A stretch of 64,000 nucleotides of DNA from Acidobacteriota bacterium (GTDB lineage: Bacteria > Acidobacteriota > UBA6911 > RPQK01 > JAJDTT01). The stretch's first letter is position 1, and every line of letters begins with the position of its first letter. Of the stretch, positions 1 to 64,000 are shown one piece after another. Under the pieces are notes generated by a model. It was given only the letters and a program-made list of their open reading frames with translations. It was not told the DNA's origin and ran no database searches. The stretch covers positions 864,001-928,000 of the forward strand of contig OZ253580.1 of the NCBI GenBank assembly GCA_965263035.1. The letters are read 5' to 3'. Both the position numbers and the translations under genes were made by a program.

Positions 1-2490
1 TATGCCGGCCGGGGTATAACGGCGGCGCTGCTGGCGATTCCCCAACGTACAGTCGGCGGGGCTCCGAGATGGACAATCTGCGGGATTCCTTTCGACTGTG
101 TCGGCCAGTTTACGCACCGTATTTCCTACAAACGCGACCTCAAGCAGATAATCCTGAGGCAGTTGCTGCTGCACGGCAACACTGTAATGCTGAATGTAAG
201 GGTTTCGGATTTCCGGTTCAATCGCCCAAGCTGAGATCGGTTTTGAAAAGATCACGACCCCGGTCTCCGGACAAAATGTCGATATTGTTCCTGGGCAAGC
301 ACTGGGCAAGGGATTCTCTCGGAACGGATTGGAAAACTCGCTCAGGAGGTCCGATCCCAGCGAGAAGATGGGAAGAAACGGCTGGTTCAGCGCCGAAAAC
401 TGAGAGTAGCCATTGGTGCTGAATTGGTAAAAGATACCCCACCCGGCACGTACACTCGTCTTTCCAGTTCCGAACACGTCCCAGGCCAAGCCCAAGCGGG
501 GGGCGAAGTTGTTCCTGTCGGGAGCATAGGTCGATCCCGAAATCCCCGGGTCGTTTCCATATGCCATCCCCTCGGGAGCTGTCGGGAAAAGCGTGGACTG
601 GTATCCCGGTATCCAGGTCGCAATCCTATCGTCCTGTTCCCGAACGGGATCGTCGTATTGATATCTCAATCCCAGATTGAGAGTGACGTTGCTTGAGACC
701 TGATAGTCGTCCTGCACGAAGAAGTTCAAGAACCAGGAACGATGATCTTCCCTCTCCAAGAGCAACAGGAGGCCGCTGGCGTGGCCCAGCATGAAGTCGG
801 ACAGCGTATTGCCGGTCAGTTCTCCGTTAAAGGTAAACAGCCCCTGGTCAAAATTGGGACGACCCACCATGTGAAGCTTCTCGTAGGAGAACCCGAAACG
901 TACACTGTGGTTTCCCTCATTGACATGGACCGTATCTTGCGCCTGCCACGTGTTGTCGAGTCTCACGTGGTTCCCGAGAAAACTCGAGGAGAGACTGAAA
1001 CGACCAACGACATTAATGTTGGGAGGGAACGGAATTTCAGTGTTGACGCCCTGGATTCCGTAGTCAGCCGGTCCCCGCTGATTCGAGTGAAGTTGGGACT
1101 CGTCTCGGCGTCCGTATGAAATCTGAGCCTCATTGATCACCCGGGGACTGAATGTGTGCGTGTTTTGCAACGTGGCGTTGTGTACGGAATAGGGCGTAGT
1201 CTTGGTGGTCCAGGGAATATTCCCGTCATTACGGAAGAACTCCGATTTATCTCTCCAGAACCGTCCCGTCAGTCGATTGTTCTCGGTAAACTGATGATCC
1301 ACACGTATCAAATACTGATCGCCGTTGGACCCGGCGCTCGTATTCAACGCGAACCCGCCACCCGCAGCATTGGCATTCGGAAGCTCCGAAATAACGTTCA
1401 GGGCAGCCGGGTCCAGCCTGTTGGATGGAATGATGTCCCCCGGGAATCGTTCTCCCGTGACTGGATCGATGGGAGGATTGGAGGAAGCGGAGAAATTTCC
1501 CTGCCGCTCGAGGGCGGAGGGAGGAATGGCGCCTGACATTACCCTTGACTGGCGGATACGGGTTCCCTGATAGCCAAAGAAAAAGTGGGTCTTGTCCTTG
1601 ATCACCGGTCCGCCCACAGTTCCGCCGAACTGGTTGTACACCAGAAAGGGAGACTCAGGCGCAAAGAAGGAACGGGCGTTCAAGGCGCCGTTGCGGTGGA
1701 ACTCGAAAGCACTCCCGTGAAAGCGGTTGGTTCCTGACTTCGTAACGACGCTGAAACTGGCCACCGCACCGCGGCCTTTCGAGGCATCGTAACTGTTGGT
1801 TTCCGCTCGAAACTCCTTGACCATGTCCGGCGGCGGCATGGGTAGCCCCCTGGCTCGTTGGACGTTGTTGAATTGAGCTCCGTCGAGCTGGAAGGAGTTC
1901 ATCTGCCCGTTTCCGCCACTGATGTTCACAGTGATGTCCCGCGTGCCCTGTTCTGGAATCCGAACTAGTGCTGCGCCCGGAATCAAGGTGATCAAAGCCA
2001 AGGGGTCTCGACCGGAAAGAGGCAGTTCGTCGACTCTCTTCTCGTCCATGAGGCGACTGATGGACGCGCTTCTCGTCTCCACCTGTATGGCCGTCGATGC
2101 AACGGTGACCTCCTCAGCCACCTCGCCTATCCTCAAAACCAGATCGACCCGGGAGTTCTCCTCTACCGTGAGATGAATTCCTCCCATCACGAGTTTCTTG
2201 AACCCGGCCAATTCGGCTTCCACCCGGTAGTCTCCCAAGGGCAGGAGGGTGATCCTGTAAAGTCCCTCATCGTTGGAAATGGACGACCGTTGGAAGCCGG
2301 TTCCTTCGTTGACGGCGACGACTTCCACGCCGGGAATCACGCCCCCGGTCTCGTCCTGGACCTTCCCCAGAATCGTCGCGGTCTGTTGCGCCTGCACAGA
2401 TACCGTCGCGACCACCGCCAGCATGAGCCCCAAAGCGATCTGAAGACAGGGCTGTTTTGGCCTCATGATCCATACAATTCTTCTTGCCAT
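1..2490 (-). CDS. TonB-dependent receptor with N-terminal carboxypeptidase regulatory-like domain (3' end runs off the window)
   Basis: Absent from the ORF track (no stop before base 1). Manual translation from ATG 2490 (AAGGAG at 2501-2506; alternative ATG 2466): MARRIVWIMRPKQPCLQIALGLMLAVVATVSVQAQQTATILGKVQDETGGVIPGVEVVAVNEGTGFQRSSISNDEGLYRITLLPLGDYRVEAELAGFKK. Later motifs LPLSGRDPLALITLIPG, KSGTNRFHGSAFEFHRN and YNQFGGTVGGPVIKDKTHFF are typical of Acidobacteria-type TBDRs. Confidence 0.9.
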   Translation of the reverse strand, partial: MARRIVWIMRPKQPCLQIALGLMLAVVATVSVQAQQTATILGKVQDETGGVIPGVEVVAVNEGTGFQRSSISNDEGLYRITLLPLGDYRVEAELAGFKKLVMGGIHLTVEENSRVDLVLRIGEVAEEVTVASTAIQVETRSASISRLMDEKRVDELPLSGRDPLALITLIPGAALVRIPEQGTRDITVNISGGNGQMNSFQLDGAQFNNVQRARGLPMPPPDMVKEFRAETNSYDASKGRGAVASFSVVTKSGTNRFHGSAFEFHRNGALNARSFFAPESPFLVYNQFGGTVGGPVIKDKTHFFFGYQGTRIRQSRVMSGAIPPSALERQGNFSASSNPPIDPVTGERFPGDIIPSNRLDPAALNVISELPNANAAGGGFALNTSAGSNGDQYLIRVDHQFTENNRLTGRFWRDKSEFFRNDGNIPWTTKTTPYSVHNATLQNTHTFSPRVINEAQISYGRRDESQLHSNQRGPADYGIQGVNTEIPFPPNINVVGRFSLSSSFLGNHVRLDNTWQAQDTVHVNEGNHSVRFGFSYEKLHMVGRPNFDQGLFTFNGELTGNTLSDFMLGHASGLLLLLEREDHRSWFLNFFVQDDYQVSSNVTLNLGLRYQYDDPVREQDDRIATWIPGYQSTLFPTAPEGMAYGNDPGISGSTYAPDRNNFAPRLGLAWDVFGTGKTSVRAGWGIFYQFSTNGYSQFSALNQPFLPIFSLGSDLLSEFSNPFRENPLPSACPGTISTFCPETGVVIFSKPISAWAIEPEIRNPYIQHYSVAVQQQLPQDYLLEVAFVGNTVRKLADTVERNPADCPSRSPADCTLGNRQQRRRYTPAGI

Positions 2491-2605
2491 TGCAATATGA
2501 CTCCTTGGCAGGGGGTGGACCCTCATGTGTAAAACACCTACGGTTCCCACCTCGTGGAGGAAAATTTATTGCCGGAGATGGTGCTCCAGCCGAGAATAGG
2601 AGACC

Positions 2606-2648
2606 AGTATCGTGCAGAAAGACCGCTCGGGTCAAGCAAAAGTGACCC
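2606..2648 (-). promoter_or_regulatory. Putative sigma70 promoter of the TBDR (TTGACC-N18-GATACT) overlapped by inverted repeat GGGTCA-N8-TGACCC
   Basis: Minus-strand -35 at 2630-2635 and -10 at 2606-2611; perfect 6-bp inverted repeat at 2629-2634 / 2643-2648. Confidence 0.4.
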
Positions 2649-2841
2649 AATTCCATCCACGACTTCAACCAGGAAGATAGATCAGAGATCAGGTGAAGAT
2701 CGGACGCGGGGGCTGGCTTGGGGGGTGGAGTTCTCGCGATTTCGGACTCCGGGGCCAGAGTCCGATCATAGGCCAACAGCGTTCAGATTGGGGAGGCCGA
2801 CGCGCTCCGTCTGTCACCGAGAGGATCCTCAACGCGTCAGT

Positions 2842-4470
2842 TCAGGGCGTTCGAGCAAGGTCGGTCTCGAGGCCGGCGAGTTGGAATGTCGTAGAACAGG
2901 TCGCCGAGTGGTCCAAGATCTCGTCGGAAATGGTGATTTCCAGTTTGTACTCGCCGGGTCCGAGATTCTCCAGCTGCAGTGCATTGATAGCAATGACCCG
3001 GTCCCGAAGCCGGAATGTAGAAAAGGCCGTGCGCTGGCTCGCCGCTGGCGATTTACCGGCGCGCTGCCGGATCTGGTAGTCGATTTTCAGGTCCGGTTCG
3101 CCGGTCGACGCGTCCAACCCAAAATTGTACACCTCGAAATAGACAAGGAGTGGCTCACCAGAGTGATAGCGACGATCGACTCGAGGGACAACCTTGAATG
3201 GACCCATCACAAATGGCTCCGCGACGAGCTCGGGATCTTCTACGGACTCGATTCGTCGAGCCAGGAAGACTGCACTGGTGATAAGCCGTTCCGAGTTCTG
3301 CCGCCCGAGAGATATGCGTTGTCTCGCCATCCCCATCTGCTCATTGTTGGCGTCTCTGACAACCAGTTCCACCTTGTACAAGCCGGGCTCCAAACCGATC
3401 TTCTTCTGGTACACCGAATGTTGTCGAGCCAGATCGTCAAGGTTCGGCAGGAAGGTCGAGACGGTGTCGTCAAATTCGTAGACTATCCGACCTTGTAGGG
3501 AAGTCACTGCACCATAGATGTCGACGGTTGCCTTGTGAGCACCTGAGTGTTCCTTGAATTGCAGATGGCGATCCTCGATTCGAACCGTAATTGGAACCAG
3601 CATCTCCTTCTCGGTCAACCGGATGTGATGAACGGCCGACTCGACCGGAATGTGGTCAAAGTAAACCTTTGAACTCACGACCCGCTGAAGGTCTTTGAAC
3701 TTAATTTCGGCGGGCCGGCTCAGCTGAAAGAGTCGTTGCATTCTCTGGAACGGCAGATCCTGCATCCGGAGAGTGCCGTACATCGGCTGTATTGGATCCG
3801 CGACAATCTGGTTACGTATCCGATCGCCTCTATCCATGCTTCCGGAGAGCTCGGCCATCGTCATCCCGCCTACGCCGCCCACATGCATGAGGGCGTCCTT
3901 TTCGTCCGGATTTCGCGCCAGCCGGAATTCTCCGGTCATGGTCGGATCCACAAACTCGATCTCTATCTCACCGCCGATTCCCTCAAGGTAGTCGTAGCGC
4001 CAGACCTCAAAAGGAAAGGCCGCGGTAAAACCGCCTCCTTCCCACGGCTCTCTGCGGTAGTGGCCTCCTTGGTGTGTCTTCTTGCTCGTGGGAGGTCCGT
4101 GCATGATGTAGATTCTTCCCCTGTCCGTCCGCCAACCCGCAACTCCTGATTTGAAGTTCTCGTTTGCATAAGCGATTCGCCGAAAATGCTCTTCCCGGTA
4201 CTCGTTGATGGCCGTTCTGGGGTCCGGATCACGACGCCTCCAGAACTGCTCAATGAAGCTTTCACGTTCGTCATCCGTGCGCAGTTTCTCGAAGGATTTC
4301 TTCTCCTGGTCGATAATGATGTACTTGACGTGCTGCTCAACCCATTTCTTGTAATAGTCCACAGGCTCCTCCGACTGTTGAGCCCATGGAAAAAGCGATG
4401 AAATACCAATGATGACGCAAATGATGCAGGTAGTCAGAAGAGGCGACTTCGTAGGTTGATTCTTTTTCAT
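2842..4470 (-). CDS. GWxTD domain-containing protein
   Basis: Motifs FIEQFWRRRDPDP, EEHFRRIAYAN, GWRTDRGRIYIMHGPP, FEVWRY, EFVD; signal peptide after probable start ATG 4470 (MKKNQPTK); the ORF track extends it to 4551. Confidence 0.9.
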   Translation of the reverse strand: MKKNQPTKSPLLTTCIICVIIGISSLFPWAQQSEEPVDYYKKWVEQHVKYIIIDQEKKSFEKLRTDDERESFIEQFWRRRDPDPRTAINEYREEHFRRIAYANENFKSGVAGWRTDRGRIYIMHGPPTSKKTHQGGHYRREPWEGGGFTAAFPFEVWRYDYLEGIGGEIEIEFVDPTMTGEFRLARNPDEKDALMHVGGVGGMTMAELSGSMDRGDRIRNQIVADPIQPMYGTLRMQDLPFQRMQRLFQLSRPAEIKFKDLQRVVSSKVYFDHIPVESAVHHIRLTEKEMLVPITVRIEDRHLQFKEHSGAHKATVDIYGAVTSLQGRIVYEFDDTVSTFLPNLDDLARQHSVYQKKIGLEPGLYKVELVVRDANNEQMGMARQRISLGRQNSERLITSAVFLARRIESVEDPELVAEPFVMGPFKVVPRVDRRYHSGEPLLVYFEVYNFGLDASTGEPDLKIDYQIRQRAGKSPAASQRTAFSTFRLRDRVIAINALQLENLGPGEYKLEITISDEILDHSATCSTTFQLAGLETDLARTP

Positions 4471-4584
4471 GGTGGTCCAACAACCCCTACTCGGCAACTC
4501 TTTTCGTTTGGGAGCCCGAGTCCGGTCAATTTTCATGATACGAAACCTCACGATCCTGAGACGTCTTCCCGAATCGAAGTGGAG

Positions 4585-6309
4585 CTACCTGTCTTGCCGC
4601 CCATCTACCTCGCCCTTCAGATTCGAAGATCCCTCTTCAACCACGACGACCTGATTGGCTTGGATCTGCTCCAGCCGGTCCACCACACCGCTGGGCCAGG
4701 AAATTTCAATCAGGTCGACAAACTTGTTCCTGTCCAGGCCGAAATGCATCCGCATATCATGGGCCGAAAGATACGATCCGCCTCCTGTCATCTGGTCGAG
4801 TCGGGTCTTCTCACCGGCGACGACACGAACTCTGGACCCGACCCCGCTCCGGTTGCTGGACCGCCCGACCAAGTGGAGCGAAATCCAATTTCCGCTGGGC
4901 GTGCTCTGGTTCACCAGAAGTTCCGGAGAGTCATCGATGTTGGTCACGACCAGGTCGATGTCTCCGTCGTTGTCGAAATCGCCGAATGCCGCACCACGGC
5001 TGACTCTGGTACTCCGCAGGGCCGGACCTGCGTCCCTTGAAACATCGTAGAAGCGTCCGGCCCGGTTTTCCAGTAGCTGGTTGGGTTGGGAGTAAGAAAT
5101 GTTGTTCCGATAACTGGAAATGTCGTCCAGAACATGGCCGTTGGCGACAAACAGGTCCAAGTCTCCATCGTTGTCGTAGTCAAAGAAACCAGTTCCGAAT
5201 CCGAGCAGCCGTATGCTGGCTTTGGCGACACCTTGGACCCACCGATCATCACTGAAGATTTCTTGCCCCAGGTTCCGATAGAGACCATTGGTCTCCAGGT
5301 CATAATTCGTGACGACAATATCGAGAAGCCCGTCGCCGTCGAAGTCACCGAAATCCGTGCCCATCCCGGCTTCGGCCTCACCCGCGGCGTTGAAGCCGGT
5401 CAAGGAAAAGTAGCTGATATCCGTATAGGTCAGGTCCCCATTGTTCTTGAAAAGGAAATTCCGCGTCTGGTCGTTTGCCACATAGATATCCATCCAGCCG
5501 TCCGTATCAATATCGGCCATCACCACACCCAACCCTTTTCCTTCAGGGTTCGCGATCCCACTCCGCTCGCTGATGTCATCAAAGGTCCCATCCCCCCGAT
5601 TCCGGTAGAGCCTGTCGGCCACACCCGCGAAAGCGTCGGGGTCGCAATAGCTGCGCCGAGCCGGAGCTTCGGCTCCACACACTGGATGGGTCTCATATTT
5701 GAGATCCAAGTAGTTGGTGACGTAGAGATCCAAGTAACCGTCATTGTCAAGATCGAAGAATCCCGCACTCTGGCCCCAGAACGGATCATCGACTCCAGCC
5801 TGCCGAGAGACGTCGGAAAAGGTCCCGTTGCCGAGATTGCGATACAAGACGTTGGGACCAAAATGAGCGACAAAGAGATCGGGCCAACCGTCGTTGTCGA
5901 TGTCTCCCACCGCCACGCCCGTTCCGTACCGCCCATACCCTGCCACGCCACTTTCACTGGTGACGTCCAAGAATTTTCCATTCCCAAGATTGCGGTAGAG
6001 GGCATGTCTCGTCGGCTGATTCACTCCACGGGCCGGATTCCCCGCCCCATTCACAAAGTAGATGTCAAGCCACCCATCCCGGTCATAGTCGATCAGGGCG
6101 ACTCCGGAACCCATGGTCTCGACGAGGTACTTCTGCGGTGAAGCCCCGCTGAAGTGTTTGAAGGTGATCCCGGCGGTGCTGGCGCGGTCTTCAAAATGAG
6201 CGGTGGACAGGCGAGGTGGCTGGGACTGACTGTGGAGTGGCGCCAGCAAGAACGAAAAGAACGGAAAGAGGAAACGAATCATCGGGATCGGACTCTTGGT
6301 TGGAGCCAC
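4585..6309 (-). CDS. CRTAC1-family protein (FG-GAP/VCBS repeats plus C-terminal ASPIC/UnbV domain)
   Basis: KYLVETMGSGVALIDYDRDGWLDIYFVN, repeated DxDxDGxxD motifs, SRGAAFGDFDNDGDID, GGSYLS..HFGL..WPSG. Confidence 0.9.
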   Translation of the reverse strand: MAPTKSPIPMIRFLFPFFSFLLAPLHSQSQPPRLSTAHFEDRASTAGITFKHFSGASPQKYLVETMGSGVALIDYDRDGWLDIYFVNGAGNPARGVNQPTRHALYRNLGNGKFLDVTSESGVAGYGRYGTGVAVGDIDNDGWPDLFVAHFGPNVLYRNLGNGTFSDVSRQAGVDDPFWGQSAGFFDLDNDGYLDLYVTNYLDLKYETHPVCGAEAPARRSYCDPDAFAGVADRLYRNRGDGTFDDISERSGIANPEGKGLGVVMADIDTDGWMDIYVANDQTRNFLFKNNGDLTYTDISYFSLTGFNAAGEAEAGMGTDFGDFDGDGLLDIVVTNYDLETNGLYRNLGQEIFSDDRWVQGVAKASIRLLGFGTGFFDYDNDGDLDLFVANGHVLDDISSYRNNISYSQPNQLLENRAGRFYDVSRDAGPALRSTRVSRGAAFGDFDNDGDIDLVVTNIDDSPELLVNQSTPSGNWISLHLVGRSSNRSGVGSRVRVVAGEKTRLDQMTGGGSYLSAHDMRMHFGLDRNKFVDLIEISWPSGVVDRLEQIQANQVVVVEEGSSNLKGEVDGRQDR

Positions 6310-6313
6310 GAGG

Positions 6314-7798
6314 TCATTTCCTGAGGACAGGATTATTCACATTATTCCTTCGTGCTCTTTGCAGATGTTCGAAAAATTCGAATCCTTTGCGTGCCTCTTC
6401 AATTCGACCGAGCTTCAACAGGGCCGTAGCGTGTACGAATCGCGGTTCCGGGTTGGCCCGGTCGAGACCCATGGCCTGTTCCAACAACGGAAGAGCTTTC
6501 TTCGGATCCCCATTCTGTATGTGACAATGGCTGAGTTCGAGGAGGGCCGCCGGTTCAGGCCGTTCCTTGACAACCTGGCTCAAAAGCTCGATCGATTTCC
6601 GAAACGCTCCTTCTCTGCGCAGAATCGACGCCAAATGAAATGCAGCCTGAGCCCACAAGTCCCGATTGGCTGACGATTCCACAACCTTAGCCAGCTGGAG
6701 AGATTGTTCAAACAAGGGCTTGGCCCGGTCGAATTCTCCGTCCAGCTTGAGCCCTGTCGCCAGACTCAAATAGGAGCGGGGATGGTCCGGAAATCGCGTA
6801 ACCAGTTGTCGGGCGTGGGCAACGGCCGCTCGTGCGTCCCCCTTCAGATGATAGACCTCGACCAACTCGAACGAATATTCGGGCTTTTCGGGAGCCAGCT
6901 CCGTTGCCTTGCGAAGGAACTGCAGGCTCTCGTCATGACTTCCTCGCTCAAGTAGGAGCTGCCCCAACAGAAAGCAGGCATGAGGATGAACTGGGTTGAG
7001 TGTCAGGACCGACCTCAAGATCGCCTCGGCTCTTGGCCGCTTACCCATCTTCAGAAGTGCAATGACCAGTGCCATTCGTGTCTTTTCGGACCTTGGATTG
7101 AGGGCCAACGCCCGGTCAAGTGCCCGAACTGCCTCTTCCAAGCGACCGAGTTGAAATAGAGTGACCCCAAGTCCGTGACTCGCCGAATTGGAATCGGCTT
7201 GGACCACCTCCGGCAGTCTCAGGATATTTTCCGCCCTACCCCAATATCCCTTTGACATCAAGAGACTTGCCAGAGAGAGGAGTACCCGGCCATCCTTCGG
7301 GTGATTCGACTGAATCTCATCCGCGATTTGAAGACCGTCTTCGCCGCGCCCAGTCTCCAGGTAGGATCTGCTCAGGTAGAAGAGGGCCTCCGGGTCCTGT
7401 TTGATCCGCTGCAGGACGGGTTCCAGAAGAGCGATACACAGCCCGAACTTGCGCTGTTTACCCTGTAGAATCCCCCGCCGAAGGCGCGGCAGCAGGATGG
7501 ATTCGTCCAACTCGATGGCGCGCCCGTAGGCACGTTCTGCCGGCGCAAACCTGCCGAGCGATTCCAAAGCATATCCCTGAAGGGCATGAGCCATGGCCGA
7601 GCGAGGATCCCGGTCAATGACCTCCTGAGCCGCTGCAACAGCCAGTTGATGACGGCCACTATCGATCAAATCGATGATCCGTTCGACCTCTTGCCCCGAA
7701 GAATGAACTGAGGCCATGACGACGACGGCCAAAGGCGCAAGCAAGAGTGGAATGGGCAGCCAGCGCTGCCGCTTGACTAGGAGAAGATGTTTCACCAC
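6314..7798 (-). CDS. Tetratricopeptide repeat protein, secreted
   Basis: Signal peptide; TPR-like units (A..LG..L...GR.EEA...L.RAL.LNP); 4 nt upstream of the CRTAC1 gene. Confidence 0.85.
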   Translation of the reverse strand: MVKHLLLVKRQRWLPIPLLLAPLAVVVMASVHSSGQEVERIIDLIDSGRHQLAVAAAQEVIDRDPRSAMAHALQGYALESLGRFAPAERAYGRAIELDESILLPRLRRGILQGKQRKFGLCIALLEPVLQRIKQDPEALFYLSRSYLETGRGEDGLQIADEIQSNHPKDGRVLLSLASLLMSKGYWGRAENILRLPEVVQADSNSASHGLGVTLFQLGRLEEAVRALDRALALNPRSEKTRMALVIALLKMGKRPRAEAILRSVLTLNPVHPHACFLLGQLLLERGSHDESLQFLRKATELAPEKPEYSFELVEVYHLKGDARAAVAHARQLVTRFPDHPRSYLSLATGLKLDGEFDRAKPLFEQSLQLAKVVESSANRDLWAQAAFHLASILRREGAFRKSIELLSQVVKERPEPAALLELSHCHIQNGDPKKALPLLEQAMGLDRANPEPRFVHATALLKLGRIEEARKGFEFFEHLQRARRNNVNNPVLRK

Positions 7799-7872
7799 TA
7801 TGAATTCAATAGTTCAATTTGATGGCCACTCTTCCACAGCAAGACGTTTCGATCGGGGGATATGTCAATTCC

Positions 7873-9624
7873 ATGAAGTACTACGCCGTGTTGACTCTGT
7901 TAGTCCTTGCCACAACGACCTGCAAGATCGCCAATGGTCCATCGTCGACGCCTGACTTGATCTTAGCGCAAGGCGGCGTATCGGAGTTACAGATCGTAGT
8001 TTCACCCGCTGCCGAGGCGCCCGTACGGTTCGCCGCCGAGGAACTCCAGCGCTACCTGTCCCAGATCTCATCCATAGAAATTCCCATCACGACCGGTCCG
8101 GCACGGGGCCCGTCAATTCGAGTTGGCCTCGATGACGAGGGGAAGCTCTACGATTCTCTCCGGGGTCGGCCTGAGGACTCCTTTCTGGTTCGGGTAGACG
8201 AAGGAACACTTCATCTGGGCGGGAACACTCCTCGAGGCACGCTCTACTCCGTCTACTACTTTCTGGAGAGGTATCTGGATTGCGGTTGGATCAAGCCCGG
8301 TGAAGACGTCGTCCCGAAACGAGATCCGGTTGTATTGGCGGGGGATACCAGGGATATCCAGAGTCCTGATTTCAGTCACCGGAGTGTCAATCTTTATCCA
8401 TTTATCGCGGACCGGAATCTTCGCAACGTCGATTGGGCCGCCAAGAACCGTCTCAACTGGATTCATGCCTGTGCCAACAGTTCCCAACTTTGGGAGGATT
8501 TCAACAGCCGCTCCGAGCTGGTGCCCGAAATCGAGAAACGGGGACTGTTGATCAACTATGGCGGACACACCTTCCATAAGTGGGTCCCGCCCGCCCGATA
8601 TTTCAGTAGCCATCCGGAGTACTTCAGCTTGCTGGATGGGAAGCGGGACAGCCGGCAGCTCTGCATCTCGAACCAGGAGGTTGCGGAAGTCACAGCCCAA
8701 AATATCAATTCATTCTTGGATCAGAATCCTGAAATAGACATGGTCGACGTCTGGCTCAGTGATGTCATTGCATGGTGTGAGTGCGGGCCATGCCAGGAGA
8801 TGGAAGAGGGTAGGAGGATCAGCGTTTTCGACCTTCGTGGACCCGTTCAGAGTCGTTCCGACTCCAACATCAAGTTTATAAACCGAATTGCAGAAGGAGT
8901 ATCTCTCCGGCATCCCGAAGTGTTGATCCAGACGCTGGCCTATTTCATGCTCATGGACGCGCCCCTAAAAGTCACACCGGCCCCCAATGTCATGGTGGGA
9001 TTTGCGCCGATTACAAGGCAACCATCACAGAGCACGATCAACCGAACCGGTTACTGGAACGCGATTTACGATCCTCGTCACGAGGTCAACCGTTCCCGGC
9101 TGCGGGAGATCAGGAAGTGGCTCGCGATCATCGATCCAAAACGTTTCTTTACCTACGAATACTACTCCCATTTCAGCACGGCCTTAGCCATGATCAAACA
9201 AGAAACGACCCCTGAGAACCTGGAAGCCAAGCTCATTGATCCAAGCCAGAGGACGTTTCACGTTTACTCGGATACAGTCGCCAAGGACATCTGGTACTAC
9301 ACCCAGATTGGAATGGAAGGACTCGGTTCGGAGGAGTGGGACTGGAACGAGATCAATATGTACCTCTATCCCAGACTGCTGTGGGAACCGGGGCGATCCT
9401 CGGTCTCTCTTTTGGAAGAGTACTGCAACCGAGCGTACGGCCAAGCGGCTGCGCCGATGACCCTGCACTGGCTGATTCTGCAGGAAGCACGGGAGAAATA
9501 TCCTTCAGAAAAGAGCTATTGTCTGGCTTTGCTGGACCAGGCGGAGCAATTGACTCAGGACGGAGACGTGTTGCGGCGCATTGGCGAAATCCGCGAGATT
9601 TGGAGCCACATTCCAAGCCCGTGA
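7873..9624 (+). CDS. DUF4838-like lipoprotein with GH67/GH20-type N-terminal domain
   Basis: MKYYAVLTLLVLATTTC (lipoprotein-like); AAEELQRYL, RGTLYSVYYFLE, PDFSHR, GHTF, HPEYFSL, QLCISN, WCECGPC, LAY, RLLWEP, typical of DUF4838 proteins. Confidence 0.8.
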   Translation: MKYYAVLTLLVLATTTCKIANGPSSTPDLILAQGGVSELQIVVSPAAEAPVRFAAEELQRYLSQISSIEIPITTGPARGPSIRVGLDDEGKLYDSLRGRPEDSFLVRVDEGTLHLGGNTPRGTLYSVYYFLERYLDCGWIKPGEDVVPKRDPVVLAGDTRDIQSPDFSHRSVNLYPFIADRNLRNVDWAAKNRLNWIHACANSSQLWEDFNSRSELVPEIEKRGLLINYGGHTFHKWVPPARYFSSHPEYFSLLDGKRDSRQLCISNQEVAEVTAQNINSFLDQNPEIDMVDVWLSDVIAWCECGPCQEMEEGRRISVFDLRGPVQSRSDSNIKFINRIAEGVSLRHPEVLIQTLAYFMLMDAPLKVTPAPNVMVGFAPITRQPSQSTINRTGYWNAIYDPRHEVNRSRLREIRKWLAIIDPKRFFTYEYYSHFSTALAMIKQETTPENLEAKLIDPSQRTFHVYSDTVAKDIWYYTQIGMEGLGSEEWDWNEINMYLYPRLLWEPGRSSVSLLEEYCNRAYGQAAAPMTLHWLILQEAREKYPSEKSYCLALLDQAEQLTQDGDVLRRIGEIREIWSHIPSP

Positions 9625-9708
9625 TCAATATTGGTGCCGAGTCGGCCCACCGGCGACGAGGGATTCCGGTGATGGCTGTTTCCAATCGGAACTCTGAGGG
9701 TCCGTGTC

Positions 9709-10680
9709 TTAGCTGGAGGACATCCGGTAAGCCTGTTCGATGATCCTCTGACTGCGAAGCGCCAATTCCGGACGGGGATCGGGTTCTCGTCCCTCCTGCA
9801 CGGCGCGGACGAACTCGCTCAACGCCCCACGCATGCCGACAAGGGCACGTTGGGGGACGGTTGACTGGCTCGAAAAGGCAACGCTGTCTTTGTCTTCGTT
9901 GGTGCCGCGCAACGTCCATCCTTTCCAAGGCTGGACCTCAAGAGTGCCCTTCTCGCCGAAAATTCGTATTTCTCCTTCCATTCCAGGACCACCCGGACGC
10001 CAGGACAGGGCAATATGAACGGGAGAGCCATTCTCGAGGCGCAAGAAAAAGGCCGCCGTATCTTCCACATCTCCCATACCCTGCGAATATCCGAAACACG
10101 CGGACTCCAAACTGAGCTTCTGTCCCGTCAGCCAGCTCACGTGGTCGAGAAGATGCACACCGCTGGTCAGCCCTACTCCACCTCCAGCCTGCCCCCGTTG
10201 GAACATCCATGCGGGCAGCGATCCGAACAACCCGACATTTTCAAGCAACAAGTCATCGACGGCCAGCACATTTCCGATCAGTCCATCGGCGATCAATTCT
10301 CGGGCTTCTACGACCGGAGGCATGAAGCGATGGGTCATTTCGACCATCAGGACCAGGGACGCCCGCTTGGCCATCTCACAAAGCTGCTCGCCGGCTTCAA
10401 CCGTGAGCGCTAAAGGTTTTTCCACCAACACATGTTTGCCTGCCTTCAGGGCAGCGGTTGCAACCGGCTGGTGGGCCGAATGAGGCAGACAGACAGTGAC
10501 GGCGTCGATTGTGGGGTCGTCGAGCAGAGCTCGATAGTCGTCAAATGATTTGACGGTGCACTCCGCCCGTCTTTCAGGACTGGTCTCCGCAACGCCTACG
10601 AGAGAGGCGGATTCGATCTGTTCCAAGGCCCGGGCGTGTTGTTTGCCCGTATAGCCGTATCCGATGATGCCGAGCCTCAC
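9709..10680 (-). CDS. Gfo/Idh/MocA family oxidoreductase
   Basis: GIIGYGYTG Rossmann motif, GKHVLVEKPLA, GGG....GVHLLD; no signal peptide. Confidence 0.92.
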   Translation of the reverse strand: MRLGIIGYGYTGKQHARALEQIESASLVGVAETSPERRAECTVKSFDDYRALLDDPTIDAVTVCLPHSAHQPVATAALKAGKHVLVEKPLALTVEAGEQLCEMAKRASLVLMVEMTHRFMPPVVEARELIADGLIGNVLAVDDLLLENVGLFGSLPAWMFQRGQAGGGVGLTSGVHLLDHVSWLTGQKLSLESACFGYSQGMGDVEDTAAFFLRLENGSPVHIALSWRPGGPGMEGEIRIFGEKGTLEVQPWKGWTLRGTNEDKDSVAFSSQSTVPQRALVGMRGALSEFVRAVQEGREPDPRPELALRSQRIIEQAYRMSSS

Positions 10681-10719
10681 GAGTCACGACCTCTTGCCAT
10701 CCGTGTGCCCAAGCCAGAA

Positions 10720-11139
10720 TCAAGCAAACGTAAGGATTCCCAGGGCCGCCATCCCCAGGACGATCCCGGCCACCCCGTAGACCGACACACGTTCCTTAAA
10801 GAAGAGAATGCCGACCAGAACGACAAAAAACAGCCCGCCTCCCGGCGCCACTTGAAAGACGACGAACCCGGGGATTCCGTGGTCCAGGGACAATGCCATT
10901 CCCAATTGACCCAGCACGGCGCTGGAGGCCAATCCGATGCCAACCAAAACCTCTTGCTTGGTGAAGCGGCGATTCTTGGAGAAAAAGATGGCCGCCGAAA
11001 GGATAAATCCAGCCCAAAACCAGAGCATCAGGTAGGGGAACTTGAATGTCTCGGATAAACCCATCCCGGACATGATCCTCAGTCCGAAGGCTCCCAGCCC
11101 ATTGGTCACGAAACAGATCAGCATCATGCGGAGCCACAT
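10720..11139 (-). CDS. Half-size DMT/EamA-like membrane transporter subunit
   Basis: 139 aa, about five hydrophobic segments, ILFFKERV....GIVL typical of DMT C-termini. Confidence 0.7.
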   Translation of the reverse strand: MWLRMMLICFVTNGLGAFGLRIMSGMGLSETFKFPYLMLWFWAGFILSAAIFFSKNRRFTKQEVLVGIGLASSAVLGQLGMALSLDHGIPGFVVFQVAPGGGLFFVVLVGILFFKERVSVYGVAGIVLGMAALGILTFA

Positions 11140-11142
11140 GGG

Positions 11143-11646
11143 TCAATTCCCTTTCGGCGAACTGGAGGCTGCGGCAGCGGGCGCGAGGCCCGCGGCTGCC
11201 GCTTCGTCGATTTGCTTGTCCTTCCAGAGCAGGAAAACAGCCAAAACCACTAGAATGAGCCCGACTATCTTCCAGGGGCTGACGGGTTCTTTGTAGATAA
11301 CGATCGAGAGAATTGTGGGAAGTGACGTCGACAGGTTGATGACGACCCAGCTAGTGGCAATTTTTCCCTTCCCATAGCGCAGACCGGCTTGGAAAGCCAG
11401 GATCGCTGCGGCCGCCAGGAAACCACATACTGTGGCCACAAGGTAGAGCATCCCGGGCGTTTCTCTAACCAGAGCAGCCTTCCCCGCAGCGAGGAGATAA
11501 ACAGTCGTAAAGAGTCCTGCCCAAAAGAATATGCTCACCGAGATCGCTCGGGGACGGCACCGATACTGATCCGCCACCTTATGGAAGATGCCGATCAATC
11601 CGAGAGCCACCAAGGACATGCCCAGGAACAAATGACCCAAATGCAA
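11143..11646 (-). CDS. Half-size DMT/EamA-like membrane transporter subunit
   Basis: 167 aa, about five TM segments, SIVIYKEPVSPWKIVGL; TTG start with AGGAG RBS. Confidence 0.75.
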   Translation of the reverse strand: MHLGHLFLGMSLVALGLIGIFHKVADQYRCRPRAISVSIFFWAGLFTTVYLLAAGKAALVRETPGMLYLVATVCGFLAAAAILAFQAGLRYGKGKIATSWVVINLSTSLPTILSIVIYKEPVSPWKIVGLILVVLAVFLLWKDKQIDEAAAAGLAPAAAASSSPKGN

Positions 11647-11784
11647 GTTTCGACTCCTCTGGATGTTCCTTAGGAAACGTCAGCGGTTTTCAGCGGACGC
11701 TCCGACCCAATTGCTCAACAAACGTCAATTCAAGTGGAGTTCATGTGGGCAACCGACCTACCCCGCCCAACTCAACTGTGCGCC

Positions 11785-11815
11785 AATATAGTGCGGGGAG
11801 GAAATGAAGTCCATT
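11785..11815 (-). promoter_or_regulatory. Shared promoter/operator motif, copy D (TGGACT-N17-TATATT; palindrome AATGGACTTCATT)
   Basis: Reverse complement reads AATGGACTTCATTTCCTCCCCGCACTATATTGG, upstream of the DMT-DMT-Gfo unit; a second related site AGTGGAGTTCATG lies at 11733-11745. Confidence 0.65.
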
Positions 11816-11873
11816 CCCGCATCGTCCGGTCTCCACATTCGATGGCTGGACACCGGCAAGGCGGCAGATGTCA

Positions 11874-13577
11874 TCAGTGGCTCGGATGCTTCTCGGACGA
11901 ACCACGAGAACCTTCTATGACCTGGAGACGCTGATTGGCCCGAATTCCCTTCAGTGTATCCACGGTGCCGGATGGCCATCGGATCGCCAGCTCATCCACT
12001 TCGCTTCGTTCTCCCAGCCCCAAGTGCACCCAATAGGGTGAGGCTGAAAGATAACTGGCCCCGCCCAGCACCTGTGTTCTGAACCGCTTGTCTCCGACCC
12101 GCAACTCTATCCTTGCGCCAATGCCATTCGAGTTGGACTCGATTCCCTTCAGGCGGACTTCCAGCCAATTCTGTCCACTCCCGTGGTCGTTGGACAGGAG
12201 CATGGGACCTTGGCCGCAATTGCTGACCACGGCATCGAGATCCCCATCCTGATCAAAGTCACCCACGGCCAAACCGCGGCTTACCTGGGACCCCGACAAG
12301 GGATCACCAGGCTGACCTGCCTGGTTGACGAAACGCCCGTCCCGATTCTCGAACAGCAGCTTGGGCTGAGCGTAGGATGCTCCGGGTCGGATCTGAACGA
12401 TATTGTCGATGATATGTCCGTTGACAACGAGGATATCCAAGTCGCTGTCGTTGTCGAAATCGAGGAAACGGACACCGAAACCCACCAGATTCCGGGACGC
12501 CAATTTGACTTCGAAGAGGGCCGCGACCTCCTCAAAGAAAAAATCGTGATTCAGGTAAAGGGCAAGATACTCAACGTCCAGATTGGTGACTGCAATATCG
12601 GGCAAGCCGTCTCCATTGAAGTCGGCCATGTCGGCTCCCATACCGGCCTGGGGCGCCCCATTCTCATCGAAAGCCACACCCATATTGAGGCCGATCTCTT
12701 CGAAAGTACCGTTCTGCAGATTCTTGAACAGGTAGTTCCCCTGGGAATCGTTTGCGACGTAGATGTCGATCCATCCATCCCAGTCGAAGTCCCCCGCGAC
12801 GACTCCAAGGCTCTTTCCGGTGTATCGGGCGATTCCCGCCTGCTCGCTGATATCGGCGAATGTACCGTTTCCGTTATTTCGGAAGAGGAGGTCCGAGAGG
12901 CCATCGTAGACCTTGGGTGAGCAATAGGTTCGAATGCCCTTCTCGAGCCACGGTCCACAGACACGATTGTTGGCGAAGTTGTGGTCGAGGTACCTGGTCA
13001 CATAGAGATCGAGGTCCCCGTCGTTGTCGATGTCCAGGAATGCCGCGCTTGCCGACCAGCGGCCGTCCCCTGCCACTCCGGCTTGTTCGGTTCGGTCCTC
13101 AAAAGTCCCGTCCCCTTGATTTGCATATAGGATATTGCGTCCTGCGAAGTTTGTGATCAGGAGGTCATCGTCCCCATCGCCATCGTAATCCGCCACGGCA
13201 ATCCCTTGTCCGTAATCCTCGCTGGCCTTGATTCCTGCTGTGCGTGTCTGGTCGCGGAATCGTCCCTCCCCCAGATTTCGGTAGAGTGCGTGTCTGACGG
13301 GTGAAGGATCGATCACGCCCGGAACGCGTCCGCCATTGACAAAGAAGATATCCAGACTGCCATCCCCATCGTAGTCGAATAGCGCCACGCCGGAGCCCAT
13401 TGTCTCAACCAGATACTTCTCGGGGCTGGCGGAGTTCACATGTCGAAAACGGATTCCCGCCGGCTCGGTGATGTCTGAAAAATAGGCGTTTGGGGACGTC
13501 TGGGCAGCAGGCGTACCAGCGGCAACGACCAACAGGTTCGACCAGATGAATGCGCATCGTCCAACGCCCATCCTCAA
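11874..13577 (-). CDS. CRTAC1-family protein (FG-GAP plus ASPIC/UnbV)
   Basis: KYLVETMGSGVALFDYDGDG, DxDxDG repeats, SRGLAVGDFDQDGDLD, GASYLS..HLGLG..WPSG. Confidence 0.9.
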   Translation of the reverse strand: MRMGVGRCAFIWSNLLVVAAGTPAAQTSPNAYFSDITEPAGIRFRHVNSASPEKYLVETMGSGVALFDYDGDGSLDIFFVNGGRVPGVIDPSPVRHALYRNLGEGRFRDQTRTAGIKASEDYGQGIAVADYDGDGDDDLLITNFAGRNILYANQGDGTFEDRTEQAGVAGDGRWSASAAFLDIDNDGDLDLYVTRYLDHNFANNRVCGPWLEKGIRTYCSPKVYDGLSDLLFRNNGNGTFADISEQAGIARYTGKSLGVVAGDFDWDGWIDIYVANDSQGNYLFKNLQNGTFEEIGLNMGVAFDENGAPQAGMGADMADFNGDGLPDIAVTNLDVEYLALYLNHDFFFEEVAALFEVKLASRNLVGFGVRFLDFDNDSDLDILVVNGHIIDNIVQIRPGASYAQPKLLFENRDGRFVNQAGQPGDPLSGSQVSRGLAVGDFDQDGDLDAVVSNCGQGPMLLSNDHGSGQNWLEVRLKGIESNSNGIGARIELRVGDKRFRTQVLGGASYLSASPYWVHLGLGERSEVDELAIRWPSGTVDTLKGIRANQRLQVIEGSRGSSEKHPSH

Positions 13578-15058
13578 TTTGGACTCGATCCCGTGGACAA
13601 GAGTTGCTCAAAAATTTGTCTCTGGCGCGCGGCTTCTTGCACTCTTCCCAATCGTCGGAGAACCGATGAGAGGTTGAGGTGAAATAAGGCGTTCTTGGAG
13701 TCAAGCCGGATAGCTTTCTCGTAGGCGGTACGCGCCTTCTCGAATGAGCCAGTCGCAAAATGGAGATTTCCCAACTGGTTTTGGTGCGATCCGTTGGCTG
13801 GATCCAAGGTGACAGCATGGCTGAGAGCATCGATGGCCTCGGCGGTTCTCTGAACACTGTGCAGGATGTCGGCGAGAGAACGATAGTAGGCTGCGTTATA
13901 GGGCCTGGATTCTATGGCTTTTCGCAGCGCAGCGATGGAACCCTTGGAGTCCCCCTTCAGTGCAAGCACTTGAGCTATCCCGTAGTGACAGATGTCCTGA
14001 TTGGGATGTGGTCCCAATGCTTCCCTGAATGCTTCCAAAGCAGGTTCCAGCCTCCTCTCCTGCAGAAGTTTCATGCCTTTCTGGTAGAGGCTCTGACTTC
14101 TCGCGATCTCTTCATTCAGTTGACTGGTCTGCTCTTGCAGCTCTCGGTAACGATCGAGGGCCTCACTGGACTCTCTGAAGGCACCGGACCTCCTGTGGGC
14201 ACGGCTTAGAAGATAGTAGGCTTCCGGAGCCAATTGGTTTAATTCGACAGCCTTTTCCAGGTGCCGGAGAGCGGAACTGATCTGGTTCCGTTTCAGGTGA
14301 AGAGCTCCCAACTGCAAATGGAGCTTGAAGTTTCCCAATCCCAGAGCTTGAGCTCGCTCCAGGGAAAGCCGGCCCTGTTCAAAAGTGGATTTCTCCTGAC
14401 TGTAATAGGTCCCAAGAGCCAGGTGTGCGTAGGCGAGTTCAGAATCGAGTTCAATCGCTTTGCGTAGCCGTGCTTCGCCTTGAGAGTCGTCATTGATGGC
14501 CAAACGGTTTCTACCAGAGACGTACCACGCCTCGGCGTTTTGCGGGTCCGATTCAATGATCCGTTCTGCGATCCCTTCTGACCGAGCGTGTTCTCCCTTC
14601 TCGCCCAGCACATAGGCCAGCGTGAGCTGTGCGGCTGGGCAATCCGGCGCCAGCTTGGAGCAGGCTGTGGCGGTGTCTTCCGCAGCGCCTGGTTCATTGA
14701 GTCGGAGGTAGATCCTCGCCACGTATAGACAATAGGGCCACCGCTCGCCCGAAGAAGCCGCCTTCAGATAAGCCGCCAGGGCATTGTTATAGTCGCCTCG
14801 CATTTCCAGTGACTTGGCCGATTCAAAGTGAACTTGACCCGGAGCCTCGGACACCGGCCTCGCGCAAACATAAGTCAACCAAGGCATTCCGTCGGGTTGT
14901 TGCTGCTGCGAGGCAATAGTGCTGACCGCAACCAGGAGCAGGTGCAGGCTAATCATGTACAGGTGAGATCTCCGCCAAGTCAGCCTTGATCCACGGAAAA
15001 CGCCGACTCGAACACCCAAAATACCCGGGATCCAGACGACTGCAAGACCCGAAAACAA
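13574..15058 (-). CDS. Tetratricopeptide repeat protein
   Basis: Multiple TPR units; stop overlaps the CRTAC1 start. The true start may be downstream (MISLHLLLVAV). Confidence 0.85.
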   Translation of the reverse strand: MFSGLAVVWIPGILGVRVGVFRGSRLTWRRSHLYMISLHLLLVAVSTIASQQQQPDGMPWLTYVCARPVSEAPGQVHFESAKSLEMRGDYNNALAAYLKAASSGERWPYCLYVARIYLRLNEPGAAEDTATACSKLAPDCPAAQLTLAYVLGEKGEHARSEGIAERIIESDPQNAEAWYVSGRNRLAINDDSQGEARLRKAIELDSELAYAHLALGTYYSQEKSTFEQGRLSLERAQALGLGNFKLHLQLGALHLKRNQISSALRHLEKAVELNQLAPEAYYLLSRAHRRSGAFRESSEALDRYRELQEQTSQLNEEIARSQSLYQKGMKLLQERRLEPALEAFREALGPHPNQDICHYGIAQVLALKGDSKGSIAALRKAIESRPYNAAYYRSLADILHSVQRTAEAIDALSHAVTLDPANGSHQNQLGNLHFATGSFEKARTAYEKAIRLDSKNALFHLNLSSVLRRLGRVQEAARQRQIFEQLLSTGSSPN

Positions 15059-15078
15059 TCCATGACAGCGAAAGATGC

Positions 15079-17643
15079 CTACTCGGCTGTCAAACCACTC
15101 TGGAGCTCATCGATCTTCTCGCCGATCAGCGCCGAGTAGTGACGCCAACTGGATTGATCCCCTCCGCTGGCGTCGGTCATCTGAAACTCGAAATTGTCGT
15201 TCATGAAGGTGACGGTTTCTGCAAGCCGATCGCGGGCCCGTTGAAGAGTCTCTTGGGAGACGTCAGAGCTTTTGGTTGCGCAATCCCGGTAGGCAACGTG
15301 CAGAGCCGACACGCTGTCGGCAAACCGATATCCAAGATTGAGGCGGGCGAACAGGTGCTCAAGATCTTCTTTGGCTTCTGGTCTCAAGTCCTTCGATTGC
15401 AAGGCAGTCTGAACCAGCCCCGACGCCTCTCGAGTTACGGCAGCTCGCAGGTTCCAGACCCTCGATAGTTTGTCATGCAGCACCGCGCCGGTAATCTCAG
15501 TGGTCTCCCCCGAGGCCGCCAGGGCCATCCTCACCAATCGCCGGTCGACTTCGACAAGGTCCGGCCTCCAGGTGCGTGAAGCCCGTGCAGAATTATAGGC
15601 AAGTGTGTGCATGGGGTAGATTCGCCGGCTAGCCCAATGGGGCGTGGTTTCATTCACCCTTTTCTTTTCGGTTACAAACTCGCGCTGGACTCGGTAAAGC
15701 CGGTTATACCGATACATGAATGCGCCCGCCCGTTCGCCATAGATCTTCCTGCAAGCCTGGCCCAGAAAACCGTTTTCGCCGAAGATCTCCGCCGGCTCAT
15801 CCAGATTGAAGGTTCCGCGCATATAATTTTCCCGCGACTCACTGTGCGTCGTAGCGGGAATGAATATTCCGTGAGCTCGAGTATTCCAACTGTAAGCTGC
15901 GTTGAGCAATTGCATCGGTTCCTGCGCAAATGAGCCGGAACTGTTTTCGATGGTCGTTGCCCCCTCAAACATCACATTGGTCAATGGCGAAGTCACAAAT
16001 GGGTAGTCATTGTAGGTAAAATCCGCGCCTTGAAAGACGAGAAAGTAAGTACCGATCTCCAGGTCGTGTCTATCGAACCGGGATTGGAGTGCCGGCACCC
16101 ACCTGTCCCGCGTCTCTTCAAGCGGCCAGATTTCCCGAAATCCGATTTGTACCTCAGGTACCTGGTAAGTCAATTGCTTGCCGACGTTTGTCCACAGTGC
16201 CAATAGATTGTTCCAATCTTCGTGCGCCTCCGGGACCGTTTTTATGCTGTACAGCTCCGACTCCCCTGTTCCATAGGTCACGTAACCGGGAGAAATCAGC
16301 CCCACAAAGCAGTCTCTCTTGGCATCATAGCCGGTCTCCTCGTTCCGGACGCTGAAGACCGCGTCCAGCAGCGCGTTGAAGCCGTGAGCCAATGCGCCTG
16401 CCCCTCCGTCAGGCGCCTTCAAGTCGTCATTCGGCCATTTCTTGCGGCAACGATCACAGCGGCGATTCTTCCATTCCGGCGCCGCGTCCCGGTAGTTGTC
16501 CACGTCTTCGTTGTGAATATAGAGACCGCCGGGCTCCAGGGCGCGAACATACGCCGCAAGCTCCTCCGCCTTCAATCCGTTGAGCGGTTCGTTGCTCCGG
16601 CACGTACCAAGACCGCGGGTGAAATCCGCAGGCAGGCGCCCGAAATATTGCTCGTCCTCGTAAGGATGTCCGAGGCAACTATAAATCTCACCATCCGGAT
16701 AGGATTCCCGGTTAAAAAAGATCCTTCCCTGATAGGAGGGCGCCCCTCCTTCGCTGGTTCCACCAAAAAACTGGTACGTACCTAACGCGTACCCGGCGCC
16801 ATAACCCCCGTGGAAAAGGCGAATTCCCCGTTGTCTCGCGTACTTTGCCAGTTCCCTGATCAAGGAGTTGTACCCGGGGGCCCGGTCGAGCGCCCAACCA
16901 AAGCCCTCGAAACGAACCGCGTTTATCTTGTAGAGAAGACAAAAATCGAGTTTTCTTTTCGCTCGTGCGAGGTATTTCTCGCGGCCGTCGCCGTAATCGT
17001 ATGCCCATCGGTTGATCTCATTGTTGAGCAGCCAATCAGAGGCGACCCGGTATTTGAATGAGGGGAAATCCCGAATATGGGCCGTCGTGATCCTGATCTC
17101 CTCTTCCCGCCGATTGATGAGCTGGATCAGCGTCGTGGCAGCATAGAGGAGGCCCTGACCGCCGGCTCCCACCAGAAAAATTCCATTGCCTTGGGTACGG
17201 ATCACGTAATTTTGTTCGAGGTTCCGGGGGTCCTCGAGGACCTGACGGTCCGCCTCGTCCAGCAGCGGGAGATCGGGCCGTTTATCGTAGTTCACCAGAA
17301 AAATCGTGGCCTGCGCCTTTTCCGGCACAGGCCCAGGAAGCTGAGCCACCTCCGCGATGTCAGACACAGCTCCCAACTCTTGGAGCCGGTTGAGGATGAT
17401 TCGTTGGGCAAGAACCTCCTTGAATGTGGGAGCTGTGGAAGGAACGATCACCAGGGCCGCCGCTCGATTCGGCACCAGAATGTCACGTGTCTGAAACGAA
17501 ACAAACTGGGGATCGGGAATAATAAAAGGACCTGCGACGGGCTGTTGGCGGCACGCCGGCTGGGTCGCGAGCACCCCAACGACGACGACGGACAAGGCTG
17601 CCGAGAACACTTTCTTGCCGACGCGCCGCATTCTGAATCTCAT
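15079..17643 (-). CDS. GH20 zincin-like N-terminal domain protein with unassigned catalytic domain, paralog P1 (possible lipoprotein)
   Basis: IIPDPQ..EQNYVI..GLLYAATTLIQL..IRDFPSFKYR N-domain; family motifs RWAYDYGDG, GTCRSN, YIHNED, CDRC..WPNDD, QEP..NAAYSWN. Confidence 0.8.
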   Translation of the reverse strand: MRFRMRRVGKKVFSAALSVVVVGVLATQPACRQQPVAGPFIIPDPQFVSFQTRDILVPNRAAALVIVPSTAPTFKEVLAQRIILNRLQELGAVSDIAEVAQLPGPVPEKAQATIFLVNYDKRPDLPLLDEADRQVLEDPRNLEQNYVIRTQGNGIFLVGAGGQGLLYAATTLIQLINRREEEIRITTAHIRDFPSFKYRVASDWLLNNEINRWAYDYGDGREKYLARAKRKLDFCLLYKINAVRFEGFGWALDRAPGYNSLIRELAKYARQRGIRLFHGGYGAGYALGTYQFFGGTSEGGAPSYQGRIFFNRESYPDGEIYSCLGHPYEDEQYFGRLPADFTRGLGTCRSNEPLNGLKAEELAAYVRALEPGGLYIHNEDVDNYRDAAPEWKNRRCDRCRKKWPNDDLKAPDGGAGALAHGFNALLDAVFSVRNEETGYDAKRDCFVGLISPGYVTYGTGESELYSIKTVPEAHEDWNNLLALWTNVGKQLTYQVPEVQIGFREIWPLEETRDRWVPALQSRFDRHDLEIGTYFLVFQGADFTYNDYPFVTSPLTNVMFEGATTIENSSGSFAQEPMQLLNAAYSWNTRAHGIFIPATTHSESRENYMRGTFNLDEPAEIFGENGFLGQACRKIYGERAGAFMYRYNRLYRVQREFVTEKKRVNETTPHWASRRIYPMHTLAYNSARASRTWRPDLVEVDRRLVRMALAASGETTEITGAVLHDKLSRVWNLRAAVTREASGLVQTALQSKDLRPEAKEDLEHLFARLNLGYRFADSVSALHVAYRDCATKSSDVSQETLQRARDRLAETVTFMNDNFEFQMTDASGGDQSSWRHYSALIGEKIDELQSGLTAE

Positions 17644-17645
17644 CG

Positions 17646-20024
17646 TCAGTTGCCGGACGAAATGACTTTCCGAATTCGCTTCAATGCCGCAAGAGAGCTT
17701 CCCACTTCACCTCCGGAGGGATGGAGTGTCTCAGTCCCAAACTGGTTGCGAACGAACACTTCGAGGCGCTCGCTCTGGACCCGTATCAACTCCCTTTGGA
17801 CCTCTTTTGCCTTGCCAGGCGTCATAATGAAATATGAGTGCAGGTTGGAAATAAGGTCTGCAAACCTCACTCCGAGCTGTACAGTCGACAACAGGTGCTC
17901 CAAGTCTGCCCTCGAATCCTCGTAGGGGCCAGTCACTCTGAGAGCGTTTTCCAGGAGCCTTTCTCCCTGCCGCGTGACTCGTTCCCACTTCCTCCAGCGA
18001 GATACGAGGCGCGAATGAAGATCGTCTACCGAAAGTTGGTGTTCCTTCATGAACTGCACTAGACGAACGTGTTCAATCTGTCGGCCCCAAGTCCTTCTAT
18101 CCACTGCAAGATTCCGCCACATGGCCGTGAGTGGATAGAGCCTGGGCCACATTCTCGGCGGCGTCTCATCGGCGGAGGCTTCCTCAAAGAGGGTGTTGAA
18201 ACGCACCATCGAGGGTGCCGCTTTCTCACCGTAGAGGCGGATGCAAGCCCGCTCGAGCAATCCTCCCTGTCCAAAGATCTCCTCCGGCCAAACTCGATTG
18301 TGTTGAAGGTCCAGCCGGATCGTCATCGCCGTCTCGTAGGACTTGGGGTCCCTGTAAAACCCAGTGGACTGAACGTTCCAACTGTATTCGGCGTCGATCC
18401 ACTGGAGCGGTTCCTGATTGAACCCGTTCCCGCCGTCATAGATGGTGCCGGCTCCCAAAAACGCGGCGTTCAAAGCCGGAGAGGAGACAACGGGATAGTC
18501 GTTGTAAAAATAGTTTGCACCACTACAGAAGAACATGAACATTTTGAATGGCCGGTCCGCCCTTTCCATCGCTTGGTTATAGTCGTCGACAAATCTCCTG
18601 GCCGTATCCTGCTGCGGAAAGATCTCGCGGAATCCGATCTGAATGTTTCTTGATGCCGGCAACAAACGCGCAGTCTCTTCCCATAGTTCAACAACATTCT
18701 CCCAATCCGCCGGAGATCGGGAGTCCGTTATGTAGACCGGGGAAATTGGGACGACTATACAGTCGCGCGATGCATCGTAACCGGTGTCGGGATTCTTGAC
18801 GCTGAAGACGGCTTCGATCAGCTCGCGGTATCCATGGGCCAGTCCGCCAGCTCCGCCATCCGGAGCCTTCAGGTCGTCGTTCGGCCAGCGGGCGCGGCAA
18901 CGGTCACATCGCTGCAGCCAGGAGCCCTGCGTGCCCTTGAATCCCCCAAAATCCTCGAAATGAATATAGAGCCCTCCAGGTTCTGTTTTCGCCACATAGT
19001 TTCGTAACTCTTCAGCTTTTAGCCGATTGAGGTCACTATTGGCCCGGCAGCTACCAGTGGTTCGAGGATTCATCCCTCCTTTTCTCGTCCTGGGAAATCC
19101 CATACATTCATAAACCTTCCCTTCGGGATAAGATTCCCGATTCAGGAAAAGCTTACCCAGATAAGGCGCTTCTTCGTAAAGAGGACCGCCCTGGTAGCTC
19201 ATGCCATAGCTTGCGCCGTACCCGCCGGTGACCAAATGGATTCCCCGCTGACGGGCATACTGGTTCAGTTCCTGCATCAGCGCCGGGAATTCGGGGAACA
19301 GATCCGTGCCCCAGCCATATCCGTGAAACAGGACCATGTTGATTTTCTGTCGCAGGCAGAGGTCGAGCTTTCGTTTGATTCGTTTCGAATAGGCCTCGAT
19401 CCCGTCACCCCAGTCATAGCTCCAACGATCGATTTCAACGTTCATCAACCAGTCGGCAGCCAGCCTGTATTCGAAATCGGGATGGTCCCTGATCTGACAA
19501 CCTTCAATTTGGATTTCACCGGCCGCGCCTTTGATCAACTGCGTCAGAGACACGGCTGCGTAGAGCACACCCTGGCCTCCGGAACCAATCAAGTAAATGC
19601 TTCGATTGGCTGGATCGACCCAGAGCACATATTCTTGGCCGGTTGCGCTTGGGGAGCTCAAAAGCTCGCGGTCACTGAAACTCAATACCTCACGCCGGTC
19701 CGAGTCACCTGGGCGTGTCCAGTCGGCATAGGACGCAAGCAGGACCTTCAAATCACCGCCTGATTGTTGTTCCAACAAGCCGTAACGGTGCGGTGTGATC
19801 TCCACTTCCGCGTCCCGTAGGGCCTCGTCGATCAAGCCGACGGCGATTTCCAGCTTTTCGGACGGCGCATCGGGCAAAAGGTAGTCGACCGTAATTTCCC
19901 CACTGAGGGAGATAGCGCCATGCGTCCGCTGAAAATCTTGAGGCGTCGGCAAAACGCCTGAATCTTCTCCGTAAAGGACGATCGTGGGGGTAAACAGGAA
20001 CAGAATGAGAACGACTTGCCTCAT
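17646..20024 (-). CDS. GH20 zincin-like N-terminal domain protein, paralog P2
   Basis: Start reassigned to ATG 20024 (GGAGG RBS; MRQVVLILFLF signal peptide); same motif set (RWSYDWGDG, GSCRAN, YIHFED, CDRC..WPNDD, AEYSWN). Confidence 0.8.
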   Translation of the reverse strand: MRQVVLILFLFTPTIVLYGEDSGVLPTPQDFQRTHGAISLSGEITVDYLLPDAPSEKLEIAVGLIDEALRDAEVEITPHRYGLLEQQSGGDLKVLLASYADWTRPGDSDRREVLSFSDRELLSSPSATGQEYVLWVDPANRSIYLIGSGGQGVLYAAVSLTQLIKGAAGEIQIEGCQIRDHPDFEYRLAADWLMNVEIDRWSYDWGDGIEAYSKRIKRKLDLCLRQKINMVLFHGYGWGTDLFPEFPALMQELNQYARQRGIHLVTGGYGASYGMSYQGGPLYEEAPYLGKLFLNRESYPEGKVYECMGFPRTRKGGMNPRTTGSCRANSDLNRLKAEELRNYVAKTEPGGLYIHFEDFGGFKGTQGSWLQRCDRCRARWPNDDLKAPDGGAGGLAHGYRELIEAVFSVKNPDTGYDASRDCIVVPISPVYITDSRSPADWENVVELWEETARLLPASRNIQIGFREIFPQQDTARRFVDDYNQAMERADRPFKMFMFFCSGANYFYNDYPVVSSPALNAAFLGAGTIYDGGNGFNQEPLQWIDAEYSWNVQSTGFYRDPKSYETAMTIRLDLQHNRVWPEEIFGQGGLLERACIRLYGEKAAPSMVRFNTLFEEASADETPPRMWPRLYPLTAMWRNLAVDRRTWGRQIEHVRLVQFMKEHQLSVDDLHSRLVSRWRKWERVTRQGERLLENALRVTGPYEDSRADLEHLLSTVQLGVRFADLISNLHSYFIMTPGKAKEVQRELIRVQSERLEVFVRNQFGTETLHPSGGEVGSSLAALKRIRKVISSGN

Positions 20025-20077
20025 CGCAATGCCTCCATCTGATTCGTTTTTCCGGGGCATTGGCAGAAATCGAGGAA

Positions 20078-20134
20078 CTGCCCCACCAACGAGATTTCCC
20101 ACCAAGATAGACTGGGGCCCAAGGGAAGTCCACT
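20078..20134 (-). promoter_or_regulatory. Shared promoter/operator motif, copy A (TGGACT-N17-TATCTT)
   Basis: Reverse complement AGTGGACTTCCCTTGGGCCCCAGTCTATCTTGGTGGGAAATCTCGTTGGTGGGGCAG; upstream of P2-P1-TPR-CRTAC1. Confidence 0.7.
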
Positions 20135-20292
20135 CAGCTATTGGATGTCCTGGATGACGACACCCGGGCGCGGCTGGCAATTGGAGTTGATAAGCGGATG
20201 AATCGGAAAAGAATTCAGGATCCGTTACCGAAGTGGTTCGTGGATGCGAGTGTACCGGAGTCCATTCGGTCAGGTCAGGTATCTGGGATCAC

Positions 20293-20350
20293 GGTGGACT
20301 TCACTCGGTCCCCGGTCTATCTTAGTTGGTAGTTTTGTCATTGAGGGCAG
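20293..20350 (+). promoter_or_regulatory. Shared promoter/operator motif, copy B (TGGACT-N17-TATCTT)
   Basis: GGTGGACTTCACTCGGTCCCCGGTCTATCTTAG...TTGAGGGCAG; immediately upstream of the TolB-like/algI/algJ unit. Confidence 0.7.
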
Positions 20351-20356
20351 ATCACG

Positions 20357-21469
20357 GTGACAATTAAGTCTTGCGTTTGCAAACTCTTGCAACTAGGGAT
20401 CGTCTTCCCCGCCATACTCGTCGGGAACTTATCCGCTACGGACGTACGCGTAGATGCCCTGGCCAACGAGGTGCAGGACAAAGGGTGGATCATTTACAGC
20501 GCCCGCACGGAGAGCGGCGATTGGGACCTTTACATGAGCCGTCCGGACGGCAGTCAGCGACTCAATCTGACAAATTCACCTGATCGGCACGAAATGGGAG
20601 CACGGTTCTCCCCAGATGGGAAAAAACTGCTCTACCGCCGGCTGGCCGTGGGCTCGACCTTTCACCATCTCAACTGGGGCCTTCAAGGTTCTCTCGTCAT
20701 GGCTCATTCCGATGGGAGCAACGCGGTTGAGTTGGGCGGCCGAGGTGACTACCCGTGGGCCTCGTGGAGTCCGGACGGAAAGAAGATCGCCTGCTTGTAC
20801 AAGGATGGGATCAGGATCCATGACGTCGAGACCGGATCTGTGATGAGCAAGATGCCGCGCCAGGGCATCTACCAACAACTGTTCTGGTCCCCAGACGGCA
20901 CCATGGTGTGCGGCCCGGCAAATCGACGAGGAGATGCCTGGGGCGTAGTGCAAATTGAGATCAATTCGGGGACGCTACACTCGATCAGTGGTCCAAGTTG
21001 TTGCACCGGTGACTGGTTTCCTGATTCTGGGCGTCTAATCTATTCTCACCGTCCTCCCAATCAAGAAGTTATGGACGGGGGTGGAATGGCTCACCGATCC
21101 GGTCAAAAGCTCGAACATGGGTGGACCCAACTCTGGATGGCTGACAAGACCGGGCAAAACCGAAGATTGGTCTACGGAGAGGATGGGCGTCATGTCTACG
21201 GTGGCTTGGTTTCGCCCGACGGGAACTACGTTCTCTTTACGCGATCCCCTGAAGAAGACCTCAAGGTGATGAGGTCACAAACAGATCAGACAGGCGTGCG
21301 TCGACAAGGCGCCGCTATGGCGCTGATGCGTTTGAGTGACGCTCCGACCATCGGTGGCGAAAGCAGAGCCTTGCGAAAACTGTACCCAGCCACCAAGGAT
21401 GGACCTGTCTTGCATCTGCCCGAATCCTGGGAGCCCCATTGGACCTATTCTGAAGTTAGACGGAAGTGA
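20357..21469 (+). CDS. TolB-like / PD40 beta-propeller protein, secreted
   Basis: Signal peptide; FSPDGKK, WSPDGKK, WSPDG, WFPDS and VSPDG repeats. Confidence 0.8.
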   Translation: MTIKSCVCKLLQLGIVFPAILVGNLSATDVRVDALANEVQDKGWIIYSARTESGDWDLYMSRPDGSQRLNLTNSPDRHEMGARFSPDGKKLLYRRLAVGSTFHHLNWGLQGSLVMAHSDGSNAVELGGRGDYPWASWSPDGKKIACLYKDGIRIHDVETGSVMSKMPRQGIYQQLFWSPDGTMVCGPANRRGDAWGVVQIEINSGTLHSISGPSCCTGDWFPDSGRLIYSHRPPNQEVMDGGGMAHRSGQKLEHGWTQLWMADKTGQNRRLVYGEDGRHVYGGLVSPDGNYVLFTRSPEEDLKVMRSQTDQTGVRRQGAAMALMRLSDAPTIGGESRALRKLYPATKDGPVLHLPESWEPHWTYSEVRRK

Positions 21470-21951
21470 GACCGTTAATAGCGCTTCCCTCCGGTGGACT
21501 TTCCTTCAGGTCCGGTCTCCTCCTGATGGCGCTGTCATTGGCTGCGTGCACCGGACCTCAACGATGTTCCGGAATCGATGCTGAAATCACCACCGCGGGA
21601 AGTGTGGAGATTACCGCCGAACTCTTGGAAATTCCCGGCAAGTTCCCGTCCAACGATCTCTACGACTATGCCTACATCCTGAAATACCAAATCCGAGCAG
21701 TCCATCGCGGGCAGGTCAGTTCCAAGAACATTCTGGTCGCCCACTACAATCCGCTGAAACCGCGTTCCGAGGCTGAGAATGAGTTCTCGGGTAAAGTGGG
21801 AGGCACCGTACGACGATTCAAGGAGGGAGACCTGCATCGCCTCGCATTGGAGGAGCCACTCGATGACCACTATATGGGGGGTGTGATCGACAAGTTCCAG
21901 GAAGTCGGTACTCGCTACTGGTCGGTCTGGGCCAACCTCGTGATCGAATAG
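21466..21951 (+). CDS. Hypothetical lipoprotein
   Basis: Lipobox LAAC; GTGA overlap with the upstream gene; directly abuts the MBOAT gene. Confidence 0.7.
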   Translation: MRPLIALPSGGLSFRSGLLLMALSLAACTGPQRCSGIDAEITTAGSVEITAELLEIPGKFPSNDLYDYAYILKYQIRAVHRGQVSSKNILVAHYNPLKPRSEAENEFSGKVGGTVRRFKEGDLHRLALEEPLDDHYMGGVIDKFQEVGTRYWSVWANLVIE

Positions 21952-23355
21952 TTGGTTTTCACTTCTCATATCTTTGTTTTCTATTTCTTGCCTCTCGTCC
22001 TATTCAGCTACTGGCTGATACCGCCCCGGTTCCGCAACCTCTTTCTGATCTTCGTCAGTTATCTGTTCTACGGATGGTGGAAGCCGTGGTTCGTGGTGTT
22101 GATGCTCGCATCGACCATCGTGGACTTTCTGTGCGGCAAGACCATCTCGAACCCGGCCATCTCGGAACGGGGAAAAACCGCGGCGCTGGTGTGTTCGATC
22201 ACCGCCAACCTGGGGCTACTGGGGTTTTTCAAGTACTACATGTTCGCCGGCGAGAATTTGAACTACCTGCTGAATCTGGTTGGATCCGAGACCTTTTCAA
22301 TCCTCCATATCACGCTTCCGATCGGCATTTCTTTCTACACCTTCCAATCCATGAGCTACACGATCGACGTCTACCGAGGTCGTGCGCCAGCAGTCCGGTC
22401 GTTTACCGATCTCGCGTGCTTCGTTAGTCTCTTCCCACAACTAATTGCCGGGCCGATCGTACGCTACCGCACGATTGCCGCCCAACTGGTGCGGCGGACT
22501 CACAACTCGGAGAGGCTCGCTTCCGGGGCCTCCCTTTTCATTCTCGGGTTCTCCAAAAAGATACTGTTGGCAAATCCGATCGGCGCCATTGCCGATGCTG
22601 TGTTCCTGGCCGAATCTGCGGGAGCTTTGGAAGCCTGGTTCGGCGTCACAGCCTACGCTTTCCAGATCTACTTCGACTTCTCAGGCTACTCAGACATGGC
22701 TCTCGGCCTGGGACGCATCTTGGGCTTTGACTTCCCCAAGAATTTTGCCTCTCCCTATCGCGCCGAAAGCATTACCGAGTTCTGGAGACGGTGGCATATC
22801 TCGCTCTCTACGTTCCTGCGAGATTACCTGTACATCCCACTGGGTGGAAATCGGAAGGGTCCCTCCCGCACCTATGTCAATCTAATGATCGTCATGCTGG
22901 TCGGGGGGCTTTGGCATGGGGCCGGCTGGACCTTTCTGGTGTGGGGAGCCTACCACGGAGCCCTGCTGGGTCTGGAGAGATTAAACGGCAAGGGCAGTTT
23001 CTATGCTTTCCTGCCTGTTCCCGCCAGAAAGGGCGCTACTTTTGTTCTCGTTCTTATCTCGTGGGTCCTCTTTCGCGCCTCAAACCTTGGCCAGGCGGGA
23101 GATTATCTCGGCTTCATGTTCGGTTTCCATTCCCAACAGGTTTCAACGGCGCTACTTTCGGCCCAGATCTTCACTCCGGCCAATGTTCTCATCTTAGCCG
23201 TCGCAGGCGTGTTCGCCTTCGGCCCCGCCGAGGCCGAACCGTGGACCCGCCGTCTTTCCTGGCCAAAAATCATGGCCATACTTTCCCTTTTTCTGGGTTC
23301 CCTGATGGTGATGTCCGCCCAGACCTTCAATCCTTTCCTCTATTTTCAATTTTGA
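21952..23355 (+). CDS. algI: MBOAT family O-acyltransferase (AlgI/PatA/DltB-like)
   Basis: LPIGISFYTFQ, FPQLIAGPI, QIYFDFSGYSDMA, FWRRWHISLS, GLWHG (catalytic His), C-terminal FLYFQF. Confidence 0.9.
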   Translation: MVFTSHIFVFYFLPLVLFSYWLIPPRFRNLFLIFVSYLFYGWWKPWFVVLMLASTIVDFLCGKTISNPAISERGKTAALVCSITANLGLLGFFKYYMFAGENLNYLLNLVGSETFSILHITLPIGISFYTFQSMSYTIDVYRGRAPAVRSFTDLACFVSLFPQLIAGPIVRYRTIAAQLVRRTHNSERLASGASLFILGFSKKILLANPIGAIADAVFLAESAGALEAWFGVTAYAFQIYFDFSGYSDMALGLGRILGFDFPKNFASPYRAESITEFWRRWHISLSTFLRDYLYIPLGGNRKGPSRTYVNLMIVMLVGGLWHGAGWTFLVWGAYHGALLGLERLNGKGSFYAFLPVPARKGATFVLVLISWVLFRASNLGQAGDYLGFMFGFHSQQVSTALLSAQIFTPANVLILAVAGVFAFGPAEAEPWTRRLSWPKIMAILSLFLGSLMVMSAQTFNPFLYFQF

Positions 23356-23362
23356 GACGTCC

Positions 23363-24523
23363 ATGGTGAAACTGAAATATCGATTTCTGGTGACGACATT
23401 TTTCGCCGTGATCGGCTTTGTTCCCGTATCTCAGGTCGTGTTCGAGTTGACACAGGGTGATCGACCTGTCGTCGCGGAATTGGTGTTGAACCTGCCTACC
23501 GAGCAGCACCTCAGAGAGGTCGAGAGCGAAATCGAGGAAACCTCCTGGTTTATCCGAAACTCCCGCTCCTTGGTGCAGCGCATCTGGTTCCGACTGTCGG
23601 GGCAACCCGGCGAAAATATCTTGGTCGGGCTCGATGGCTGGCTGTTCTATCTTCCCACAGTCCGTTTCCTGGTCGAACCCTTCCCACCCGGCAAGGATCG
23701 GCAATCCCACTTCCATGATCCCTTGGCCGCCATCACCGACTTTCATCGGCAGTTGGCCGGCCGCGGAATCCAACTGTTGGTGGTACCGGTCCCCGGCAAA
23801 GCCAGCATCTATCCCGAACGGGTCAGCTCCCGTGCCGATCCCGAGAAAATCGCGGATTCCTCGCATACGCTGGAGTTCATCTCCCAATTGAACAACGCGG
23901 GGATACCAACGATCGATCTCTTTGAGATATTCCACCAGGAGCGTCGGCGGGACCGTTCAACCAACGTAGAGCACTTCTATCTCTCGCAAGACACGCATTG
24001 GACGCCGGAGGGTGCCGGATTGGCCGCTCAAGCCGTTGCGCAGGGAGTCTTGAGAGAGGGTTGGGTGACCGCAGGTTCGAAAGAATACGCTCAAAAGCCG
24101 TTTACAGTGGCACGCCGCAGCGACATTCTCAGAATGGCGCGTTCACCATCGATCGAAAGGCTCTTTCCTCCCCAGGAAGTCACCTGCCAGCAGGTGTTCG
24201 AATCGGACACCGGAAACCTCTACCAGGACGATCTCGATTCCCCGGTGCTCGTCCTCGGGGACAGCTTCTTGAGGATCTACCAGACTGACAATCCCAAAGC
24301 GGCGGGCTTTCTGGCGCATCTCGCCAAGAACCTGAGACGTCCGGTCGCTTCGATCGTCAACGACGGAGGCGCGTCCACGTTGGTCCGACAGCAGTTGAGC
24401 AGGAACCCCGACCTGCTGGAGGGCAAGAAACTAGTCGTTTGGGAATTTGTGGAGAGGGACTTGCGCTTCGGAATGGAGGGCTGGCAGAAGATTCCAATTC
24501 CTTCCACTTCGAGTCGCCGATGA
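23363..24523 (+). CDS. AlgX/AlgJ-like SGNH O-acetyltransferase
   Basis: N-terminal TM, G.DGWLFY, VP.KASIYPE, DTHW (Asp/His), GDSF (Ser), WEFVER. Confidence 0.85.
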   Translation: MVKLKYRFLVTTFFAVIGFVPVSQVVFELTQGDRPVVAELVLNLPTEQHLREVESEIEETSWFIRNSRSLVQRIWFRLSGQPGENILVGLDGWLFYLPTVRFLVEPFPPGKDRQSHFHDPLAAITDFHRQLAGRGIQLLVVPVPGKASIYPERVSSRADPEKIADSSHTLEFISQLNNAGIPTIDLFEIFHQERRRDRSTNVEHFYLSQDTHWTPEGAGLAAQAVAQGVLREGWVTAGSKEYAQKPFTVARRSDILRMARSPSIERLFPPQEVTCQQVFESDTGNLYQDDLDSPVLVLGDSFLRIYQTDNPKAAGFLAHLAKNLRRPVASIVNDGGASTLVRQQLSRNPDLLEGKKLVVWEFVERDLRFGMEGWQKIPIPSTSSRR

Positions 24524-24590
24524 ACGCCTGAGAAAACCTGGCCGGCGGTATCTCGTCTGATTCAAGTCAATGCACCCCAATTCGCCCCAT

Positions 24591-27080
24591 TCAGGGACTC
24601 ATCTCGCCCAGCTTATCCCGCATCACATCGATGTAGAACTGCCAGGATGACTGGTCTCCGCCACTTGGGTCTGTCATTTCGAAAGTAAAGTTCTCGTCCT
24701 TGAAGCTCTCCACATCAGCAACGAGGCGTTTCGACTCTTCCAGAGACTTGGTGACGGAATCGATGTCGGCTTCATGTTGGAATTGGTAGACACGAAAAAG
24801 CGCGGCTACAGCGGCCGAGAACCGGTACCCGAGTTCAAGGCGCTTGGAAAGGTGAATCAAGTCTTCTTTATTACCGGCCGTCAACTCGGCCACCTGAAGT
24901 GCGTTCGCGACATCCGCCGTCGCTTCTCGGGTCACTTCCGCACGCAGTCTCCAGATTCGCTCCAGTTTGCGATGGAGATCCTGAGTTGAGATGTCCGGAT
25001 CGCCACCAACGTTCCGCGCGAAATCAGCCAGAGTTTTCCCGATCTGGGTATCGGCCAGATTCTTCTCCCAGGTTCGTTGTGCATTGGCCAGGTTGTAGAA
25101 CATGGTGTTCATGGGGTAGATCTTGGACAGAGTCCAGCGGCCGTGGCCCTCCTGGTAATAGCCGGGAGAAGCGAATTCCCGCTGCTCTCGAGAGCGCCGG
25201 AAGTACTGATACATGTATCGACCCGCTTCGTCGCCATAGAGCTTGCGGCAGGCTTCACCCAGGAAACCTGATTCCGAAAAGATCTCTTCCGGCTCAACCA
25301 GATTCATCTGGTACTCCCGGAGACGACGCTCGGTTTCGACCTGTATGGTCGGCCGCAGGAAGAATTCCCGGGCCTTGAGATTCCACGCATACTCGGCATT
25401 CAGAAGTTGCTGCGGTTCCTGTGCGAAGGTGCCTGAAAAATTGTACAGCGTGGTGGCCCCTGCAAAACTGGCATTGCCAACCGGGGCTGCCATAAAGGTG
25501 GAATCGGAATTGTAGTAGTTGGCTCCCTCCACTACGAAAACATAACTGCCAAAATTCAAGTCCTGCTCACGCAGTTTCTCGTGCAGACGAAGAGGCCAAG
25601 TGTCCTCCGGCCCTTGGAACGGAAACATCTCACGAAACCCGCCTTGAACCCTGGGCCCCTGATGCCTGAGCTGCTTGAAGATGTTCACCCAGAGTTCCTG
25701 TACGTTGTTCCAATCCTGCCGCGCCGCTTCAATGGAGTCGTGATGGCGGGGTGTCTTCCCCACGCCGAAGGCCATATAGGAGGGTGAGATCAGGACTACG
25801 ATGCAGTCTCTGGAGGCATCATAGCCCGATTCCTCATTCTTGACCGAATAGATGGCGTCCAACAGCGTGTTGTACCCATGGGCAAGAGCTCCCGCCCCTC
25901 CGTCCACCTCCTTCAGATCGTCGTTGGGCCAGCGTTTCCGGCAGCCTTCATCGCGAACCTCCCATTCGACCTGAGTGTCCGGATAGTTGCTGAGATCCTC
26001 GTGGTGGATGTAAAGGGCACCGGGCTCAACGGCCCTCACAAAAGCAGCAAGTTCCTCCTGTTTGAGCCGGTTCAACTCTTCATTGCTGCGACAGGTTCCC
26101 AGGGTTCGCGGCGGGAAACGCTCGTTCTCATGGGCCATGCCGATACATGAGTAGATCTCCCCGTCCGGATAGGAACGGCGATTGTAAAAAAGTTTCCCAC
26201 GGTAGGCAGGGGTGTTGAAGAAGCCCTGATAGGTTCCCAACCCGTAACCAGCCCCATATCCCCCGAAGAACAAGTGGATACCGCGCTCTCTGGCATACCG
26301 ATTGATGGACCGCATCAGAGCAGCGTACTCCGGTTCCAGAGTCCACCCGAAACCGTCAAAGGTCACTGCGTTGATCTTGTATTTCAGGCAGAAGTCGAGT
26401 TTTCTCTGGATCCGCCGGAGGAAGTTGGCCTGACCGTCTCCATAGTCATATCCCCAGCGATTGCCTTCCACGTTCTGCAACCAGTCCGCCGCCTCGCGGT
26501 ATTTGATATCCGGAAAGTCGCGGATGTGAACTCTTGCCAATTCCAAGCGGCCGGAACGGGATTCCAACAACTGAATCAGGGTAGCCGCCGCATAGAGGGC
26601 TCCTTGATCGGTGCTGCCCACCAGAAACGCGTCTCGTTCTGCGATTCGAATGACGTAACTCTGTTCCGTTTCTGCAGCATCGCGGAGAACGCTGATGTCT
26701 TCGCTGTCCAGATTCACCGCGTCCGACAGGGCAACTTGGTCGTCTCGCCAAACTTGGAAACGAATGGTCAAAGCGGCATCTTCAGCCGTGTTCGCGGATT
26801 GCCCAGCAGATGCCAGGCCGTCCGTACCTGACAATTCAGCAAGCCGTTCCCGTACGAGTTGAGCAGCCAACTGCAGTTTGGGGGATGGGTTATCAGGTAG
26901 CACGAAGGCGACGCTGCCTGGGCGTTCAGGGATCAGAACGGGATCGCCGGCCACAACCATCGATTGTGGGTCCGGGATCACATAGGGCAGCCGAGCCGAA
27001 ACGTCGTCGGAAGACCGACAGCTCTGGGCCAGCATCAGCCCCATTCCCACGGCCACTGCGAGAAATATTCTCTGGGACAT
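24591..27080 (-). CDS. GH20 zincin-like N-terminal domain protein, paralog P3 (lipoprotein)
   Basis: Lipobox-like LAQSC; RWGYDYGDG, GTCRSN, YIHHED, DEGC..WPNDD, NAEYAWN, DPSGGDQSSW. Confidence 0.8.
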   Translation of the reverse strand: MSQRIFLAVAVGMGLMLAQSCRSSDDVSARLPYVIPDPQSMVVAGDPVLIPERPGSVAFVLPDNPSPKLQLAAQLVRERLAELSGTDGLASAGQSANTAEDAALTIRFQVWRDDQVALSDAVNLDSEDISVLRDAAETEQSYVIRIAERDAFLVGSTDQGALYAAATLIQLLESRSGRLELARVHIRDFPDIKYREAADWLQNVEGNRWGYDYGDGQANFLRRIQRKLDFCLKYKINAVTFDGFGWTLEPEYAALMRSINRYARERGIHLFFGGYGAGYGLGTYQGFFNTPAYRGKLFYNRRSYPDGEIYSCIGMAHENERFPPRTLGTCRSNEELNRLKQEELAAFVRAVEPGALYIHHEDLSNYPDTQVEWEVRDEGCRKRWPNDDLKEVDGGAGALAHGYNTLLDAIYSVKNEESGYDASRDCIVVLISPSYMAFGVGKTPRHHDSIEAARQDWNNVQELWVNIFKQLRHQGPRVQGGFREMFPFQGPEDTWPLRLHEKLREQDLNFGSYVFVVEGANYYNSDSTFMAAPVGNASFAGATTLYNFSGTFAQEPQQLLNAEYAWNLKAREFFLRPTIQVETERRLREYQMNLVEPEEIFSESGFLGEACRKLYGDEAGRYMYQYFRRSREQREFASPGYYQEGHGRWTLSKIYPMNTMFYNLANAQRTWEKNLADTQIGKTLADFARNVGGDPDISTQDLHRKLERIWRLRAEVTREATADVANALQVAELTAGNKEDLIHLSKRLELGYRFSAAVAALFRVYQFQHEADIDSVTKSLEESKRLVADVESFKDENFTFEMTDPSGGDQSSWQFYIDVMRDKLGEMSP

Positions 27081-27142
27081 CGCCTGATCTCCTCCTATAG
27101 GAGCAGACCGCCACAGCGGTCACCGAGGATCTGCTCAGGTGT

Positions 27143-29644
27143 CTAATCCTGGTCCATTGTGTCCGTCGAAAGCTCCTGCAGGCGCGCCTTGATTTGGTGC
27201 AGGCCCTCCAGCCAGGTCGCCTGGTCTCCGCCCAGTGGATCGACGGTGTCAAACGTAAAGTCCCGATCCAGGAGCGATTCCAACGTATCCAGTTCGTTCT
27301 TGGTCCGCGCGACCAGGGGTGCCACTACGTCCCGACCCTTTTTGTCCAGCGAAGCCGCCAGCGCCTCATGGTAGCGATTCAAAACCCTGGCGAATCCCCG
27401 TCCCACTCGCAGACACTTGCGCAGGTACTCGACATCGGGGCGGGCATCGGCGCGGAGATCGGAGGTCCGGAGCACTTCGGACGTAAGCGCGACCGCCTCG
27501 GCGTTGACTTCGTCGTAAGCCTGCCAGAGTTCTGCCCACCGTCTCTGCCAATCCACGGAGTCGATACCCAAAAGCGTCGTCAGTTCCTTGGCGCGCGCCG
27601 ACAATTTCGGGCCTCCGGATTCCTGGTCCATGCTCAGAATTCGCCAGAGGATCGAGAGTGGGTATAGTCTCTCAGCCGCCACCGGGACCAGAAGATCGAT
27701 TTCACTTCCGTAGACCTCATCCACCGTCCGGTCGTAGTGGGTGGCCATGATCGTGCGACCGATCCCTTCCGGCACTTCAACCCGGCGCTGAGTCCGGTAG
27801 AAGTTGAAAATTCGGTGCATTTTCCCGCCCGCATCGTCCCCGTAGAGCTGTCGGAAGGCCTCGGAGAGAAACCCGGCGGGACCGGTGATCTCCGGTCCCA
27901 GATCCCGATTGTTCATCAACGCCTTCCAAGTCGAACGGGTCTCCTCATTGCGGATCGGAATGACATGGCCGGGGGCATCGACGTTCCAACTGTACTCCGC
28001 ATTGAAGAGCTGAAGCGGCTCCTGGAAGACGGCCCCACTGAAGTTGTAGATCGCCTCAGCCCCCTTGAAGATCCCATTCATGGCAGCAGTCCCCGCAAAG
28101 GGATAGTTGAAGGAATCTCTTGAATAAAGATCAGCTCCGCCCAGAAAGAAGAGGAACGTGCGGGTGTTCAGGCCTTGGCTTCCCAACCTTTGGCGATAGG
28201 CATCGATCCACCGCACATCGGTTCCCTGCTGAGGGAAGACCTCCCGGAAGCCGATCTCAATGTTCTCGTCATGGGGAAGCAGCGACATCACGTTCGACCA
28301 GTAGATCAGGTGGTTTTCCCAGTCGGTGGGCAGGGTCGGAAACGGGTTGTATCCGGGACTGAGGAACATGACGGTACAGTCGCGGGCGGCATCATAACCC
28401 GAGTCGGCATTCTTGACGCTTCGTATGGCCCGCAGGAGTTCGTTGTAACCATGAGCCACGGCTCCGGCCCCGCCGTCTTTGGTGATGAGGCTGTCGTTGG
28501 GCCATTGCTTGCGGCAACGAAAACATCTCTTTTTCCAGGTTACCCAGAGTTCGTAGTTGGTCAGGTGATAGTCGAGGTTGGGATCACCGATTCCGCGGTC
28601 TTCATGGTGGATGTAAAGCGCTCCCGGCTCTATGGAGCGGACAAAGTCGGCCATCTCGGCGGCTTTGAGCCGATTCAGCGCCTGGTTCCCGCGACAGGTT
28701 CCCAAGATGCCACGCCCCGGACGGTTTTCTCCGAAGCAGGAGTAGATCGTTCCGTCCGGATATTGATCGCGGTTGTACCAGACCTTGCCGACATTGCGTT
28801 CGGGTCGGACGATACGGCCATAGTTGGCGCCGTACCCGGCAAACAGGAGCTTGATACCTCGCGCTCTGGCGTAGCCGTTCAACTCCCTCATCATTCTCGA
28901 GTAGCCGGGAAACTTCTCACGGTTCCACCCGTAGCCGTCGAAGAAAACCAGGTTGATCTTGTAGCGAAGACAGAAGTCGATTTTCCTCTTGAGGCGCTGG
29001 ACATAGGCCTCCTTGCCGTCACCCCAGTCATAGGCCCAGCGGTTGATTTCCGCCAACAGCAACCAATCGGCCGCGGCCCGATAGCGAAAATCGGGAAAAT
29101 CACGAATAGAGCCGTTCGGGACCAGAACCGCACTACCGGTCCGCCTCATGACCTGCCGGAGAGAAGCGGCAGCATAGAGAACGCCCTGGGCGCTTCCACC
29201 GACGAGCCAGACCTGTGGCTGGTTTCCCGGAACCACTTTGAGCACATACCCTTGTTCGGCCCTGGCAGGATCGGAAAGCAGCTCTCGATCGGCCGGCTCA
29301 AGGAAGGAATCGGCTTGCTTTCTCAAAATGCCGTTACGACTCCAGTCCACCAGGTGAATCCCACCCAGGACGGGCTGAGGTGCGGCGCCCGTCAGGAAAG
29401 TGGGCGGGGGAAAAACTGAAGGATCTTGGGAGCGGATCAGGTCAGCCGCCAGACGTTCTTTTGCCGAAGCTCCCTCTGCTAGAACCAGTCGAGTCGAGTC
29501 CGATCCTTTCTCAAACCGAACCGTCTGCTGGTCCCAAACCTGATGCTGGGGTGTGGGAATGATCCGGGGCGTTCCTTCCAAGGCTTGCCCGCTGATGACC
29601 AAGAGGATTGCAATGAGCAGTCCGGACGTACTCAATCGATACAT
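27143..29644 (-). CDS. GH20 zincin-like N-terminal domain protein, paralog P4
   Basis: Signal peptide; IIPTPQ; RWAYDWGDG, GTCRGN, YIHHED, CFRC..WPND, NAEYSWN, DPLGGD. Confidence 0.8.
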   Translation of the reverse strand: MYRLSTSGLLIAILLVISGQALEGTPRIIPTPQHQVWDQQTVRFEKGSDSTRLVLAEGASAKERLAADLIRSQDPSVFPPPTFLTGAAPQPVLGGIHLVDWSRNGILRKQADSFLEPADRELLSDPARAEQGYVLKVVPGNQPQVWLVGGSAQGVLYAAASLRQVMRRTGSAVLVPNGSIRDFPDFRYRAAADWLLLAEINRWAYDWGDGKEAYVQRLKRKIDFCLRYKINLVFFDGYGWNREKFPGYSRMMRELNGYARARGIKLLFAGYGANYGRIVRPERNVGKVWYNRDQYPDGTIYSCFGENRPGRGILGTCRGNQALNRLKAAEMADFVRSIEPGALYIHHEDRGIGDPNLDYHLTNYELWVTWKKRCFRCRKQWPNDSLITKDGGAGAVAHGYNELLRAIRSVKNADSGYDAARDCTVMFLSPGYNPFPTLPTDWENHLIYWSNVMSLLPHDENIEIGFREVFPQQGTDVRWIDAYRQRLGSQGLNTRTFLFFLGGADLYSRDSFNYPFAGTAAMNGIFKGAEAIYNFSGAVFQEPLQLFNAEYSWNVDAPGHVIPIRNEETRSTWKALMNNRDLGPEITGPAGFLSEAFRQLYGDDAGGKMHRIFNFYRTQRRVEVPEGIGRTIMATHYDRTVDEVYGSEIDLLVPVAAERLYPLSILWRILSMDQESGGPKLSARAKELTTLLGIDSVDWQRRWAELWQAYDEVNAEAVALTSEVLRTSDLRADARPDVEYLRKCLRVGRGFARVLNRYHEALAASLDKKGRDVVAPLVARTKNELDTLESLLDRDFTFDTVDPLGGDQATWLEGLHQIKARLQELSTDTMDQD

Positions 29645-29666
29645 GGCTGCACCGTGTTCCTTTCCT

Positions 29667-32120
29667 CTAACGAAATTCGACGCCTCGACGGGGCATCGAT
29701 TGAGCCCACGCCAACAGGTTACTTCTTAGTTCCTCGAGGGTCAGCGCCCAACTCGACAGGTCGCCGCCTTTCGGATCCACCGTGTCAAACGAAAAGGAGT
29801 CTTCGAGGTAAGTCCAAACCCGCTCGATCCCGGTGAGGATCTCCACGATCTCCCCTTGTCCATCCGGCCCTGTCACCCGATTGCCGATCGCGTCATGGTA
29901 GGACGCCAGGAGACCTCCAAACCGGATCCCCACTTCCAGGCAGCGCTCCAGGTGGCGCAGATCCGGCACGGCTTCCTCCCTCACGTCGCCGACGCCGAGG
30001 GCTTCGGTCACCATTCGCTTTCCCTTTCGGTTGACCTCGGCAAGTTGCCTCCAAAAGGCTGCTATCCCTCGTTGCAAGAGAGCGTACTCCTGGGCTGAAA
30101 AGGTGCGCACACGCCCCCTGATTCGGATCTCCGTGGCGGCATCCTCCGTGTCTTCCAGCGCGCGGCTGCCCGCCGAACCCGATCCCCAATAGGCGCTGTC
30201 GGCTTGAAAGAGCCTCCAGAAGACAGCGTTCGGATAGACCTTCCTGGGGTAAAAGGCGGGAATCTCATTGTCCCCAAGCGGTTCGAAGAAGTTGAAGAAA
30301 CGCGCCATGAGCTTGCCCGTCTTCGCCCCGTAGATTCGAACGCACGCCTCTTCGAACAGTCCCCCGGAACCGTACACCTCCTCGGGAAGTTCCTGGTTCG
30401 ACCGGAGCCGGTTCCATGCAGCCAGAGCCGTCTCGAAGGTATTCGGCCGTTGGTAGCCAGGGGCGTCGACATTCCAACTGAATTCGGCGTTGACGACCTG
30501 CAACGGTTCCTGGTGGACTCCTCCACTGAAATTGTAGATCGCTTCGGCGCCTTCAAAAATTCCGTTTATGACCGGGGTCGCCGCATACGGATAGTTGAAG
30601 ACGCCACCGGAATATTGGTCAGCGCCCCCCAAAAAGAACATGAAGGTTTTATCGCTCAACCCTCGGGAGGCCATTCTCTCCTTGAACGCTGGAATCCACG
30701 GTTCACCCGTTCCCTGACGAGGAAAAATCTCTCGAAAGCCGATCTCGACATTATCTTGCGACGGCAGAAGCGATACCGCGTTGGCCCAGAATTCGAGGGT
30801 CTTTTCCCAGTTGAGATCTTCATCGGTGTCGACGCCACCCAGGCCGGACCGCCCGGAATCTATCCCATAGGGCGGCGAGATCAGAATAATGGTGCAATCG
30901 CGCGCTGCATCGTAGCCGGTATCCGGGTTGCGCACTCGTTGGATACTCTCGACGATCTGACCGTATCGATAGGCAAGGGCTCCGGCACCACCGTCCAGAG
31001 CGGCGAAATCGTCGTTGGGCCATCGGCCCTTGCACCCCGGGTCGCGTGCCTTCCAACGTTCCACGTTGCTCTTGTAGTGTCCCGTGTCCTCGTGATGGAT
31101 GTACAAAGCCCCGGGTTCTACCGTGCGAACCAACTCGGTGATCGCTCCGACGATCTCCCTGTTTTGCGCCTCGTTCGAGCGACAGGTGCCCAAAGTGGGG
31201 TGGAGGGGTGTTCGAAGTTCGCCGTAACACGCGTATAGAGGCCCGTCAGGGTAACTTTTCCGGTTCAGAAATATTTTCCCGATGTTGTGCTCGGGCTCGA
31301 CTTTCAGGGGGTCGAAGTTGGCGCCAAATCCAGCATAGACAAGCTTGATCCCACGGTCACGGGCATAGGAGTTCAGTTCCCGCATCATCGCACCGTAGCC
31401 GGGTACTTTTTCGGCAGTCCAACCAAAGCCGTCAAAGAAAACCATATTGATCTTGAAGCGCAGACAGAAATCGAGCTTGCGCTTGATCCGCTCCATGTAG
31501 GCTCTCCTGCCATCTCCCCAGTCGTAACCCCAGCGGTTGAGCTCGGCACGCATGAGCCAGTCCGCTGCGGCCCGGTACTTGAAGTCCGGGTAATCCCTCA
31601 CTTCCACTTCAGGGATGACGAGCTCCCCGTCCTCCACTGACCACAGTTGCACCAGAGTGGTCACCGCGTAGAGCGCACCCAGCGGAGCGGACCCGAGCAG
31701 AAGTATCCGTTGGTGTTTAGGATCCGTCTTGATCACATAAGCCTGGCCGGTATCTTGGGGATCATTCAGCACCTTACGATCGGCGTCGGAAAGGAGTCTC
31801 AGTAACTCATAGGACCGGTTTTCCTTTTGGCTCCAGTCCAATAGCAGTATGCACGGCGTTCCGGAACACTCCGTCGCCATCTGTAGCTGAACTCCACTGA
31901 CGCTGGCCTCCTGGCGAAGAAACTGCTCTGCAAGCTCAAGCATTCGGCTACGCGACGGGCGGGCCACTACCCAACCGCCGGAGGCTCCTGCACCGCTCTT
32001 AATTGCCCCGGACCCGGCTTCCAGGACCTGAGGCATGGGAATCACGCGGGGCGTGGCCCAAAGCGCAGGGACCAGGAAGAAAAATGAGAGGACGAACGAC
32101 GTTCTTCTGAGGAAACACAT
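29667..32120 (-). CDS. GH20 zincin-like N-terminal domain protein, paralog P5
   Basis: Start reassigned to ATG 32120 (AGGAG upstream; MCFLRRTSFVLSFFFLVPALWA); RWGYDWGDG, GTCRSN, YIHHED, DPGC..WPNDD, NAEFSWN, DPKGGD. Confidence 0.8.
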   Translation of the reverse strand: MCFLRRTSFVLSFFFLVPALWATPRVIPMPQVLEAGSGAIKSGAGASGGWVVARPSRSRMLELAEQFLRQEASVSGVQLQMATECSGTPCILLLDWSQKENRSYELLRLLSDADRKVLNDPQDTGQAYVIKTDPKHQRILLLGSAPLGALYAVTTLVQLWSVEDGELVIPEVEVRDYPDFKYRAAADWLMRAELNRWGYDWGDGRRAYMERIKRKLDFCLRFKINMVFFDGFGWTAEKVPGYGAMMRELNSYARDRGIKLVYAGFGANFDPLKVEPEHNIGKIFLNRKSYPDGPLYACYGELRTPLHPTLGTCRSNEAQNREIVGAITELVRTVEPGALYIHHEDTGHYKSNVERWKARDPGCKGRWPNDDFAALDGGAGALAYRYGQIVESIQRVRNPDTGYDAARDCTIILISPPYGIDSGRSGLGGVDTDEDLNWEKTLEFWANAVSLLPSQDNVEIGFREIFPRQGTGEPWIPAFKERMASRGLSDKTFMFFLGGADQYSGGVFNYPYAATPVINGIFEGAEAIYNFSGGVHQEPLQVVNAEFSWNVDAPGYQRPNTFETALAAWNRLRSNQELPEEVYGSGGLFEEACVRIYGAKTGKLMARFFNFFEPLGDNEIPAFYPRKVYPNAVFWRLFQADSAYWGSGSAGSRALEDTEDAATEIRIRGRVRTFSAQEYALLQRGIAAFWRQLAEVNRKGKRMVTEALGVGDVREEAVPDLRHLERCLEVGIRFGGLLASYHDAIGNRVTGPDGQGEIVEILTGIERVWTYLEDSFSFDTVDPKGGDLSSWALTLEELRSNLLAWAQSMPRRGVEFR

Positions 32121-32403
32121 AAATCTTTCTTCTCCTATTATGCGTCGCGACCGCTTCGCTCGACCTGCCTCCCCACTCCGCTCCGAGTTACAAGTCGAAT
32201 CCGCATCTCCAGAATAAAGTTCCCGAAGTCGGCATACCGCCGACGGTCCATCCAACTCCGGTAGCTGCGAAGTGAAACCCGTGGCCGGCGCGACGACAAC
32301 TTGCCGCACTCGCTGAGAGGGGAGTCGGGAACGCCCCTACTCTTCGGGCTCCGGGGCCACACCCCGGACTACGCGAATCTCAGGCCCTTGAGCCGGCACC
32401 CTG

Positions 32404-32465
32404 AAGTGGACTTCACTTGGCCCCCAGTCTATCATTGGTGAAAGATCTTGTTGGTTTGAGGGCAG
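32404..32465 (+). promoter_or_regulatory. Shared promoter/operator motif, copy C (TGGACT-N17-TATCAT; palindrome AAGTGGACTTCACTT)
   Basis: AAGTGGACTTCACTTGGCCCCCAGTCTATCATTGGTGAAAGATCTTGTTGGTTTGAGGGCAG; upstream of the PTE and SelA-like genes, in the region divergent from P5. Confidence 0.7.
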
Positions 32466-32482
32466 GTTATGGAGAAGAAGAG

Positions 32483-33430
32483 ATGATGTCAAGCCAGGGT
32501 GAAATTGTTACCGTTTTGGGCTCCATTCCCCAGGAAGACGCTGGTTTCACCCTCTGTCATGAACACCTGATCTGCGACCTCTGGCCACTTTTCCCCAGTT
32601 ACAACAACATCTTGGATGAAGAGAAGCTCGCGGTACAGGAATTGGCCGAATTCAGGAAGGCGTCCGGTGGCACCCTGGTGGATTGCACCAGCATCGGACT
32701 CGGCCGAGATCCCCAAGCCCTGAAACGTATCGCCCAGTCGACCGGTGTGAACATCGTCATGGGAACCGGCTGGTATCGTGAGGAGGTCTATCCGCCGGAA
32801 ATCAGGGAGAAGTCGACTGAGGAACTCGCCGATCTGATGGTTCAAGAGATTCGGGAAGGTGTCGATGGAAGTGGTATACGGGCGGGCATAATCGGAGAAA
32901 TCGGGACCGAGCGTTATTCCATCACACCTGCCCAGGAAAAGGTGTTTCGTGCTTCAGCTCGAGCACAGAAGCGGACCGGCGTCAGCATTTGGACTCACAC
33001 CACTTATTTTGGAGAATTAGCGCTTGAGCAGATCGATCTACTTCAAGAGGAAGGCGTGCCTTGCGACCGTATCGTCATCAGTCACTTGGGAGACCGTCCG
33101 GTACCGGACCGGTTTCTGGCTATTGCCGAAAGGGGGGTGTTCCTGGGAATCGACAATATCGGATATGTCGGTGATGGTTATCCTGATGACGGCATCCGCA
33201 TTGCCAACATACTGGAATTGATATCAGCTGGACATCTGAACCAGCTCATGCTTTCGCTGGATATTTGCATGAAGGGCCATCTTCTTGCTTACGGAGGCAA
33301 AGGATACGCATATTTGCAAAGAGAATTCTTGCCTCGGCTGAAGCGGGCGGGCGTAACGGATGAACATATCCGATGCCTGACCGTAAGCAACCCCCGCCGT
33401 GCCCTGGGTATGCAGAGGGCGCAGGGTTGA
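32483..33430 (+). CDS. Phosphotriesterase-family (PHP/PLL-like) amidohydrolase
   Basis: TLCHEHL (HxH), GLGRD, GIIGEIG, HT, SH, SLD metal ligands; start at ATG 32483 after GGAG. Confidence 0.9.
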   Translation: MMSSQGEIVTVLGSIPQEDAGFTLCHEHLICDLWPLFPSYNNILDEEKLAVQELAEFRKASGGTLVDCTSIGLGRDPQALKRIAQSTGVNIVMGTGWYREEVYPPEIREKSTEELADLMVQEIREGVDGSGIRAGIIGEIGTERYSITPAQEKVFRASARAQKRTGVSIWTHTTYFGELALEQIDLLQEEGVPCDRIVISHLGDRPVPDRFLAIAERGVFLGIDNIGYVGDGYPDDGIRIANILELISAGHLNQLMLSLDICMKGHLLAYGGKGYAYLQREFLPRLKRAGVTDEHIRCLTVSNPRRALGMQRAQG

Positions 33431-34623
33431 TGGGTGCAAAGAGAAACCCCATTTATCAACGGCTGGGCGTCCGTGAAGTGATCAATGGCCGAAGTTTCAG
33501 CACCAAAGTCGGTGGCTGCATCATGGATCCTCAGGTGATCCAGGCCATGCAGAAAGCAAGCCGGTCCTTTGTTCGCATTGAAGATCTGGAGGAGGCGGCA
33601 AGCAGGACCATCTCGCAGATCACAGGCGCCGAAGCAGGTTACGTCACTTCAGGCGCGGCAGCGGGACTCACCTTGGCCATGGCTGCTTGTATGACGGGAC
33701 TCGATCCCGAAAAGATGAATCGCTTGCCCGATACGACGGGGATGAAGAACGAAGTGATCATTCAGCGGGGTCATCGCAACGATTATGACCACGCGTTGAG
33801 AGCGGCAGGAGCAAGGGTCAAGGAGATCGGTTACAACTACGCCACATTCCCCTATGAGCTGGAGCGGGCCATCGATGAGAAAACCGCTGCCGTCTTTTAC
33901 TTGGCTGGAATCGCTGACGGCAGCTTACCCATCGCCCGGGTCACCGAAATCGCCGGAGAAAAAGGGGTCCCCGTCATCGTAGACGCGAGCGCAGAACTGC
34001 CGCCACGAGAGAACCTCCGCAGATTTATCGGCCACGGAGCCGATCTCGTCGTCTTCAGCGGCGGAAAACACATCCGCGGACCCCAGTCGAGCGGCTTCAT
34101 TTGCGGTCGAAAGGAACTGATTCTAGCCGCCGCACTGCAGCATCAGGACATGGACGTATTCCCCGAAACCTGGAGTTCCCGCAATTTGATCGATGAGGGC
34201 ATTCTTCCCGGCCCCCCACACCACGGGATCGGACGGGGCTTCAAGGTCGGCAAGGAGGAAATCGTCGGTCTCGTGACAGCCTTGACCCGTTATGTTGAAA
34301 GGGATCTGGAGGCAGAGCTACAGCACTGGAAGGAAACCACTCATGCCATCGTGGAGGGCGTGAATCAGATTGACGGTCTGAGTGGAGCATTCCAGTTTCC
34401 GAAACCAAGCGGCAGGATCGTCCCGGCGGCCCATATCCGAGTAGACCCGATGAAGTACGGCCTGGACGCCCATGGCCTCATTAACGCGCTCCAGGATGGT
34501 GACCCCATCATCGCCGTTTATGAGAGCTTCGCCGCTAAGGGTAAAGTGATCATCTTTCCCGAGAATCTGCGGCCGGGCGACGTTCCTCTGATCTTGGATC
34601 GTCTACGGGAGATCAAGGCGTGA
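33430..34623 (+). CDS. SelA-related PLP-dependent enzyme (DgaE-like)
   Basis: LGVREVIN..GG, VTSGAAAG, IVDASAE, DLVVFSGGK (PLP lysine)..GPQSSG, IGRGFKVGKEEIVGL; TGATG coupling to the PTE gene. Confidence 0.85.
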   Translation: MGAKRNPIYQRLGVREVINGRSFSTKVGGCIMDPQVIQAMQKASRSFVRIEDLEEAASRTISQITGAEAGYVTSGAAAGLTLAMAACMTGLDPEKMNRLPDTTGMKNEVIIQRGHRNDYDHALRAAGARVKEIGYNYATFPYELERAIDEKTAAVFYLAGIADGSLPIARVTEIAGEKGVPVIVDASAELPPRENLRRFIGHGADLVVFSGGKHIRGPQSSGFICGRKELILAAALQHQDMDVFPETWSSRNLIDEGILPGPPHHGIGRGFKVGKEEIVGLVTALTRYVERDLEAELQHWKETTHAIVEGVNQIDGLSGAFQFPKPSGRIVPAAHIRVDPMKYGLDAHGLINALQDGDPIIAVYESFAAKGKVIIFPENLRPGDVPLILDRLREIKA

Positions 34624-36178
34624 AGATTCGAAACTCCTTATCGACGTTCTTGGATTGGAGTTCGCGGTAGGTCTTGAGTTCCGTTTGCGCCTCTTCTCGC
34701 CGGCCTAGTCTGGCTAATACCTGAGCGGCTTGGAAGTGAGCCTGGGGGAACCCGGGATCCAATTCGATCGCCCGGTGACTATCTCGCAACGACGCCAAAA
34801 GGTTTCCTCGCATGAGGAGGATTTTGGCTCGCTGAACGAGGGCGTGAACAAAGGCGGGATTGAACGTAAGGCATTGATCGAAAAGCGCCAGAGCCCGATC
34901 TTCTTCGCCCCGTTGGGAGTGGATCAGACCCTGAAGATAGTGGATGCGCCCGTCCTCTGGAGACAGCCGGAGCGCCTTCTCGAAATACGAGAGTGCTTGA
35001 TCCGGCTGTCCGGCTTCCAGAAATGAACTGGCGAGATAAAGCATGCCGGAGCTGTCTGAAGGCCGAATCTCAACCAATCTTGAAAAGGTCCGCTGAGCGT
35101 CCTCAAACCTCCCTTTGAGCTGCTGCGCGAATCCCATTGCCCTCAGCAATTGTGGAGACTCTGGAAAGTGCACCAATGATTGATCGAGTACCGTAATCGC
35201 TTCGTCGTAGGCGTCGGCCCTCAAGAGCAGGAGCGCTAAATTGTAGTGGGCCTCCAGATTTCCGGGTTGCAGTTCGATGGCCTTTTCAAAAGACTTCCCG
35301 GCTTCTACGACTTGCCCCAACTTGGCGTTGGCCGCCCCCATGAGGTTGAAGTACTCTGCGTTTTTCTTGGATTCGGGCCAACGCCGCAGTTCCGCCAGAC
35401 AGCTCTCATCCGCCCCCTGCTTGAACAGCCCCGAGGCCAACGAAAACCTCAAGTCCCAGTTGCCAGGATTGAGCGCCAGGGCTTTCTTGAGACTGGCAAC
35501 CGACTTATCCAAGCGTCCCGTCTGTTCGTAGGCCGTTGCCAGGGCGGCCCAGAGTCCATAGCTGTCGTCGCCCAGTCTGTTCGCCCGCTCCAGACTGGCA
35601 GCCGCGGCCTCCGGTTTTTCCAAGGCCACATAACACTCTCCGAGTAGTCGATAGTATTGGCGACTGTGGAATTGAGGATCTTTTCCTACCTCTTCCAAAT
35701 GGTTGACCGCACTTTTGAATTGCCCCTGTTCAGCGTAGATAACACCCAATCGATAATGGATTTCCGACGAATCGGGACTTAAATCCAGCAACTCTTGGAA
35801 CTGCTGGAGCGCCTGCTCCAACCTGCCTAGACGGACCCAGTGAAGAGCCAAATTCCTTCGGGCCTCAACGTAATCGGGCCTGAGCGCAATGGCCTTCTGG
35901 AGGGATTCTTCAAATAGTTGAGGCCGATTCATCTTCTGGTAGATGATCCCCATCAGGTTGTGAGCCTCGGCAACTTGCGGCGCCAACTCCAAAAGCTCCG
36001 TCAGGCTGGAAAGAGCCGACTGGAACTGTCCCTTTTGGAATGCGTTGAGCGCCTCCGAATAGTGGTGGCGAATGAGTTCGGCCGTAGTCCCTTGGTTTCC
36101 AGCGAGACTCCATGGAACAGCAAGGAGGTTGAGGAGGAGCCAGATGAGCGCAAATGACGGCCGTGATCCTTGTGCCAT
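34613..36178 (-). CDS. Tetratricopeptide repeat protein, secreted
   Basis: Signal peptide and many TPR units; 3' end overlaps the SelA-like gene by 11 nt. Confidence 0.85.
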   Translation of the reverse strand: MAQGSRPSFALIWLLLNLLAVPWSLAGNQGTTAELIRHHYSEALNAFQKGQFQSALSSLTELLELAPQVAEAHNLMGIIYQKMNRPQLFEESLQKAIALRPDYVEARRNLALHWVRLGRLEQALQQFQELLDLSPDSSEIHYRLGVIYAEQGQFKSAVNHLEEVGKDPQFHSRQYYRLLGECYVALEKPEAAAASLERANRLGDDSYGLWAALATAYEQTGRLDKSVASLKKALALNPGNWDLRFSLASGLFKQGADESCLAELRRWPESKKNAEYFNLMGAANAKLGQVVEAGKSFEKAIELQPGNLEAHYNLALLLLRADAYDEAITVLDQSLVHFPESPQLLRAMGFAQQLKGRFEDAQRTFSRLVEIRPSDSSGMLYLASSFLEAGQPDQALSYFEKALRLSPEDGRIHYLQGLIHSQRGEEDRALALFDQCLTFNPAFVHALVQRAKILLMRGNLLASLRDSHRAIELDPGFPQAHFQAAQVLARLGRREEAQTELKTYRELQSKNVDKEFRIFTP

Positions 36179-36319
36179 GGCCAGTTCAGTTTGCCATAGA
36201 CGGATTTCCGCTTCACGGCTACGCGGTCACCACGACGCGAGGTCTGTTTCTTGGACGACCGGACAGATCACGTGTCAAGAAACGTTCGCTCGTGCCAGGC
36301 GGCCCGGAGGAGTAGCGCC

Positions 36320-38359
36320 TTGCACGTGAGGCGTCTTGGGACCTATTCTCGGCCTATGATGGGATTACTGACTATTGCCGCATGGGCCGTCATCAATTCG
36401 AGCGCCACCATCTCTACAACTGCCGGGGCTGCGAGTTCGGAAACCCCCTTCGCCGTCAGTGCGCGGGCCTGGACACCGGGGGAAGAAACCCTGGACGGAC
36501 CAGACTTCAACGTGGACGCGCCCTACTGCCGATCCATCTGGGACACCGCCGGATGCACGACGGCGGCGACTCTACCCCAGATCGTGATGGGACCCTTGGG
36601 ACAGAATATCTCCCGGACCGAGATCGTCGTCACCAACGCGGGGCCGGTTGGGCGTGCATGTGACTTGGCGCTGCTCTTTCACCGGGGCTCTTCCCAGGCT
36701 CCGGAAGCCCTATTCAACGGCCGGGCAGCAGAGGGGAATCTCATCCGGACGACACTGTCCGCCGGGGGAGCCCGAATCTTTACCCTGACTCCCGCCGATC
36801 CGGCGGAATTGGCGGTCGGAGCGGTATCGATCTTCACCAAGTCTCCCTGCTCCTCCGACTCATTGCACGTTCAAGGCCGGTATCTACTGGAACACGAATC
36901 CACCGGAGAGATCGACGAGATCTTTTCCGTTGCGGGTCAGCGGCCCGAGGAGTGGCTTTCCGACGGTGACTGCCGAGTCCTGACCGGGGTCTTCGGCCCC
37001 GGCCGGGACGTGGGTTTTGCGGTGGTGGCCGGGGAGCCGGGACAAGCCGCGCCACCCGGCACTGAACTACGCTACCGATCCTTCGACCTGGATGGGAACC
37101 TCATCGGCGAACCTGGCGGACTGCCCGTTTCCGGACGGCACCAACCCCAGTTTCCTTGGGATTTCAGCGAACCCACCATTATCGAGATGTGTCTGCAGGT
37201 CCCGGAGGACCCGAGCGACTTCCACGCCTCCGTCATCGCCGTCGGGATCACCGAGACCGACAACAACATACAGTGGAGCGACGAGATCCTGGTGGACAGT
37301 TTGAAGCCGTATGACCGGATCGAAAGTGCTCTGGTCTACGATCACGATCCGGAAACGCGCCTGGGGGACGAGATCTTCGGCGACGTCATCGTCGATTTCG
37401 AGAACGACGATCCGGGGCGCAACTCCCATGGGGGTCCCGTCTGCATGCAGTACGCCGACGGCCGAATCGTGGCCTTCCATTCCAATGCCAGCGACCACAA
37501 CCTGGACGGCTGGAGTGAGTATGCCTTCAGCGACGACGGAGCAACGAGTTGGCAGAGATACAACAAATTCCAGTATTCCTACGACCAATACAGGCGAGAT
37601 CCGGAGCATCCGGTCTGGGTTGAAGAGGGCCTGGTCACGGAACAGGGCACCGCCGTCCTGTTCCTGACCCATTTCCTTCTGGACAACACCCGGACCGGCA
37701 GCGGGACCATGGTCAGCCGAGACAATGGGTCAAGCTGGACCGAGTACGCGCCCATCGACGGCGACTTTACCGGGTATCCGTGCGCGGTGGCGGTGGACGG
37801 CCGGAACAACTACGTCCTCTTCGACAGCAACTCGGGTCACCACGTGCTGTACGTCAGCACCGACGACGGGCAGACCTGGACCAGGCGGAGTACGTTGGCG
37901 CTGGACCGTGACAAGTGGTATGGCGCCATGTGCATCATGGAGGATGGCCGCTTCCTTGCCGGAGCCTACACCCACCACGACGAATACCATTTCTACTACA
38001 CCATCAGCGGGGATCAGGGAAAGACCTGGAGCCCCCAGGAAAGGGCCTATGTGGACCAGAAGATCCGCGATCCGGAGCTGGCCTATCTGGGAGGCAAATA
38101 TTACCTGCACGGGCGGTCCGGAAGCGTCGGAGAGGGACGAGGCCGTTTCGTTCTCTACCAGTCCGACGACGGGATCAACTGGGGTGAGGGGATTATCGTC
38201 AGCAGTGACGCCCGGCATCTCGACGGGTACAGCCACAACTGCATCATCAATCGGCCAAACGGCGCGCCGAACGAGTTGATGGTCCAATACAGCATCATTT
38301 ACGACGGCCGCGACACCAACACCTACGCTTTTTTCATCCAGCCCGACTCGGCACCTTGA
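36320..38359 (+). CDS. Sialidase-like BNR/Asp-box beta-propeller protein with unassigned N-terminal domain
   Basis: Asp-boxes SDDGATSW, SRDNGSSW, STDDGQTW, SGDQGKTW, SDDGINW; TTG start after GGAGGAG. Confidence 0.75.
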   Translation: MHVRRLGTYSRPMMGLLTIAAWAVINSSATISTTAGAASSETPFAVSARAWTPGEETLDGPDFNVDAPYCRSIWDTAGCTTAATLPQIVMGPLGQNISRTEIVVTNAGPVGRACDLALLFHRGSSQAPEALFNGRAAEGNLIRTTLSAGGARIFTLTPADPAELAVGAVSIFTKSPCSSDSLHVQGRYLLEHESTGEIDEIFSVAGQRPEEWLSDGDCRVLTGVFGPGRDVGFAVVAGEPGQAAPPGTELRYRSFDLDGNLIGEPGGLPVSGRHQPQFPWDFSEPTIIEMCLQVPEDPSDFHASVIAVGITETDNNIQWSDEILVDSLKPYDRIESALVYDHDPETRLGDEIFGDVIVDFENDDPGRNSHGGPVCMQYADGRIVAFHSNASDHNLDGWSEYAFSDDGATSWQRYNKFQYSYDQYRRDPEHPVWVEEGLVTEQGTAVLFLTHFLLDNTRTGSGTMVSRDNGSSWTEYAPIDGDFTGYPCAVAVDGRNNYVLFDSNSGHHVLYVSTDDGQTWTRRSTLALDRDKWYGAMCIMEDGRFLAGAYTHHDEYHFYYTISGDQGKTWSPQERAYVDQKIRDPELAYLGGKYYLHGRSGSVGEGRGRFVLYQSDDGINWGEGIIVSSDARHLDGYSHNCIINRPNGAPNELMVQYSIIYDGRDTNTYAFFIQPDSAP

Positions 38360-38420
38360 TTTCGGAGAGTGTCGGGGAGATCCCTTGCCGGTGCGCCGTC
38401 AGACGGCGGCCTTCAACCCG

Positions 38421-39131
38421 TTACGAAAATATCTGCCACACGGCGGACCCCACCATGGCGATCGCGATGGCGGGAAGCAGAAAAGCCAGCGTGGCGCCGA
38501 CCCGCCCCAGATCCTTGTCGATGCAGGTGGCTCCGATGCCCAGAACGATAGACTCCCAGATGGTGAAGAGGCCGATCGCGTTCATCCAGGTCCTAAAAAA
38601 CCCTTCGCCCAAGAATGGCAGAAGCGTTCCCACGCTGAGGTTCGCAAGAAGATCACCCGATTGAATCTGAAGCGGAATGCTGACCAGTCCACCGGCGTAG
38701 GCGACGAAGCCGGCGATCAGGACCATGGAGAAATATTGCCTGAAACGGCCTTCGCCCCCCAATATGCCTCGAAACAGGAGCAGGGCCCAAAGAGCGGTCA
38801 TCAACGCGGCGACGATCACGCCAACGGCCCCGGTAAGGAGATTCGTCACGCTGGTCGGGCTGAAGTCGTGAGAGTCCAGTTCAGCCGCGGCCGCGCCACC
38901 CATTCCCGGCATCTTGGAGAGCATCCTGCGAGTCGACTGTTCCACGACCTCCCCGGGGATCAGGAATGCGGCCAACACTCCCAACCCCAACAGCAAGAGC
39001 AACGGTCCCACCCAGGTGGGATTCTCGGCCACCGACTCCATCACGGCCCGTGGCTGGTGGAACACGCCGGTGACGCGCTGAAGAAGCGGCATCGGCTCGG
39101 GATTGGACGAATCGGTCTCGAAGTCGTTCAC
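38421..39131 (-). CDS. Yip1-family membrane protein
   Basis: GVFHQP...ESVAENPTW.GPL pattern and about five TM segments. Confidence 0.7.
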   Translation of the reverse strand: MNDFETDSSNPEPMPLLQRVTGVFHQPRAVMESVAENPTWVGPLLLLLGLGVLAAFLIPGEVVEQSTRRMLSKMPGMGGAAAAELDSHDFSPTSVTNLLTGAVGVIVAALMTALWALLLFRGILGGEGRFRQYFSMVLIAGFVAYAGGLVSIPLQIQSGDLLANLSVGTLLPFLGEGFFRTWMNAIGLFTIWESIVLGIGATCIDKDLGRVGATLAFLLPAIAIAMVGSAVWQIFS

Positions 39132-39165
39132 TGGCTTTACCTCCTCTTTTTCGAACCCTTCGAAC

Positions 39166-40125
39166 TCATTTCCAAGCCGCCCACTTCTCCAGGTGCAGGT
39201 ACCGGTCCACCTCCTTCGGGGCCAGCAGCCACATCAGCAGCGCCTTCTGGACGTGGAGCCGGTTCTCCGCCTGCTCGAACACCAGCGAGTAGGGAGCGTC
39301 GATGACCGCGTCGGTCACCTCCTGATTCCGGTGCGCCGGAAGGCAGTGCATGAAGAAGGAATCCTTGCCGGTCCGCGCCATCAATTCAGGTGTCACCTGA
39401 TAGGGCTTGAATTCGGCCAGTCTCTCCTGAGCCTCGGTTTCCTGGCCCATGCTGACCCAGGTGTCGGTATAGACGGCATCGGCTCCCCGGATTCCGTCGG
39501 GGGAATCGCTCCATTGACAGGAGGCGCGAGCGTTGGTGGACAGTTTCCGAAAATCCTCTTCCCAACCCGCATAGGGCTGCCGGTTTCGGGGAGTCACCGC
39601 CGTAAAGCACATGCCCGACAGGGCGGCCGCATGAACCAGGGACGCGCACACGTTGTTTCCGTCCCCGATGTAGGCCAGGGTCCGCCCTTCCACATTCGAC
39701 CACTTCTCCGTCAGGGTGAAGATGTCGGCCAAGGCCTGACAGGGATGTTCCGCGTCGGTGAGGGCGTTGATCACCGAGCAGCGGGCATACTCCGAGAGCT
39801 GGATCAGCACCTGGTGGGAGAAGGTGCGGGCCACCAGGCAGTCGAACCAGCGCTCCAGGTTCTTGGCCACGTCCCGCAGCGCCTCCCGCTCTCCCAGATT
39901 GGCCTCCTGATAGTCGAGATAGACGGCATCGCCTCCCAATTGTTGGATGCCCAGCTCGAAAGTCAGCCGGGTTCGCAGCGACGGCTTCTCGAAGATCAGG
40001 ACGATGCTCTTCCCCGGAATCATGCGTCTGAAATTGGGCGGGCGTGACTTGACCTCCCGGCTCAGATGCAGGAGTTGGTTCCACTGCCTGGGGTTCAGGT
40101 CCGCCAGAGAGATGAAGTCCCTCAT
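39166..40125 (-). CDS. argF: Ornithine carbamoyltransferase
   Basis: FEKPSLRTR, HPCQALAD, GDGNN, YTDTWVSMG, FMHCLPAHR, QAENRLH. Confidence 0.95.
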   Translation of the reverse strand: MRDFISLADLNPRQWNQLLHLSREVKSRPPNFRRMIPGKSIVLIFEKPSLRTRLTFELGIQQLGGDAVYLDYQEANLGEREALRDVAKNLERWFDCLVARTFSHQVLIQLSEYARCSVINALTDAEHPCQALADIFTLTEKWSNVEGRTLAYIGDGNNVCASLVHAAALSGMCFTAVTPRNRQPYAGWEEDFRKLSTNARASCQWSDSPDGIRGADAVYTDTWVSMGQETEAQERLAEFKPYQVTPELMARTGKDSFFMHCLPAHRNQEVTDAVIDAPYSLVFEQAENRLHVQKALLMWLLAPKEVDRYLHLEKWAAWK

Positions 40126-41537
40126 GGCTGTTCCTCCCTTGAAATACTTCCGTTCCCGTGGGTCCGGAGCCGGTCCTCCCAGCGGGCGATCTGTTCGCGA
40201 ATGGAGGCCAGTCCGGTGCTCCCCGAGTGGATCTTGTGATCGAGAGCGCCCTCCGGCTTCAAGACACCCTGGACGTCAGAACCGCACTGGGGTGCAAGCT
40301 CGCGGATCTCCTGCAGGGATAGTTGCCGGAGGGTGAGGTCATGCTTCACGCAGTAAGCCACCAGCCGCCCCACTTGTTCGTGTGCGGTTCGGAATGGAAC
40401 CCCTTGGGACACCAGGTGTTCCGCCAAGTCGGTGGCGGTGAGGAACCCCCTTTCCAGCGCCGGCCCGGTCCGACTCGAAACCACACGCATCCGGCTCACC
40501 ACCAGTCTCAATATCTCCAGCGTCTCTCCGACCGTGTCCACGGCGGGGAAAAGGTGTTCCTTGTCCTGCTGCAGATCGCGGTGGTAGGAACTGGGCAGAC
40601 CCTTCAAAAGCGTCGCCAGAGCCGTCGCGTGCCCCAGGACCGTGGCCGTTTTTCCCCGGCACAGCTCCAGGAGATCCGGGTTTTTCTTCTGGGGCATCAT
40701 GCTGCTGCCGGTGCAGAGGGACTCGGGAAGCTCCACCCATCCCACCGGTGTGCTGGAGAAATAGATCAGGTCTTCGGCCATCCGGCTGGCGTGGAGCATG
40801 ATCTGGGTGGCGATCTGCAGCAGCTCCAGCAGGAAATCGCGATCTCCCACGACGTCGTAGCTGTTCCCGAAGCTGGAGGCGAATCCCAGGTCCCGGGCGG
40901 TCTGGCCCGGGTCCAGCGGCAAGGTGCTGCCGGCCAGGGCGCCGGCGCCCAGGGGGCTGACGCTGTGGAGGCGCCGGTAGCCGGCCAGCCTCTGGTGGTC
41001 CCGGTCGAACATCTCGCAATAGGCCAGCAGATAGTGCGCCCAGGAGATGGGCTGGGCCGCCTGGAGGTGCGTCCATCCCGGAAAGAGTTCCCGCTCCAGC
41101 TTCAGGGTCCGGGACAGGAGTGTCTCTTGAGCCCGCCGGATCATCTCCTGCCATCCCAGCGCCGCGTCCAGGCAGAACAGCTTCAGATCCACGGCCACCT
41201 GGTCGTTGCGGCTTCGCCCAGTGTGGAGCCGGCGTCCCTCCTCCCCCACCAGTTCGCAGAGGCGGACCTCGATGTTCATGTGAATGTCTTCCAATTCGTC
41301 CCGGTATGGAAACCGTCCGGAGCGGATCTCCTCCTGAACCTGGTCCAGTCCCTGGAGGATCCGGTCCCGGTCCCGCTGGCTGAGGATCCCCTGCCGGAAC
41401 AACATTCTGACGTGGGCCCGGCTGCCCTGGATGTCGTAGCGGGCCAATCGCCGGTCCAGATGGAGAGACCGGGTATAGTCCTGGACTGCCTTGTCCGGAT
41501 CTTCCGTGAAACGGCCTGCCCAGGGGGATCGGGTCAT
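40122..41537 (-). CDS. argH: Argininosuccinate lyase
   Basis: WAGRF, EDIHMNIE, HTGRSRNDQ, THLQ.AQP, TGSSMMPQKKNPD. Confidence 0.95.
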   Translation of the reverse strand: MTRSPWAGRFTEDPDKAVQDYTRSLHLDRRLARYDIQGSRAHVRMLFRQGILSQRDRDRILQGLDQVQEEIRSGRFPYRDELEDIHMNIEVRLCELVGEEGRRLHTGRSRNDQVAVDLKLFCLDAALGWQEMIRRAQETLLSRTLKLERELFPGWTHLQAAQPISWAHYLLAYCEMFDRDHQRLAGYRRLHSVSPLGAGALAGSTLPLDPGQTARDLGFASSFGNSYDVVGDRDFLLELLQIATQIMLHASRMAEDLIYFSSTPVGWVELPESLCTGSSMMPQKKNPDLLELCRGKTATVLGHATALATLLKGLPSSYHRDLQQDKEHLFPAVDTVGETLEILRLVVSRMRVVSSRTGPALERGFLTATDLAEHLVSQGVPFRTAHEQVGRLVAYCVKHDLTLRQLSLQEIRELAPQCGSDVQGVLKPEGALDHKIHSGSTGLASIREQIARWEDRLRTHGNGSISREEQP

Positions 41538-41560
41538 GGTGTGCCCTCTTCCTCCGATCC

Positions 41561-42799
41561 TCAGGATCCGGCTGCGACCGGCTCCCGGCCCCGGCGTGTC
41601 CGGTCGTCCCGCAGAGAGGCGATCCGGAGACGAAGCCCGTTGAGGCGGATGAACCCTTCCGCATCCGCCTGGCTGTAGACCTCGTCGGTCTCGAACGTGG
41701 CGTAGTCCGGATCGTAGAGGCTCAGGGGAGACCGGCGCCCCAACAGAGTGCAGTTTCCCTTGTAGAGCCGGACCTTGACCTCCCCGGTCACCCGCTGCTG
41801 GGATTCCCGTACCAGACCCAGCAGCATCTTCATCTCGGGCGAAAACCAGAACCCGTTGTAAATCAGGGTGGCCATGCGGCTAGAGAGCTCCCCCTTCAGG
41901 TGCGCCGCCTCCCGATCCAGCGTCAACGACTCAAGAGCCCGATGGGCCTTGTGAAGAACGGTCGCGCCCGGCGTCTCGTAGACTCCCCGGGACTTCATGC
42001 CCACCATGCGGTTCTCCACCAGGTCGACCCGTCCGATCCCATGGCCGCCCCCCAGCCGGTTCAACTCCTCCAGCATCCGGATCGGACCCAGTTCCCGGTC
42101 GTCAAGACGGACGGGAACTCCCCGGTGGAAGCCGATGATCAGGTCCTGGGGCATGTCGGGAGCTTCACCGACCGCCACGGTTCTCAGGAAGATGTCCTCG
42201 GGAGGCGCGCTCCACGGATCTTCCAGGATGCCTCCCTCGTATGAGGTGTGCATCAGGTTCTGGTCGATGCTGTACGGCTTCTCCTCCGTCGAAGTGATGG
42301 GGATTCCATTTTCCCGCGAATAGCGGATCAGGTCCCGCCGACCCCGAAACTCCCAGGTGCGCCATGGAGCCAGGATTCGGATACCTGGGGCCAGCGCCTG
42401 GTAGGTCAGCTCGAAGCGGACCTGGTCGTTGCCCTTGCCCGTGGCGCCGTGAGCGACGCAGTCGGCCCCCCATTCCTGGGCGACCCGAACCTGCTCTCGA
42501 GCGATCACGGGCCGGGCCAACGAGGTTCCCAACAGGTATTCTCCCTCGTAGACGGCGTGGGCTTGGACCGCCGGAAAGACGAACTCTTCGACGAAGGAGC
42601 GCCTCAGGTCCGAGACCACCACCTCGTCGGCCCCGGTTCGGCGCGCTTTCCCCTTGATCTCCTCCAGGTCCTCCCCCTGCCCCACGTCGGCCAGGAAAGC
42701 CAGAACCGGACATCCATACTTCGCCTTCAGCCAATGGAGCATGGCGGACGTATCCAATCCACCCGAATAGGCCAGGACGATCTTCTTTACCTCTTGCAC
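41561..42799 (-). CDS. argG: Argininosuccinate synthase
   Basis: LAYSGGLDTS, YLLGTSLARP, HGATGKGNDQVRFE, GMKSRGVYETPG; start reassigned to GTG 42799. Confidence 0.95.
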   Translation of the reverse strand: MQEVKKIVLAYSGGLDTSAMLHWLKAKYGCPVLAFLADVGQGEDLEEIKGKARRTGADEVVVSDLRRSFVEEFVFPAVQAHAVYEGEYLLGTSLARPVIAREQVRVAQEWGADCVAHGATGKGNDQVRFELTYQALAPGIRILAPWRTWEFRGRRDLIRYSRENGIPITSTEEKPYSIDQNLMHTSYEGGILEDPWSAPPEDIFLRTVAVGEAPDMPQDLIIGFHRGVPVRLDDRELGPIRMLEELNRLGGGHGIGRVDLVENRMVGMKSRGVYETPGATVLHKAHRALESLTLDREAAHLKGELSSRMATLIYNGFWFSPEMKMLLGLVRESQQRVTGEVKVRLYKGNCTLLGRRSPLSLYDPDYATFETDEVYSQADAEGFIRLNGLRLRIASLRDDRTRRGREPVAAGS

Positions 42800-42840
42800 C
42801 AGCTTGACCCTTTCTCTGTCTCGCTTCGTCTCCGGAGGCG

Positions 42841-43284
42841 TCACCGGTCTCGCCGCGAGCCGGGATCTCCACCCCGAGCTCCCAGCTCGCGCTTCACCTG
42901 ACAGGCGTCGTGGCCGTCGGCGACGACTGCCAGGAGGGTGTCCTCTCCCGCCACGGTGCCCAGAACCCCCGCCAGACCCATCTCGTCGATCCGGTAGGCG
43001 ACTGCCGGAGCCATCCCTGCCTCCGTACGCACCACGAGGAGATTGCCGCTGACCTCGCAACTCCAAAAGAGCGGAGCGCTTCGATTCTCCCGGAACGCAT
43101 ATTTATACCCACCCTCATCGTCCACGGTCTTGATCACGCCCAGTTCCTTCAGATCCCTGGAGAGCGTGGCCTGGGTGACACTCAAACCCTTGACTATTAA
43201 TGCCTTTCTCAAAGACTTCTGGCTGGAAACGGTTTCGGTTTCCAGGATTCGGACGATGGCATCCTGTCTCAGTTTTTTATTCAT
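42841..43284 (-). CDS. argR: Arginine repressor
   Basis: VTQATLSRDLKEL helix-turn-helix and GTVAGEDT; start ATG 43284. Confidence 0.9.
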   Translation of the reverse strand: MNKKLRQDAIVRILETETVSSQKSLRKALIVKGLSVTQATLSRDLKELGVIKTVDDEGGYKYAFRENRSAPLFWSCEVSGNLLVVRTEAGMAPAVAYRIDEMGLAGVLGTVAGEDTLLAVVADGHDACQVKRELGARGGDPGSRRDR

Positions 43285-43294
43285 TTCCAGGGAG

Positions 43295-43312
43295 AATGCA
43301 ATTTTATTCACA
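43295..43312 (-). promoter_or_regulatory. ARG box (ArgR operator)
   Basis: TGTGAATAAAATTGCATT, one mismatch to WNTGNATWWWWATNCANW, 10 nt upstream of the argR ATG; a half box AATGAATAAAA overlaps the start codon. Confidence 0.75.
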
Positions 43313-43365
43313 ATTTCCCCCGGAGTCAAGGTGACGGGAGTGAGCAGCCGGGCGGTCGCCCGGAA

Positions 43366-44448
43366 TCAGGCGATTTTCTTGAAGGAACTGTAGACGGAGT
43401 TTCTCTGAGCGGGAACGAAGCCGGCGTCGAGGATCAACCGAATCAGGTCCGAGCGCCGAGCCGAGTAGTGGGCGCCGGCAGTGCTGATCACGTTCTCCTC
43501 GATCATGATGCTGCCCACGTCATTGGCGCCGAAGTGGAGCGCGATCTGGCCCACCTGCAGGCCCTGGGTCAACCAGGAGACCTGGAGGTTGAGGATGTTG
43601 TCCAGATATATCCGCGCAACCGCCAGCAGAGTGAGGTATTCCACCGCCGGAACCTCCCGCCGGATGGACTCCTGCATGGGGGTCCCGTCCAGCTGGACGT
43701 TCCATGGGATGAAGGCCACGAACCCTCCCGTCTCATCCTGGAGACTGCGGAGGGCTTCCAGATGTTCGATCCGCTCCTGGAGGGTTTCGCCACCTCCGAT
43801 CATCATGGTGGCGGTGGTGGGGAGGCCCTCTTCATGGCCGATGCGCATCACCTCCAACCACTGCCGGGCGGTACACTTTCCGGGACTGATATCCCGGCGC
43901 ATCCTCTCGGTCAGGATCTCGGCGCCGCCGCCGGGAATGGATCGGAGTCCCGCCGCCTTCAACCTCCGAATCGATTCCCGGAGGGAGAGCCGGCTGAGCC
44001 GGGCCAGGACGACGATCTCCGGTGGCGAAAAACAGTGAAGGTGGATGGCGGGGTAGCGCTCCCGTATGGAGCTGAGCAGTTCTTCGTAATAATCGATCTT
44101 GAGATCAGGATGCATGCCCCCCTGCATCAAGATCCCGGTCCCGCCCAGCGCCAGAGTCTCCTCGACCTTCCTGAAGATGGTCTCATTGGACAGGACATAG
44201 CCCTCGTCGTGACCGGGGCGCCGGTAGAAGTTGCAGAAGGTGCAACGGGCGACGCACACATTGGTGTAGTTGATGTTCCGGTCCACCAGGAAGGAGACCA
44301 CCCCGTCCGAATGGAGTCGGCGGCGCATCCAGTCGGCGGCCTGACCCAACTGCTGAAGCTCACCGGACTTCAATAGGAGGAGAGCGTCGGACGGCTCCAG
44401 CCGCTTTCCCCGATACACCCCGTCCAAGATGCTCTCAGGCGTCTTCAT
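43366..44448 (-). CDS. mqnC: Cyclic dehypoxanthine futalosine synthase (radical SAM)
   Basis: DRNINYTNVCVARCTFC (CxxxCxxC), MQGG.HP, FSPPEI, SIPGGGAEIL, FGAND.GSIMIEENV. Confidence 0.88.
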   Translation of the reverse strand: MKTPESILDGVYRGKRLEPSDALLLLKSGELQQLGQAADWMRRRLHSDGVVSFLVDRNINYTNVCVARCTFCNFYRRPGHDEGYVLSNETIFRKVEETLALGGTGILMQGGMHPDLKIDYYEELLSSIRERYPAIHLHCFSPPEIVVLARLSRLSLRESIRRLKAAGLRSIPGGGAEILTERMRRDISPGKCTARQWLEVMRIGHEEGLPTTATMMIGGGETLQERIEHLEALRSLQDETGGFVAFIPWNVQLDGTPMQESIRREVPAVEYLTLLAVARIYLDNILNLQVSWLTQGLQVGQIALHFGANDVGSIMIEENVISTAGAHYSARRSDLIRLILDAGFVPAQRNSVYSSFKKIA

Positions 44449-44639
44449 GACGAACGTATTTTAGCAGCCCGTTCCGAAACTCGCCGTGGCGCCCGACCGA
44501 CCCGCCCAGCGGCCGGAGAGCCATGTTTTCCCTATTTCCTCTTTACTCTTTCCCCATTCTCTCTCCGCCCTCTGCTACAATCGCGCGAATCGGCAATTTG
44601 CCCGGAAACCAGTTGGACGGTCCCACACAGGGCAACATC

Positions 44640-44837
44640 ATGATCTGGACACCTCTGGCTTATCTCGACCCTGGATCGGGGAGTCTTTTTCTTCAACTGC
44701 TGTTAGGGGGCATCGCGGGGGTGGCCGTCTTGGGTAAACTCCTCTGGCAGCGGATTATTGCGGCCTTCGGGATCCGGCCCGGTTCCCCGGACAGAAACGC
44801 CGCTTCCCTGCAGCAGACCGACCGGAAGAAGAAATAG
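44640..44837 (+). CDS. Small membrane protein with AYLDPGSGS motif
   Basis: MIWTPLAYLDPGSGSLFLQLLLGGIAGVAV; extended -10 TGCTACAAT at 44573-44581. Confidence 0.7.
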   Translation: MIWTPLAYLDPGSGSLFLQLLLGGIAGVAVLGKLLWQRIIAAFGIRPGSPDRNAASLQQTDRKKK

Positions 44838-44880
44838 CGGATCCCGACGCCTCCGGTCTGACGCTTGATGTTCCCTTCTC

Positions 44881-46281
44881 ATGTCTGAAGTTCGAAGCGA
44901 GCCGGGATCGTTCCGTGATCGTCATGGGCGCGTCTTCTACAAGGACGGCGCCGTCTACCGCGCCCTCAGCCGTCATTCCCTTACGGCTTGGCACACACTG
45001 GAGAAGACCCGGTTCTTTCCGCGATTGGTGGAGGAGGGTCTGATCGTCAAGACCGGTCTGGCGGACGCCGCCGCGTTGGCGTCCTCGGCAGCGCCGCCCG
45101 GAGACTGGGCGGGAATTTTGCGCCACGAGACCATCCCCTACGTCTCCTATCCCTACGAGTGGTCGTTCCCAATGCTGCAGGACGCCGCCCTGCTGCAACT
45201 GCGCCTCATTTCCGAGTCTCTGGCCGAAGGGATGATCCTCAAGGACGCCACCCCCTACAACGTTCAATGGAACGGGGTCCGGCCCGTCTTCATTGACATT
45301 CCGTCCTTTGAGCCGTGGCCCCCGGGCGGAGCCTGGACCGGATACCGGCAGTTCTGCAGCCTCTACTTGTACCCGCTGATGTTGCAGGCTTATCGAAATC
45401 TGCCGTTCCAACCGTGGCTGAGAGGAAGTCTGGACGGAATCTCTCCCCGGGAATGCCGCGACCTGCTTTCGAGCCGGGACCTGTTCCGCTCCGGAGTCCT
45501 GCTCCACGTCTGGCTCCAGAGCCGTTTCCAGGAAAAATACGGCGCCCGTCGGGAGAGCGCCAGCCAGCTTCTCAAGGACGCCGGGTTCAACCGGAAGGCG
45601 ATTCTCTCCAACGTCGGGCGTCTGACTCGGCTGGTCTCACGACTGAGATGGACGCCTTCCGCCTCCCAGTGGACCGGATACGCCGGGGACAACACCTATT
45701 CCGGGCTCGACCGGGAGGCCAAACGGGAATTCGTTCGCTGGGCGGTGGGTCGAAAGCGATGGAAGATGTCGTGGGACCTGGGGGCCAACACGGGTGACTA
45801 CTCGCGTCTGGCGGCCGCCGGCTCCGATACCGTCCTGGCCATGGATCGAGATTCGGCCTCGGTGGACCTCCTCTACCGGGACCTGCGCCGGGAGGGTCCC
45901 GCCAACATACTGCCACTGGTGGTCAACTTGGCCGACCCCTCACCGTCCCTGGGGTGGCGCTGCTTGGAACGAACCTCCCTGACCGAGCGCGGGTCCCCCG
46001 AGTTGGTCCTCTGCCTCGCTCTGATCCATCACATGGTCATCGACGCCAACATTCCCCTGGCCGAGTTCGTCCAATGGCTCTCGGGGCTGGGTTGCTCTCT
46101 GGTCATCGAATTCGTGCGGCGGGACGACCCCATGGTCAAGATGCTGCTGCGAAACAAGGAAGATCAGTACACCGACTACCGGATGGACTACTTCGAGGAG
46201 TGCCTGGGAAAATGCTTCCGAGTCCACCGGCGCCAGGAGCTTCCCTCCGGGTCCAGAGTCCTCTACTTCGCGGAGGCGTGA
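44881..46281 (+). CDS. NoeA-like class I SAM-dependent methyltransferase
   Basis: GSFRD, VSYPYEWSF.ML.DAA, LKDATPYNVQ, DLGANTG, LALIHH, EFV..DDPMV. Confidence 0.8.
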   Translation: MSEVRSEPGSFRDRHGRVFYKDGAVYRALSRHSLTAWHTLEKTRFFPRLVEEGLIVKTGLADAAALASSAAPPGDWAGILRHETIPYVSYPYEWSFPMLQDAALLQLRLISESLAEGMILKDATPYNVQWNGVRPVFIDIPSFEPWPPGGAWTGYRQFCSLYLYPLMLQAYRNLPFQPWLRGSLDGISPRECRDLLSSRDLFRSGVLLHVWLQSRFQEKYGARRESASQLLKDAGFNRKAILSNVGRLTRLVSRLRWTPSASQWTGYAGDNTYSGLDREAKREFVRWAVGRKRWKMSWDLGANTGDYSRLAAAGSDTVLAMDRDSASVDLLYRDLRREGPANILPLVVNLADPSPSLGWRCLERTSLTERGSPELVLCLALIHHMVIDANIPLAEFVQWLSGLGCSLVIEFVRRDDPMVKMLLRNKEDQYTDYRMDYFEECLGKCFRVHRRQELPSGSRVLYFAEA

Positions 46282-46450
46282 CCGGGAAGGGCGATGCCTT
46301 CCAACTCCAGCAGCCGGTCGCTGCGCCTACCGGGCCTTCGCGTATGGCTGGTTCGCCCGGTTTCCGAACACACGACTGGCTTTCGAGTAGCGTGTGAAGG
46401 GAATAGAATGAGGTCAAATCGCCTGTTTCCTCACTGCTCAGGAGTATCCA

Positions 46451-48247
46451 ATGCCAAACCAGTGTCGATTGCCATCCGTCTCGATCCCGCTGACCATCCT
46501 CCTGCTCGCCGGCGCCGCGCTGGCGGCAGGCAATGCACTCCAGGGTGCAAAGGAACCCAGGTCCCAGCCCGAGTATCGCATCAGGACTCAAATCAACCTG
46601 AAGGTTCCCATGCGCGACGGTGTGAATCTGGCGGCCGATGTCTTTCGTCCTGACGCACCCGGAAAATTTCCGACACTGCTCCTGCGCAGCTATCACGGGA
46701 CGCAGGGGTATATGAAGATGGCCCTGTACTTCGCCCGAAGAGGCTATGCAGTGGTCATGGTGGACGTCCGAGGCCGCTACGATTCGGACGGAGAATTCGA
46801 ATTCTACGTGTACGAACCGGAGGACGGCTACGATACCCAGCAGTGGGTGGGGAAACAGAGCTGGTGCAATGGAAAAATCGGCACCTTCGGCCATTCCTAC
46901 AACGGCTTCACCCAGCTGATGCCGGCGCCATTGCAGAGTCCTCATGTCCTGTGCATGATCCCCAGCTCCTGCCAGCAGACCAATTTCGGACATATCTACA
47001 ACGATGGCGTGCTCCAGCTCAACGTCGTGATCACGGCCGGTCTCTTCGGTTCCGGAAGAGTGCTGCAGCCCACCATCGCCGGTGTCTACTCGGGAGATCC
47101 CTTTCTCGACTATGACGAGATCTATCGGCGATTGCCGTTGATTACGGCCCTGGATGACATTGTGGATTTACCCAACGTCAAGAAATGGATTGAGCATTCC
47201 ACCTATGACGAGTACTGGAAGGCGCACGGAATCAGGGACAAGTACCATCTCATCCAGGCCCCTGCCTATTTCGTCAACGGCTGGTACGGCAATCTCCTGC
47301 TCGAAGGCTGGAGAAACCTGAATGGGTTTCGCCAACACGGAGGATCTGCCGCCGCCCGGGAGGGAACCAAGATCATCGTCGGGCCCTGGACCCACGCGGT
47401 AAATCGCGTGGACCCGGACTGGCCCGTAGACTTCGGCGAGAACGCAACCTACGACAGTCTTGATTTTCATGTGCGCTGGTATGACTTCTGGCTCAAGGGG
47501 ATGGAAAACGGCATTGGGGAGCAGCCGCCCATCAAGATCTTCGTGATGGGAGCGAACCAGTGGCGCTTCGAGAATGAATGGCCTCTGGAGCGAACCCGAT
47601 TCACGCCGTTCTATCTGCACAGTGGCGGAAAGGCCAATTCGCTCCGCGGTGACGGATCTCTGACGACCGAAGAACCCGGCCTGAATCCTCCTGCGGACGG
47701 CTTTGGCTACGATCCGAAGAATCCCGTCCCCACCTTGGGCGGGCGGATCTCCACGAATCCCGAGCTCCAGGGCCCGCAGGATCGGCAAGCGATACAGGAG
47801 CGTCAGGATATTCTCGTCTACACCTCGGAACCCCTGGAGGAGGACCTGGAAGTCACCGGGCCAGTGGAGCTCAAATTGTATGCCGCGTCGAGTGCCGTGG
47901 ACACGGACTTCACCGCAGCCCTGACCGATGTCTACCCGGACGGTCGAGCCATCCTCATCTGTGAGGGAATCCGGAGAGCCAGCTTTCGGGAGTCACTGGA
48001 GCATCCGACTCCGATCGAACCTGGTAAGGTCTATGAATACGCCATCAGCCTGTGGGAGACCAGCAACGTCTTCAAGGCGGGTCACCGGATTCGCGTCGAG
48101 GTCTCGAGCAGTGACTTTCCCCGCTATGCCCGGAATCTGAACACAGGGAACCGGTCCGGGATGAGTGCCGAGATGTTGAAGGCCCGCCAGACCATCCATC
48201 ACAGCGGGCGGTATCCGTCCCGTCTGGTGCTGCCGGTTATTCCGTAA
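46451..48247 (+). CDS. CocE/NonD family hydrolase, secreted
   Basis: PMRDGV.LAAD, DVRGRY.SDG, WCNGKIG.FGHSY (nucleophile Ser), GPWTH, SSSDFPRY.RNLNTG. Confidence 0.92.
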   Translation: MPNQCRLPSVSIPLTILLLAGAALAAGNALQGAKEPRSQPEYRIRTQINLKVPMRDGVNLAADVFRPDAPGKFPTLLLRSYHGTQGYMKMALYFARRGYAVVMVDVRGRYDSDGEFEFYVYEPEDGYDTQQWVGKQSWCNGKIGTFGHSYNGFTQLMPAPLQSPHVLCMIPSSCQQTNFGHIYNDGVLQLNVVITAGLFGSGRVLQPTIAGVYSGDPFLDYDEIYRRLPLITALDDIVDLPNVKKWIEHSTYDEYWKAHGIRDKYHLIQAPAYFVNGWYGNLLLEGWRNLNGFRQHGGSAAAREGTKIIVGPWTHAVNRVDPDWPVDFGENATYDSLDFHVRWYDFWLKGMENGIGEQPPIKIFVMGANQWRFENEWPLERTRFTPFYLHSGGKANSLRGDGSLTTEEPGLNPPADGFGYDPKNPVPTLGGRISTNPELQGPQDRQAIQERQDILVYTSEPLEEDLEVTGPVELKLYAASSAVDTDFTAALTDVYPDGRAILICEGIRRASFRESLEHPTPIEPGKVYEYAISLWETSNVFKAGHRIRVEVSSSDFPRYARNLNTGNRSGMSAEMLKARQTIHHSGRYPSRLVLPVIP

Positions 48248-48263
48248 GGCCGGTCTCCTGCCG

Positions 48264-48297
48264 AGAGGCGGTGAATATCCGCGGCTTCCGCCTCTTT
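48264..48297 (+). terminator. Possible terminator hairpin after the CocE gene
   Basis: AGAGGCGG-N16-CCGCCTCT followed by only a short T run. Confidence 0.35.
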
Positions 48298-48304
48298 GGC
48301 TTGG

Positions 48305-48463
48305 CAGCCCGTGGCAAAAGTCGTCACGGCATTCGACTGTCCCTGCATCGTGCGCGGACTGCGTTGCTATCGGCTCACATACTCCCGGTATGCTCCCTCA
48401 TCGCGCCTTGTCCGGCGGGCGCAGGAACGGTCTCGGTGCTCGCGGGATTTTCACCACGGACTG
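48305..48463 (-). mobile_element. MITE-like ~160-bp inverted-repeat element, copy 1
   Basis: Reverse complement closely matches 59931-60088 and 61810-61970; 18-bp imperfect terminal inverted repeats. Confidence 0.8.
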
Positions 48464-49906
48464 TTAGCGGACGGCAGGGCTGAAATGCGATTGCTCCCTG
48501 CCTTCCCAGCGGCTGCCCACCACCAGCACGACCAGTGAAACGAGCACCCCGACCAGGACCGGATCCATAAACCCCCAGACAAAGAAGCTGGTTCCTGCTT
48601 TGAGCTCCCGGGGACTTAGGATCTGACACAGGATGACAGCCACGCCGCTGATGGTCATGGACGCCAGCACTGTGCGGCCCTTTCTGCGCATGGACGGAAA
48701 CAGGAGGATCGCAATCAGGACAGGTGCAAGTGAGCCGCCGACAATACGGCCCCCGACCAGGAAAAGCTCCATGAGAAAGGGAATGTAGTAATAGGTGACG
48801 CAGGCCAAGACCGAGGTCAAGAGGATGCTGACGCGTGAGATCCAGAGCATCCTGCCGGAACCGGCATCCGGATCGATGAACCGCTGATAGATGTCGACCG
48901 TGACGTTGGATCCCATGGTGCTGATGGTTGAACTCAAGGTGGACATGTTGGCGCTCATGAGGGACACAAAGATGATGCTTCCAAGGACGGGGCCGGCCAC
49001 TTCGTTGGTCAGGTTGATAAAAACCTGATCGGCCTCCACCTCTTTCCCGAAGAAGGCGATCCCGGTCAATCCCAACAGGGCGGGAGTGATGTACCAGAAA
49101 ACACAGACGATCCCCCCGTAGATGAAACCGCGGCGCGCCGCTTCGCGACTGCGAGCGGAAAACGCTCTCTGGGCCAGAGTCTGGTAACCGCTGGCCAGAA
49201 AAAATGCCACTGAAAACCATCCCATGATCTCAAGAGCTTCGAAGTTTCCGGTCAGCGAAAAAAGGGTCGGATCGTCCACCTTCGCAAACACCCCACCAAG
49301 GCCACCGGCACCCTGAATTGAGAATATGAGCAGCAGGCCCGTACCCAGCACAATGATGAAGAACTGGATCGTGTCGGTGACAAGGACGGCCCACATTCCA
49401 CCGAGCGTGACATAGAGCACGGTCACGAAGTAGGTTAGAATCAGAGCCTGGAAAATGCTGATTCCGAGTGCGGTAGAGGCCACGAGTGCGGTCACTCCGA
49501 TGGTCCCTGCGGTAGCCGCGAAATCGCGTAGCATTGCCAGTATCAAGGCCACGACGCGATGAGTCGGACCGAAGAAACGTTCCAGGATCTGGGGGGTCGT
49601 GATGACCTGGAGTTTCCACATCCGGGGGACAAGATAGATCCCGGCCCAAAGGGTTCCAATTCCCACAGCGCCCATGTGCCAGTAGCCGCTCAAACCGAAG
49701 CTCTTCCCAAAGCCGGTCACCGTGATCAGGGTAACGCCGTTGATCCACGTGGCTGCCACCGAACACCCGATCAGAAAGGGTCCGACGCCCCGGCCGGCGA
49801 CGGTCATGTCTTCATAGGTCGTGACGCGCTTTCGGGCGCTCCAAACTCCAATACCGATGACCACGACGAGGTAGACGGCGACCAGGGGCCAGAGAATTTC
49901 GTTCAT
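48464..49906 (-). CDS. Sodium:solute symporter (SSS) family protein
   Basis: VAGR, SVAATW, YVTLGGMWAVLVTDTIQ, QRAFSARS, SANMSTLSS, DIYQR; start ATG 49906 coupled (ATGA) to the upstream small ORF. Confidence 0.9.
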   Translation of the reverse strand: MNEILWPLVAVYLVVVIGIGVWSARKRVTTYEDMTVAGRGVGPFLIGCSVAATWINGVTLITVTGFGKSFGLSGYWHMGAVGIGTLWAGIYLVPRMWKLQVITTPQILERFFGPTHRVVALILAMLRDFAATAGTIGVTALVASTALGISIFQALILTYFVTVLYVTLGGMWAVLVTDTIQFFIIVLGTGLLLIFSIQGAGGLGGVFAKVDDPTLFSLTGNFEALEIMGWFSVAFFLASGYQTLAQRAFSARSREAARRGFIYGGIVCVFWYITPALLGLTGIAFFGKEVEADQVFINLTNEVAGPVLGSIIFVSLMSANMSTLSSTISTMGSNVTVDIYQRFIDPDAGSGRMLWISRVSILLTSVLACVTYYYIPFLMELFLVGGRIVGGSLAPVLIAILLFPSMRRKGRTVLASMTISGVAVILCQILSPRELKAGTSFFVWGFMDPVLVGVLVSLVVLVVGSRWEGREQSHFSPAVR

Positions 49907-50067
49907 GGGGAGGAAAATCGAAAAAGTCCCACCCACAAGAGAAAGAAGAGACCGACCGTGAGGAAAATAACTACGAAACCGATCAGGGCGCTTTGCCAGG
50001 AGGGTTCATTCTGATCGAGTTGAGTCCAATCTTCGAAGGAGTGTTGGTCGTTTCCGGGATGGTCCAT
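49903..50067 (-). CDS. 54-aa single-TM protein, probable SSS accessory subunit
   Basis: MDHPGNDQHSFEDWTQLDQNEPSWQSALIGFVVIFLTVGLFFLLWVGLFRFSSP; its stop overlaps the SSS start. Confidence 0.65.
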   Translation of the reverse strand: MDHPGNDQHSFEDWTQLDQNEPSWQSALIGFVVIFLTVGLFFLLWVGLFRFSSP

Positions 50068-50300
50068 AGAGTGAGCTACATCATGGGTGTCAAATTCACT
50101 TTGAGATCTTCTCGCACTCCGCGGCCTGCACAGGAACCGTCGCGTCGGCAACGCTCAGTTGCCGCATCGACCGTCTCTCCGACAAGCTCGACCCCGATCC
50201 CGGGACCGTGGGCAGCGACACGAAACCGTTGACGACTCCGGGGAGGCCGTCCCTCATGATATCGTGTTCCGGCATCACCAGACAGCTCTTGCGAAACCAG

Positions 50301-52028
50301 GTGTCGGAAAAAGTCGATCCCATCCTTTTTGAGGTGATCCGCGCCGCTCTGGTCGAGGCGACCGAAGAGATGTCGGTCTCCCTGCAACGGACCGCATATT
50401 CGACCAATATCAAGACCCGGCTCGATTATTCCTGTGCCTTTGTGGACCGCAGAGGAAGAATGGTGGCCCAGGCTTTCTGCCAGCCTGCTCACCTGGTGAC
50501 GATCGGCAGGCTGGTGCCGCGGGCCGTGGCCGAGTATGGAGCGGAGAACCTCAACCCCGGCGACATGCTTGTGGTGAACGATCCCCATCGGCAGGCCAGT
50601 CACCTCAACGACATTTTTCTGGTCGCCCCTTTTTTTCACGCTGGAGAACTCTTGGGTTACGTTACGAATACCTGCCACCACGTCGACGTCGGAGGAGGGG
50701 CTCCGGCCAGTATCGGAGCTTTCCGGGAGATCTACCAGGAAGGGCTCATTCTGCCCGTGGTCAAGCTGGTCTCCCGGGAAGAAGTCGATCCCGAAATCTG
50801 GAAGATGGTGTTGGCGAATGTGCGGGCGGCACGGGAGGTGTCCGGTGACCTGCGGGCACAGATCGCGGCCAACAAGATGGGCATGCGCCGCTTGGCGGCT
50901 CTGGTGGAACGCTATGGAATCGAGCAGCTCAAACTCTATATGGACAGGCTGCTTGAATACACGGAGCAGCGCACGCGCAGCGAATTGGAGAAGCTGCCAC
51001 GGGGAAGCTACGAGGCCGAAGGATGGCTGGACGACGACGGGATCACCGACCAGCCGGTGCATTTGAAGGCGCGGGCGACCCTGGACGGAGAAACCATCAC
51101 CTTTGACTTCACCGGCTCGGACCAGCAGCGCTGGGCACCCATGAACAGCAATTTGACTCAGACCTTTACGGCCTGTGTCTACGTGTTGAAATGCCTGGTG
51201 GATCCGGACATTCCGGTCAACGACGGTTTTTACCAGCCGATCCGGGTGATCGCCCCGAAAGGTTCGGTCGTGAACTCCCGGCATCCGGCAGCCATCGTAG
51301 GCGGCTGGGAAGTCTCAGTGCGCCTTTGCGAGATTCTATTCCAGGCGCTCTCCCAAGTTCTGCCCAATGCGGTTCCGGCTGGAACCAAGGGCATGATGTG
51401 CCAGGTCGGATTCGGGGGTAGAGATCCGAAAAGCGGCGAATACTACACCTATTACGAGAGTCTGGCGGGAGGATACGGCGGCCGCGTTGGTTCGGACGGG
51501 CCGGACGCCGTGCAAACCCACATGCAGAACACCCAGAACGCCCCCATCGAGGAGACGGAGCTCAACTACCCGGTTCGCATTACACGTTACAGCCTGATCC
51601 CTGATTCGGAGGGCCCGGGCCAGTTCCGGGGCGGCCTGGGGCTGTGTCGCGAATATCTCTTTCCCGACCACAAAGCGGTCTTCACCTCGCTCTCCGACCG
51701 GGCCAGGTTCGCGCCACACGGACTTTTCGGGGGAGAGGAAGGCAAACTGGCTCGCTATCTCGTGATTTCCGATGGGCAGGAACGGAAATTCTCATCAAAA
51801 GCCACGGTGCACCTTGCAGAGGGAGAAACCGCCCGCATCGAGACCTGTGGAGGTGGGGGCTACGGACCTCCCCTGGCCCGCGACGCGGAACTCGTCCTGC
51901 GGGATGTCAGGGAGGGGAAGATCAGCCGGCAGCGAGCCAGGGACCGATACGGAGTCGCGATCGCCCCTGACGGCTCGATTGAACCGGCTGAAACGGATCA
52001 GTTGCGGTCGTGTCGCGGGTCCCCTTGA
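50301..52028 (+). CDS. Hydantoinase B / 5-oxoprolinase B family protein
   Basis: DPILFEVI, EEM..L.RTAYS.NIK..LDYSCA, PGD..VNDP..HLND, HHVDVGG, QEG, GPGQFRGG, GGGGYG; start uncertain (50208-50301). Confidence 0.9.
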   Translation: MSEKVDPILFEVIRAALVEATEEMSVSLQRTAYSTNIKTRLDYSCAFVDRRGRMVAQAFCQPAHLVTIGRLVPRAVAEYGAENLNPGDMLVVNDPHRQASHLNDIFLVAPFFHAGELLGYVTNTCHHVDVGGGAPASIGAFREIYQEGLILPVVKLVSREEVDPEIWKMVLANVRAAREVSGDLRAQIAANKMGMRRLAALVERYGIEQLKLYMDRLLEYTEQRTRSELEKLPRGSYEAEGWLDDDGITDQPVHLKARATLDGETITFDFTGSDQQRWAPMNSNLTQTFTACVYVLKCLVDPDIPVNDGFYQPIRVIAPKGSVVNSRHPAAIVGGWEVSVRLCEILFQALSQVLPNAVPAGTKGMMCQVGFGGRDPKSGEYYTYYESLAGGYGGRVGSDGPDAVQTHMQNTQNAPIEETELNYPVRITRYSLIPDSEGPGQFRGGLGLCREYLFPDHKAVFTSLSDRARFAPHGLFGGEEGKLARYLVISDGQERKFSSKATVHLAEGETARIETCGGGGYGPPLARDAELVLRDVREGKISRQRARDRYGVAIAPDGSIEPAETDQLRSCRGSP

Positions 52029-52146
52029 ACGAGTCGAATTACAGGTGACCAGATCGGAGTGGGATCTCTCTCCCATCCTGAAGAGCTTCTCTTGTCGCAG
52101 CCTCCGCTCTTGAGAGATCAGCCCGGGGCACTCATCGATCCTGGAG

Positions 52147-53172
52147 GTGACGGTGCGTATCAGGAACAGCTCGTTTTTGAGCATAGTCCTGGCTGCTTTC
52201 CTGCTCCCGTGCCTCGATTGTCGAGATTCCGAAGAATTGAGACCGTCCACCTTGGAGCAAGTGCAACCCTCCACTCAGGACGGCAATTCCTCAGACCTTT
52301 CCCTGATTGCTTTCGACACCGGCATCTTGAGAGGTCACTTCCGCTTCGGGCACGGGGGGAAACCGGGGAGGAGTGATTTTCCGGGTGTGGGGCAATGCAT
52401 CTTTGCGCCGTTGAACGTTTCCCTGGTGAATGCGACACGCCCCAATGCTTTGCTGATGCCGGAATGGATCCTCAGGCCCGGCGGGCCCAGGGATGTCACA
52501 CCGTGGCGGCTCGCCAGTTCAGTCAAACCGGAGCCGATCCCGGATGGAGTTCGTCTCTCCTACCCCGATGAAGAGCTGGCAGACCAGGGTTTGCGTGTAA
52601 CGCTGGAGTACCGGGTCGTGGATGACGTGATTTTCCTGGATGGCCACATCGAAGCCATCCGCCGGCAAGATGATCTGGAACTGCTTTTTGCTTCCTACCT
52701 TCCCAACAGGCTCAATGCCACATATGTACCCTCCCGGTCGGAGAGTGGGATTTCGTGGCAACCGGTCACCCGGGGTGAGCCCTGGAAGAGTTCTTATTTC
52801 ATTTCCTCCTCGCCGGAGACCCGCCGCTGGCGTCGCGACGGGCGTGTGGCGGATGCCAAGGAAGTAGACTGGAGCATGGCTTTTGATCCGGACTGGTTCT
52901 TCGCTGACCCCATTCTGGTCGGCATTGAGGACTCCAGCGGTTTGACGGCTGTCCATTTCGTGGATGACAACTGCACCGCTCTGGTGGGCCAACCCCACGA
53001 CCATGACACGGCCCATGACTTCACTTGGGGCTGGTCGGTCTTGGAATCGGGGCAAAAGGTCCATGCCCGCGCCGCCGTGTGGATTACTCAGCTGCAGGGA
53101 ACCCATGATCAGAGAATGGCGCAGGTCTACGAAAAATATCGGGAGTGGAGACACTCCTGGACGGGGAGCTGA
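52147..53172 (+). CDS. Hypothetical exported protein
   Basis: 341-aa ORF filling the gap, GGAGG nearby, hydrophobic N-terminus with Cys; no family recognised. Confidence 0.6.
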   Translation: MTVRIRNSSFLSIVLAAFLLPCLDCRDSEELRPSTLEQVQPSTQDGNSSDLSLIAFDTGILRGHFRFGHGGKPGRSDFPGVGQCIFAPLNVSLVNATRPNALLMPEWILRPGGPRDVTPWRLASSVKPEPIPDGVRLSYPDEELADQGLRVTLEYRVVDDVIFLDGHIEAIRRQDDLELLFASYLPNRLNATYVPSRSESGISWQPVTRGEPWKSSYFISSSPETRRWRRDGRVADAKEVDWSMAFDPDWFFADPILVGIEDSSGLTAVHFVDDNCTALVGQPHDHDTAHDFTWGWSVLESGQKVHARAAVWITQLQGTHDQRMAQVYEKYREWRHSWTGS

Positions 53173-53251
53173 CCAGGCTTCACCGTTTTTTCTGGTGCGA
53201 TTTCTTGCCACCTGCACAACAGAATGACAAGGCATACGCCTGCCGTTGCAT

Positions 53252-54961
53252 TCAGCGGCTGCCCATCGATTCCCCCTCGATGATGGTCAGAATCTGGCCG
53301 GCTTTGATTTTTTCCAGGGTTTCCCGCCCGCCGCCGGGCCAGTTGATCTCGATTCGATCCACCTGCCGACTCTTCCCCAGGCCGAAATGCAAACGAAGGT
53401 CGTTGTGGGACAAGTAGTTTCCGCCGCTCCTTATTCGACGATTCCGGACCCCTTCGCCCGTCACCACCCTAACTGTGGCCCCAATTGCTGAACGGTTCCC
53501 GGGTCGGCCAACCAGACGAAGCTGGAGCCATTGTCGACGATTTCCTCCATTGTTTCGCAAGAGGGCAGGAGTGTCGTCAATGGCGAGGACGACTAAATCG
53601 AGGTCCCCATCATTGTCATAGTCACAAGCCGCAGCCCCACGGCTCGATTTGGGAGACAGACGCGTGAGTCCGGCCGCCCCGGAAACATCCTCAAACTGGA
53701 AGCCCCCAGCACCGCGAAACAAAAGATCCTGTTGCTTGTAGCTGAGACTCTCGATTTCCGAGGCCTGCGGATAGAGGTGCCCGTTGGCCATGAACAGATC
53801 CAAGGCGCCGTCGTTGTCAAAGTCACCCGAAATGGCGGCCCAGCCCAGGTAGGGGATTGTGATTTTTCCCAGTCTGGCTTGAAACGATATCTCTTCGAAA
53901 TTGAAGTTCCCCAAACTTCGAAACAAGGGGTAGTAGTCTTCTGAGAACGTCGTCACAAATAAATCGGTGAATCCGTCATCTCCTATGTCTCCCATAGCCA
54001 CGCCCATGTTGGCCTGAGCCCTGCCTTCGCGGTTGTAGGCGACGCCCGCCAGCAGAGCAAGCTCCTGGAAGGTCCCGTCCTTCCGGTTCTGATAGAGATA
54101 ATTCTGTCCGGCGTCGTTGGTGACGAAAAGCTCAGGAAACCCGTCATTGTCCAGGTCCTCGAAGACAGCAGAAAACCCATACCCCAATTGCTTGTCCTCG
54201 ACGCCGGCCGCTGCCGTAACCTCACGAAAGGTCCCGTCCCCCAGGTTCCGGTAAAGCACATCGGGAGCTCCCTTCAGGCCCAGGGGGCCACACATGACCG
54301 GCAGCCCGCGGTAATTGCAGGACGCTCCGCCGGTGGGAGGATTTTGCAGATCGAAATCGACATAGCGGCTAACATAAAGATCGACCCAGCCGTCGCGATC
54401 ATAATCGCCGAAGGTCGCTCCGGTACTCCACCATCTGCCTCCGCCAACGTTGGCGCTTCCGGCTACATTAGTGAATGTTCCATTGCCATTATTTCGATAA
54501 AGGAGGTCCTCACCGTAATTGGTGACGAACAGGTCAATAAAACCGTCGTTGTCGTAATCGGCGGCCACCACCCCGTTCCCAAGGCCCGATCCAAGAATTC
54601 CGGCCTTTTGAGTGACCTCGGTAAAGGTGCCGTCTGCGTTGTTTTGGAACAGGAAATTGGGAGCCCGGGAAGCATCCGTCTCACCGTTGAAGAGATTCTC
54701 GGGTGAGATCCCATTGATAATGTAAAGGTCCATCCACCCGTCGTTGTTGTAGTCGATCCAGGCACAACCACTACCGTTTCCCTCCACAATGAACTTTTTT
54801 TCAATAGTTCCACAAGTGGTGGTTACATTCAGTCCGGCTGCCTCGGTCACGTCTTCGAAACTCACTTGGAAGTCCTGTGAAACGGCTCGGACGCTGGATC
54901 CTGAGAGCAGCAGAACTCCGGTGAGCAGTATCCGCAATGACAAGGTCATGTCTATTTGCAT
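53252..54961 (-). CDS. CRTAC1-family protein (FG-GAP plus ASPIC/UnbV)
   Basis: GSGCAWIDYNNDGWMD, DxDxDG repeats, SRGAAACDYDNDGDLD, GGNYLSHNDLRLHFGLG..WPGG. Confidence 0.9.
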   Translation of the reverse strand: MQIDMTLSLRILLTGVLLLSGSSVRAVSQDFQVSFEDVTEAAGLNVTTTCGTIEKKFIVEGNGSGCAWIDYNNDGWMDLYIINGISPENLFNGETDASRAPNFLFQNNADGTFTEVTQKAGILGSGLGNGVVAADYDNDGFIDLFVTNYGEDLLYRNNGNGTFTNVAGSANVGGGRWWSTGATFGDYDRDGWVDLYVSRYVDFDLQNPPTGGASCNYRGLPVMCGPLGLKGAPDVLYRNLGDGTFREVTAAAGVEDKQLGYGFSAVFEDLDNDGFPELFVTNDAGQNYLYQNRKDGTFQELALLAGVAYNREGRAQANMGVAMGDIGDDGFTDLFVTTFSEDYYPLFRSLGNFNFEEISFQARLGKITIPYLGWAAISGDFDNDGALDLFMANGHLYPQASEIESLSYKQQDLLFRGAGGFQFEDVSGAAGLTRLSPKSSRGAAACDYDNDGDLDLVVLAIDDTPALLRNNGGNRRQWLQLRLVGRPGNRSAIGATVRVVTGEGVRNRRIRSGGNYLSHNDLRLHFGLGKSRQVDRIEINWPGGGRETLEKIKAGQILTIIEGESMGSR

Positions 54962-57900
54962 TCCCTACGGGTTTCCTGTGCAGAAACACCGTTTCAATTT
55001 TTTCGCAAGTGGAGCCGGGGGCACTTGACCGCTCGTCGGCTTAATAGTATCAATCTCGTAACCTTGTTGAGCCCCAGGTCCTCTCTTTTATTTATTTTTC
55101 CGCTTTGTCTTTTCTGGGTCGTGAGCTGCGGGCACCCGGTTCCGCCCTACACGCCTGCAGAGGCTCTGACCACCTTCACCATCGAAGAGGGCTTTCGAAT
55201 CGAGGTCTTCGCCTCCGAACCGATGATTCTCGACCCTGTAGCGATGGAATTTGATGAGCATGGTCGGGTGTTCGTAGTCGAGATGCCCGGCTATCCTTTA
55301 AACGTCGGGGCGACCGGGCGCGTGAAGCTGTTGGAAGACACCAACCAGGACGGTTTCCCCGATCAGGCTACGGTATTTGCAGACGGACTCGTGCTTCCCA
55401 CGGGGGTTCTGCGATGGAAGGAAGGTATTCTGGTTACCGATCCGCCCAACGTCTGGTACTTCGAAGACACGGACGGCGACAACCGTGCCGATCTCCGGCA
55501 GGCCGTGCTGACCGGATTCGCCCTCTCCAACCCTCAGCACACGGTCAGCAGTCCTCTTTATGGACTGGACAACTGGATCCATCTCGCCCACGAGCCGGCG
55601 ATCAAGACGATTGTCTTCAAAGACAGGTTCGGTGATCCAGGTTCCAAGAAGAGGTTTCCCAACCGCAACGACGGGCCCCAACTGGACAGTTCCACCGGCA
55701 ATCTCCGCTTCCGCCCGGACACTTTCGAGTTGGAGGCTCTTTCCGGCATCTCTCAATTCGGACTGAGCTTCGATCGATGGGGACACCAATTCCTGGTCAC
55801 CAGCGGTCGACATATACGCCAGGAGGTCATCGCGGCCGCTTACCTGAGGCGCAACCCGTCCTTGCGCGCCGCTTCCCCGGTAGCAGACATTTCAGATCAC
55901 ACCACTCGCGTCTATCCCATCACCCAGAACCCGGAGCACCGAATTCTCACAGGTCCGGGCAGCTTTACCTCTGCTTGTGGGATTTCGATCTATTTGGGAG
56001 GACTCTTCCCCCCTCCATTCAGTCAAGTTTCTTTTGTAGCCGAACCGGCCCACAACCTGGTTCACTGCGATGTTCTGAAAGAAAACGGGGTCACCCTGCA
56101 GGCCAGTCGAAGTGGCGAAGAGACGGAATTCCTGGCCTCCACGGACAGTTGGTTCCGACCGGTCAATTTGTATACCGGACCGGACGGAGCTCTTTACGTC
56201 GTGGACTACTATCGCCGGATCGTTGAGCACCCGGAGTGGATGTCCGACGAGTTCCACAGCCAGGACACCGGGCCTCGGATTCTTTACGAAGGCAGTCAAC
56301 AGGGCCGAATCTACCGCATTACTCCCGCCTCCGAGGAGCCTGTTCCTTTGGTGCGGAACTTCCCGCTCGGTAAGGCCTCGGATCCGGACTTGGTCGAATA
56401 TTTGAACCATCCAAACCTGTGGTGGAGGATGCACGCCCAGCGACTCCTCGTTGGCCGTCAGAACGTACACGCAATCGACCGTCTGATGGAGATCGCCACA
56501 GAAGGTCGCAGGCCCGAATCGCGGGTGCATGCTTTGTGGACACTGGAAGGCCTGGGAAAACTGGACGCCTCTCTCATCCGGAAAGCCCTGGGAGATCCGG
56601 AACCAGGCGTCCGGGAGAACGCGATCCGGCTGGCAGAGTCGCGATTGGCGACGGCTCCCGGGCTGGCGGACAAGTTGCTGGCATTGACCGGGGATGCTCA
56701 TCCCAGAGTGCGCTTCCAACTCCTTTGCACGCTGGGGTGGGTGGACTCGCCCGGAGCCCGCAATGCTCGCCGCCAATTGCTGATGCGGGACATTGACGAC
56801 GAGTGGATGCAAATGGCGGCTTTCAGCGCCTCTGACGTCCGGCCGCTCAATCTGTTCGACACTGGCGTGACCGAGTTTGGTGACGCAGCGTCAAAGGAGA
56901 GAATCGCATTCTTTCGCCGGATCGCTGCCATGGTCGCCGCCGGTTCCGGCCCGTCGGGGGTCAGACAACTCTTGCGCAAGGTAGCGAACGCCAAGAAACG
57001 AGGATCCGATTGGTGGCGTGCGGCCGCTCTGGAGGGGCTGGCCCAGGGAATCGGGCAAGGCTCGAAAAGCGTCACGGAAGGGCTTTCATCCAACCGACTC
57101 CTCGCCTTGTACCAGGCATCGGCCCCACCGGTGCAAAGGGCAACGCTGCAGTTGCTGGAGCTCATGGAGAAACCCCTCGGTCCAGCTCCGGAACCCCTCA
57201 TAAGGGTCCTCCTGGACAGAATCGAAGATCGAGCTGCAGACCCTGCTCTGAGAGCCGGCTCGGTACGCCTTCTGGCCCTCTTCGGTGTGAACTCGAGATT
57301 CGCCCTGCTGAGCTCACTGCTCGATCCACAGGAGCCCCCAGAGGTGCAGACCGCAGCGGTGCGCGCTCTGGGGCAGATCGAGGGGATCGAGTCTGGCCGA
57401 TTGTTCATCTCCAAATGGAGGGAACTGACTCCTCCGGTCCGTCTGGCGGCCACCGTAGCTCTTCTATCCAGGCCGGAGCACGTAGAGCTGTTGGTGACTG
57501 GGATCGAAAATGATGAGGTCCCATTTTGGACGATCAATCAAGGTCACAAAATTCGCCTTGTAATGCAGCAAGATGCCTCCATACGGTTCCGCGTCCATGA
57601 GCTTTTGCGCAAGCTGGAGGGGGAACGACTCCGGATTCTGGAACGCTACCGGGCGGCCCTGAGTCTTTCCGGGGATGCAGTCCAGGGAGCTCAGGTGTTC
57701 AAGAAAAGCTGTGACAAGTGCCATCAGGTCGAGGGGGTGGGAGGCCGCTTCGGCCCTGATCTTGGGACGGTTCGGAATCGGTCGCGGGAGGAGTTGCTCA
57801 CCAACATCATGTTGCCCAGTCAATCGATCTCGGACAACTATGAGCTGTACGTGGTCGAGTTGAACAATCGGGTTCTACAGGAGGGAGTCATCGGCTCGCA

Positions 57901-58090
57901 AACTCCTGTGTCCGTGACCTTGCTGCGTGAAGATGGCACTGAGGCCGTGATTGCCAGAGAGAATATTCGACGGATGTATTCGTCGACCGTTTCGGGAATG
58001 CCGGAAGGCTTGGAGGAGGAGATCAGCGTCCAGGAAATGGCCCATCTGCTGAGTTTTCTCACCACCTCGGCGGTTCCCCCGATTCAATAG
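54956..58090 (+). CDS. PVC-type membrane-bound dehydrogenase with HEAT repeats and a C-terminal cytochrome c (CxxCH)
   Basis: FASEP..DPVAM.FD..GR, LEDTNQDG..D, FRPVN..GPDGALYVVD, HALWTLEGL, CDKCH..GPDL, SGMPEGLE; the true start is probably near 55063 (lipobox-like VVSC). Confidence 0.88.
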   Translation: MHSLRVSCAETPFQFFRKWSRGHLTARRLNSINLVTLLSPRSSLLFIFPLCLFWVVSCGHPVPPYTPAEALTTFTIEEGFRIEVFASEPMILDPVAMEFDEHGRVFVVEMPGYPLNVGATGRVKLLEDTNQDGFPDQATVFADGLVLPTGVLRWKEGILVTDPPNVWYFEDTDGDNRADLRQAVLTGFALSNPQHTVSSPLYGLDNWIHLAHEPAIKTIVFKDRFGDPGSKKRFPNRNDGPQLDSSTGNLRFRPDTFELEALSGISQFGLSFDRWGHQFLVTSGRHIRQEVIAAAYLRRNPSLRAASPVADISDHTTRVYPITQNPEHRILTGPGSFTSACGISIYLGGLFPPPFSQVSFVAEPAHNLVHCDVLKENGVTLQASRSGEETEFLASTDSWFRPVNLYTGPDGALYVVDYYRRIVEHPEWMSDEFHSQDTGPRILYEGSQQGRIYRITPASEEPVPLVRNFPLGKASDPDLVEYLNHPNLWWRMHAQRLLVGRQNVHAIDRLMEIATEGRRPESRVHALWTLEGLGKLDASLIRKALGDPEPGVRENAIRLAESRLATAPGLADKLLALTGDAHPRVRFQLLCTLGWVDSPGARNARRQLLMRDIDDEWMQMAAFSASDVRPLNLFDTGVTEFGDAASKERIAFFRRIAAMVAAGSGPSGVRQLLRKVANAKKRGSDWWRAAALEGLAQGIGQGSKSVTEGLSSNRLLALYQASAPPVQRATLQLLELMEKPLGPAPEPLIRVLLDRIEDRAADPALRAGSVRLLALFGVNSRFALLSSLLDPQEPPEVQTAAVRALGQIEGIESGRLFISKWRELTPPVRLAATVALLSRPEHVELLVTGIENDEVPFWTINQGHKIRLVMQQDASIRFRVHELLRKLEGERLRILERYRAALSLSGDAVQGAQVFKKSCDKCHQVEGVGGRFGPDLGTVRNRSREELLTNIMLPSQSISDNYELYVVELNNRVLQEGVIGSQTPVSVTLLREDGTEAVIARENIRRMYSSTVSGMPEGLEEEISVQEMAHLLSFLTTSAVPPIQ

Positions 58091-58280
58091 TCCCCCGACT
58101 GGAAGCACGGTTCAGGAGCCGCTTCCATGCGGCCGACGGGAAGAGGCAGCCATAGAGTGGGAGCGGCCTCCACGCCGTGAATCTGTTCGGACCACGGAGA
58201 GTCCTCCCCCATTGGGAAACTCCACGCCCGGGCCATGGAAGGCCCTCCCACACTCAGGAAGGATGCAAGAGGATCGTTTA

Positions 58281-59822
58281 ATGCCAAGTGTGAGACCGTC
58301 CGGACACATCAGAAGACCCTCGGTGGAAGAAATTCGATCTCTGGCCGCCAGGGAATACATCAACCTGTCCGAACAAGAGGCTGCCGACCTCGGGTCCCTC
58401 ATGAATGGAATGCTAGTGGACGTGGGTCGCCTCGATGATCTGCCTGTTGCCGGGTTGCAGGTCAGATACCAGGATCGCGACAGAGGCTACCGCCCGTCAC
58501 CGGAGGAGGACCCCTACAACGTCTTCATTCGAAAATGCCGGGTGAAGGGTGCGCCCAAGGGGAGGCTGGCCGGAAAGACTGTTGGACTCAAAGACAACAT
58601 AAGGGTGGCAGGTGTTCCCATGACCAACGGCTCGCGCCTCCTTGCCGAGTACGTCCCCAGCGTCGACGCGACGGTTACCGAGCGCCTTTTGGATGCCGGT
58701 GCGACCATTGTCGGCAAGTTGAACATGGATAGTTTTGGCATGGGCGGCACCAACGAGACCAGCGACTTCGGCCCTGTCCGCAACCCCCACAACATCGAGT
58801 ACTCCGCCGGCGGTTCTTCGGGCGGCAGCGGGGCGGCCCTGGCGGCCGGTGAGGTCGATATCGCCTTAGGCGTCGACGAGGGAGGCAGTGCGCGTATCCC
58901 GGCCTCCTGGTGTGGAGTCGTAAGCATCAAGCCCACCCATGGACTGGTTCCAGCCTTCGGTCTTTCCTATCTTGACCACACCCTGGATGAGATCTGCCCC
59001 ATGGCCAGGTCGGTACAGGAGGTGGCGCTGACCCTGGAAGCCATAGCGGGAGAGGATCCCAGAGACCCGCAGTGGGTTCGAGGGCCGATTCAAGTCGAGA
59101 GCTACAGCAAGGCCCTCCAAGAGGATGTCTCCGGTCTTCGGCTGGGGGTCATCAAAGAGTCGATGGAATGGGATCAATCCGAGCATGAGGTCAGCCAGGC
59201 GGTATGGGAAGCAGCGAGAAAACTGCAGGCCTGCGGCGCCTCGGTCGAAGAAGTATCCATCCCCTGGTGGCCGGACGCCTGGCCGGTTCTGTTGTCGATC
59301 CTCGGACATTCGCTGTCGGCCATGGTCGAGTCGAATCTGGAAGGCTATTGGAGGGGGGGCAGGTGCGACCCGGATTGGCAGGAGGCTTTCGGCAAGGCCC
59401 GCAGAGCCGGCAGCGACGGATTCCCTCCCCTCCTCAAAGTCTGGATGGTCATGGGCAAATATCTCAGACGCGAGTATTGCAGCGTCTATTTCTCCAAAGC
59501 CCAGAATCTGAGGCATGCCATGACGCAGAAGCTGGACGAAGTGTTTGAAGCCTGTGACGTCCTGGTCACTCCCACCACGCCCCTGAAGGCCGTCAAGTTG
59601 GCTCAGTCGAGCCGGGCAGGATCCTGGGAAGGGAGAGGTTCGATTGAAATGAACCGCAACACCTGCCCTCTGAACGTCACGGGCTATCCGGCTTTGTCGG
59701 TTCCCTGTGGTTTTGGCGACAATGGCCTGCCCATAGGACTGCAGCTCGTCGCCCGGCGTTTTCGCGAGAGCTTGCTCTTTCGGGTGGCTTCTCAGGTTGA
59801 GCGAGGAGACTCCGATCGCTGA
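58281..59822 (+). CDS. Amidase-signature family amidase
   Basis: KDNI, GKLNM, GGSSGGSGAA, DEGGSARIPA..CG..KPTHG, G.PALSVP, LPIGLQ. Confidence 0.92.
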   Translation: MPSVRPSGHIRRPSVEEIRSLAAREYINLSEQEAADLGSLMNGMLVDVGRLDDLPVAGLQVRYQDRDRGYRPSPEEDPYNVFIRKCRVKGAPKGRLAGKTVGLKDNIRVAGVPMTNGSRLLAEYVPSVDATVTERLLDAGATIVGKLNMDSFGMGGTNETSDFGPVRNPHNIEYSAGGSSGGSGAALAAGEVDIALGVDEGGSARIPASWCGVVSIKPTHGLVPAFGLSYLDHTLDEICPMARSVQEVALTLEAIAGEDPRDPQWVRGPIQVESYSKALQEDVSGLRLGVIKESMEWDQSEHEVSQAVWEAARKLQACGASVEEVSIPWWPDAWPVLLSILGHSLSAMVESNLEGYWRGGRCDPDWQEAFGKARRAGSDGFPPLLKVWMVMGKYLRREYCSVYFSKAQNLRHAMTQKLDEVFEACDVLVTPTTPLKAVKLAQSSRAGSWEGRGSIEMNRNTCPLNVTGYPALSVPCGFGDNGLPIGLQLVARRFRESLLFRVASQVERGDSDR

Positions 59823-59930
59823 CCCTCGCGGCTCCGTTTAGGGACCACCGAAATCAAGGCGGAGCCCCAAGTGTGAGCGCGGGGAGAAACACTGCGCCCG
59901 ACGATCCGGGATCAGACAATCCTGTCTTAA

Positions 59931-60088
59931 CAGTCCGTGGTGAAAGTCCCGCGAGCACCGAGACCGTTCCTGCGCCCGCCGGACAAGGCGCGATGAGGGA
60001 GCATACCGGGAGTATGTGACCGAATCGCAACGCAGTCCGCCGGGATGCAGGGACGGTCGAATGCCGTGACGACTTTTGCCACGGGCTG
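59931..60088 (+). mobile_element. MITE-like element, copy 2, flanked by TTAA on both sides
   Basis: ttaa|CAGTCCGTGGTGAAAGTC...GACTTTTGCCACGGGCTG|ttaa. Confidence 0.85.
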
Positions 60089-61495
60089 TTAAGTGGGAGG
60101 CCTTTCCATCCTTGCTCCAACCAGAAGCGCAAGTACCGTCGCGGCCGTCCCGGGGATACAGGGATGCCACTGCCAGACATAGGCGATCCCTCTGATCTCG
60201 CCGGCGCTGTGCTGGCCCACCCAGGTGAACAGAATGGTGACACCTGCGCCGATGACCATGGCGGACAGCACTGTGACGGGCATTCGCCGCAACGGCCTGT
60301 GGAACATCAGGCCGACCAGGACAGGAGCAAGCGCCGAACCCAGAACTCGCTGGCCCACCAGGAAGACTTCGATCGTCATGGGCAGGGCATAGGCGAACAG
60401 GCCCCCCAGGAGTGCGCTTCCGGCCACCGCGATGCGCGCCGCGGTGACCATTTCGCCCTGGGTTGCGGCCGGCTTGATATGCCGTTGGTACAGGTCGATT
60501 GTCAGGTAGGAGGCCACCGACATCAGGGCGCTGTCCAACGTGGACATGGCACCGGCGATGGCGCCGGAGAGCACGAAGCTCACCAGCAAGTCGGGCAGTC
60601 CCTCAGACATGAGACGGAGGAAAACGTGGTTGGGCTCCGTTCCAACTCCAAAGGAGGCCCTTCCCAAGAGGCCCAAAGCGTGAGGGAGGATGTAAAAGAA
60701 GGTACACAGTATGCCGCCGTACAGAAAGCCGAGCTGTGCCTCCCGGGTGCTCCTGGCCGACAAACCACGGACGAACAGGGCGTGGTAGACCATCGCGATC
60801 ACGATTCCCTCTACGACCCAGCCTGCCATCGTACTGAATTCCAGCGTCCCGGTGACTGAGACCATCTCCGGGGGAAGCCGCCCCACGAATCCGGTCCAGC
60901 CACCCAGCCTTGTCACTCCGATGACGAAGATCGAAATGCCCGTTGCGGTCAGCATCAGGGCCTGGATGGAGTCGGTCCAGAGGACCGCCCACTGCCCCCC
61001 CAGTAAGACGTAGATGATCGTGACCCCCAGGACCATCATCAGCGCCGGAACAAAACCAATACCCAGAAAAAAAGTAACCAGGATCACACTGGCAAGAATG
61101 GTTCCGGCAATCGCACCCATATCCCCAATGAACACGAGTATCAACGTCACCAGCTTGTGTCTTGCGCCGAAGAGCCTGTCGATCAGCTGTGGCACGGTCA
61201 AAACACCGGTGCGCCGGACCTTGGGGATGATATAGAGGCCCAGCCAAGCGGTGGCTCCCATATAGGAAAAATGGATCCAATAGAATGAGATACCGAGGTC
61301 GTAGGCGCCGCCCGCGCCGCTGACGAAGGTGCCGACACCGACCCACGTGGCCAGAATGGAGAGGCTGATCATCCACCGGTTCGCCCTCCGGCCCGCTACC
61401 AGGAAATCCTCCACGTCCCGGATCCTTCTGGACAGGACGGCCCCGAGAACCATGAGGCCTCCGATGTAGAGAAGTACGAGTGACCAGAGAAGCAT
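60089..61495 (-). CDS. Sodium:solute symporter (SSS) family protein
   Basis: EDFLVAGR, SILATW, YVLLGGQWAVLWTDSIQ, AGAMSTLDS, DLYQR. Confidence 0.9.
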   Translation of the reverse strand: MLLWSLVLLYIGGLMVLGAVLSRRIRDVEDFLVAGRRANRWMISLSILATWVGVGTFVSGAGGAYDLGISFYWIHFSYMGATAWLGLYIIPKVRRTGVLTVPQLIDRLFGARHKLVTLILVFIGDMGAIAGTILASVILVTFFLGIGFVPALMMVLGVTIIYVLLGGQWAVLWTDSIQALMLTATGISIFVIGVTRLGGWTGFVGRLPPEMVSVTGTLEFSTMAGWVVEGIVIAMVYHALFVRGLSARSTREAQLGFLYGGILCTFFYILPHALGLLGRASFGVGTEPNHVFLRLMSEGLPDLLVSFVLSGAIAGAMSTLDSALMSVASYLTIDLYQRHIKPAATQGEMVTAARIAVAGSALLGGLFAYALPMTIEVFLVGQRVLGSALAPVLVGLMFHRPLRRMPVTVLSAMVIGAGVTILFTWVGQHSAGEIRGIAYVWQWHPCIPGTAATVLALLVGARMERPPT

Positions 61496-61522
61496 CTACG
61501 TCACCACCCGTGTGATCTTCGG

Positions 61523-61690
61523 TCACCCACCGAGGGCCTTCGAACATAGGAAGAGCCACGCTACACCCAGCAACTGCAGGATCAGGAATGTGAGGATGGG
61601 GCTCAAGCGTGGGACCCGAGCCTCGTCGGCGGCTTTCATCAGTTCCTCGGGTTCCGAGCCGGTTTCGAAGTCACTATCAGGTGAAATCAT
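61523..61690 (-). CDS. 55-aa single-TM protein, probable SSS accessory subunit (not in ORF track)
   Basis: Manual translation MISPDSDFETGSEPEELMKAADEARVPRLSPILTFLILQLLGVAWLFLCSKALGG; AGAGGA RBS; ends 27 nt before the SSS start. Confidence 0.65.
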   Translation of the reverse strand: MISPDSDFETGSEPEELMKAADEARVPRLSPILTFLILQLLGVAWLFLCSKALGG

Positions 61691-61809
61691 AGTTTCCTCT
61701 CGACCGATTCCGCAGCGGCTCTACCCATTTCGCCGGATTGTACATCGGAACTCCCGGCAAAGGCCGGAGGTCACGAAGGTGGGAAACCTGGAACGGGGCG
61801 TGATTCTAG

Positions 61810-61970
61810 CAGTCCGTGGTGAAAGTCCCGCGAGCACCGAAACCGGTCCTGCGCCCGCCGGACAAGGCGCAACGGAGGGAGCATGCCGGGAGTATGTGAG
61901 CCGAGTCGCAACGCAGTCCGCGCACGATGCAGGGACGGTCGAATGCCGTGACGACTTTTGCCACGGACTG
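61810..61970 (+). mobile_element. MITE-like element, copy 3
   Basis: ctag|CAGTCCGTGGTGAAAGTC...GACTTTTGCCACGGACTG|ccag; 6 nt from the GWxTD stop codon. Confidence 0.8.
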
Positions 61971-61976
61971 CCAGAG

Positions 61977-63623
61977 TTAACCTGGACTGGCCTGAGGGCT
62001 CTTCACGACGACAAAGGAATCTTCCGCAGTGACCGTCTCGTCGCTGATGCGGTCCTGAACCAGAACCTGGACACGGTACCTGCCGGCCTTCAGATGTCTC
62101 AGAGGCAGCCCTTTGATCAGCACCACTCGCCGAGGGGAATAAAACTGGATCGATTGTCCATTCTGATCCAAAGTTTCCGTAAAGATCTCGCCGTTCTGGG
62201 ACGAGATCTTGTAACTGATCTCGAGTGAGGGCGTCTGGTCCGTCTGATCCAGCGCCGCATTGTAGATCTGCAGGTAAACTCCCAGGCGACCGTCGCTGGA
62301 GAATACCTTCTTCAGGCTGGGATGAATCCAGACATCTCCCAGTACGAACATCTGGTCGTCCTTGGGGATTTCGCCGAGCGGCCGGATAAACTGGGACAGA
62401 ATCAACGAACTGCCGACGAGCTTCTCTTTTGGAAAGGACGGCGAAACGATGGCCTGGCGGACGGCGCCAACCTTCGTGCCCTGGAGATCCTTGACCACCA
62501 GATCGATCTTGTAACGGATCTTGGGGTCCAGAATAAGGTGCTTCTGATACAGGGAATGCGTCTGAAGGGCCTCCTGAAAGACTTCCGGCGGGTAGGAAAT
62601 GATCAAGTCATTTTCAAACTCTGCGACAACCTGGTTGGCGATACTGGTGACCAGGCCATAGACTGCCACCTCTGCAACGTAGCCGCTCTCATTCTGCTTG
62701 AAAGTCAGGTTCTTGTTCTCCACCTGAATTGTGATCGGCACCAGAACCTGTTGCGGGTTCAGTCTGAAGTAGTCCTGACGAGTCGCTAAGGGAAGCGTCT
62801 CGTAAGAGATACCGACTTCGACCAACTCCTGTAGATCCTTGTACTTGATCTGCAGGGGCCGCTGCACCCTCGCGTAGGTCTCATAACGAACGAAAGGGTT
62901 GTCCTTGGCACGCTGGTTCATGAAGGGATAGCGCTGCGAATTCCCTGGACTGAAGTAGGGGCGATCCTTTTTGGTGGCCAAGCGCATCTGTTCGGCGACC
63001 GTCTTTCCGGATCCGGGGACGCGTAGAAAAGCATCCTTTTCGTCCGGGACCATGGTTAGCCGGTATTCGCCCGTTAGGCTCTTGTCGACGAACTCCAACT
63101 CGACGTCGTTTCCAATCCCTTCAATATGGCGATAGCGCCAGATTTCAAATGGAAAGGTGCTGGTGGTGCCTCCCCCTTCATAAAAGGGGCGTTGGTACAC
63201 TCCCCCTGACGGATAACGTTCAATCTCAGCGGGTGGGCCGTGGATGATGTAGATACGGCCCCGGTCTACCTTCCATCCCGATAGGCCACTTGAGAAATTG
63301 TCGTTTGCATAGGCGATTCGACGATAATGTTCTTCTTTGAATTCATTCTCGGCCGTGGTCCGGTCCGCATCGCGCCGCAGCCAGAACTGCTCAATAAATT
63401 GTTCTTTTTCCTCCGGGGTCGTCAGTTTGTCAAAAACAGTCCTCTCTTCTTCCAGAATGATGTGAATGACATCCTCGTTGAGCCACCGCTCGAAATGGTC
63501 CTGCCGCTCTTCACGCGCTTGCCTCTCCTGCTCTTTCTTACCCTGAACAGGTACGAGACCACCAGAAAAACCAGGAGTCAGCAGGGAGCAGGCCACCAAC
63601 GCCGTCAGACAGATAACTCTCAT
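61977..63623 (-). CDS. GWxTD domain-containing protein
   Basis: WLNEDV, FIEQFWLRRD, EEHYRRIAYAN, GWKVDRGRIYIIHGPP, FEIWRY; paralog of 2842-4470. Confidence 0.9.
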   Translation of the reverse strand: MRVICLTALVACSLLTPGFSGGLVPVQGKKEQERQAREERQDHFERWLNEDVIHIILEEERTVFDKLTTPEEKEQFIEQFWLRRDADRTTAENEFKEEHYRRIAYANDNFSSGLSGWKVDRGRIYIIHGPPAEIERYPSGGVYQRPFYEGGGTTSTFPFEIWRYRHIEGIGNDVELEFVDKSLTGEYRLTMVPDEKDAFLRVPGSGKTVAEQMRLATKKDRPYFSPGNSQRYPFMNQRAKDNPFVRYETYARVQRPLQIKYKDLQELVEVGISYETLPLATRQDYFRLNPQQVLVPITIQVENKNLTFKQNESGYVAEVAVYGLVTSIANQVVAEFENDLIISYPPEVFQEALQTHSLYQKHLILDPKIRYKIDLVVKDLQGTKVGAVRQAIVSPSFPKEKLVGSSLILSQFIRPLGEIPKDDQMFVLGDVWIHPSLKKVFSSDGRLGVYLQIYNAALDQTDQTPSLEISYKISSQNGEIFTETLDQNGQSIQFYSPRRVVLIKGLPLRHLKAGRYRVQVLVQDRISDETVTAEDSFVVVKSPQASPG

Positions 63624-63655
63624 GGGGAAACCGACTTAAAGCCTAATTGCCATCG

Positions 63656-63684
63656 ATTTTATCCACTATTCACCAGGTTGTCAA
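63656..63684 (-). promoter_or_regulatory. Near-consensus sigma70 promoter of the GWxTD gene
   Basis: TTGACA-N17-TAAAAT, 32 nt upstream of ATG 63623. Confidence 0.7.
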
Positions 63685-64000
63685 TGGCCCGATCCGGCCC
63701 GATCCCGGTGGGGTCTCGGACCGCAGGGCTGGTTCCTTGTCAGCCCGCGGCCAAGCATTGCCCGCCTTGCGATTCAGTTGGCCCCAGCTCCAGGATGACC
63801 GGCAAGCCAGACCGCTCGGTAAGCCGAACCCATCCCGCAGCCACTGCCCCGTTACCCCAGATTGAACATTTTCGACGGCCAGACCTGTAGCCGTTCAGGT
63901 GGCCGCCGGCACTCGTGACCCAAGTGGCAAAGTGTCGCCTCTGCGACACCGCTCGAGCTGACTCTCTTCGCACCGTGGTTTCTCTGATTTTTTCCTTTTC

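Follow-up and report, generated by a model that had tools for sequence, protein, structure and literature searches.

A candidate PUL-like island and a proposed oxidative amino-sugar route in an Acidobacteriota genome

Genes and features of the locus

The window, which is the whole 64,000-nucleotide stretch of DNA analysed here, comes from a soil/marine-type Acidobacteriota genome of 6,198,070 bases with a completeness of 97%. Part of it belongs to a low-GC island with a DDE transposase gene at its border. This compositional island, with its conserved partner genes, begins about 12 kb ahead of the window and extends to position 36.2 kb, and the GC profile places the right edge just past the third TPR gene. 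The limits of the original prediction, 7873-34623, are therefore too narrow on the left. Upstream of the window lie an alpha-galactosidase-like protein (7.5 kb), a RhaM-type mutarotase and a xylose-isomerase-like TIM-barrel gene. The features within the window are listed in Table 1.

Table 1. Features of the locus, in window coordinates.
Feature	Position	Strand	Evidence and remarks
TonB-dependent-type outer-membrane beta-barrel (CarboxypepD_reg + OMP_b-brl_4)	1-2565, cut by window start	-	Pfam 472.5 bits
FG-GAP/ASPIC-UnbV protein	4585-6309	-	Pfam; signal-like N-terminus
TPR protein	6314-7798	-	Pfam; signal-like N-terminus
DUF4838 protein, lipoprotein-like N-terminus	7873-9624	+	PF16126 203 bits, cut-off 26.6
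Gfo/Idh/MocA NAD(P) oxidoreductase, predicted cytoplasmic	9709-10680	-	PF01408 103 bits, PF22725 64 bits
Second half-DMT membrane protein	10720-11139	-	SMR match, sub-threshold; 4-5 hydrophobic segments
First half-DMT membrane protein	11143-11646	-	EamA 29.0 bits, cut-off 28.2; 5 hydrophobic segments
Promoter module copy 1, into DMT-DMT-Gfo	11755-11813	-	nhmmer E 5.5e-16
Second FG-GAP/ASPIC protein	11874-13577	-	Pfam; behind paralogs 2 and 1
Second TPR protein	13574-15058	-	Pfam; behind paralogs 2 and 1
Paralog 1, predicted GH84-fold family	15079-17643	-
Paralog 2, predicted GH84-fold family	17646-20057	-
Promoter module copy 2, into paralog 2-paralog 1-TPR-FG-GAP	20075-20132	-	nhmmer E 2.2e-17
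Promoter module copy 3, into PD40-unk161-MBOAT-AlgX	20295-20353	+	nhmmer E 7.5e-18
PD40 beta-propeller	20357-21469	+	Pfam
161-aa lipoprotein-like protein (unk161), no known family	21466-21951	+	Pfam
MBOAT acyltransferase	21952-23355	+	Pfam 104 bits
AlgX/AlgJ-type SGNH protein	23363-24523	+	ALGX domain, Pfam 133.7 bits
Paralog 3	24591-27080	-
Paralog 4	27143-29644	-
Paralog 5	29667-32120	-
Promoter module copy 4, into PTE-SelA-like	32407-32470	+	nhmmer E 6.1e-16
PTE-family (Php-like) binuclear-metal hydrolase	32483-33430	+	PF02126 258.6 bits
DgaE-related (SelA-like) PLP enzyme	33430-34623	+	NCBIfam DgaE 250 bits, cut-off 600
Third TPR protein	34613-36178	-	Pfam

All five of the secreted paralogs claimed earlier were found, each with an N-terminal hydrophobic signal-like segment. 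Their identity to the first paralog is 35-48%, and a whole-genome search shows that these five, all at this locus, are the full complement of the family in the genome. The listed open reading frame of paralog 2 starts at 20180, upstream of a promoter module, so the methionine at 20057 is taken as its start. Each paralog carries a Glyco_hydro_20b N-domain (34-39 bits, Pfam cut-off 26.1).

The AF2 model of a paralog (pLDDT 87.7, pTM 0.90) has GH138, GH84 and GH20 as its top Foldseek matches, at E about 1e-16. VIA-align gives Z 18.5 against Clostridium perfringens GH84 (rmsd 9.5, 535 residues aligned, model residues 28-829) and Z 17.5 against the human O-GlcNAcase core (rmsd 3.5, 277 aligned). 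On this model the paralogs are an uncharacterised family with the predicted architecture of GH84 O-GlcNAcases, which is a GH20b-type N-domain, a TIM barrel and a helical bundle. H359, E361-D362 (directly past strand 4) and R483-E484 are invariant in 50 of 50 aligned sequences. The fold and the position of the Glu-Asp pair suggest a putative hexosaminidase-type mechanism. By sequence, the TIM barrel resembles no solved structure, and comparing profiles with those of six GH84 proteins from Acidobacteriota gave nothing (probability 0.4%).

The DUF4838-like lipoprotein is also as predicted, with PF16126 far above its cut-off; the protein begins MKYYAVLTLLVLATTTC, and 9 of 66 related loci have homologs of it close to the paralog family.

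The two half-DMT genes, with the Gfo/Idh/MocA gene downstream of the pair, were likewise correctly read. Each half is present once in the genome, and they adjoin in unchanged order in all 12 related loci that have both. Complex prediction supports the pair weakly, with a score of 0.55 (best of three controls 0.00). Of 80 solved complexes 58 reach the mark, as do 2 of 110 mismatched pairs; scores at the mark but not above 0.60 comprise just 7 of the 80 solved complexes but both of the passing mismatches, and the model may remember solved DMT structures. The runs share at least 96% of contacts, with a partner pLDDT of at least 76. We tentatively propose that the pair could form a heterodimeric inner-membrane sugar transporter, whose direction we infer.

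The Gfo/Idh/MocA enzyme scores far under the cut-offs of all NCBIfam equivalogs. Its PDB neighbours include the aldose-aldose oxidoreductase 5a02, and it is proposed to be a sugar 1-dehydrogenase.

The PTE protein is 37% identical to Escherichia coli Php and aligns with it at the HxH, Glu, His, His and Asp positions; its top PDB matches are 3k2g and Php itself (1bf6/4lef). It is a proposed sugar-lactonase. Its predicted coupling to the SelA-like gene is visible as a stop/start overlap, TGATG, in which the TGA at 33428-33430 shares a base with the ATG at 33430-33432.

The SelA-like enzyme retains the FSGGKH PLP-lysine motif and the Arg-226 position of DgaE. It and nine of nine cassette orthologs lack the His-162/His-163 loop and have other residues in place of Arg-301, Arg-332 and Arg-346. 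In the available portion of the DgaE study (PMC9529869), Arg-226 binds the carboxylate, and the other three arginines form the phosphate cluster. The loss of the His-His loop and of these phosphate-binding arginines points to a non-phosphorylated 2-amino-aldonate as substrate, and the proposed function is that of a 2-amino-aldonate ammonia-lyase.

The predicted algI/algJ cassette exists as well, as the MBOAT and ALGX-domain genes at 21952-24523. Within this operon the NCBIfam DltB-like model scores 158.9 bits (cut-off 375), and an atlas search returned hypothetical clusters only. By its domains, the operon is a putative glycan O-acetylation cassette.

Neighbourhood across genomes and the proposed route

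Partners of the paralog family were counted in 66 related loci. Gfo genes are found in 15, the DMT halves in 13 and 12, SelA-like genes in 10 and PTE genes in 18-19. At the score thresholds used, at least two of these four partner families are present in 14 loci. Gene order varies. The genome of the window has six PTE genes, three SelA-like genes and one of each DMT half, which puts the chance of their adjacency at about 2% or less.

Co-occurrence, as the original prediction would have it, holds within the Acidobacteriota: 9 of 20 loci so labelled have at least two of the four partners, leaving out the window's genus and the AH-259 assemblies. Elsewhere the family mostly comes without the cassette, which is found in only 2 of 29 loci with non-acidobacterial labels. 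Among 301 sampled Acidobacteriota genomes, SelA-like proteins outside the window's genus are distant paralogs, with no PTE gene within 1.5 kb.

Further genes recur near the family. These are an outer-membrane barrel (11 of the 66 loci), a cog3964-type amidohydrolase of the acyl-amino-acid type (6; PDB relatives 8je0, 2ogj and 2ics) and a RhaM-type mutarotase (4). The barrel gene in the window is its own genome's best match to the recurrent barrel, at 44% identity over 1078 aa. The amidohydrolase is absent from the window's locus, and the sole homolog in the genome is in another context.

The locus is best read, with confidence that is about evenly balanced, as a PUL-like island that would feed a non-phosphorylative oxidative pathway for hexosamines. 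The exported paralog family is unstudied, and the oxidative route is undescribed. The five paralogs, the DUF4838 enzyme and the alpha-galactosidase-like protein, all exported, would trim a glycan carrying 2-acetamido or 2-amino sugars, and the TonB-type barrel would import the fragments. The half-DMT heterodimer would bring the monosaccharide into the cytoplasm, where the upstream mutarotase may provide the correct anomer. The Gfo/Idh/MocA enzyme would oxidise C1 to give a lactone, which the Php-like hydrolase would open to a 2-amino(acetamido)-aldonate. In many relatives the amidohydrolase may strip the acetyl group. Loss of water and ammonia, through the DgaE-like enzyme, would then yield a 2-keto-3-deoxy-aldonate.

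The predicted topology fits this order. All exported parts have signal-like N-termini, the DMT pair would sit in the membrane, and the Gfo, PTE and PLP enzymes lack such N-termini. The mutarotase, amidohydrolase and TonB-type barrel of related loci, together with the lost phosphate-binding residues, strengthen the route. The amino-sugar route that was predicted for this DNA gains from co-occurrence, topology and the shared promoter. It loses from the missing amidohydrolase, and from the absence of any match to an Eda-type KDPG aldolase in the genome.

It is also conceivable, though rather unlikely, that the cluster, while co-regulated and catabolic, does not serve a C1-oxidised amino sugar. 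The paralogs may then cleave another glycoside, the Gfo enzyme may target C3 with the upstream xylose-isomerase-like protein as lyase, and the PTE/DgaE-like pair may process some other lactone, lactam or D-amino-acid-like compound. GH138, whose members are alpha-galacturonidases and not hexosaminidases, scores as high as GH84 in Foldseek. A specificity of the paralogs for amino sugars is therefore putative, and they have no sequence link to the catalytic domains of GH84 or GH20. The whole three-domain match is nevertheless to GH84, the N-domain is of the GH20b/GH84 type, and the DUF4838 neighbour comes from hexosaminidase-type families. The nearest named models of the Gfo enzyme include levoglucosan and glycoside C3-dehydrogenases, which match as well as any; with the xylose-isomerase-like gene upstream, they would suit a 3-keto route instead. 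That gene is rare, however (2 of the 66 loci), and the amidohydrolase and mutarotase recur in the cassette. Php of E. coli is annotated only as a 'putative hydrolase', but the sole close solved relatives of the PLP enzyme are glucosaminate-6-phosphate lyases, and its carboxylate-binding arginine is kept.

The shared promoter module

That four of the units share a promoter motif was borne out. The pattern TGGACTTCAYTNNNNCCCCNNNCTAT has four matches in the window at no more than three mismatches, where 0.06 are expected and 0 of 100 shuffles reach four. The same four matches are the only ones in the genome. The copies align across about 65 nt and each points into an operon. Copy 4 holds the sigma-70-like TGGACT-17 nt-TATCAT, and one copy scored sigma-70-like at 9/12. 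Neither the DUF4838 gene nor paralogs 5, 4 and 3 have the module upstream. No regulator was found for the locus. Jointly with the amino-sugar reading as a whole, it has an even chance of being right that the four operons are switched together, and hence co-expressed, through this sigma-70-like module.

The TPR/FG-GAP genes (the second pair overlapping, stop to start, at 13574-13577) and the MBOAT/AlgX cassette play no part in the route as proposed, even though they are in the regulon.

The module ahead of the MBOAT/AlgX operon does favour another, improbable reading, in which the locus would not nourish the cell but modify its envelope or exopolysaccharide. MBOAT/AlgX would O-acetylate a secreted glycan that the paralogs trim, the half-DMT pair would flip a lipid-linked sugar, as ArnE/ArnF do, and Gfo would yield a nucleotide keto-sugar. 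The second half-DMT is indeed SMR-like, and the top NCBIfam row for Gfo is UDP-GlcNAc 3-dehydrogenase (122.8 bits, cut-off 450). However, the island showed no gene for a glycosyltransferase, polymerase or exporter, and MBOAT/AlgX genes accompany the paralog family in only 4-6 of the 66 loci, all of them close relatives. The partners of the cassette elsewhere are of a catabolic or uptake kind: TonB-type barrel, mutarotase, lactonase-type hydrolase, amidohydrolase and ammonia-lyase relative.

That the motif is a mere mobile-element remnant (solo IS3-family ends) without co-regulation, and the grouping a result of island acquisition, is very improbable: elsewhere in the genome the module model matches only at the right end of an IS3-family element (E 7e-4 and 3.4e-4), an end recognised by its TGACC...GGTCA terminal inverted repeats and by an HTH_Tnp_1 frame, and a transposase gene borders the island, but the four copies lie 35-130 nt ahead of operon starts, point inward, carry sigma-70-like hexamers, are retained at orthologous sites with diverged flanks in five related loci, and have no counterpart in the genome within a gene or at a non-promoter position. 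Promoter function and IS origin are compatible.

Comparison with known systems

In the php-yhfS neighbourhood of E. coli, Php (37% identical to the window's PTE protein) likewise shares an operon with PLP enzymes. YhfS is unrelated to the PLP enzyme of the window (best local E 0.066), so this is not the same cassette.

Non-phosphorylative routes for sugars (L-rhamnose, L-fucose, De Ley-Doudoroff, Weimberg/Dahms) use a mutarotase, a 1-dehydrogenase, a lactonase and an elimination to a 2-keto-3-deoxy acid. The order of steps in the proposed pathway is identical. Unlike in those routes, the lactonase would be of the PTE family, and a PLP ammonia-lyase would replace the dehydratase because C2 carries nitrogen.

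Among solved structures, DgaE is closest to the PLP enzyme (E 1.1e-54) and shares its fold-type I SelA-like scaffold, PLP-lysine motif and Arg-226 position. The window protein differs by an extra segment at about residues 260-281, and its gene has no adjoining PTS or DgaF aldolase.

The paralogs share with GH84 (BtGH84, CpOGA/NagJ, human OGA) the three-domain architecture, at Z 17-18.5, and an acidic pair past strand 4, where we take the Asp-Asp pair of GH84 to sit. Here the pair is Glu-Asp, in the motif IHHED. PF07555 does not match, barrel similarity is not detectable, and the paralogs have a long Cys-containing insertion between strands 3 and 4 and four invariant cysteines.

According to the available portion of PMC10570127, DUF4838 is a domain of the CAZy families GH163 (BT1035) and GH185 (Sp_0475), distant GH20 relatives with substrate-assisted catalysis on GlcNAc-type substrates. 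The product of 7873-9624 clearly belongs to PF16126. The five paralogs fall outside DUF4838, and profile comparison aligns only their N-terminal domain (probability 8%).

The ong cluster of Pseudoalteromonas serves oxidative chitin use, and its deacetylase and deaminase convert N-acetyl-glucosaminate to KDG, as outlined in the accessible part of PMC9537276. In ong, an LPMO makes the aldonate extracellularly, whereas here Gfo, a PTE-type lactonase and a mutarotase would act inside. The glycosidase is the GH20 OngA there and a predicted GH84-fold family here; the transporter is SSS against a half-DMT pair; the deacetylase is the D-aminoacylase-type OngB against a cog3964-type amidohydrolase, absent at the window's locus; and the deaminase is the D-amino-acid deaminase-type OngC against the DgaE-like enzyme. 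KdgK, RidA and repressor genes are absent here. What the two systems would have in common, going by the same part of PMC9537276, is TonB-dependent uptake, a periplasmic hexosaminidase-type enzyme, an inner-membrane transporter and, with no phosphorylation beforehand, cytoplasmic deacetylation followed by a PLP-dependent deamination that turns a 2-amino-aldonate into a 2-keto-3-deoxy acid.

Genomic setting and gene neighbourhood

The genome is a single contig of 6,198,070 bases with 62.1% G+C, of which the window covers bases 864,001-928,000. Its genes have their nearest named relatives in Acidobacteriota assemblies. The genes discussed here form an island within bases 852,001-900,000, where the genome has its longest run of low GC; in window positions this is about -12,000 to +36,000 (to 36,200). 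G+C in this run is 54-59%, against a genome mean of 62.1% (standard deviation 2.9, in 2-kb windows). An IS630-type DDE transposase gene lies directly left of the block. Inside it, 5-8 kb upstream of the window start, are alpha-galactosidase-like, xylose-isomerase-like and RhaM genes. The block also holds a DUF1501 / PSD1-PSCyt2 gene pair.

Positions of features in the window, in its left flank (L068) and elsewhere in the genome
Feature	Position	Strand	Remark
Outer-membrane barrel gene	1-2565		carries CarboxypepD_reg domain
TPR and FG-GAP/ASPIC-UnbV genes	4585-7798; 11874-15058; 34613-36178; L068:15327-17096		
DUF4838 gene	7873-9624		
Promoter module copies	11755-11813; 20075-20132; 20295-20353; 32407-32470		
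Paralogs 1-5	15079-20057; 24591-32120	-	paralog 2 starts at 20057, paralog 5 at 32120
Mini-ORF	32469-32486		five codons, ATG...TGA
PTE gene	32483-33430	+	most likely begins at ATG 32483
SelA-like gene (PLP enzyme)	33430-34623	+	
BNR-repeat (sialidase-like) gene	36251-38359		
Arginine biosynthesis genes	39166-43066	-	
IS630-type DDE transposase gene	L068:4872-5888		
DUF1501 / PSD1-PSCyt2 gene pair	L068:5933-10174		
Right end of IS3-family element	genome 159,090-159,159		
Further PTE-Gfo and SelA-like-Gfo pairs	genome 2,731,327-2,734,393; 4,355,968-4,360,820		

All the elements listed by the original prediction are there: the paralogs, DUF4838, Gfo/Idh/MocA, two small membrane proteins, the PTE and SelA-related genes, and MBOAT and ALGX-domain genes. 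The DUF4838 gene matches PF16126 with 203.3 bits (cut-off 26.6) over profile positions 2-320 of 325. The last two genes are an alginate-type O-acetylation pair (MBOAT PF03062, 104 bits; AlgX/AlgJ SGNH-like PF16822, 133.7 bits). Pfam scans of the island's larger ORFs (above 100-150 aa) gave no synthase, glycosyltransferase or exporter families. In Bacteroidota-type polysaccharide utilisation loci (PULs) a SusC-like barrel is paired with a SusD-like lipoprotein. The island's barrel carries a CarboxypepD_reg domain, and the scans gave no match to a SusD family.

The proposed division into exported and cytoplasmic proteins also fits the sequences. Signal-like N-termini, called by simple hydropathy and not by a trained predictor, are present on all paralogs, on all TPR and FG-GAP proteins and on the DUF4838, PD40, 161-aa lipoprotein-like (unk161) and AlgX-like proteins. 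Gfo, PTE and the PLP enzyme lack them.

The pairing of TPR and FG-GAP/ASPIC-UnbV genes recurs three times in the island, and one pair would be co-transcribed with two paralogs. Just beyond the island is a BNR-repeat gene; 10 paralogs of it, 50-70% identical, lie in other parts of the genome. The genes for ornithine carbamoyltransferase, argininosuccinate lyase and argininosuccinate synthase further on have normal GC and are unrelated to the system.

Contigs from two RNA libraries of one study (X11 and X17) cover 14700-34690 piecewise with at least 99% identity. DNA may be present in libraries of this kind, and neither transcript starts nor levels can be read from contigs. Two intergenic regions holding the promoter module, 20083-20343 and 32412-32464, are without a contig in X11. 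In X17 one contig crosses the latter region and another begins at 20175, and the gaps carry no conclusion. In a further RNA library, labelled 'sponge metagenome', short contigs are 90-99% identical to parts of 19663-30864, which means that a related strain occurs in that sponge metagenome.

Neighbourhood conservation was assessed by scanning one genome per species by pattern. This gave 114 confirmed relatives, of which the best 80 were kept, yielding 66 loci. Neighbour families were counted within flanks of up to 10 kb; because many loci span just 2-7 kb, some missing neighbours are truncations.

Families found near the paralog family (loci from the best 80 of 114 relatives)
Family	Loci
PTE	19/66
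Gfo	15/66
DMT halves	13/66 and 12/66
SelA-like	10/66
DUF4838	9/66
PD40	6/66
unk161	6/66
MBOAT	5/66
AlgX	4/66

With score thresholds applied, 14 of the 66 loci have at least two of PTE, SelA-like, DMT and Gfo. The original prediction expected the paralog family to co-occur with these genes. That holds in Acidobacteriota, with 9/20 loci outside the window's genus and the AH-259 assemblies, and mostly does not extend to loci with other labels (2/29). Within the genus itself the count is 3/5, and in the fragmented AH-259 assemblies it is 0/12. Gene order varies among the nine other Acidobacteriota loci. The DMT halves are adjacent, in constant order, in all 12 loci having both.

Clustering of neighbours shows that other genes recur as well: a CarboxypepD_reg/OMP_b-brl_4 barrel in 11 loci, an amidohydrolase in 6, a ~500-aa protein with atlas neighbours named alpha-galactosidase-like in 4, a RhaM-type mutarotase in 4 and a xylose-isomerase-like TIM protein in 2. 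The barrel's counterpart in the window's genome is the gene at 1-2565. A 405-430-aa protein outside any Pfam family adjoins the barrel in 6 loci; the window's genome has no homolog of it. The flanks of distant cassette loci hold unrelated genes, and sugar kinase, aldolase and regulator genes were not found there.

A reverse search with the PLP enzyme gave matches at E <=1e-40 in 34 of 301 sampled Acidobacteriota genomes, a count that includes one unpublished genome. Outside the window's genus these are distant paralogs, and PTE is absent from their 1.5-kb flanks. In four loci of other Acidobacteriota, distant DgaE-like genes lie within 1.5 kb of a cog3964-type amidohydrolase resembling that of the cassette loci. 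Elsewhere in the window's genome, a PTE paralog (51% identical) and a Gfo paralog are ~1 kb apart, and a SelA-like paralog is beside another Gfo paralog. The association of PTE, Gfo and SelA-like genes thus tends to recur beyond this one cluster.

The secreted paralog family

The paralogs are 829-880 aa long as listed and 35-48% identical, and the genome has only these five copies. The listed start of paralog 2 is too far upstream, since the promoter module falls inside the listed ORF, and so is that of paralog 5. The starts in the table are the first Met before the hydrophobic signal-like stretch. The sole Pfam domain in each paralog is PF02838 (GH20b, the zincin-like N-domain), which scores 34.1-38.8 bits where the cut-off is 26.1.

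Among 8,000 scored candidates, 243 matched the family. It has 958 representatives at E <=1e-3 and 174 at E <=1e-30. Members come from assemblies of Acidobacteriota, Planctomycetota, Verrucomicrobiota, Armatimonadota, Latescibacterota and Kiritimatiellia, and one contig often carries several. Where databases give a name, it is 'GH20 zincin-like fold domain-containing protein' or 'hypothetical protein'. A literature search, with subscription journals and supplements outside its reach, found no published description of the family or of the cassette, and atlas searches yielded automatic names only. The system would be a PUL-like catabolic cluster and an oxidative sugar route, both of known kinds, whose parts belong to uncharacterised branches within known superfamilies.

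For the 829-aa paralog, an AlphaFold2 model based on 50 sequences has a pLDDT of 87.7 and a pTM of 0.90. Its three domains, an N-domain, a barrel of eight strands and a helical bundle, are those of the GH84 architecture (N-domain, TIM barrel, helical bundle). VIA-align gives Z 18.5 and rmsd 9.5 with 535 residues aligned over model residues 28-829 against GH84 enzymes, and Z 17.5 and rmsd 3.5 with 277 aligned residues against the human O-GlcNAcase core.

By sequence the likeness to GH84 is confined to the N-domain. The GH84 catalytic-domain model PF07555 gives 0 matches in the genome and does match the B. thetaiotaomicron control. An hhalign comparison with six acidobacterial GH84 proteins gives a probability of 0.4%, the TIM barrel finds only a chance match in the PDB (E 1.6), and a five-paralog profile matched only the N-domains of GH84 and GH20 among solved structures.

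GH84 is not the sole candidate class. In Foldseek GH138 ties with it, since GH138, GH84 and GH20 rank together at ~1e-16. GH20 and GH84 carry an acidic pair for substrate-assisted catalysis after strand 4, which in GH84 is Asp-Asp. The paralogs have Glu361-Asp362 directly after model strand 355-359 (strand 4), a putative counterpart by its position. Invariant across the 50 sequences are H359, E361-D362, R483-E484 (strand 6), several Trp and Tyr, and four Cys. Given the acidic pair, we infer that the paralogs would use a hexosaminidase-type mechanism.

Of the features of GH20, the GH20b N-domain is there and the catalytic domain has no Pfam match. The GH20 catalytic signature is H-x-G-G-D-E (PMC10570127); the conserved strand-4 motif of the paralogs is YIHHED. 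That the paralogs are divergent DUF4838 proteins was rejected: hhalign covers the N-domain only, with a probability of 8%.

The shared promoter module

A common motif upstream of several transcription units had been claimed, and it is borne out: a 26-nt pattern matches 4 times in the window, where 0.06 matches are expected. A scan of the whole genome at up to three mismatches gives the same 4 matches and no others. The copies align over ~65 nt, with TGGACTT, a conserved spacer (CCCC), TCTATCTT and then a G(A/G)GGGCAG box. One copy precedes each of four units: DMT-DMT-Gfo, paralog 2-paralog 1-TPR-FG-GAP, PD40-unk161-MBOAT-AlgX and PTE-PLP enzyme. Neither the unit of paralogs 5-4-3 nor the DUF4838 gene has one.

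In a simple promoter scan the PTE copy scored as sigma-70-like, 9 of 12 (TGGACT, 17 nt, TATCAT). The other three copies, judged by eye, have the same geometry with TATCTT or TATATT. An ECF-sigma reading was set aside because the hexamers and their 17-nt spacing suit a promoter of the sigma-70 type; the genome has 15 Sigma70_r2 genes, none of them in or near the window. An RNA element in the leaders was likewise dropped, with 0 Rfam families in the window and 0 pairs in the consensus structure.

In related genomes (paralog identity 86-91%) the module is retained at orthologous sites and the flanks have diverged. Five loci there hold 11 module sites at up to three mismatches. The module was not found at more distant cassette loci.

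A profile of the four copies has one extra match in the genome (E 7e-4). With a profile of 15 module sequences this match persists (E 3.4e-4), and it is the sole other match below E 1. It is the right end of a single-copy IS3-family element, which has terminal inverted repeats TGACC...GGTCA and an HTH_Tnp_1 (orfA) frame with an internal stop (TAG). The GGGGCAGGTCA tip of the element is the counterpart of the modules' G(A/G)GGGCAG box, at equal spacing. IS element ends are a class of sequence known to carry outward promoters. From this resemblance, the modules may descend from such an end and may be domesticated, which is a lead and not a demonstration.

A possible oxidative route

The PTE protein (PF02126, 258.6 bits) has 3k2g and Php as its best solved relatives. 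It is 37% identical to E. coli Php and scores 226.4 bits against the Php equivalog NF007373, which has a cut-off of 486. HEH, the Glu of GEIGT, THT, SH and LDI align with the corresponding positions of E. coli Php, and we take these to be the binuclear-metal ligands of the Php structure. E. coli php-yhfS was rejected as the same cassette, since YhfS and the PLP enzyme are not related (best local E 0.066). The end of a mini-ORF overlaps the PTE start codon; it is probably due to chance, since it is not conserved in related genomes (TTAGGG against TTATGG).

The Gfo/Idh/MocA protein matches PF01408 (Rossmann, 103 bits) and PF22725 (C-terminal domain, 64.1 bits). It could act at C3 rather than at C1. 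In DMT transporters each half is an EamA domain of five helices. The 167-aa membrane protein, with 5 hydrophobic segments, matches EamA at 29.0 (cut-off 28.2); the 139-aa one has only an SMR match, at 18.6 (cut-off 23.7). Complex prediction gives the DMT pair 0.55 against 0.00 for the best control, which weakly supports a complex of the two halves.

The amidohydrolase of the cassette loci is a candidate deacetylase, with 8je0, 2ogj and 2ics as solved relatives. Enzymes of the 2ogj type presumably hydrolyse acetylated alpha-hydroxy and alpha-amino acids. The gene is absent from the window's locus. Its one homolog in this genome lies elsewhere and was rejected as part of the system, since its neighbours are genes for an aminotransferase, an M20 peptidase, a DHDPS-family protein and an SSF transporter.

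The PTE stop codon (TGA) overlaps the start codon of the SelA-related gene, and similarity to the solved DgaE structure starts seven residues past this ATG. The PLP enzyme scores 250.1 bits against the DgaE equivalog NF047797 (cut-off 600) and 227.3 against subfamily TIGR01437 (cut-off 385.3). In the published work on DgaE, phosphate is modelled at Arg-301, Arg-332 and Arg-346 by manual docking, carboxylate is placed at Arg-226, and His-162/His-163 are strictly conserved (PMC9529869). In the HMMER alignment the histidine loop is deleted from the PLP enzyme, as it is from the nine cassette orthologs. The three phosphate-site arginines are Ala, Tyr and Glu, in a C-terminal alignment that is weak (36 bits), and these positions are never Arg in 9/9 cassette orthologs at 53-92% identity. 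The PLP-lysine motif FSGGKH and Arg-226 (CGR; CGK in one ortholog) are kept in all 10 sequences. This residue pattern suggests a 2-amino acid substrate lacking a 6-phosphate, which agrees with the cassette having no kinase or PTS gene.

Put together, the parts most likely form a polysaccharide-utilisation scheme that would feed an oxidative route without phosphorylation, like those for rhamnose and fucose and the De Ley-Doudoroff route, with the PLP ammonia-lyase taking the place of the dehydratase. The candidate order would be a RhaM-type mutarotase, the Gfo 1-dehydrogenase, a PTE-family sugar-lactonase, the cog3964-type deacetylase and the DgaE-like, phosphate-independent 2-amino-aldonate ammonia-lyase. 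The genome has no Eda-type KDPG aldolase (PF01081) and does have 4 PfkB kinases and 13 DHDPS-family genes; the missing Eda type and the DHDPS genes make it more likely that a class I aldolase of the DHDPS family would cleave the 2-keto-3-deoxy acid. Against the route stand the MBOAT/AlgX operon and the TPR/FG-GAP genes, which are in the regulon and have no part in the scheme. The GH138 tie, a possible C3 action of Gfo, the lack of an Eda-type aldolase and the absence of the deacetylase gene from this locus also count against it.

It is possible, if rather doubtful, that the whole is an undescribed non-phosphorylative oxidative pathway for hexosamines or N-acetylhexosamines. In the window's genus it would be one regulon by way of modules derived from IS3 ends, with the O-acetylation cassette co-induced, perhaps shielding the cell's own glycans from the exported enzymes.

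Acidobacteriota are abundant and poorly cultured, and little is known of their use of complex glycans. If the reading is true, at least ~170 clusters at 50% identity, whose present label is just 'GH20 zincin-like fold domain protein', would make up a new family of glycosidases. Within the phosphotriesterase family the Php branch, long an orphan, would gain a physiological role as sugar-lactonase, and the DgaE family a phosphate-independent branch. It would also be a new bacterial way to carbon and nitrogen from amino sugars that uses neither kinases nor PTS. The conserved cassette is a compact set of six to eight genes that is directly expressible and assayable.

Among described systems the nearest is the ong cluster, which serves the use of oxidised chitin and in which N-acetyl-glucosaminate is deacetylated and deaminated to KDG (PMC9537276). 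The enzyme families here differ from those of that cluster, and the aldonate would form inside the cell.

Follow-up and report, generated by a model that had tools for sequence, protein, structure and literature searches.

Five neighboring minus-strand ORFs of approximately 790–855 amino acids (here P1–P5) are present in the ORF list of a 64-kb window, that is, the whole stretch of 64,000 nucleotides analyzed, from a soil-type Acidobacteriota genome. They raise the question of which protein family they represent and what reaction this family might carry out. A sequence-only reading had proposed an unassigned glycoside hydrolase-like family whose members share an ordered series of motifs. Of 20 patterns taken from that reading, 17 recur without a change of order in each of P1–P5, including EPG[AG]LYIHxED, WPND, DGGAG, GYDAxRDC, GFRExxP, and QEP, and shuffled sequences scored 0.03 on average (200 shuffles). 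The IPxPQ pattern breaks in P2 (LPTPQ), IRDxPxFxYR breaks in P3 (...PDIKYR) and in P5 (first residue V), and AxYxWN breaks in P5, where F replaces Y. The variable stretches described after GYGA and after HxED were also seen in the alignment of P1–P5; for example, P4 has a 10-residue insert after HxED.

Organization and history of the array

P1 (15079..17643, minus strand) encodes 854 amino acids, carries the GH20b N-domain (PF02838) at residues 39–192, scores 1003 bits against the family HMM, and has its HxED motif at residues 377–380 (nt 16504–16515). For P2 (17646..20180, minus strand; HxED at nt 18951–18962), the longest ORF has 844 amino acids, and the likely start is the ATG at 20024, which has GGAGG just before it. 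P3 (24591..27080, minus strand, 829 amino acids) is the copy used for the structure model; its motif is H359-H-E361-D362 (nt 25995–26006). P4 (27143..29644, minus strand) encodes 833 amino acids, with HxED at nt 28598–28609. The frame of P5 (29667..32120, minus strand; HxED at nt 31086–31097) is open to a GTG at 32309 (29667–32309, 880 amino acids), and the ATG at 32120, with AGGAGAAG just before it, is the likely start, which yields 817 amino acids and coincides with the end coordinate, 32120, of the earlier reading. A signal-like hydrophobic N-terminal segment, judged by eye, is found at the likely start of all five; we regard P1–P5 as putative exported proteins.

The five copies share 35–48% pairwise identity, and each has orthologs of approximately 85–93% identity in related genomes; a recent tandem duplication or an assembly artefact was therefore rejected. 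In a FastTree tree, whose long branches L044, L045, L046, L049, and L051 are unreliable, each of P1–P5 falls into a separate clade with its orthologs: P1 with L014_9965 and L007_2971; P2 with L002_19666, L003_19816, and L014_7518; P4 with L001_7377, L022_7520, L002_7333, and L003_7281; and P5 with L001_4889, L002_4910, L003_4719, and L022_4990. Orthologs of P3 in L001–L003 show 86–91% identity, and gene order is conserved in L001–L003, L014, and L022. The family is large, with 958 clusters (50% identity) matching at E ≤ 1e-3, of which at least 174 also match at E ≤ 1e-30. Members were detected in Acidobacteriota, Latescibacterota, Planctomycetota, Lentisphaerota, Verrucomicrobiota, and Armatimonadota and are often arrayed in two to five copies. 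Judged from these sequence comparisons, P1–P5 are old, diverged, and separately conserved paralogs of one widespread family.

Relationship to known glycosidase families

Database matches had been expected to be confined to the N-domain, and this is what was observed in Pfam, NCBIfam, and the PDB sequence profile. The GH20b N-domain was detected in all of P1–P5 (E 2e-9 to 5e-8) and in all 55 members of a wider alignment, and only glycosidase N-domain models (Pfam) and glycosidase chains (PDB profile) matched this domain. No full-length match of P1–P5 to a characterized family was found in Pfam, NCBIfam, and PDB sequence searches, and beyond the N-domain the PDB sequence profile returned nothing at E ≤ 10. 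None of the 55 members matched the Pfam GH20 catalytic model, even at E ≤ 10; the H-x-G-G-D-E motif is absent and the site reads IH-x-ED. Pfam searches with these members likewise gave no match to the GH84 catalytic (NAGidase) model, the PDB sequence match ending at the N-domain, and no sequence match to GH138, GH67, or GH115 was found in either Pfam or the PDB profile. PF16126 (DUF4838) matched none of P1–P5 at E ≤ 0.01 and one of the 55 members at E 0.14. Membership in an NCBIfam GlcNAcase model was rejected (a weak N-domain match only, at most 25.7 bits vs. a cut-off of 1000), and Pfam matches at E ≤ 10 to GH97 (5 of 55 members, best E 0.013) and AP_endonuc_2 (2 of 55) were regarded as noise.

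In a protein atlas, the nearest clusters (0.94–0.95) are unnamed and belong to Planctomycetota and Lentisphaerota. Other leads from the atlas are NAGLU/GH89 barrel clusters (0.91–0.93) and GHL6, which appears in 12% of one cluster; GH89 is absent among the Foldseek matches listed. Source annotations of the family read either "hypothetical" or "GH20 zincin-like fold domain-containing" and nothing else, and our literature searches found no paper describing it. Judged from the Pfam, NCBIfam, and PDB searches, the family is apparently an unassigned relative, at the family level, of known glycosidases and may, as the sequence-only reading proposed, be new to CAZy.

DUF4838 (PF16126), which comprises GH163 (founder BT1035) and GH185 (founder Sp_0475) and had been named earlier as a comparison, is by sequence the family nearest to P1–P5. 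Deep hhalign against 89 DUF4838 sequences returned E-values of 1.2e-20 (whole protein) and 1.1e-14 (N-domain); the barrel alone, with 232 family sequences against the 89, reached Prob 97.5% and E 7.7e-12, covering strands 2–4 only. Against a 7-sequence DUF4838 profile, the whole protein reached Prob 95.8%, and against the single DUF4838 protein of the window it reached Prob 61%, which is too weak alone. Because the barrel-only comparison of 55 family sequences with 7 DUF4838 sequences was not significant (Prob 6.7%), our claim of homology is based on the 89-sequence profile.

In both families a zincin-like N-terminal domain precedes a (beta/alpha)8 barrel. Of the four invariant residues of DUF4838, three (the Arg of strand 1, the Asp of strand 4, and the Tyr of strand 5) have R195, D362, and Y435 of P3 as aligned or positional counterparts. 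The two families also share the Cys pattern C-S-N ... C-x-x-C, both motifs of which align in the deep hhalign comparison. The same comparison places D362 opposite D315 of DUF4838, a residue present in 89 of 89 sequences. Judged by conservation and spacing, D315 probably corresponds to D309 of Sp_0475; in this GH185 enzyme, D309 superposes on the GH84 acid/base, and the D309A substitution cuts kcat 7800-fold (PMC10570127). Unlike DUF4838, whose invariant His after strand 3 (H250) aligns with Y275, the family has Tyr at this position. No counterpart of its H359, R483-E484, WPND, and DGGAG was found in DUF4838, and its long helical C-domain (approximately 250 residues) lies outside the alignment. 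Profile comparison makes it a remote homolog of DUF4838 that falls outside the Pfam model of the latter and every other catalytic-domain model tested.

The TIM barrel predicted by the sequence-only reading is present in the AlphaFold2 model of P3 (pLDDT 89.2, pTM 0.92), which has three domains: GH20b at the N terminus, the (beta/alpha)8 barrel with its eight beta/alpha units, and a helical C-domain; the barrel modeled by itself has a pLDDT of 90.2. The same general layout (N-domain, barrel, and helical C-terminal bundle) is found in GH84, GH20, GH67, GH138, and DUF4838. Using Foldseek against the PDB, the best whole-protein matches were to glycosidases (GH138 and GH84, 1e-16; GH20, 1.5e-15), the barrel alone matched GH67, GH20, GH84, and GH138 all at approximately 1e-6, and the top 50 fold matches were all glycosidases. 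GH20 and GH84, previously suggested as fold relatives, are indeed among the nearest solved folds, together with GH138 and GH67, all equally far at about 10–14% identity.

Like the GH84 O-GlcNAcases (BtGH84 and CpNagJ), the family combines a GH20b-like N-domain, a barrel, and a helical bundle. The N-domain matches GH84 sequences at E 1e-6 to 7e-5 and the whole-protein Foldseek comparison gives E of approximately 1e-16 with a TM of up to 0.59 (target-normalised), but identity is 9–13% and the barrel has no sequence match. Moreover, GH84 has an adjacent D-D pair whereas the family has E-D, whose E is not universal, and the two are further set apart by the family-specific Cys cluster and R-E (after strand 6). 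With GH20 beta-hexosaminidases it shares the PF02838 N-domain, a barrel fold match (E 8e-7 to 1e-5), and a His two to three residues ahead of the acid after strand 4, but not H-x-G-G-D-E; a comparable helical C-domain is not known from GH20. The likeness to GH138 (BT0997-type alpha-galacturonidase) and GH67 alpha-glucuronidases (12–13% identity, TM 0.39–0.44) is at the fold level only, and the best whole-protein fold match is the GH138 structure 6hze (E 1.2e-16, 866 aligned columns).

With GH138 as the top whole-protein match and GH67 (1mqr, E 8.1e-7) as the top match of the barrel alone, P1–P5 could be alpha-uronidase-type enzymes (GH67, GH115, or GH138-like) that strip GlcA/GalA side groups off polysaccharides of plants or microbes. 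A carboxylate could be held by the invariant R195 and R483, and pectin-type neighbors are found in L010 (PcRGLX-like, GH106-like, and CE4) and L036 (apiosidase-like and MR_MLE dehydratase). However, the GH84/GH20 fold scores practically match those for GH138/GH67, and no recurrent uronate isomerase/dehydratase set accompanies the family, phosphotriesterase (PTE) and DgaE-like genes recurring instead. The sole significant sequence link is to DUF4838, whose characterized members are hexosaminidases (PMC10570127). We consider an alpha-uronidase function improbable. As the nearest folds include both alpha-uronidases (GH67 and GH138) and hexosaminidases, the substrate is not deducible from the fold alone.

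Conserved residues and the candidate active site

Conservation was counted over 203 relatives spanning the barrel (P3 numbering), and residues were placed using the DSSP string and the strand order of the model. HxED follows strand beta-4, as had been predicted: barrel strand 4 comprises residues 355–359, after which come E361 and D362. The proposal that HxED supplies an adjacent acid pair held in part. H359 (203 of 203) and D362 (202 of 203) are nearly invariant, but E361 is present in only 146 of the 203 relatives, so ED is not a family-wide acid pair. In the other 57, residue 361 is mostly I, L, M, V, or A, with H359, D362, and E484 kept. All 146 sequences with E361 have R331, which is missing in 55 of the 57 without it; both residues are usually replaced by hydrophobics there. 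On this pattern, E361 and R331 look like a Glu-Arg pair peculiar to one subfamily. A single clade history may underlie both residues, in which case their covariation does not represent many independent events. The second universally conserved carboxylate, E484, belongs to an invariant Arg-Glu (R483-E484) after strand 6 and does not adjoin D362.

These data bear directly on the suggestion that E361-D362 would serve as an adjacent acid pair for substrate-assisted cleavage of N-acetylhexosaminides, like the D-E of GH20 and the D-D of GH84. HxED is invariant in P1–P5 and lies directly after strand 4, where the GH20 (H-x-G-G then D-E) and GH84 carboxylate pairs also sit (pairs described in PMC10570127); E is kept in most relatives, and the neighboring genes are compatible with amino sugars. 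Nevertheless, the absence of E361 from 57 of 203 relatives, which retain H359, D362, and E484, and its tracking of R331 (146/146 vs. 2/57), are as expected for a Glu-Arg pair and not for a free catalytic acid. The order is also E-D rather than D-E, and DUF4838, the closest family, conserves only the Asp at this site. Such a role for the pair is therefore unlikely.

A non-glycosidase function, either as another barrel enzyme (an esterase, amidase, or metal-dependent hydrolase acting via the Cys cluster and H359) or as a non-catalytic glycan binder, is very unlikely: although no catalytic-domain model matched, conserved His, Asp, and Cys could form a metal centre, and amidohydrolases and PTE-family metal hydrolases are among the neighbors, the N-domain and top 50 fold matches are all glycosidases, homology to DUF4838 speaks against it, sugar-binding active sites typically carry Asp, Glu, Tyr, and Trp like the invariant ones that follow barrel strands here, and such strict invariance counts against a mere binder.

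Genomic context and proposed role

The DUF4838 protein of the window (7819..9624, plus strand; PF16126 at E 7e-60, the Pfam family of CAZy GH163/GH185) reflects a wider pattern, as DUF4838 genes often neighbor family members in the same genomes and adjoin them in L018 (two copies), L019, L020, L030, and L053. It is followed by a GFO/IDH/MocA oxidoreductase gene (9709..10680, minus strand; Pfam). The array itself is split by four plus-strand genes (20357..24523) encoding a PD40 beta-propeller, a 161-aa ORF, an MBOAT protein (DltB/AlgI-like; NCBIfam DltB 159 bits, under the cut-off), and an AlgX-like SGNH protein, in the same order in L001–L003 and L008. Beyond P5 are a phosphotriesterase-family (Php-like) gene (32417..33430, plus strand; PF02126 at E 1e-76; NCBIfam PRK09875 "phosphotriesterase-related protein" 226 bits, under the cut-off of 486) and a gene for a DgaE-family (SelA-related) PLP enzyme (33373..34623, plus strand; PF03841), which scores 250 bits for D-glucosaminate-6-phosphate ammonia-lyase and 227 bits for TIGR01437, both under the NCBIfam cut-offs.

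Homologs of the PTE gene are found in 19 of 54 related loci, of the DgaE-like gene in 10, and of the GFO/IDH/MocA and EamA genes in 8 each, counts in which L001–L003, L014, and L022, as close relatives of the window, are not independent. A scan of 30 loci, covering 112 of 121 listed neighbor ORFs (the 9 omitted are mostly short), also revealed TonB-type receptors, GntR regulators, AP_endonuc_2, amidohydrolases, and other GHs. Some family members are fused to GFO/IDH/MocA (P0207), ThuA, PA14, or Peptidase_C26 domains. The conserved neighbors (Php-like PTE, DgaE-like enzyme, GFO/IDH/MocA, deacetylase-type amidohydrolase, and TonB-type receptor) suggest use of amino-sugar glycans.

Taken together, we lean toward the view that P1–P5 are old, separately kept paralogs of an exported glycoside hydrolase-type family with the following mechanism and role, in which the residue roles, metal site, substrate class, and downstream pathway are what we infer. 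The C-terminal face of the barrel would be the site of catalysis, with D362, the counterpart of the invariant DUF4838 Asp, as the general acid/base, helped by invariant H359, R195 (strand 1), Y435 (strand 5), R483-E484 (strand 6), and W566 (after strand 8). E484 may either polarise the 2-acetamido group in a substrate-assisted route or be a classical nucleophile, and E361, as the subfamily-specific partner of R331, probably affects how the acidobacterial branch shapes its pocket or selects its substrate. A structural metal is probably bound in the loops that follow strands 3 and 4, by a cluster of C312, C330, C377 (Cys or Asp), and C380. A related Cys pattern is present in DUF4838. The enzymes would free amino-sugar units from complex glycans that enter through TonB-type receptors, and the freed sugars would pass to the products of the linked genes: the oxidoreductase, the Php-like hydrolase, the deacetylase-type amidohydrolase, and the DgaE-like ammonia-lyase. 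Each of the five copies may act on a different substrate or linkage.

A further-reaching and more tentative possibility is that the family is a new GH group at the family level, outside CAZy and split from the DUF4838/GH20/GH84 stock, with acidobacterial arrays of specialised paralogs. Its own catalytic set would be the Asp after strand 4, the Arg-Glu after strand 6, and a Cys3-(Cys/Asp) metal cluster, and it would feed an undescribed oxidative amino-sugar route composed of a GFO-type oxidoreductase, a Php-like lactonase, a deacetylase, and a DgaE-like ammonia-lyase.

Few soil bacteria are more abundant than Acidobacteriota, and much of the capacity of these bacteria to degrade glycans is unannotated. 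A defined activity for this family would supply a missing enzyme class for models of carbon and nitrogen turnover, would offer a new model for CAZy-type annotation, and might link the widespread pair of Php-like and DgaE-like genes to a substrate. The Asp, Arg-Glu, and Cys-cluster set would also widen the view of catalytic-residue variation in the GH20/GH84/GH163/GH185 stock, and the amino-sugar route, if true, could explain part of the turnover of microbial cell walls or exopolysaccharides in soil.

Sequence and history of the five-gene array

Five paralogous ORFs on the minus strand, P1 (15079–17643, 854 aa), P2 (17646–20180, 844 aa), P3 (24591–27080, 829 aa), P4 (27143–29644, 833 aa), and P5 (29667–32309, 880 aa), encode members of one glycosidase-like family that share 35–48% pairwise identity. 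Intergenic spacing is 2 nt for P1/P2, 62 nt for P3/P4, and 22 nt for P4/P5, and a 4410-nt block with four plus-strand genes lies between P2 and P3. Translation of P2 probably starts at the ATG at 20024, which has GGAGG upstream. For P5, the ATG at 32120, where the sequence-only reading had ended the array, is preceded by AGGAGAAG and gives a signal-like N-terminus; it is a likelier start than that of the longest ORF.

The ordered motifs described in that reading are real and far beyond chance, as 17 of 20 patterns were present in all five proteins in constant order, against a mean of 0.03 in shuffled sequences; the other three were each off by one residue. It had also expected library matches for the N-terminal domain alone, which is what we found. 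In Pfam, each of the five proteins matched Glyco_hydro_20b (PF02838) N-terminally (E 2e-9 to 5e-8) and nothing else, NCBIfam matched this domain alone, below threshold, and a P1–P5 profile searched against all PDB sequences matched GH84 and GH20 chains within residues ~120–197 (N-domain) and none in the barrel. When 55 family members were searched at E ≤ 10, PF02838 was present in 55/55 and nothing credible appeared in Pfam beyond it. Neither GH97 (5/55 members, best E 0.013) nor the Pfam DUF4838 model (1/55, E 0.14) was a credible candidate for the rest of the protein.

Among 1.84 billion cluster representatives, a profile search retrieved 958 proteins (E ≤ 1e-3), of which 391 passed E ≤ 1e-10 and 174 passed E ≤ 1e-30. 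Source names, where given, were "hypothetical protein" or [quoted passage not shown]. We sampled 54 genomic loci, one genome per species. The nearest are Acidobacteriota MAGs (86–91% identity to P3); the remaining hosts include other Acidobacteriota (Bryobacteraceae, Solibacteraceae, Terriglobia), Latescibacterota, Planctomycetota, Lentisphaerota, Verrucomicrobiota (Chthoniobacteraceae), Armatimonadia, and one contig labelled Acidimicrobiia (L038). The L038 copy clusters with Acidobacteriota copies (L054 and L012) in the FastTree phylogeny, and its neighbours (GFO, AP_endonuc_2, EamA, PTE, and DgaE-like) are those of L054, which suggests gene transfer or a mis-binned contig.

Arrays are frequent: L017 has three tandem copies, L030 four, and L032 and L037 each three to four. 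In the FastTree phylogeny of 77 copies, P1 to P5 fell into distinct clades, each with its own orthologs; the P1 and P3 clades were sisters, P4 and P5 lay within one larger clade, and P2 was apart. Gene order in five near relatives (L001–L003, L014, and L022) is the same as in the window. Thus, the array is old and maintained, and recent duplication was rejected. Copies broken into two or three ORFs were observed in MAG contigs (L019 9103–11480, L039 9932–12395, L043 9644–12118, and L012 11703–14179), which may represent frameshifts, pseudogenes, or assembly errors.

Predicted fold and conserved residues

An AlphaFold2 model of P3, built from a 55-sequence alignment (pLDDT 89.2, pTM 0.92), contains an N-terminal hydrophobic helix, the GH20b domain (~40–188), eight beta/alpha units with strands at 194–199, 238–242, 269–275, 355–359, 427–431, 475–483, 510–517, and 544–548, and a C-terminal helical bundle (~580 to 829). 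The TIM barrel proposed from sequence is thus predicted, and the E-D pair of the HxED motif lies where proposed: strand 4 terminates in H359, immediately followed by E361-D362. R483-E484 is located at the end of strand 6.

That E361 and D362 form an adjacent catalytic pair, as first suggested, is doubtful in view of 203 relatives spanning the barrel. The His and Asp of the motif stood (H359 203/203, D362 202/203), whereas E361 was present in just 146/203, being replaced mostly by I, L, M, V, or A. The family-wide core is therefore H-x-x-D. R195, Y435, and W566 (203/203 each) and R483 and E484 (202/203 each) are similarly conserved. E361 appears to be a branch-specific partner of R331, an Arg in the loop after strand 3: all 146 rows with E361 have R331, and 55 of the 57 rows without it also lack R331, 39 having L at this position. 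Median HMM scores were 1025 for rows with E361 versus 471 for those without, and the pair may mark one branch, since the E361 rows are nearest to the acidobacterial proteins. C312, C330, and C380 are each conserved in 201/203, and position 377 is Cys in 183 and Asp in 16, including P3. A predicted metal site would fit this pattern better than disulfides, as one Cys is swapped for Asp while the other three persist.

Only glycosidases were among the listed Foldseek matches in PDB. The whole P3 model matched GH138 (6hze, E 1.2e-16), several GH84 entries (E ~1e-16, TM up to 0.59 by target), and GH20 (6yhh, E 1.5e-15) at 11–13% identity; the barrel modelled alone (pLDDT 90.2) matched GH67, GH20, GH84, and GH138 (E 8e-7 to 1e-5, TM ~0.45, identity 9–14%). 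An alpha-uronidase function, as in GH67 or GH138, would be compatible with the fold but is also improbable, about as much so as the E-D pair. Both families match on a par with GH84 and GH20, and in this PDB search there was no close solved structure and none of the four stood out. A barrel enzyme other than a glycosidase is very unlikely.

Relationship to DUF4838

A DUF4838 gene (7819–9624, plus strand; PF16126, E 7e-60) is located 5.5 kb from the array, and DUF4838 genes are also neighbours of the family in L018 (two copies), L019, L020, L030, and L053; thus, the two distantly related families travel together. Comparison of the family with the single DUF4838 protein of the window gave a probability of 61%, and a 7-sequence profile gave 95.8% (E 8e-9) for the whole protein and a nonsignificant 6.7% for the barrel alone. 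With 89 DUF4838 sequences against 214–232 family rows, E-values were 1.2e-20 for the whole protein, 1.1e-14 for the N-domain alone, and 7.7e-12 for the barrel alone (P3 residues 222–415). In the barrel alignment, K-x-N of strand 2 and a C-x-x-C are paired in both families, GG-Y-G of strand 3 lies opposite GG-H-T, C-R/S-S-N opposite C-x-S-N, and D362 opposite an Asp of DUF4838.

A published study (PMC10570127) describes DUF4838 as the catalytic domain of GH163 (BT1035) and GH185 (Sp_0475). Sp_0475 is a retaining enzyme, and because 6S-GlcNAc-thiazoline inhibits it, substrate-assisted catalysis was suggested; D309 superposes on the GH84 acid/base residue, D309A lowered kcat 7800-fold, and H227, Y436, and Q174 were likewise important (PMC10570127). 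R188, H250, D315, and Y375 are invariant among the 89 DUF4838 sequences, and D315 probably corresponds to D309, judging from conservation and spacing.

Gene neighbourhoods and putative function

Past P5, on the plus strand, lie a Php-like phosphotriesterase-family gene (32417–33430) and a DgaE-family PLP enzyme gene (33373–34623), both below NCBIfam equivalog cut-offs. They overlap by 58 nt as called, adjoin family members in many loci, and presumably resemble the php/yhfS pairing of E. coli. The region upstream of P1 contains genes for a TPR and an FG-GAP/ASPIC protein, EamA, a GFO/IDH/MocA oxidoreductase, and the DUF4838 protein. Among the 54 loci, five of which are close relatives of the window, 19 carry a PTE homolog (one of them from Planctomycetota and one from Verrucomicrobiota), 10 a DgaE-like one, 8 GFO, and 8 EamA. 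Pfam scans of 112 of 121 listed neighbour ORFs in 30 loci (the nine omitted being mostly short) revealed TonB-type receptors (L015, L017, L019, L030, and L032), GntR regulators (L015 and L030), AP_endonuc_2 barrels (L038, L045, L046, and L054), amidohydrolases (L012 and L017, the latter meeting the cut-off of an "amidohydrolase/deacetylase family" model), and other glycosidase-type genes (L010, L020, L027, L036, L050, and L053). Family members are also fused to GFO/IDH/MocA with Oxidoreduct_C, TPR with ThuA, Peptidase_C26, or PA14. These are glycan-utilisation loci by composition, and the DgaE-like, deacetylase, and oxidoreductase neighbours would point to amino sugars.

The genes splitting the array (20357–24523, plus strand) encode a PD40 beta-propeller, a 161-aa ORF without a Pfam match, an MBOAT (DltB/AlgI-like), and an AlgX-like SGNH protein, a polysaccharide O-acylation module by make-up; their order is identical in L001–L003 and L008. 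TPR and FG-GAP/ASPIC-UnbV genes recur on the minus strand (4585–7798, 11874–15058, 53252–54961, and 34613–36178) as two full pairs and one lone copy of each. A comparable pair adjoins a family member in L012, and FG-GAP genes with no TPR partner among the scanned ORFs do so in L027 and L039. Elsewhere, two GWxTD-domain proteins are encoded on the minus strand, one toward each end of the window (2842–4551 and 61977–63623), and a 1044-aa protein that combines DUF7133 and HEAT repeats with a cytochrome c domain at its C-terminus is encoded at 54956–58090 (plus strand). G+C rises from ~0.56 to 0.61–0.64 over about 36000–46000, a stretch containing a BNR-repeat protein (36251–38359), argF, argH, and argG (39166–43066), and a CofH/MqnC-type radical SAM gene.

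Our literature search found no description of this family, its matches being unrelated GH20, GH163, and GH185 work, and Pfam (2025), NCBIfam (June 2026), and PDB (April 2026) contained no model of the catalytic part or close structure. The superfold and general chemistry are known; what is new with respect to these sources is the catalytic-domain family with its set of residues and its arrays. On balance, we slightly favour the hypothesis that P1–P5 are putative exported glycosidases from an apparently unassigned family distantly related to DUF4838 as a sister group. D362 would be the acid/base and E484 would provide the second carboxylate; the enzymes would act on glycans containing amino sugars, and the five copies may differ in specificity.
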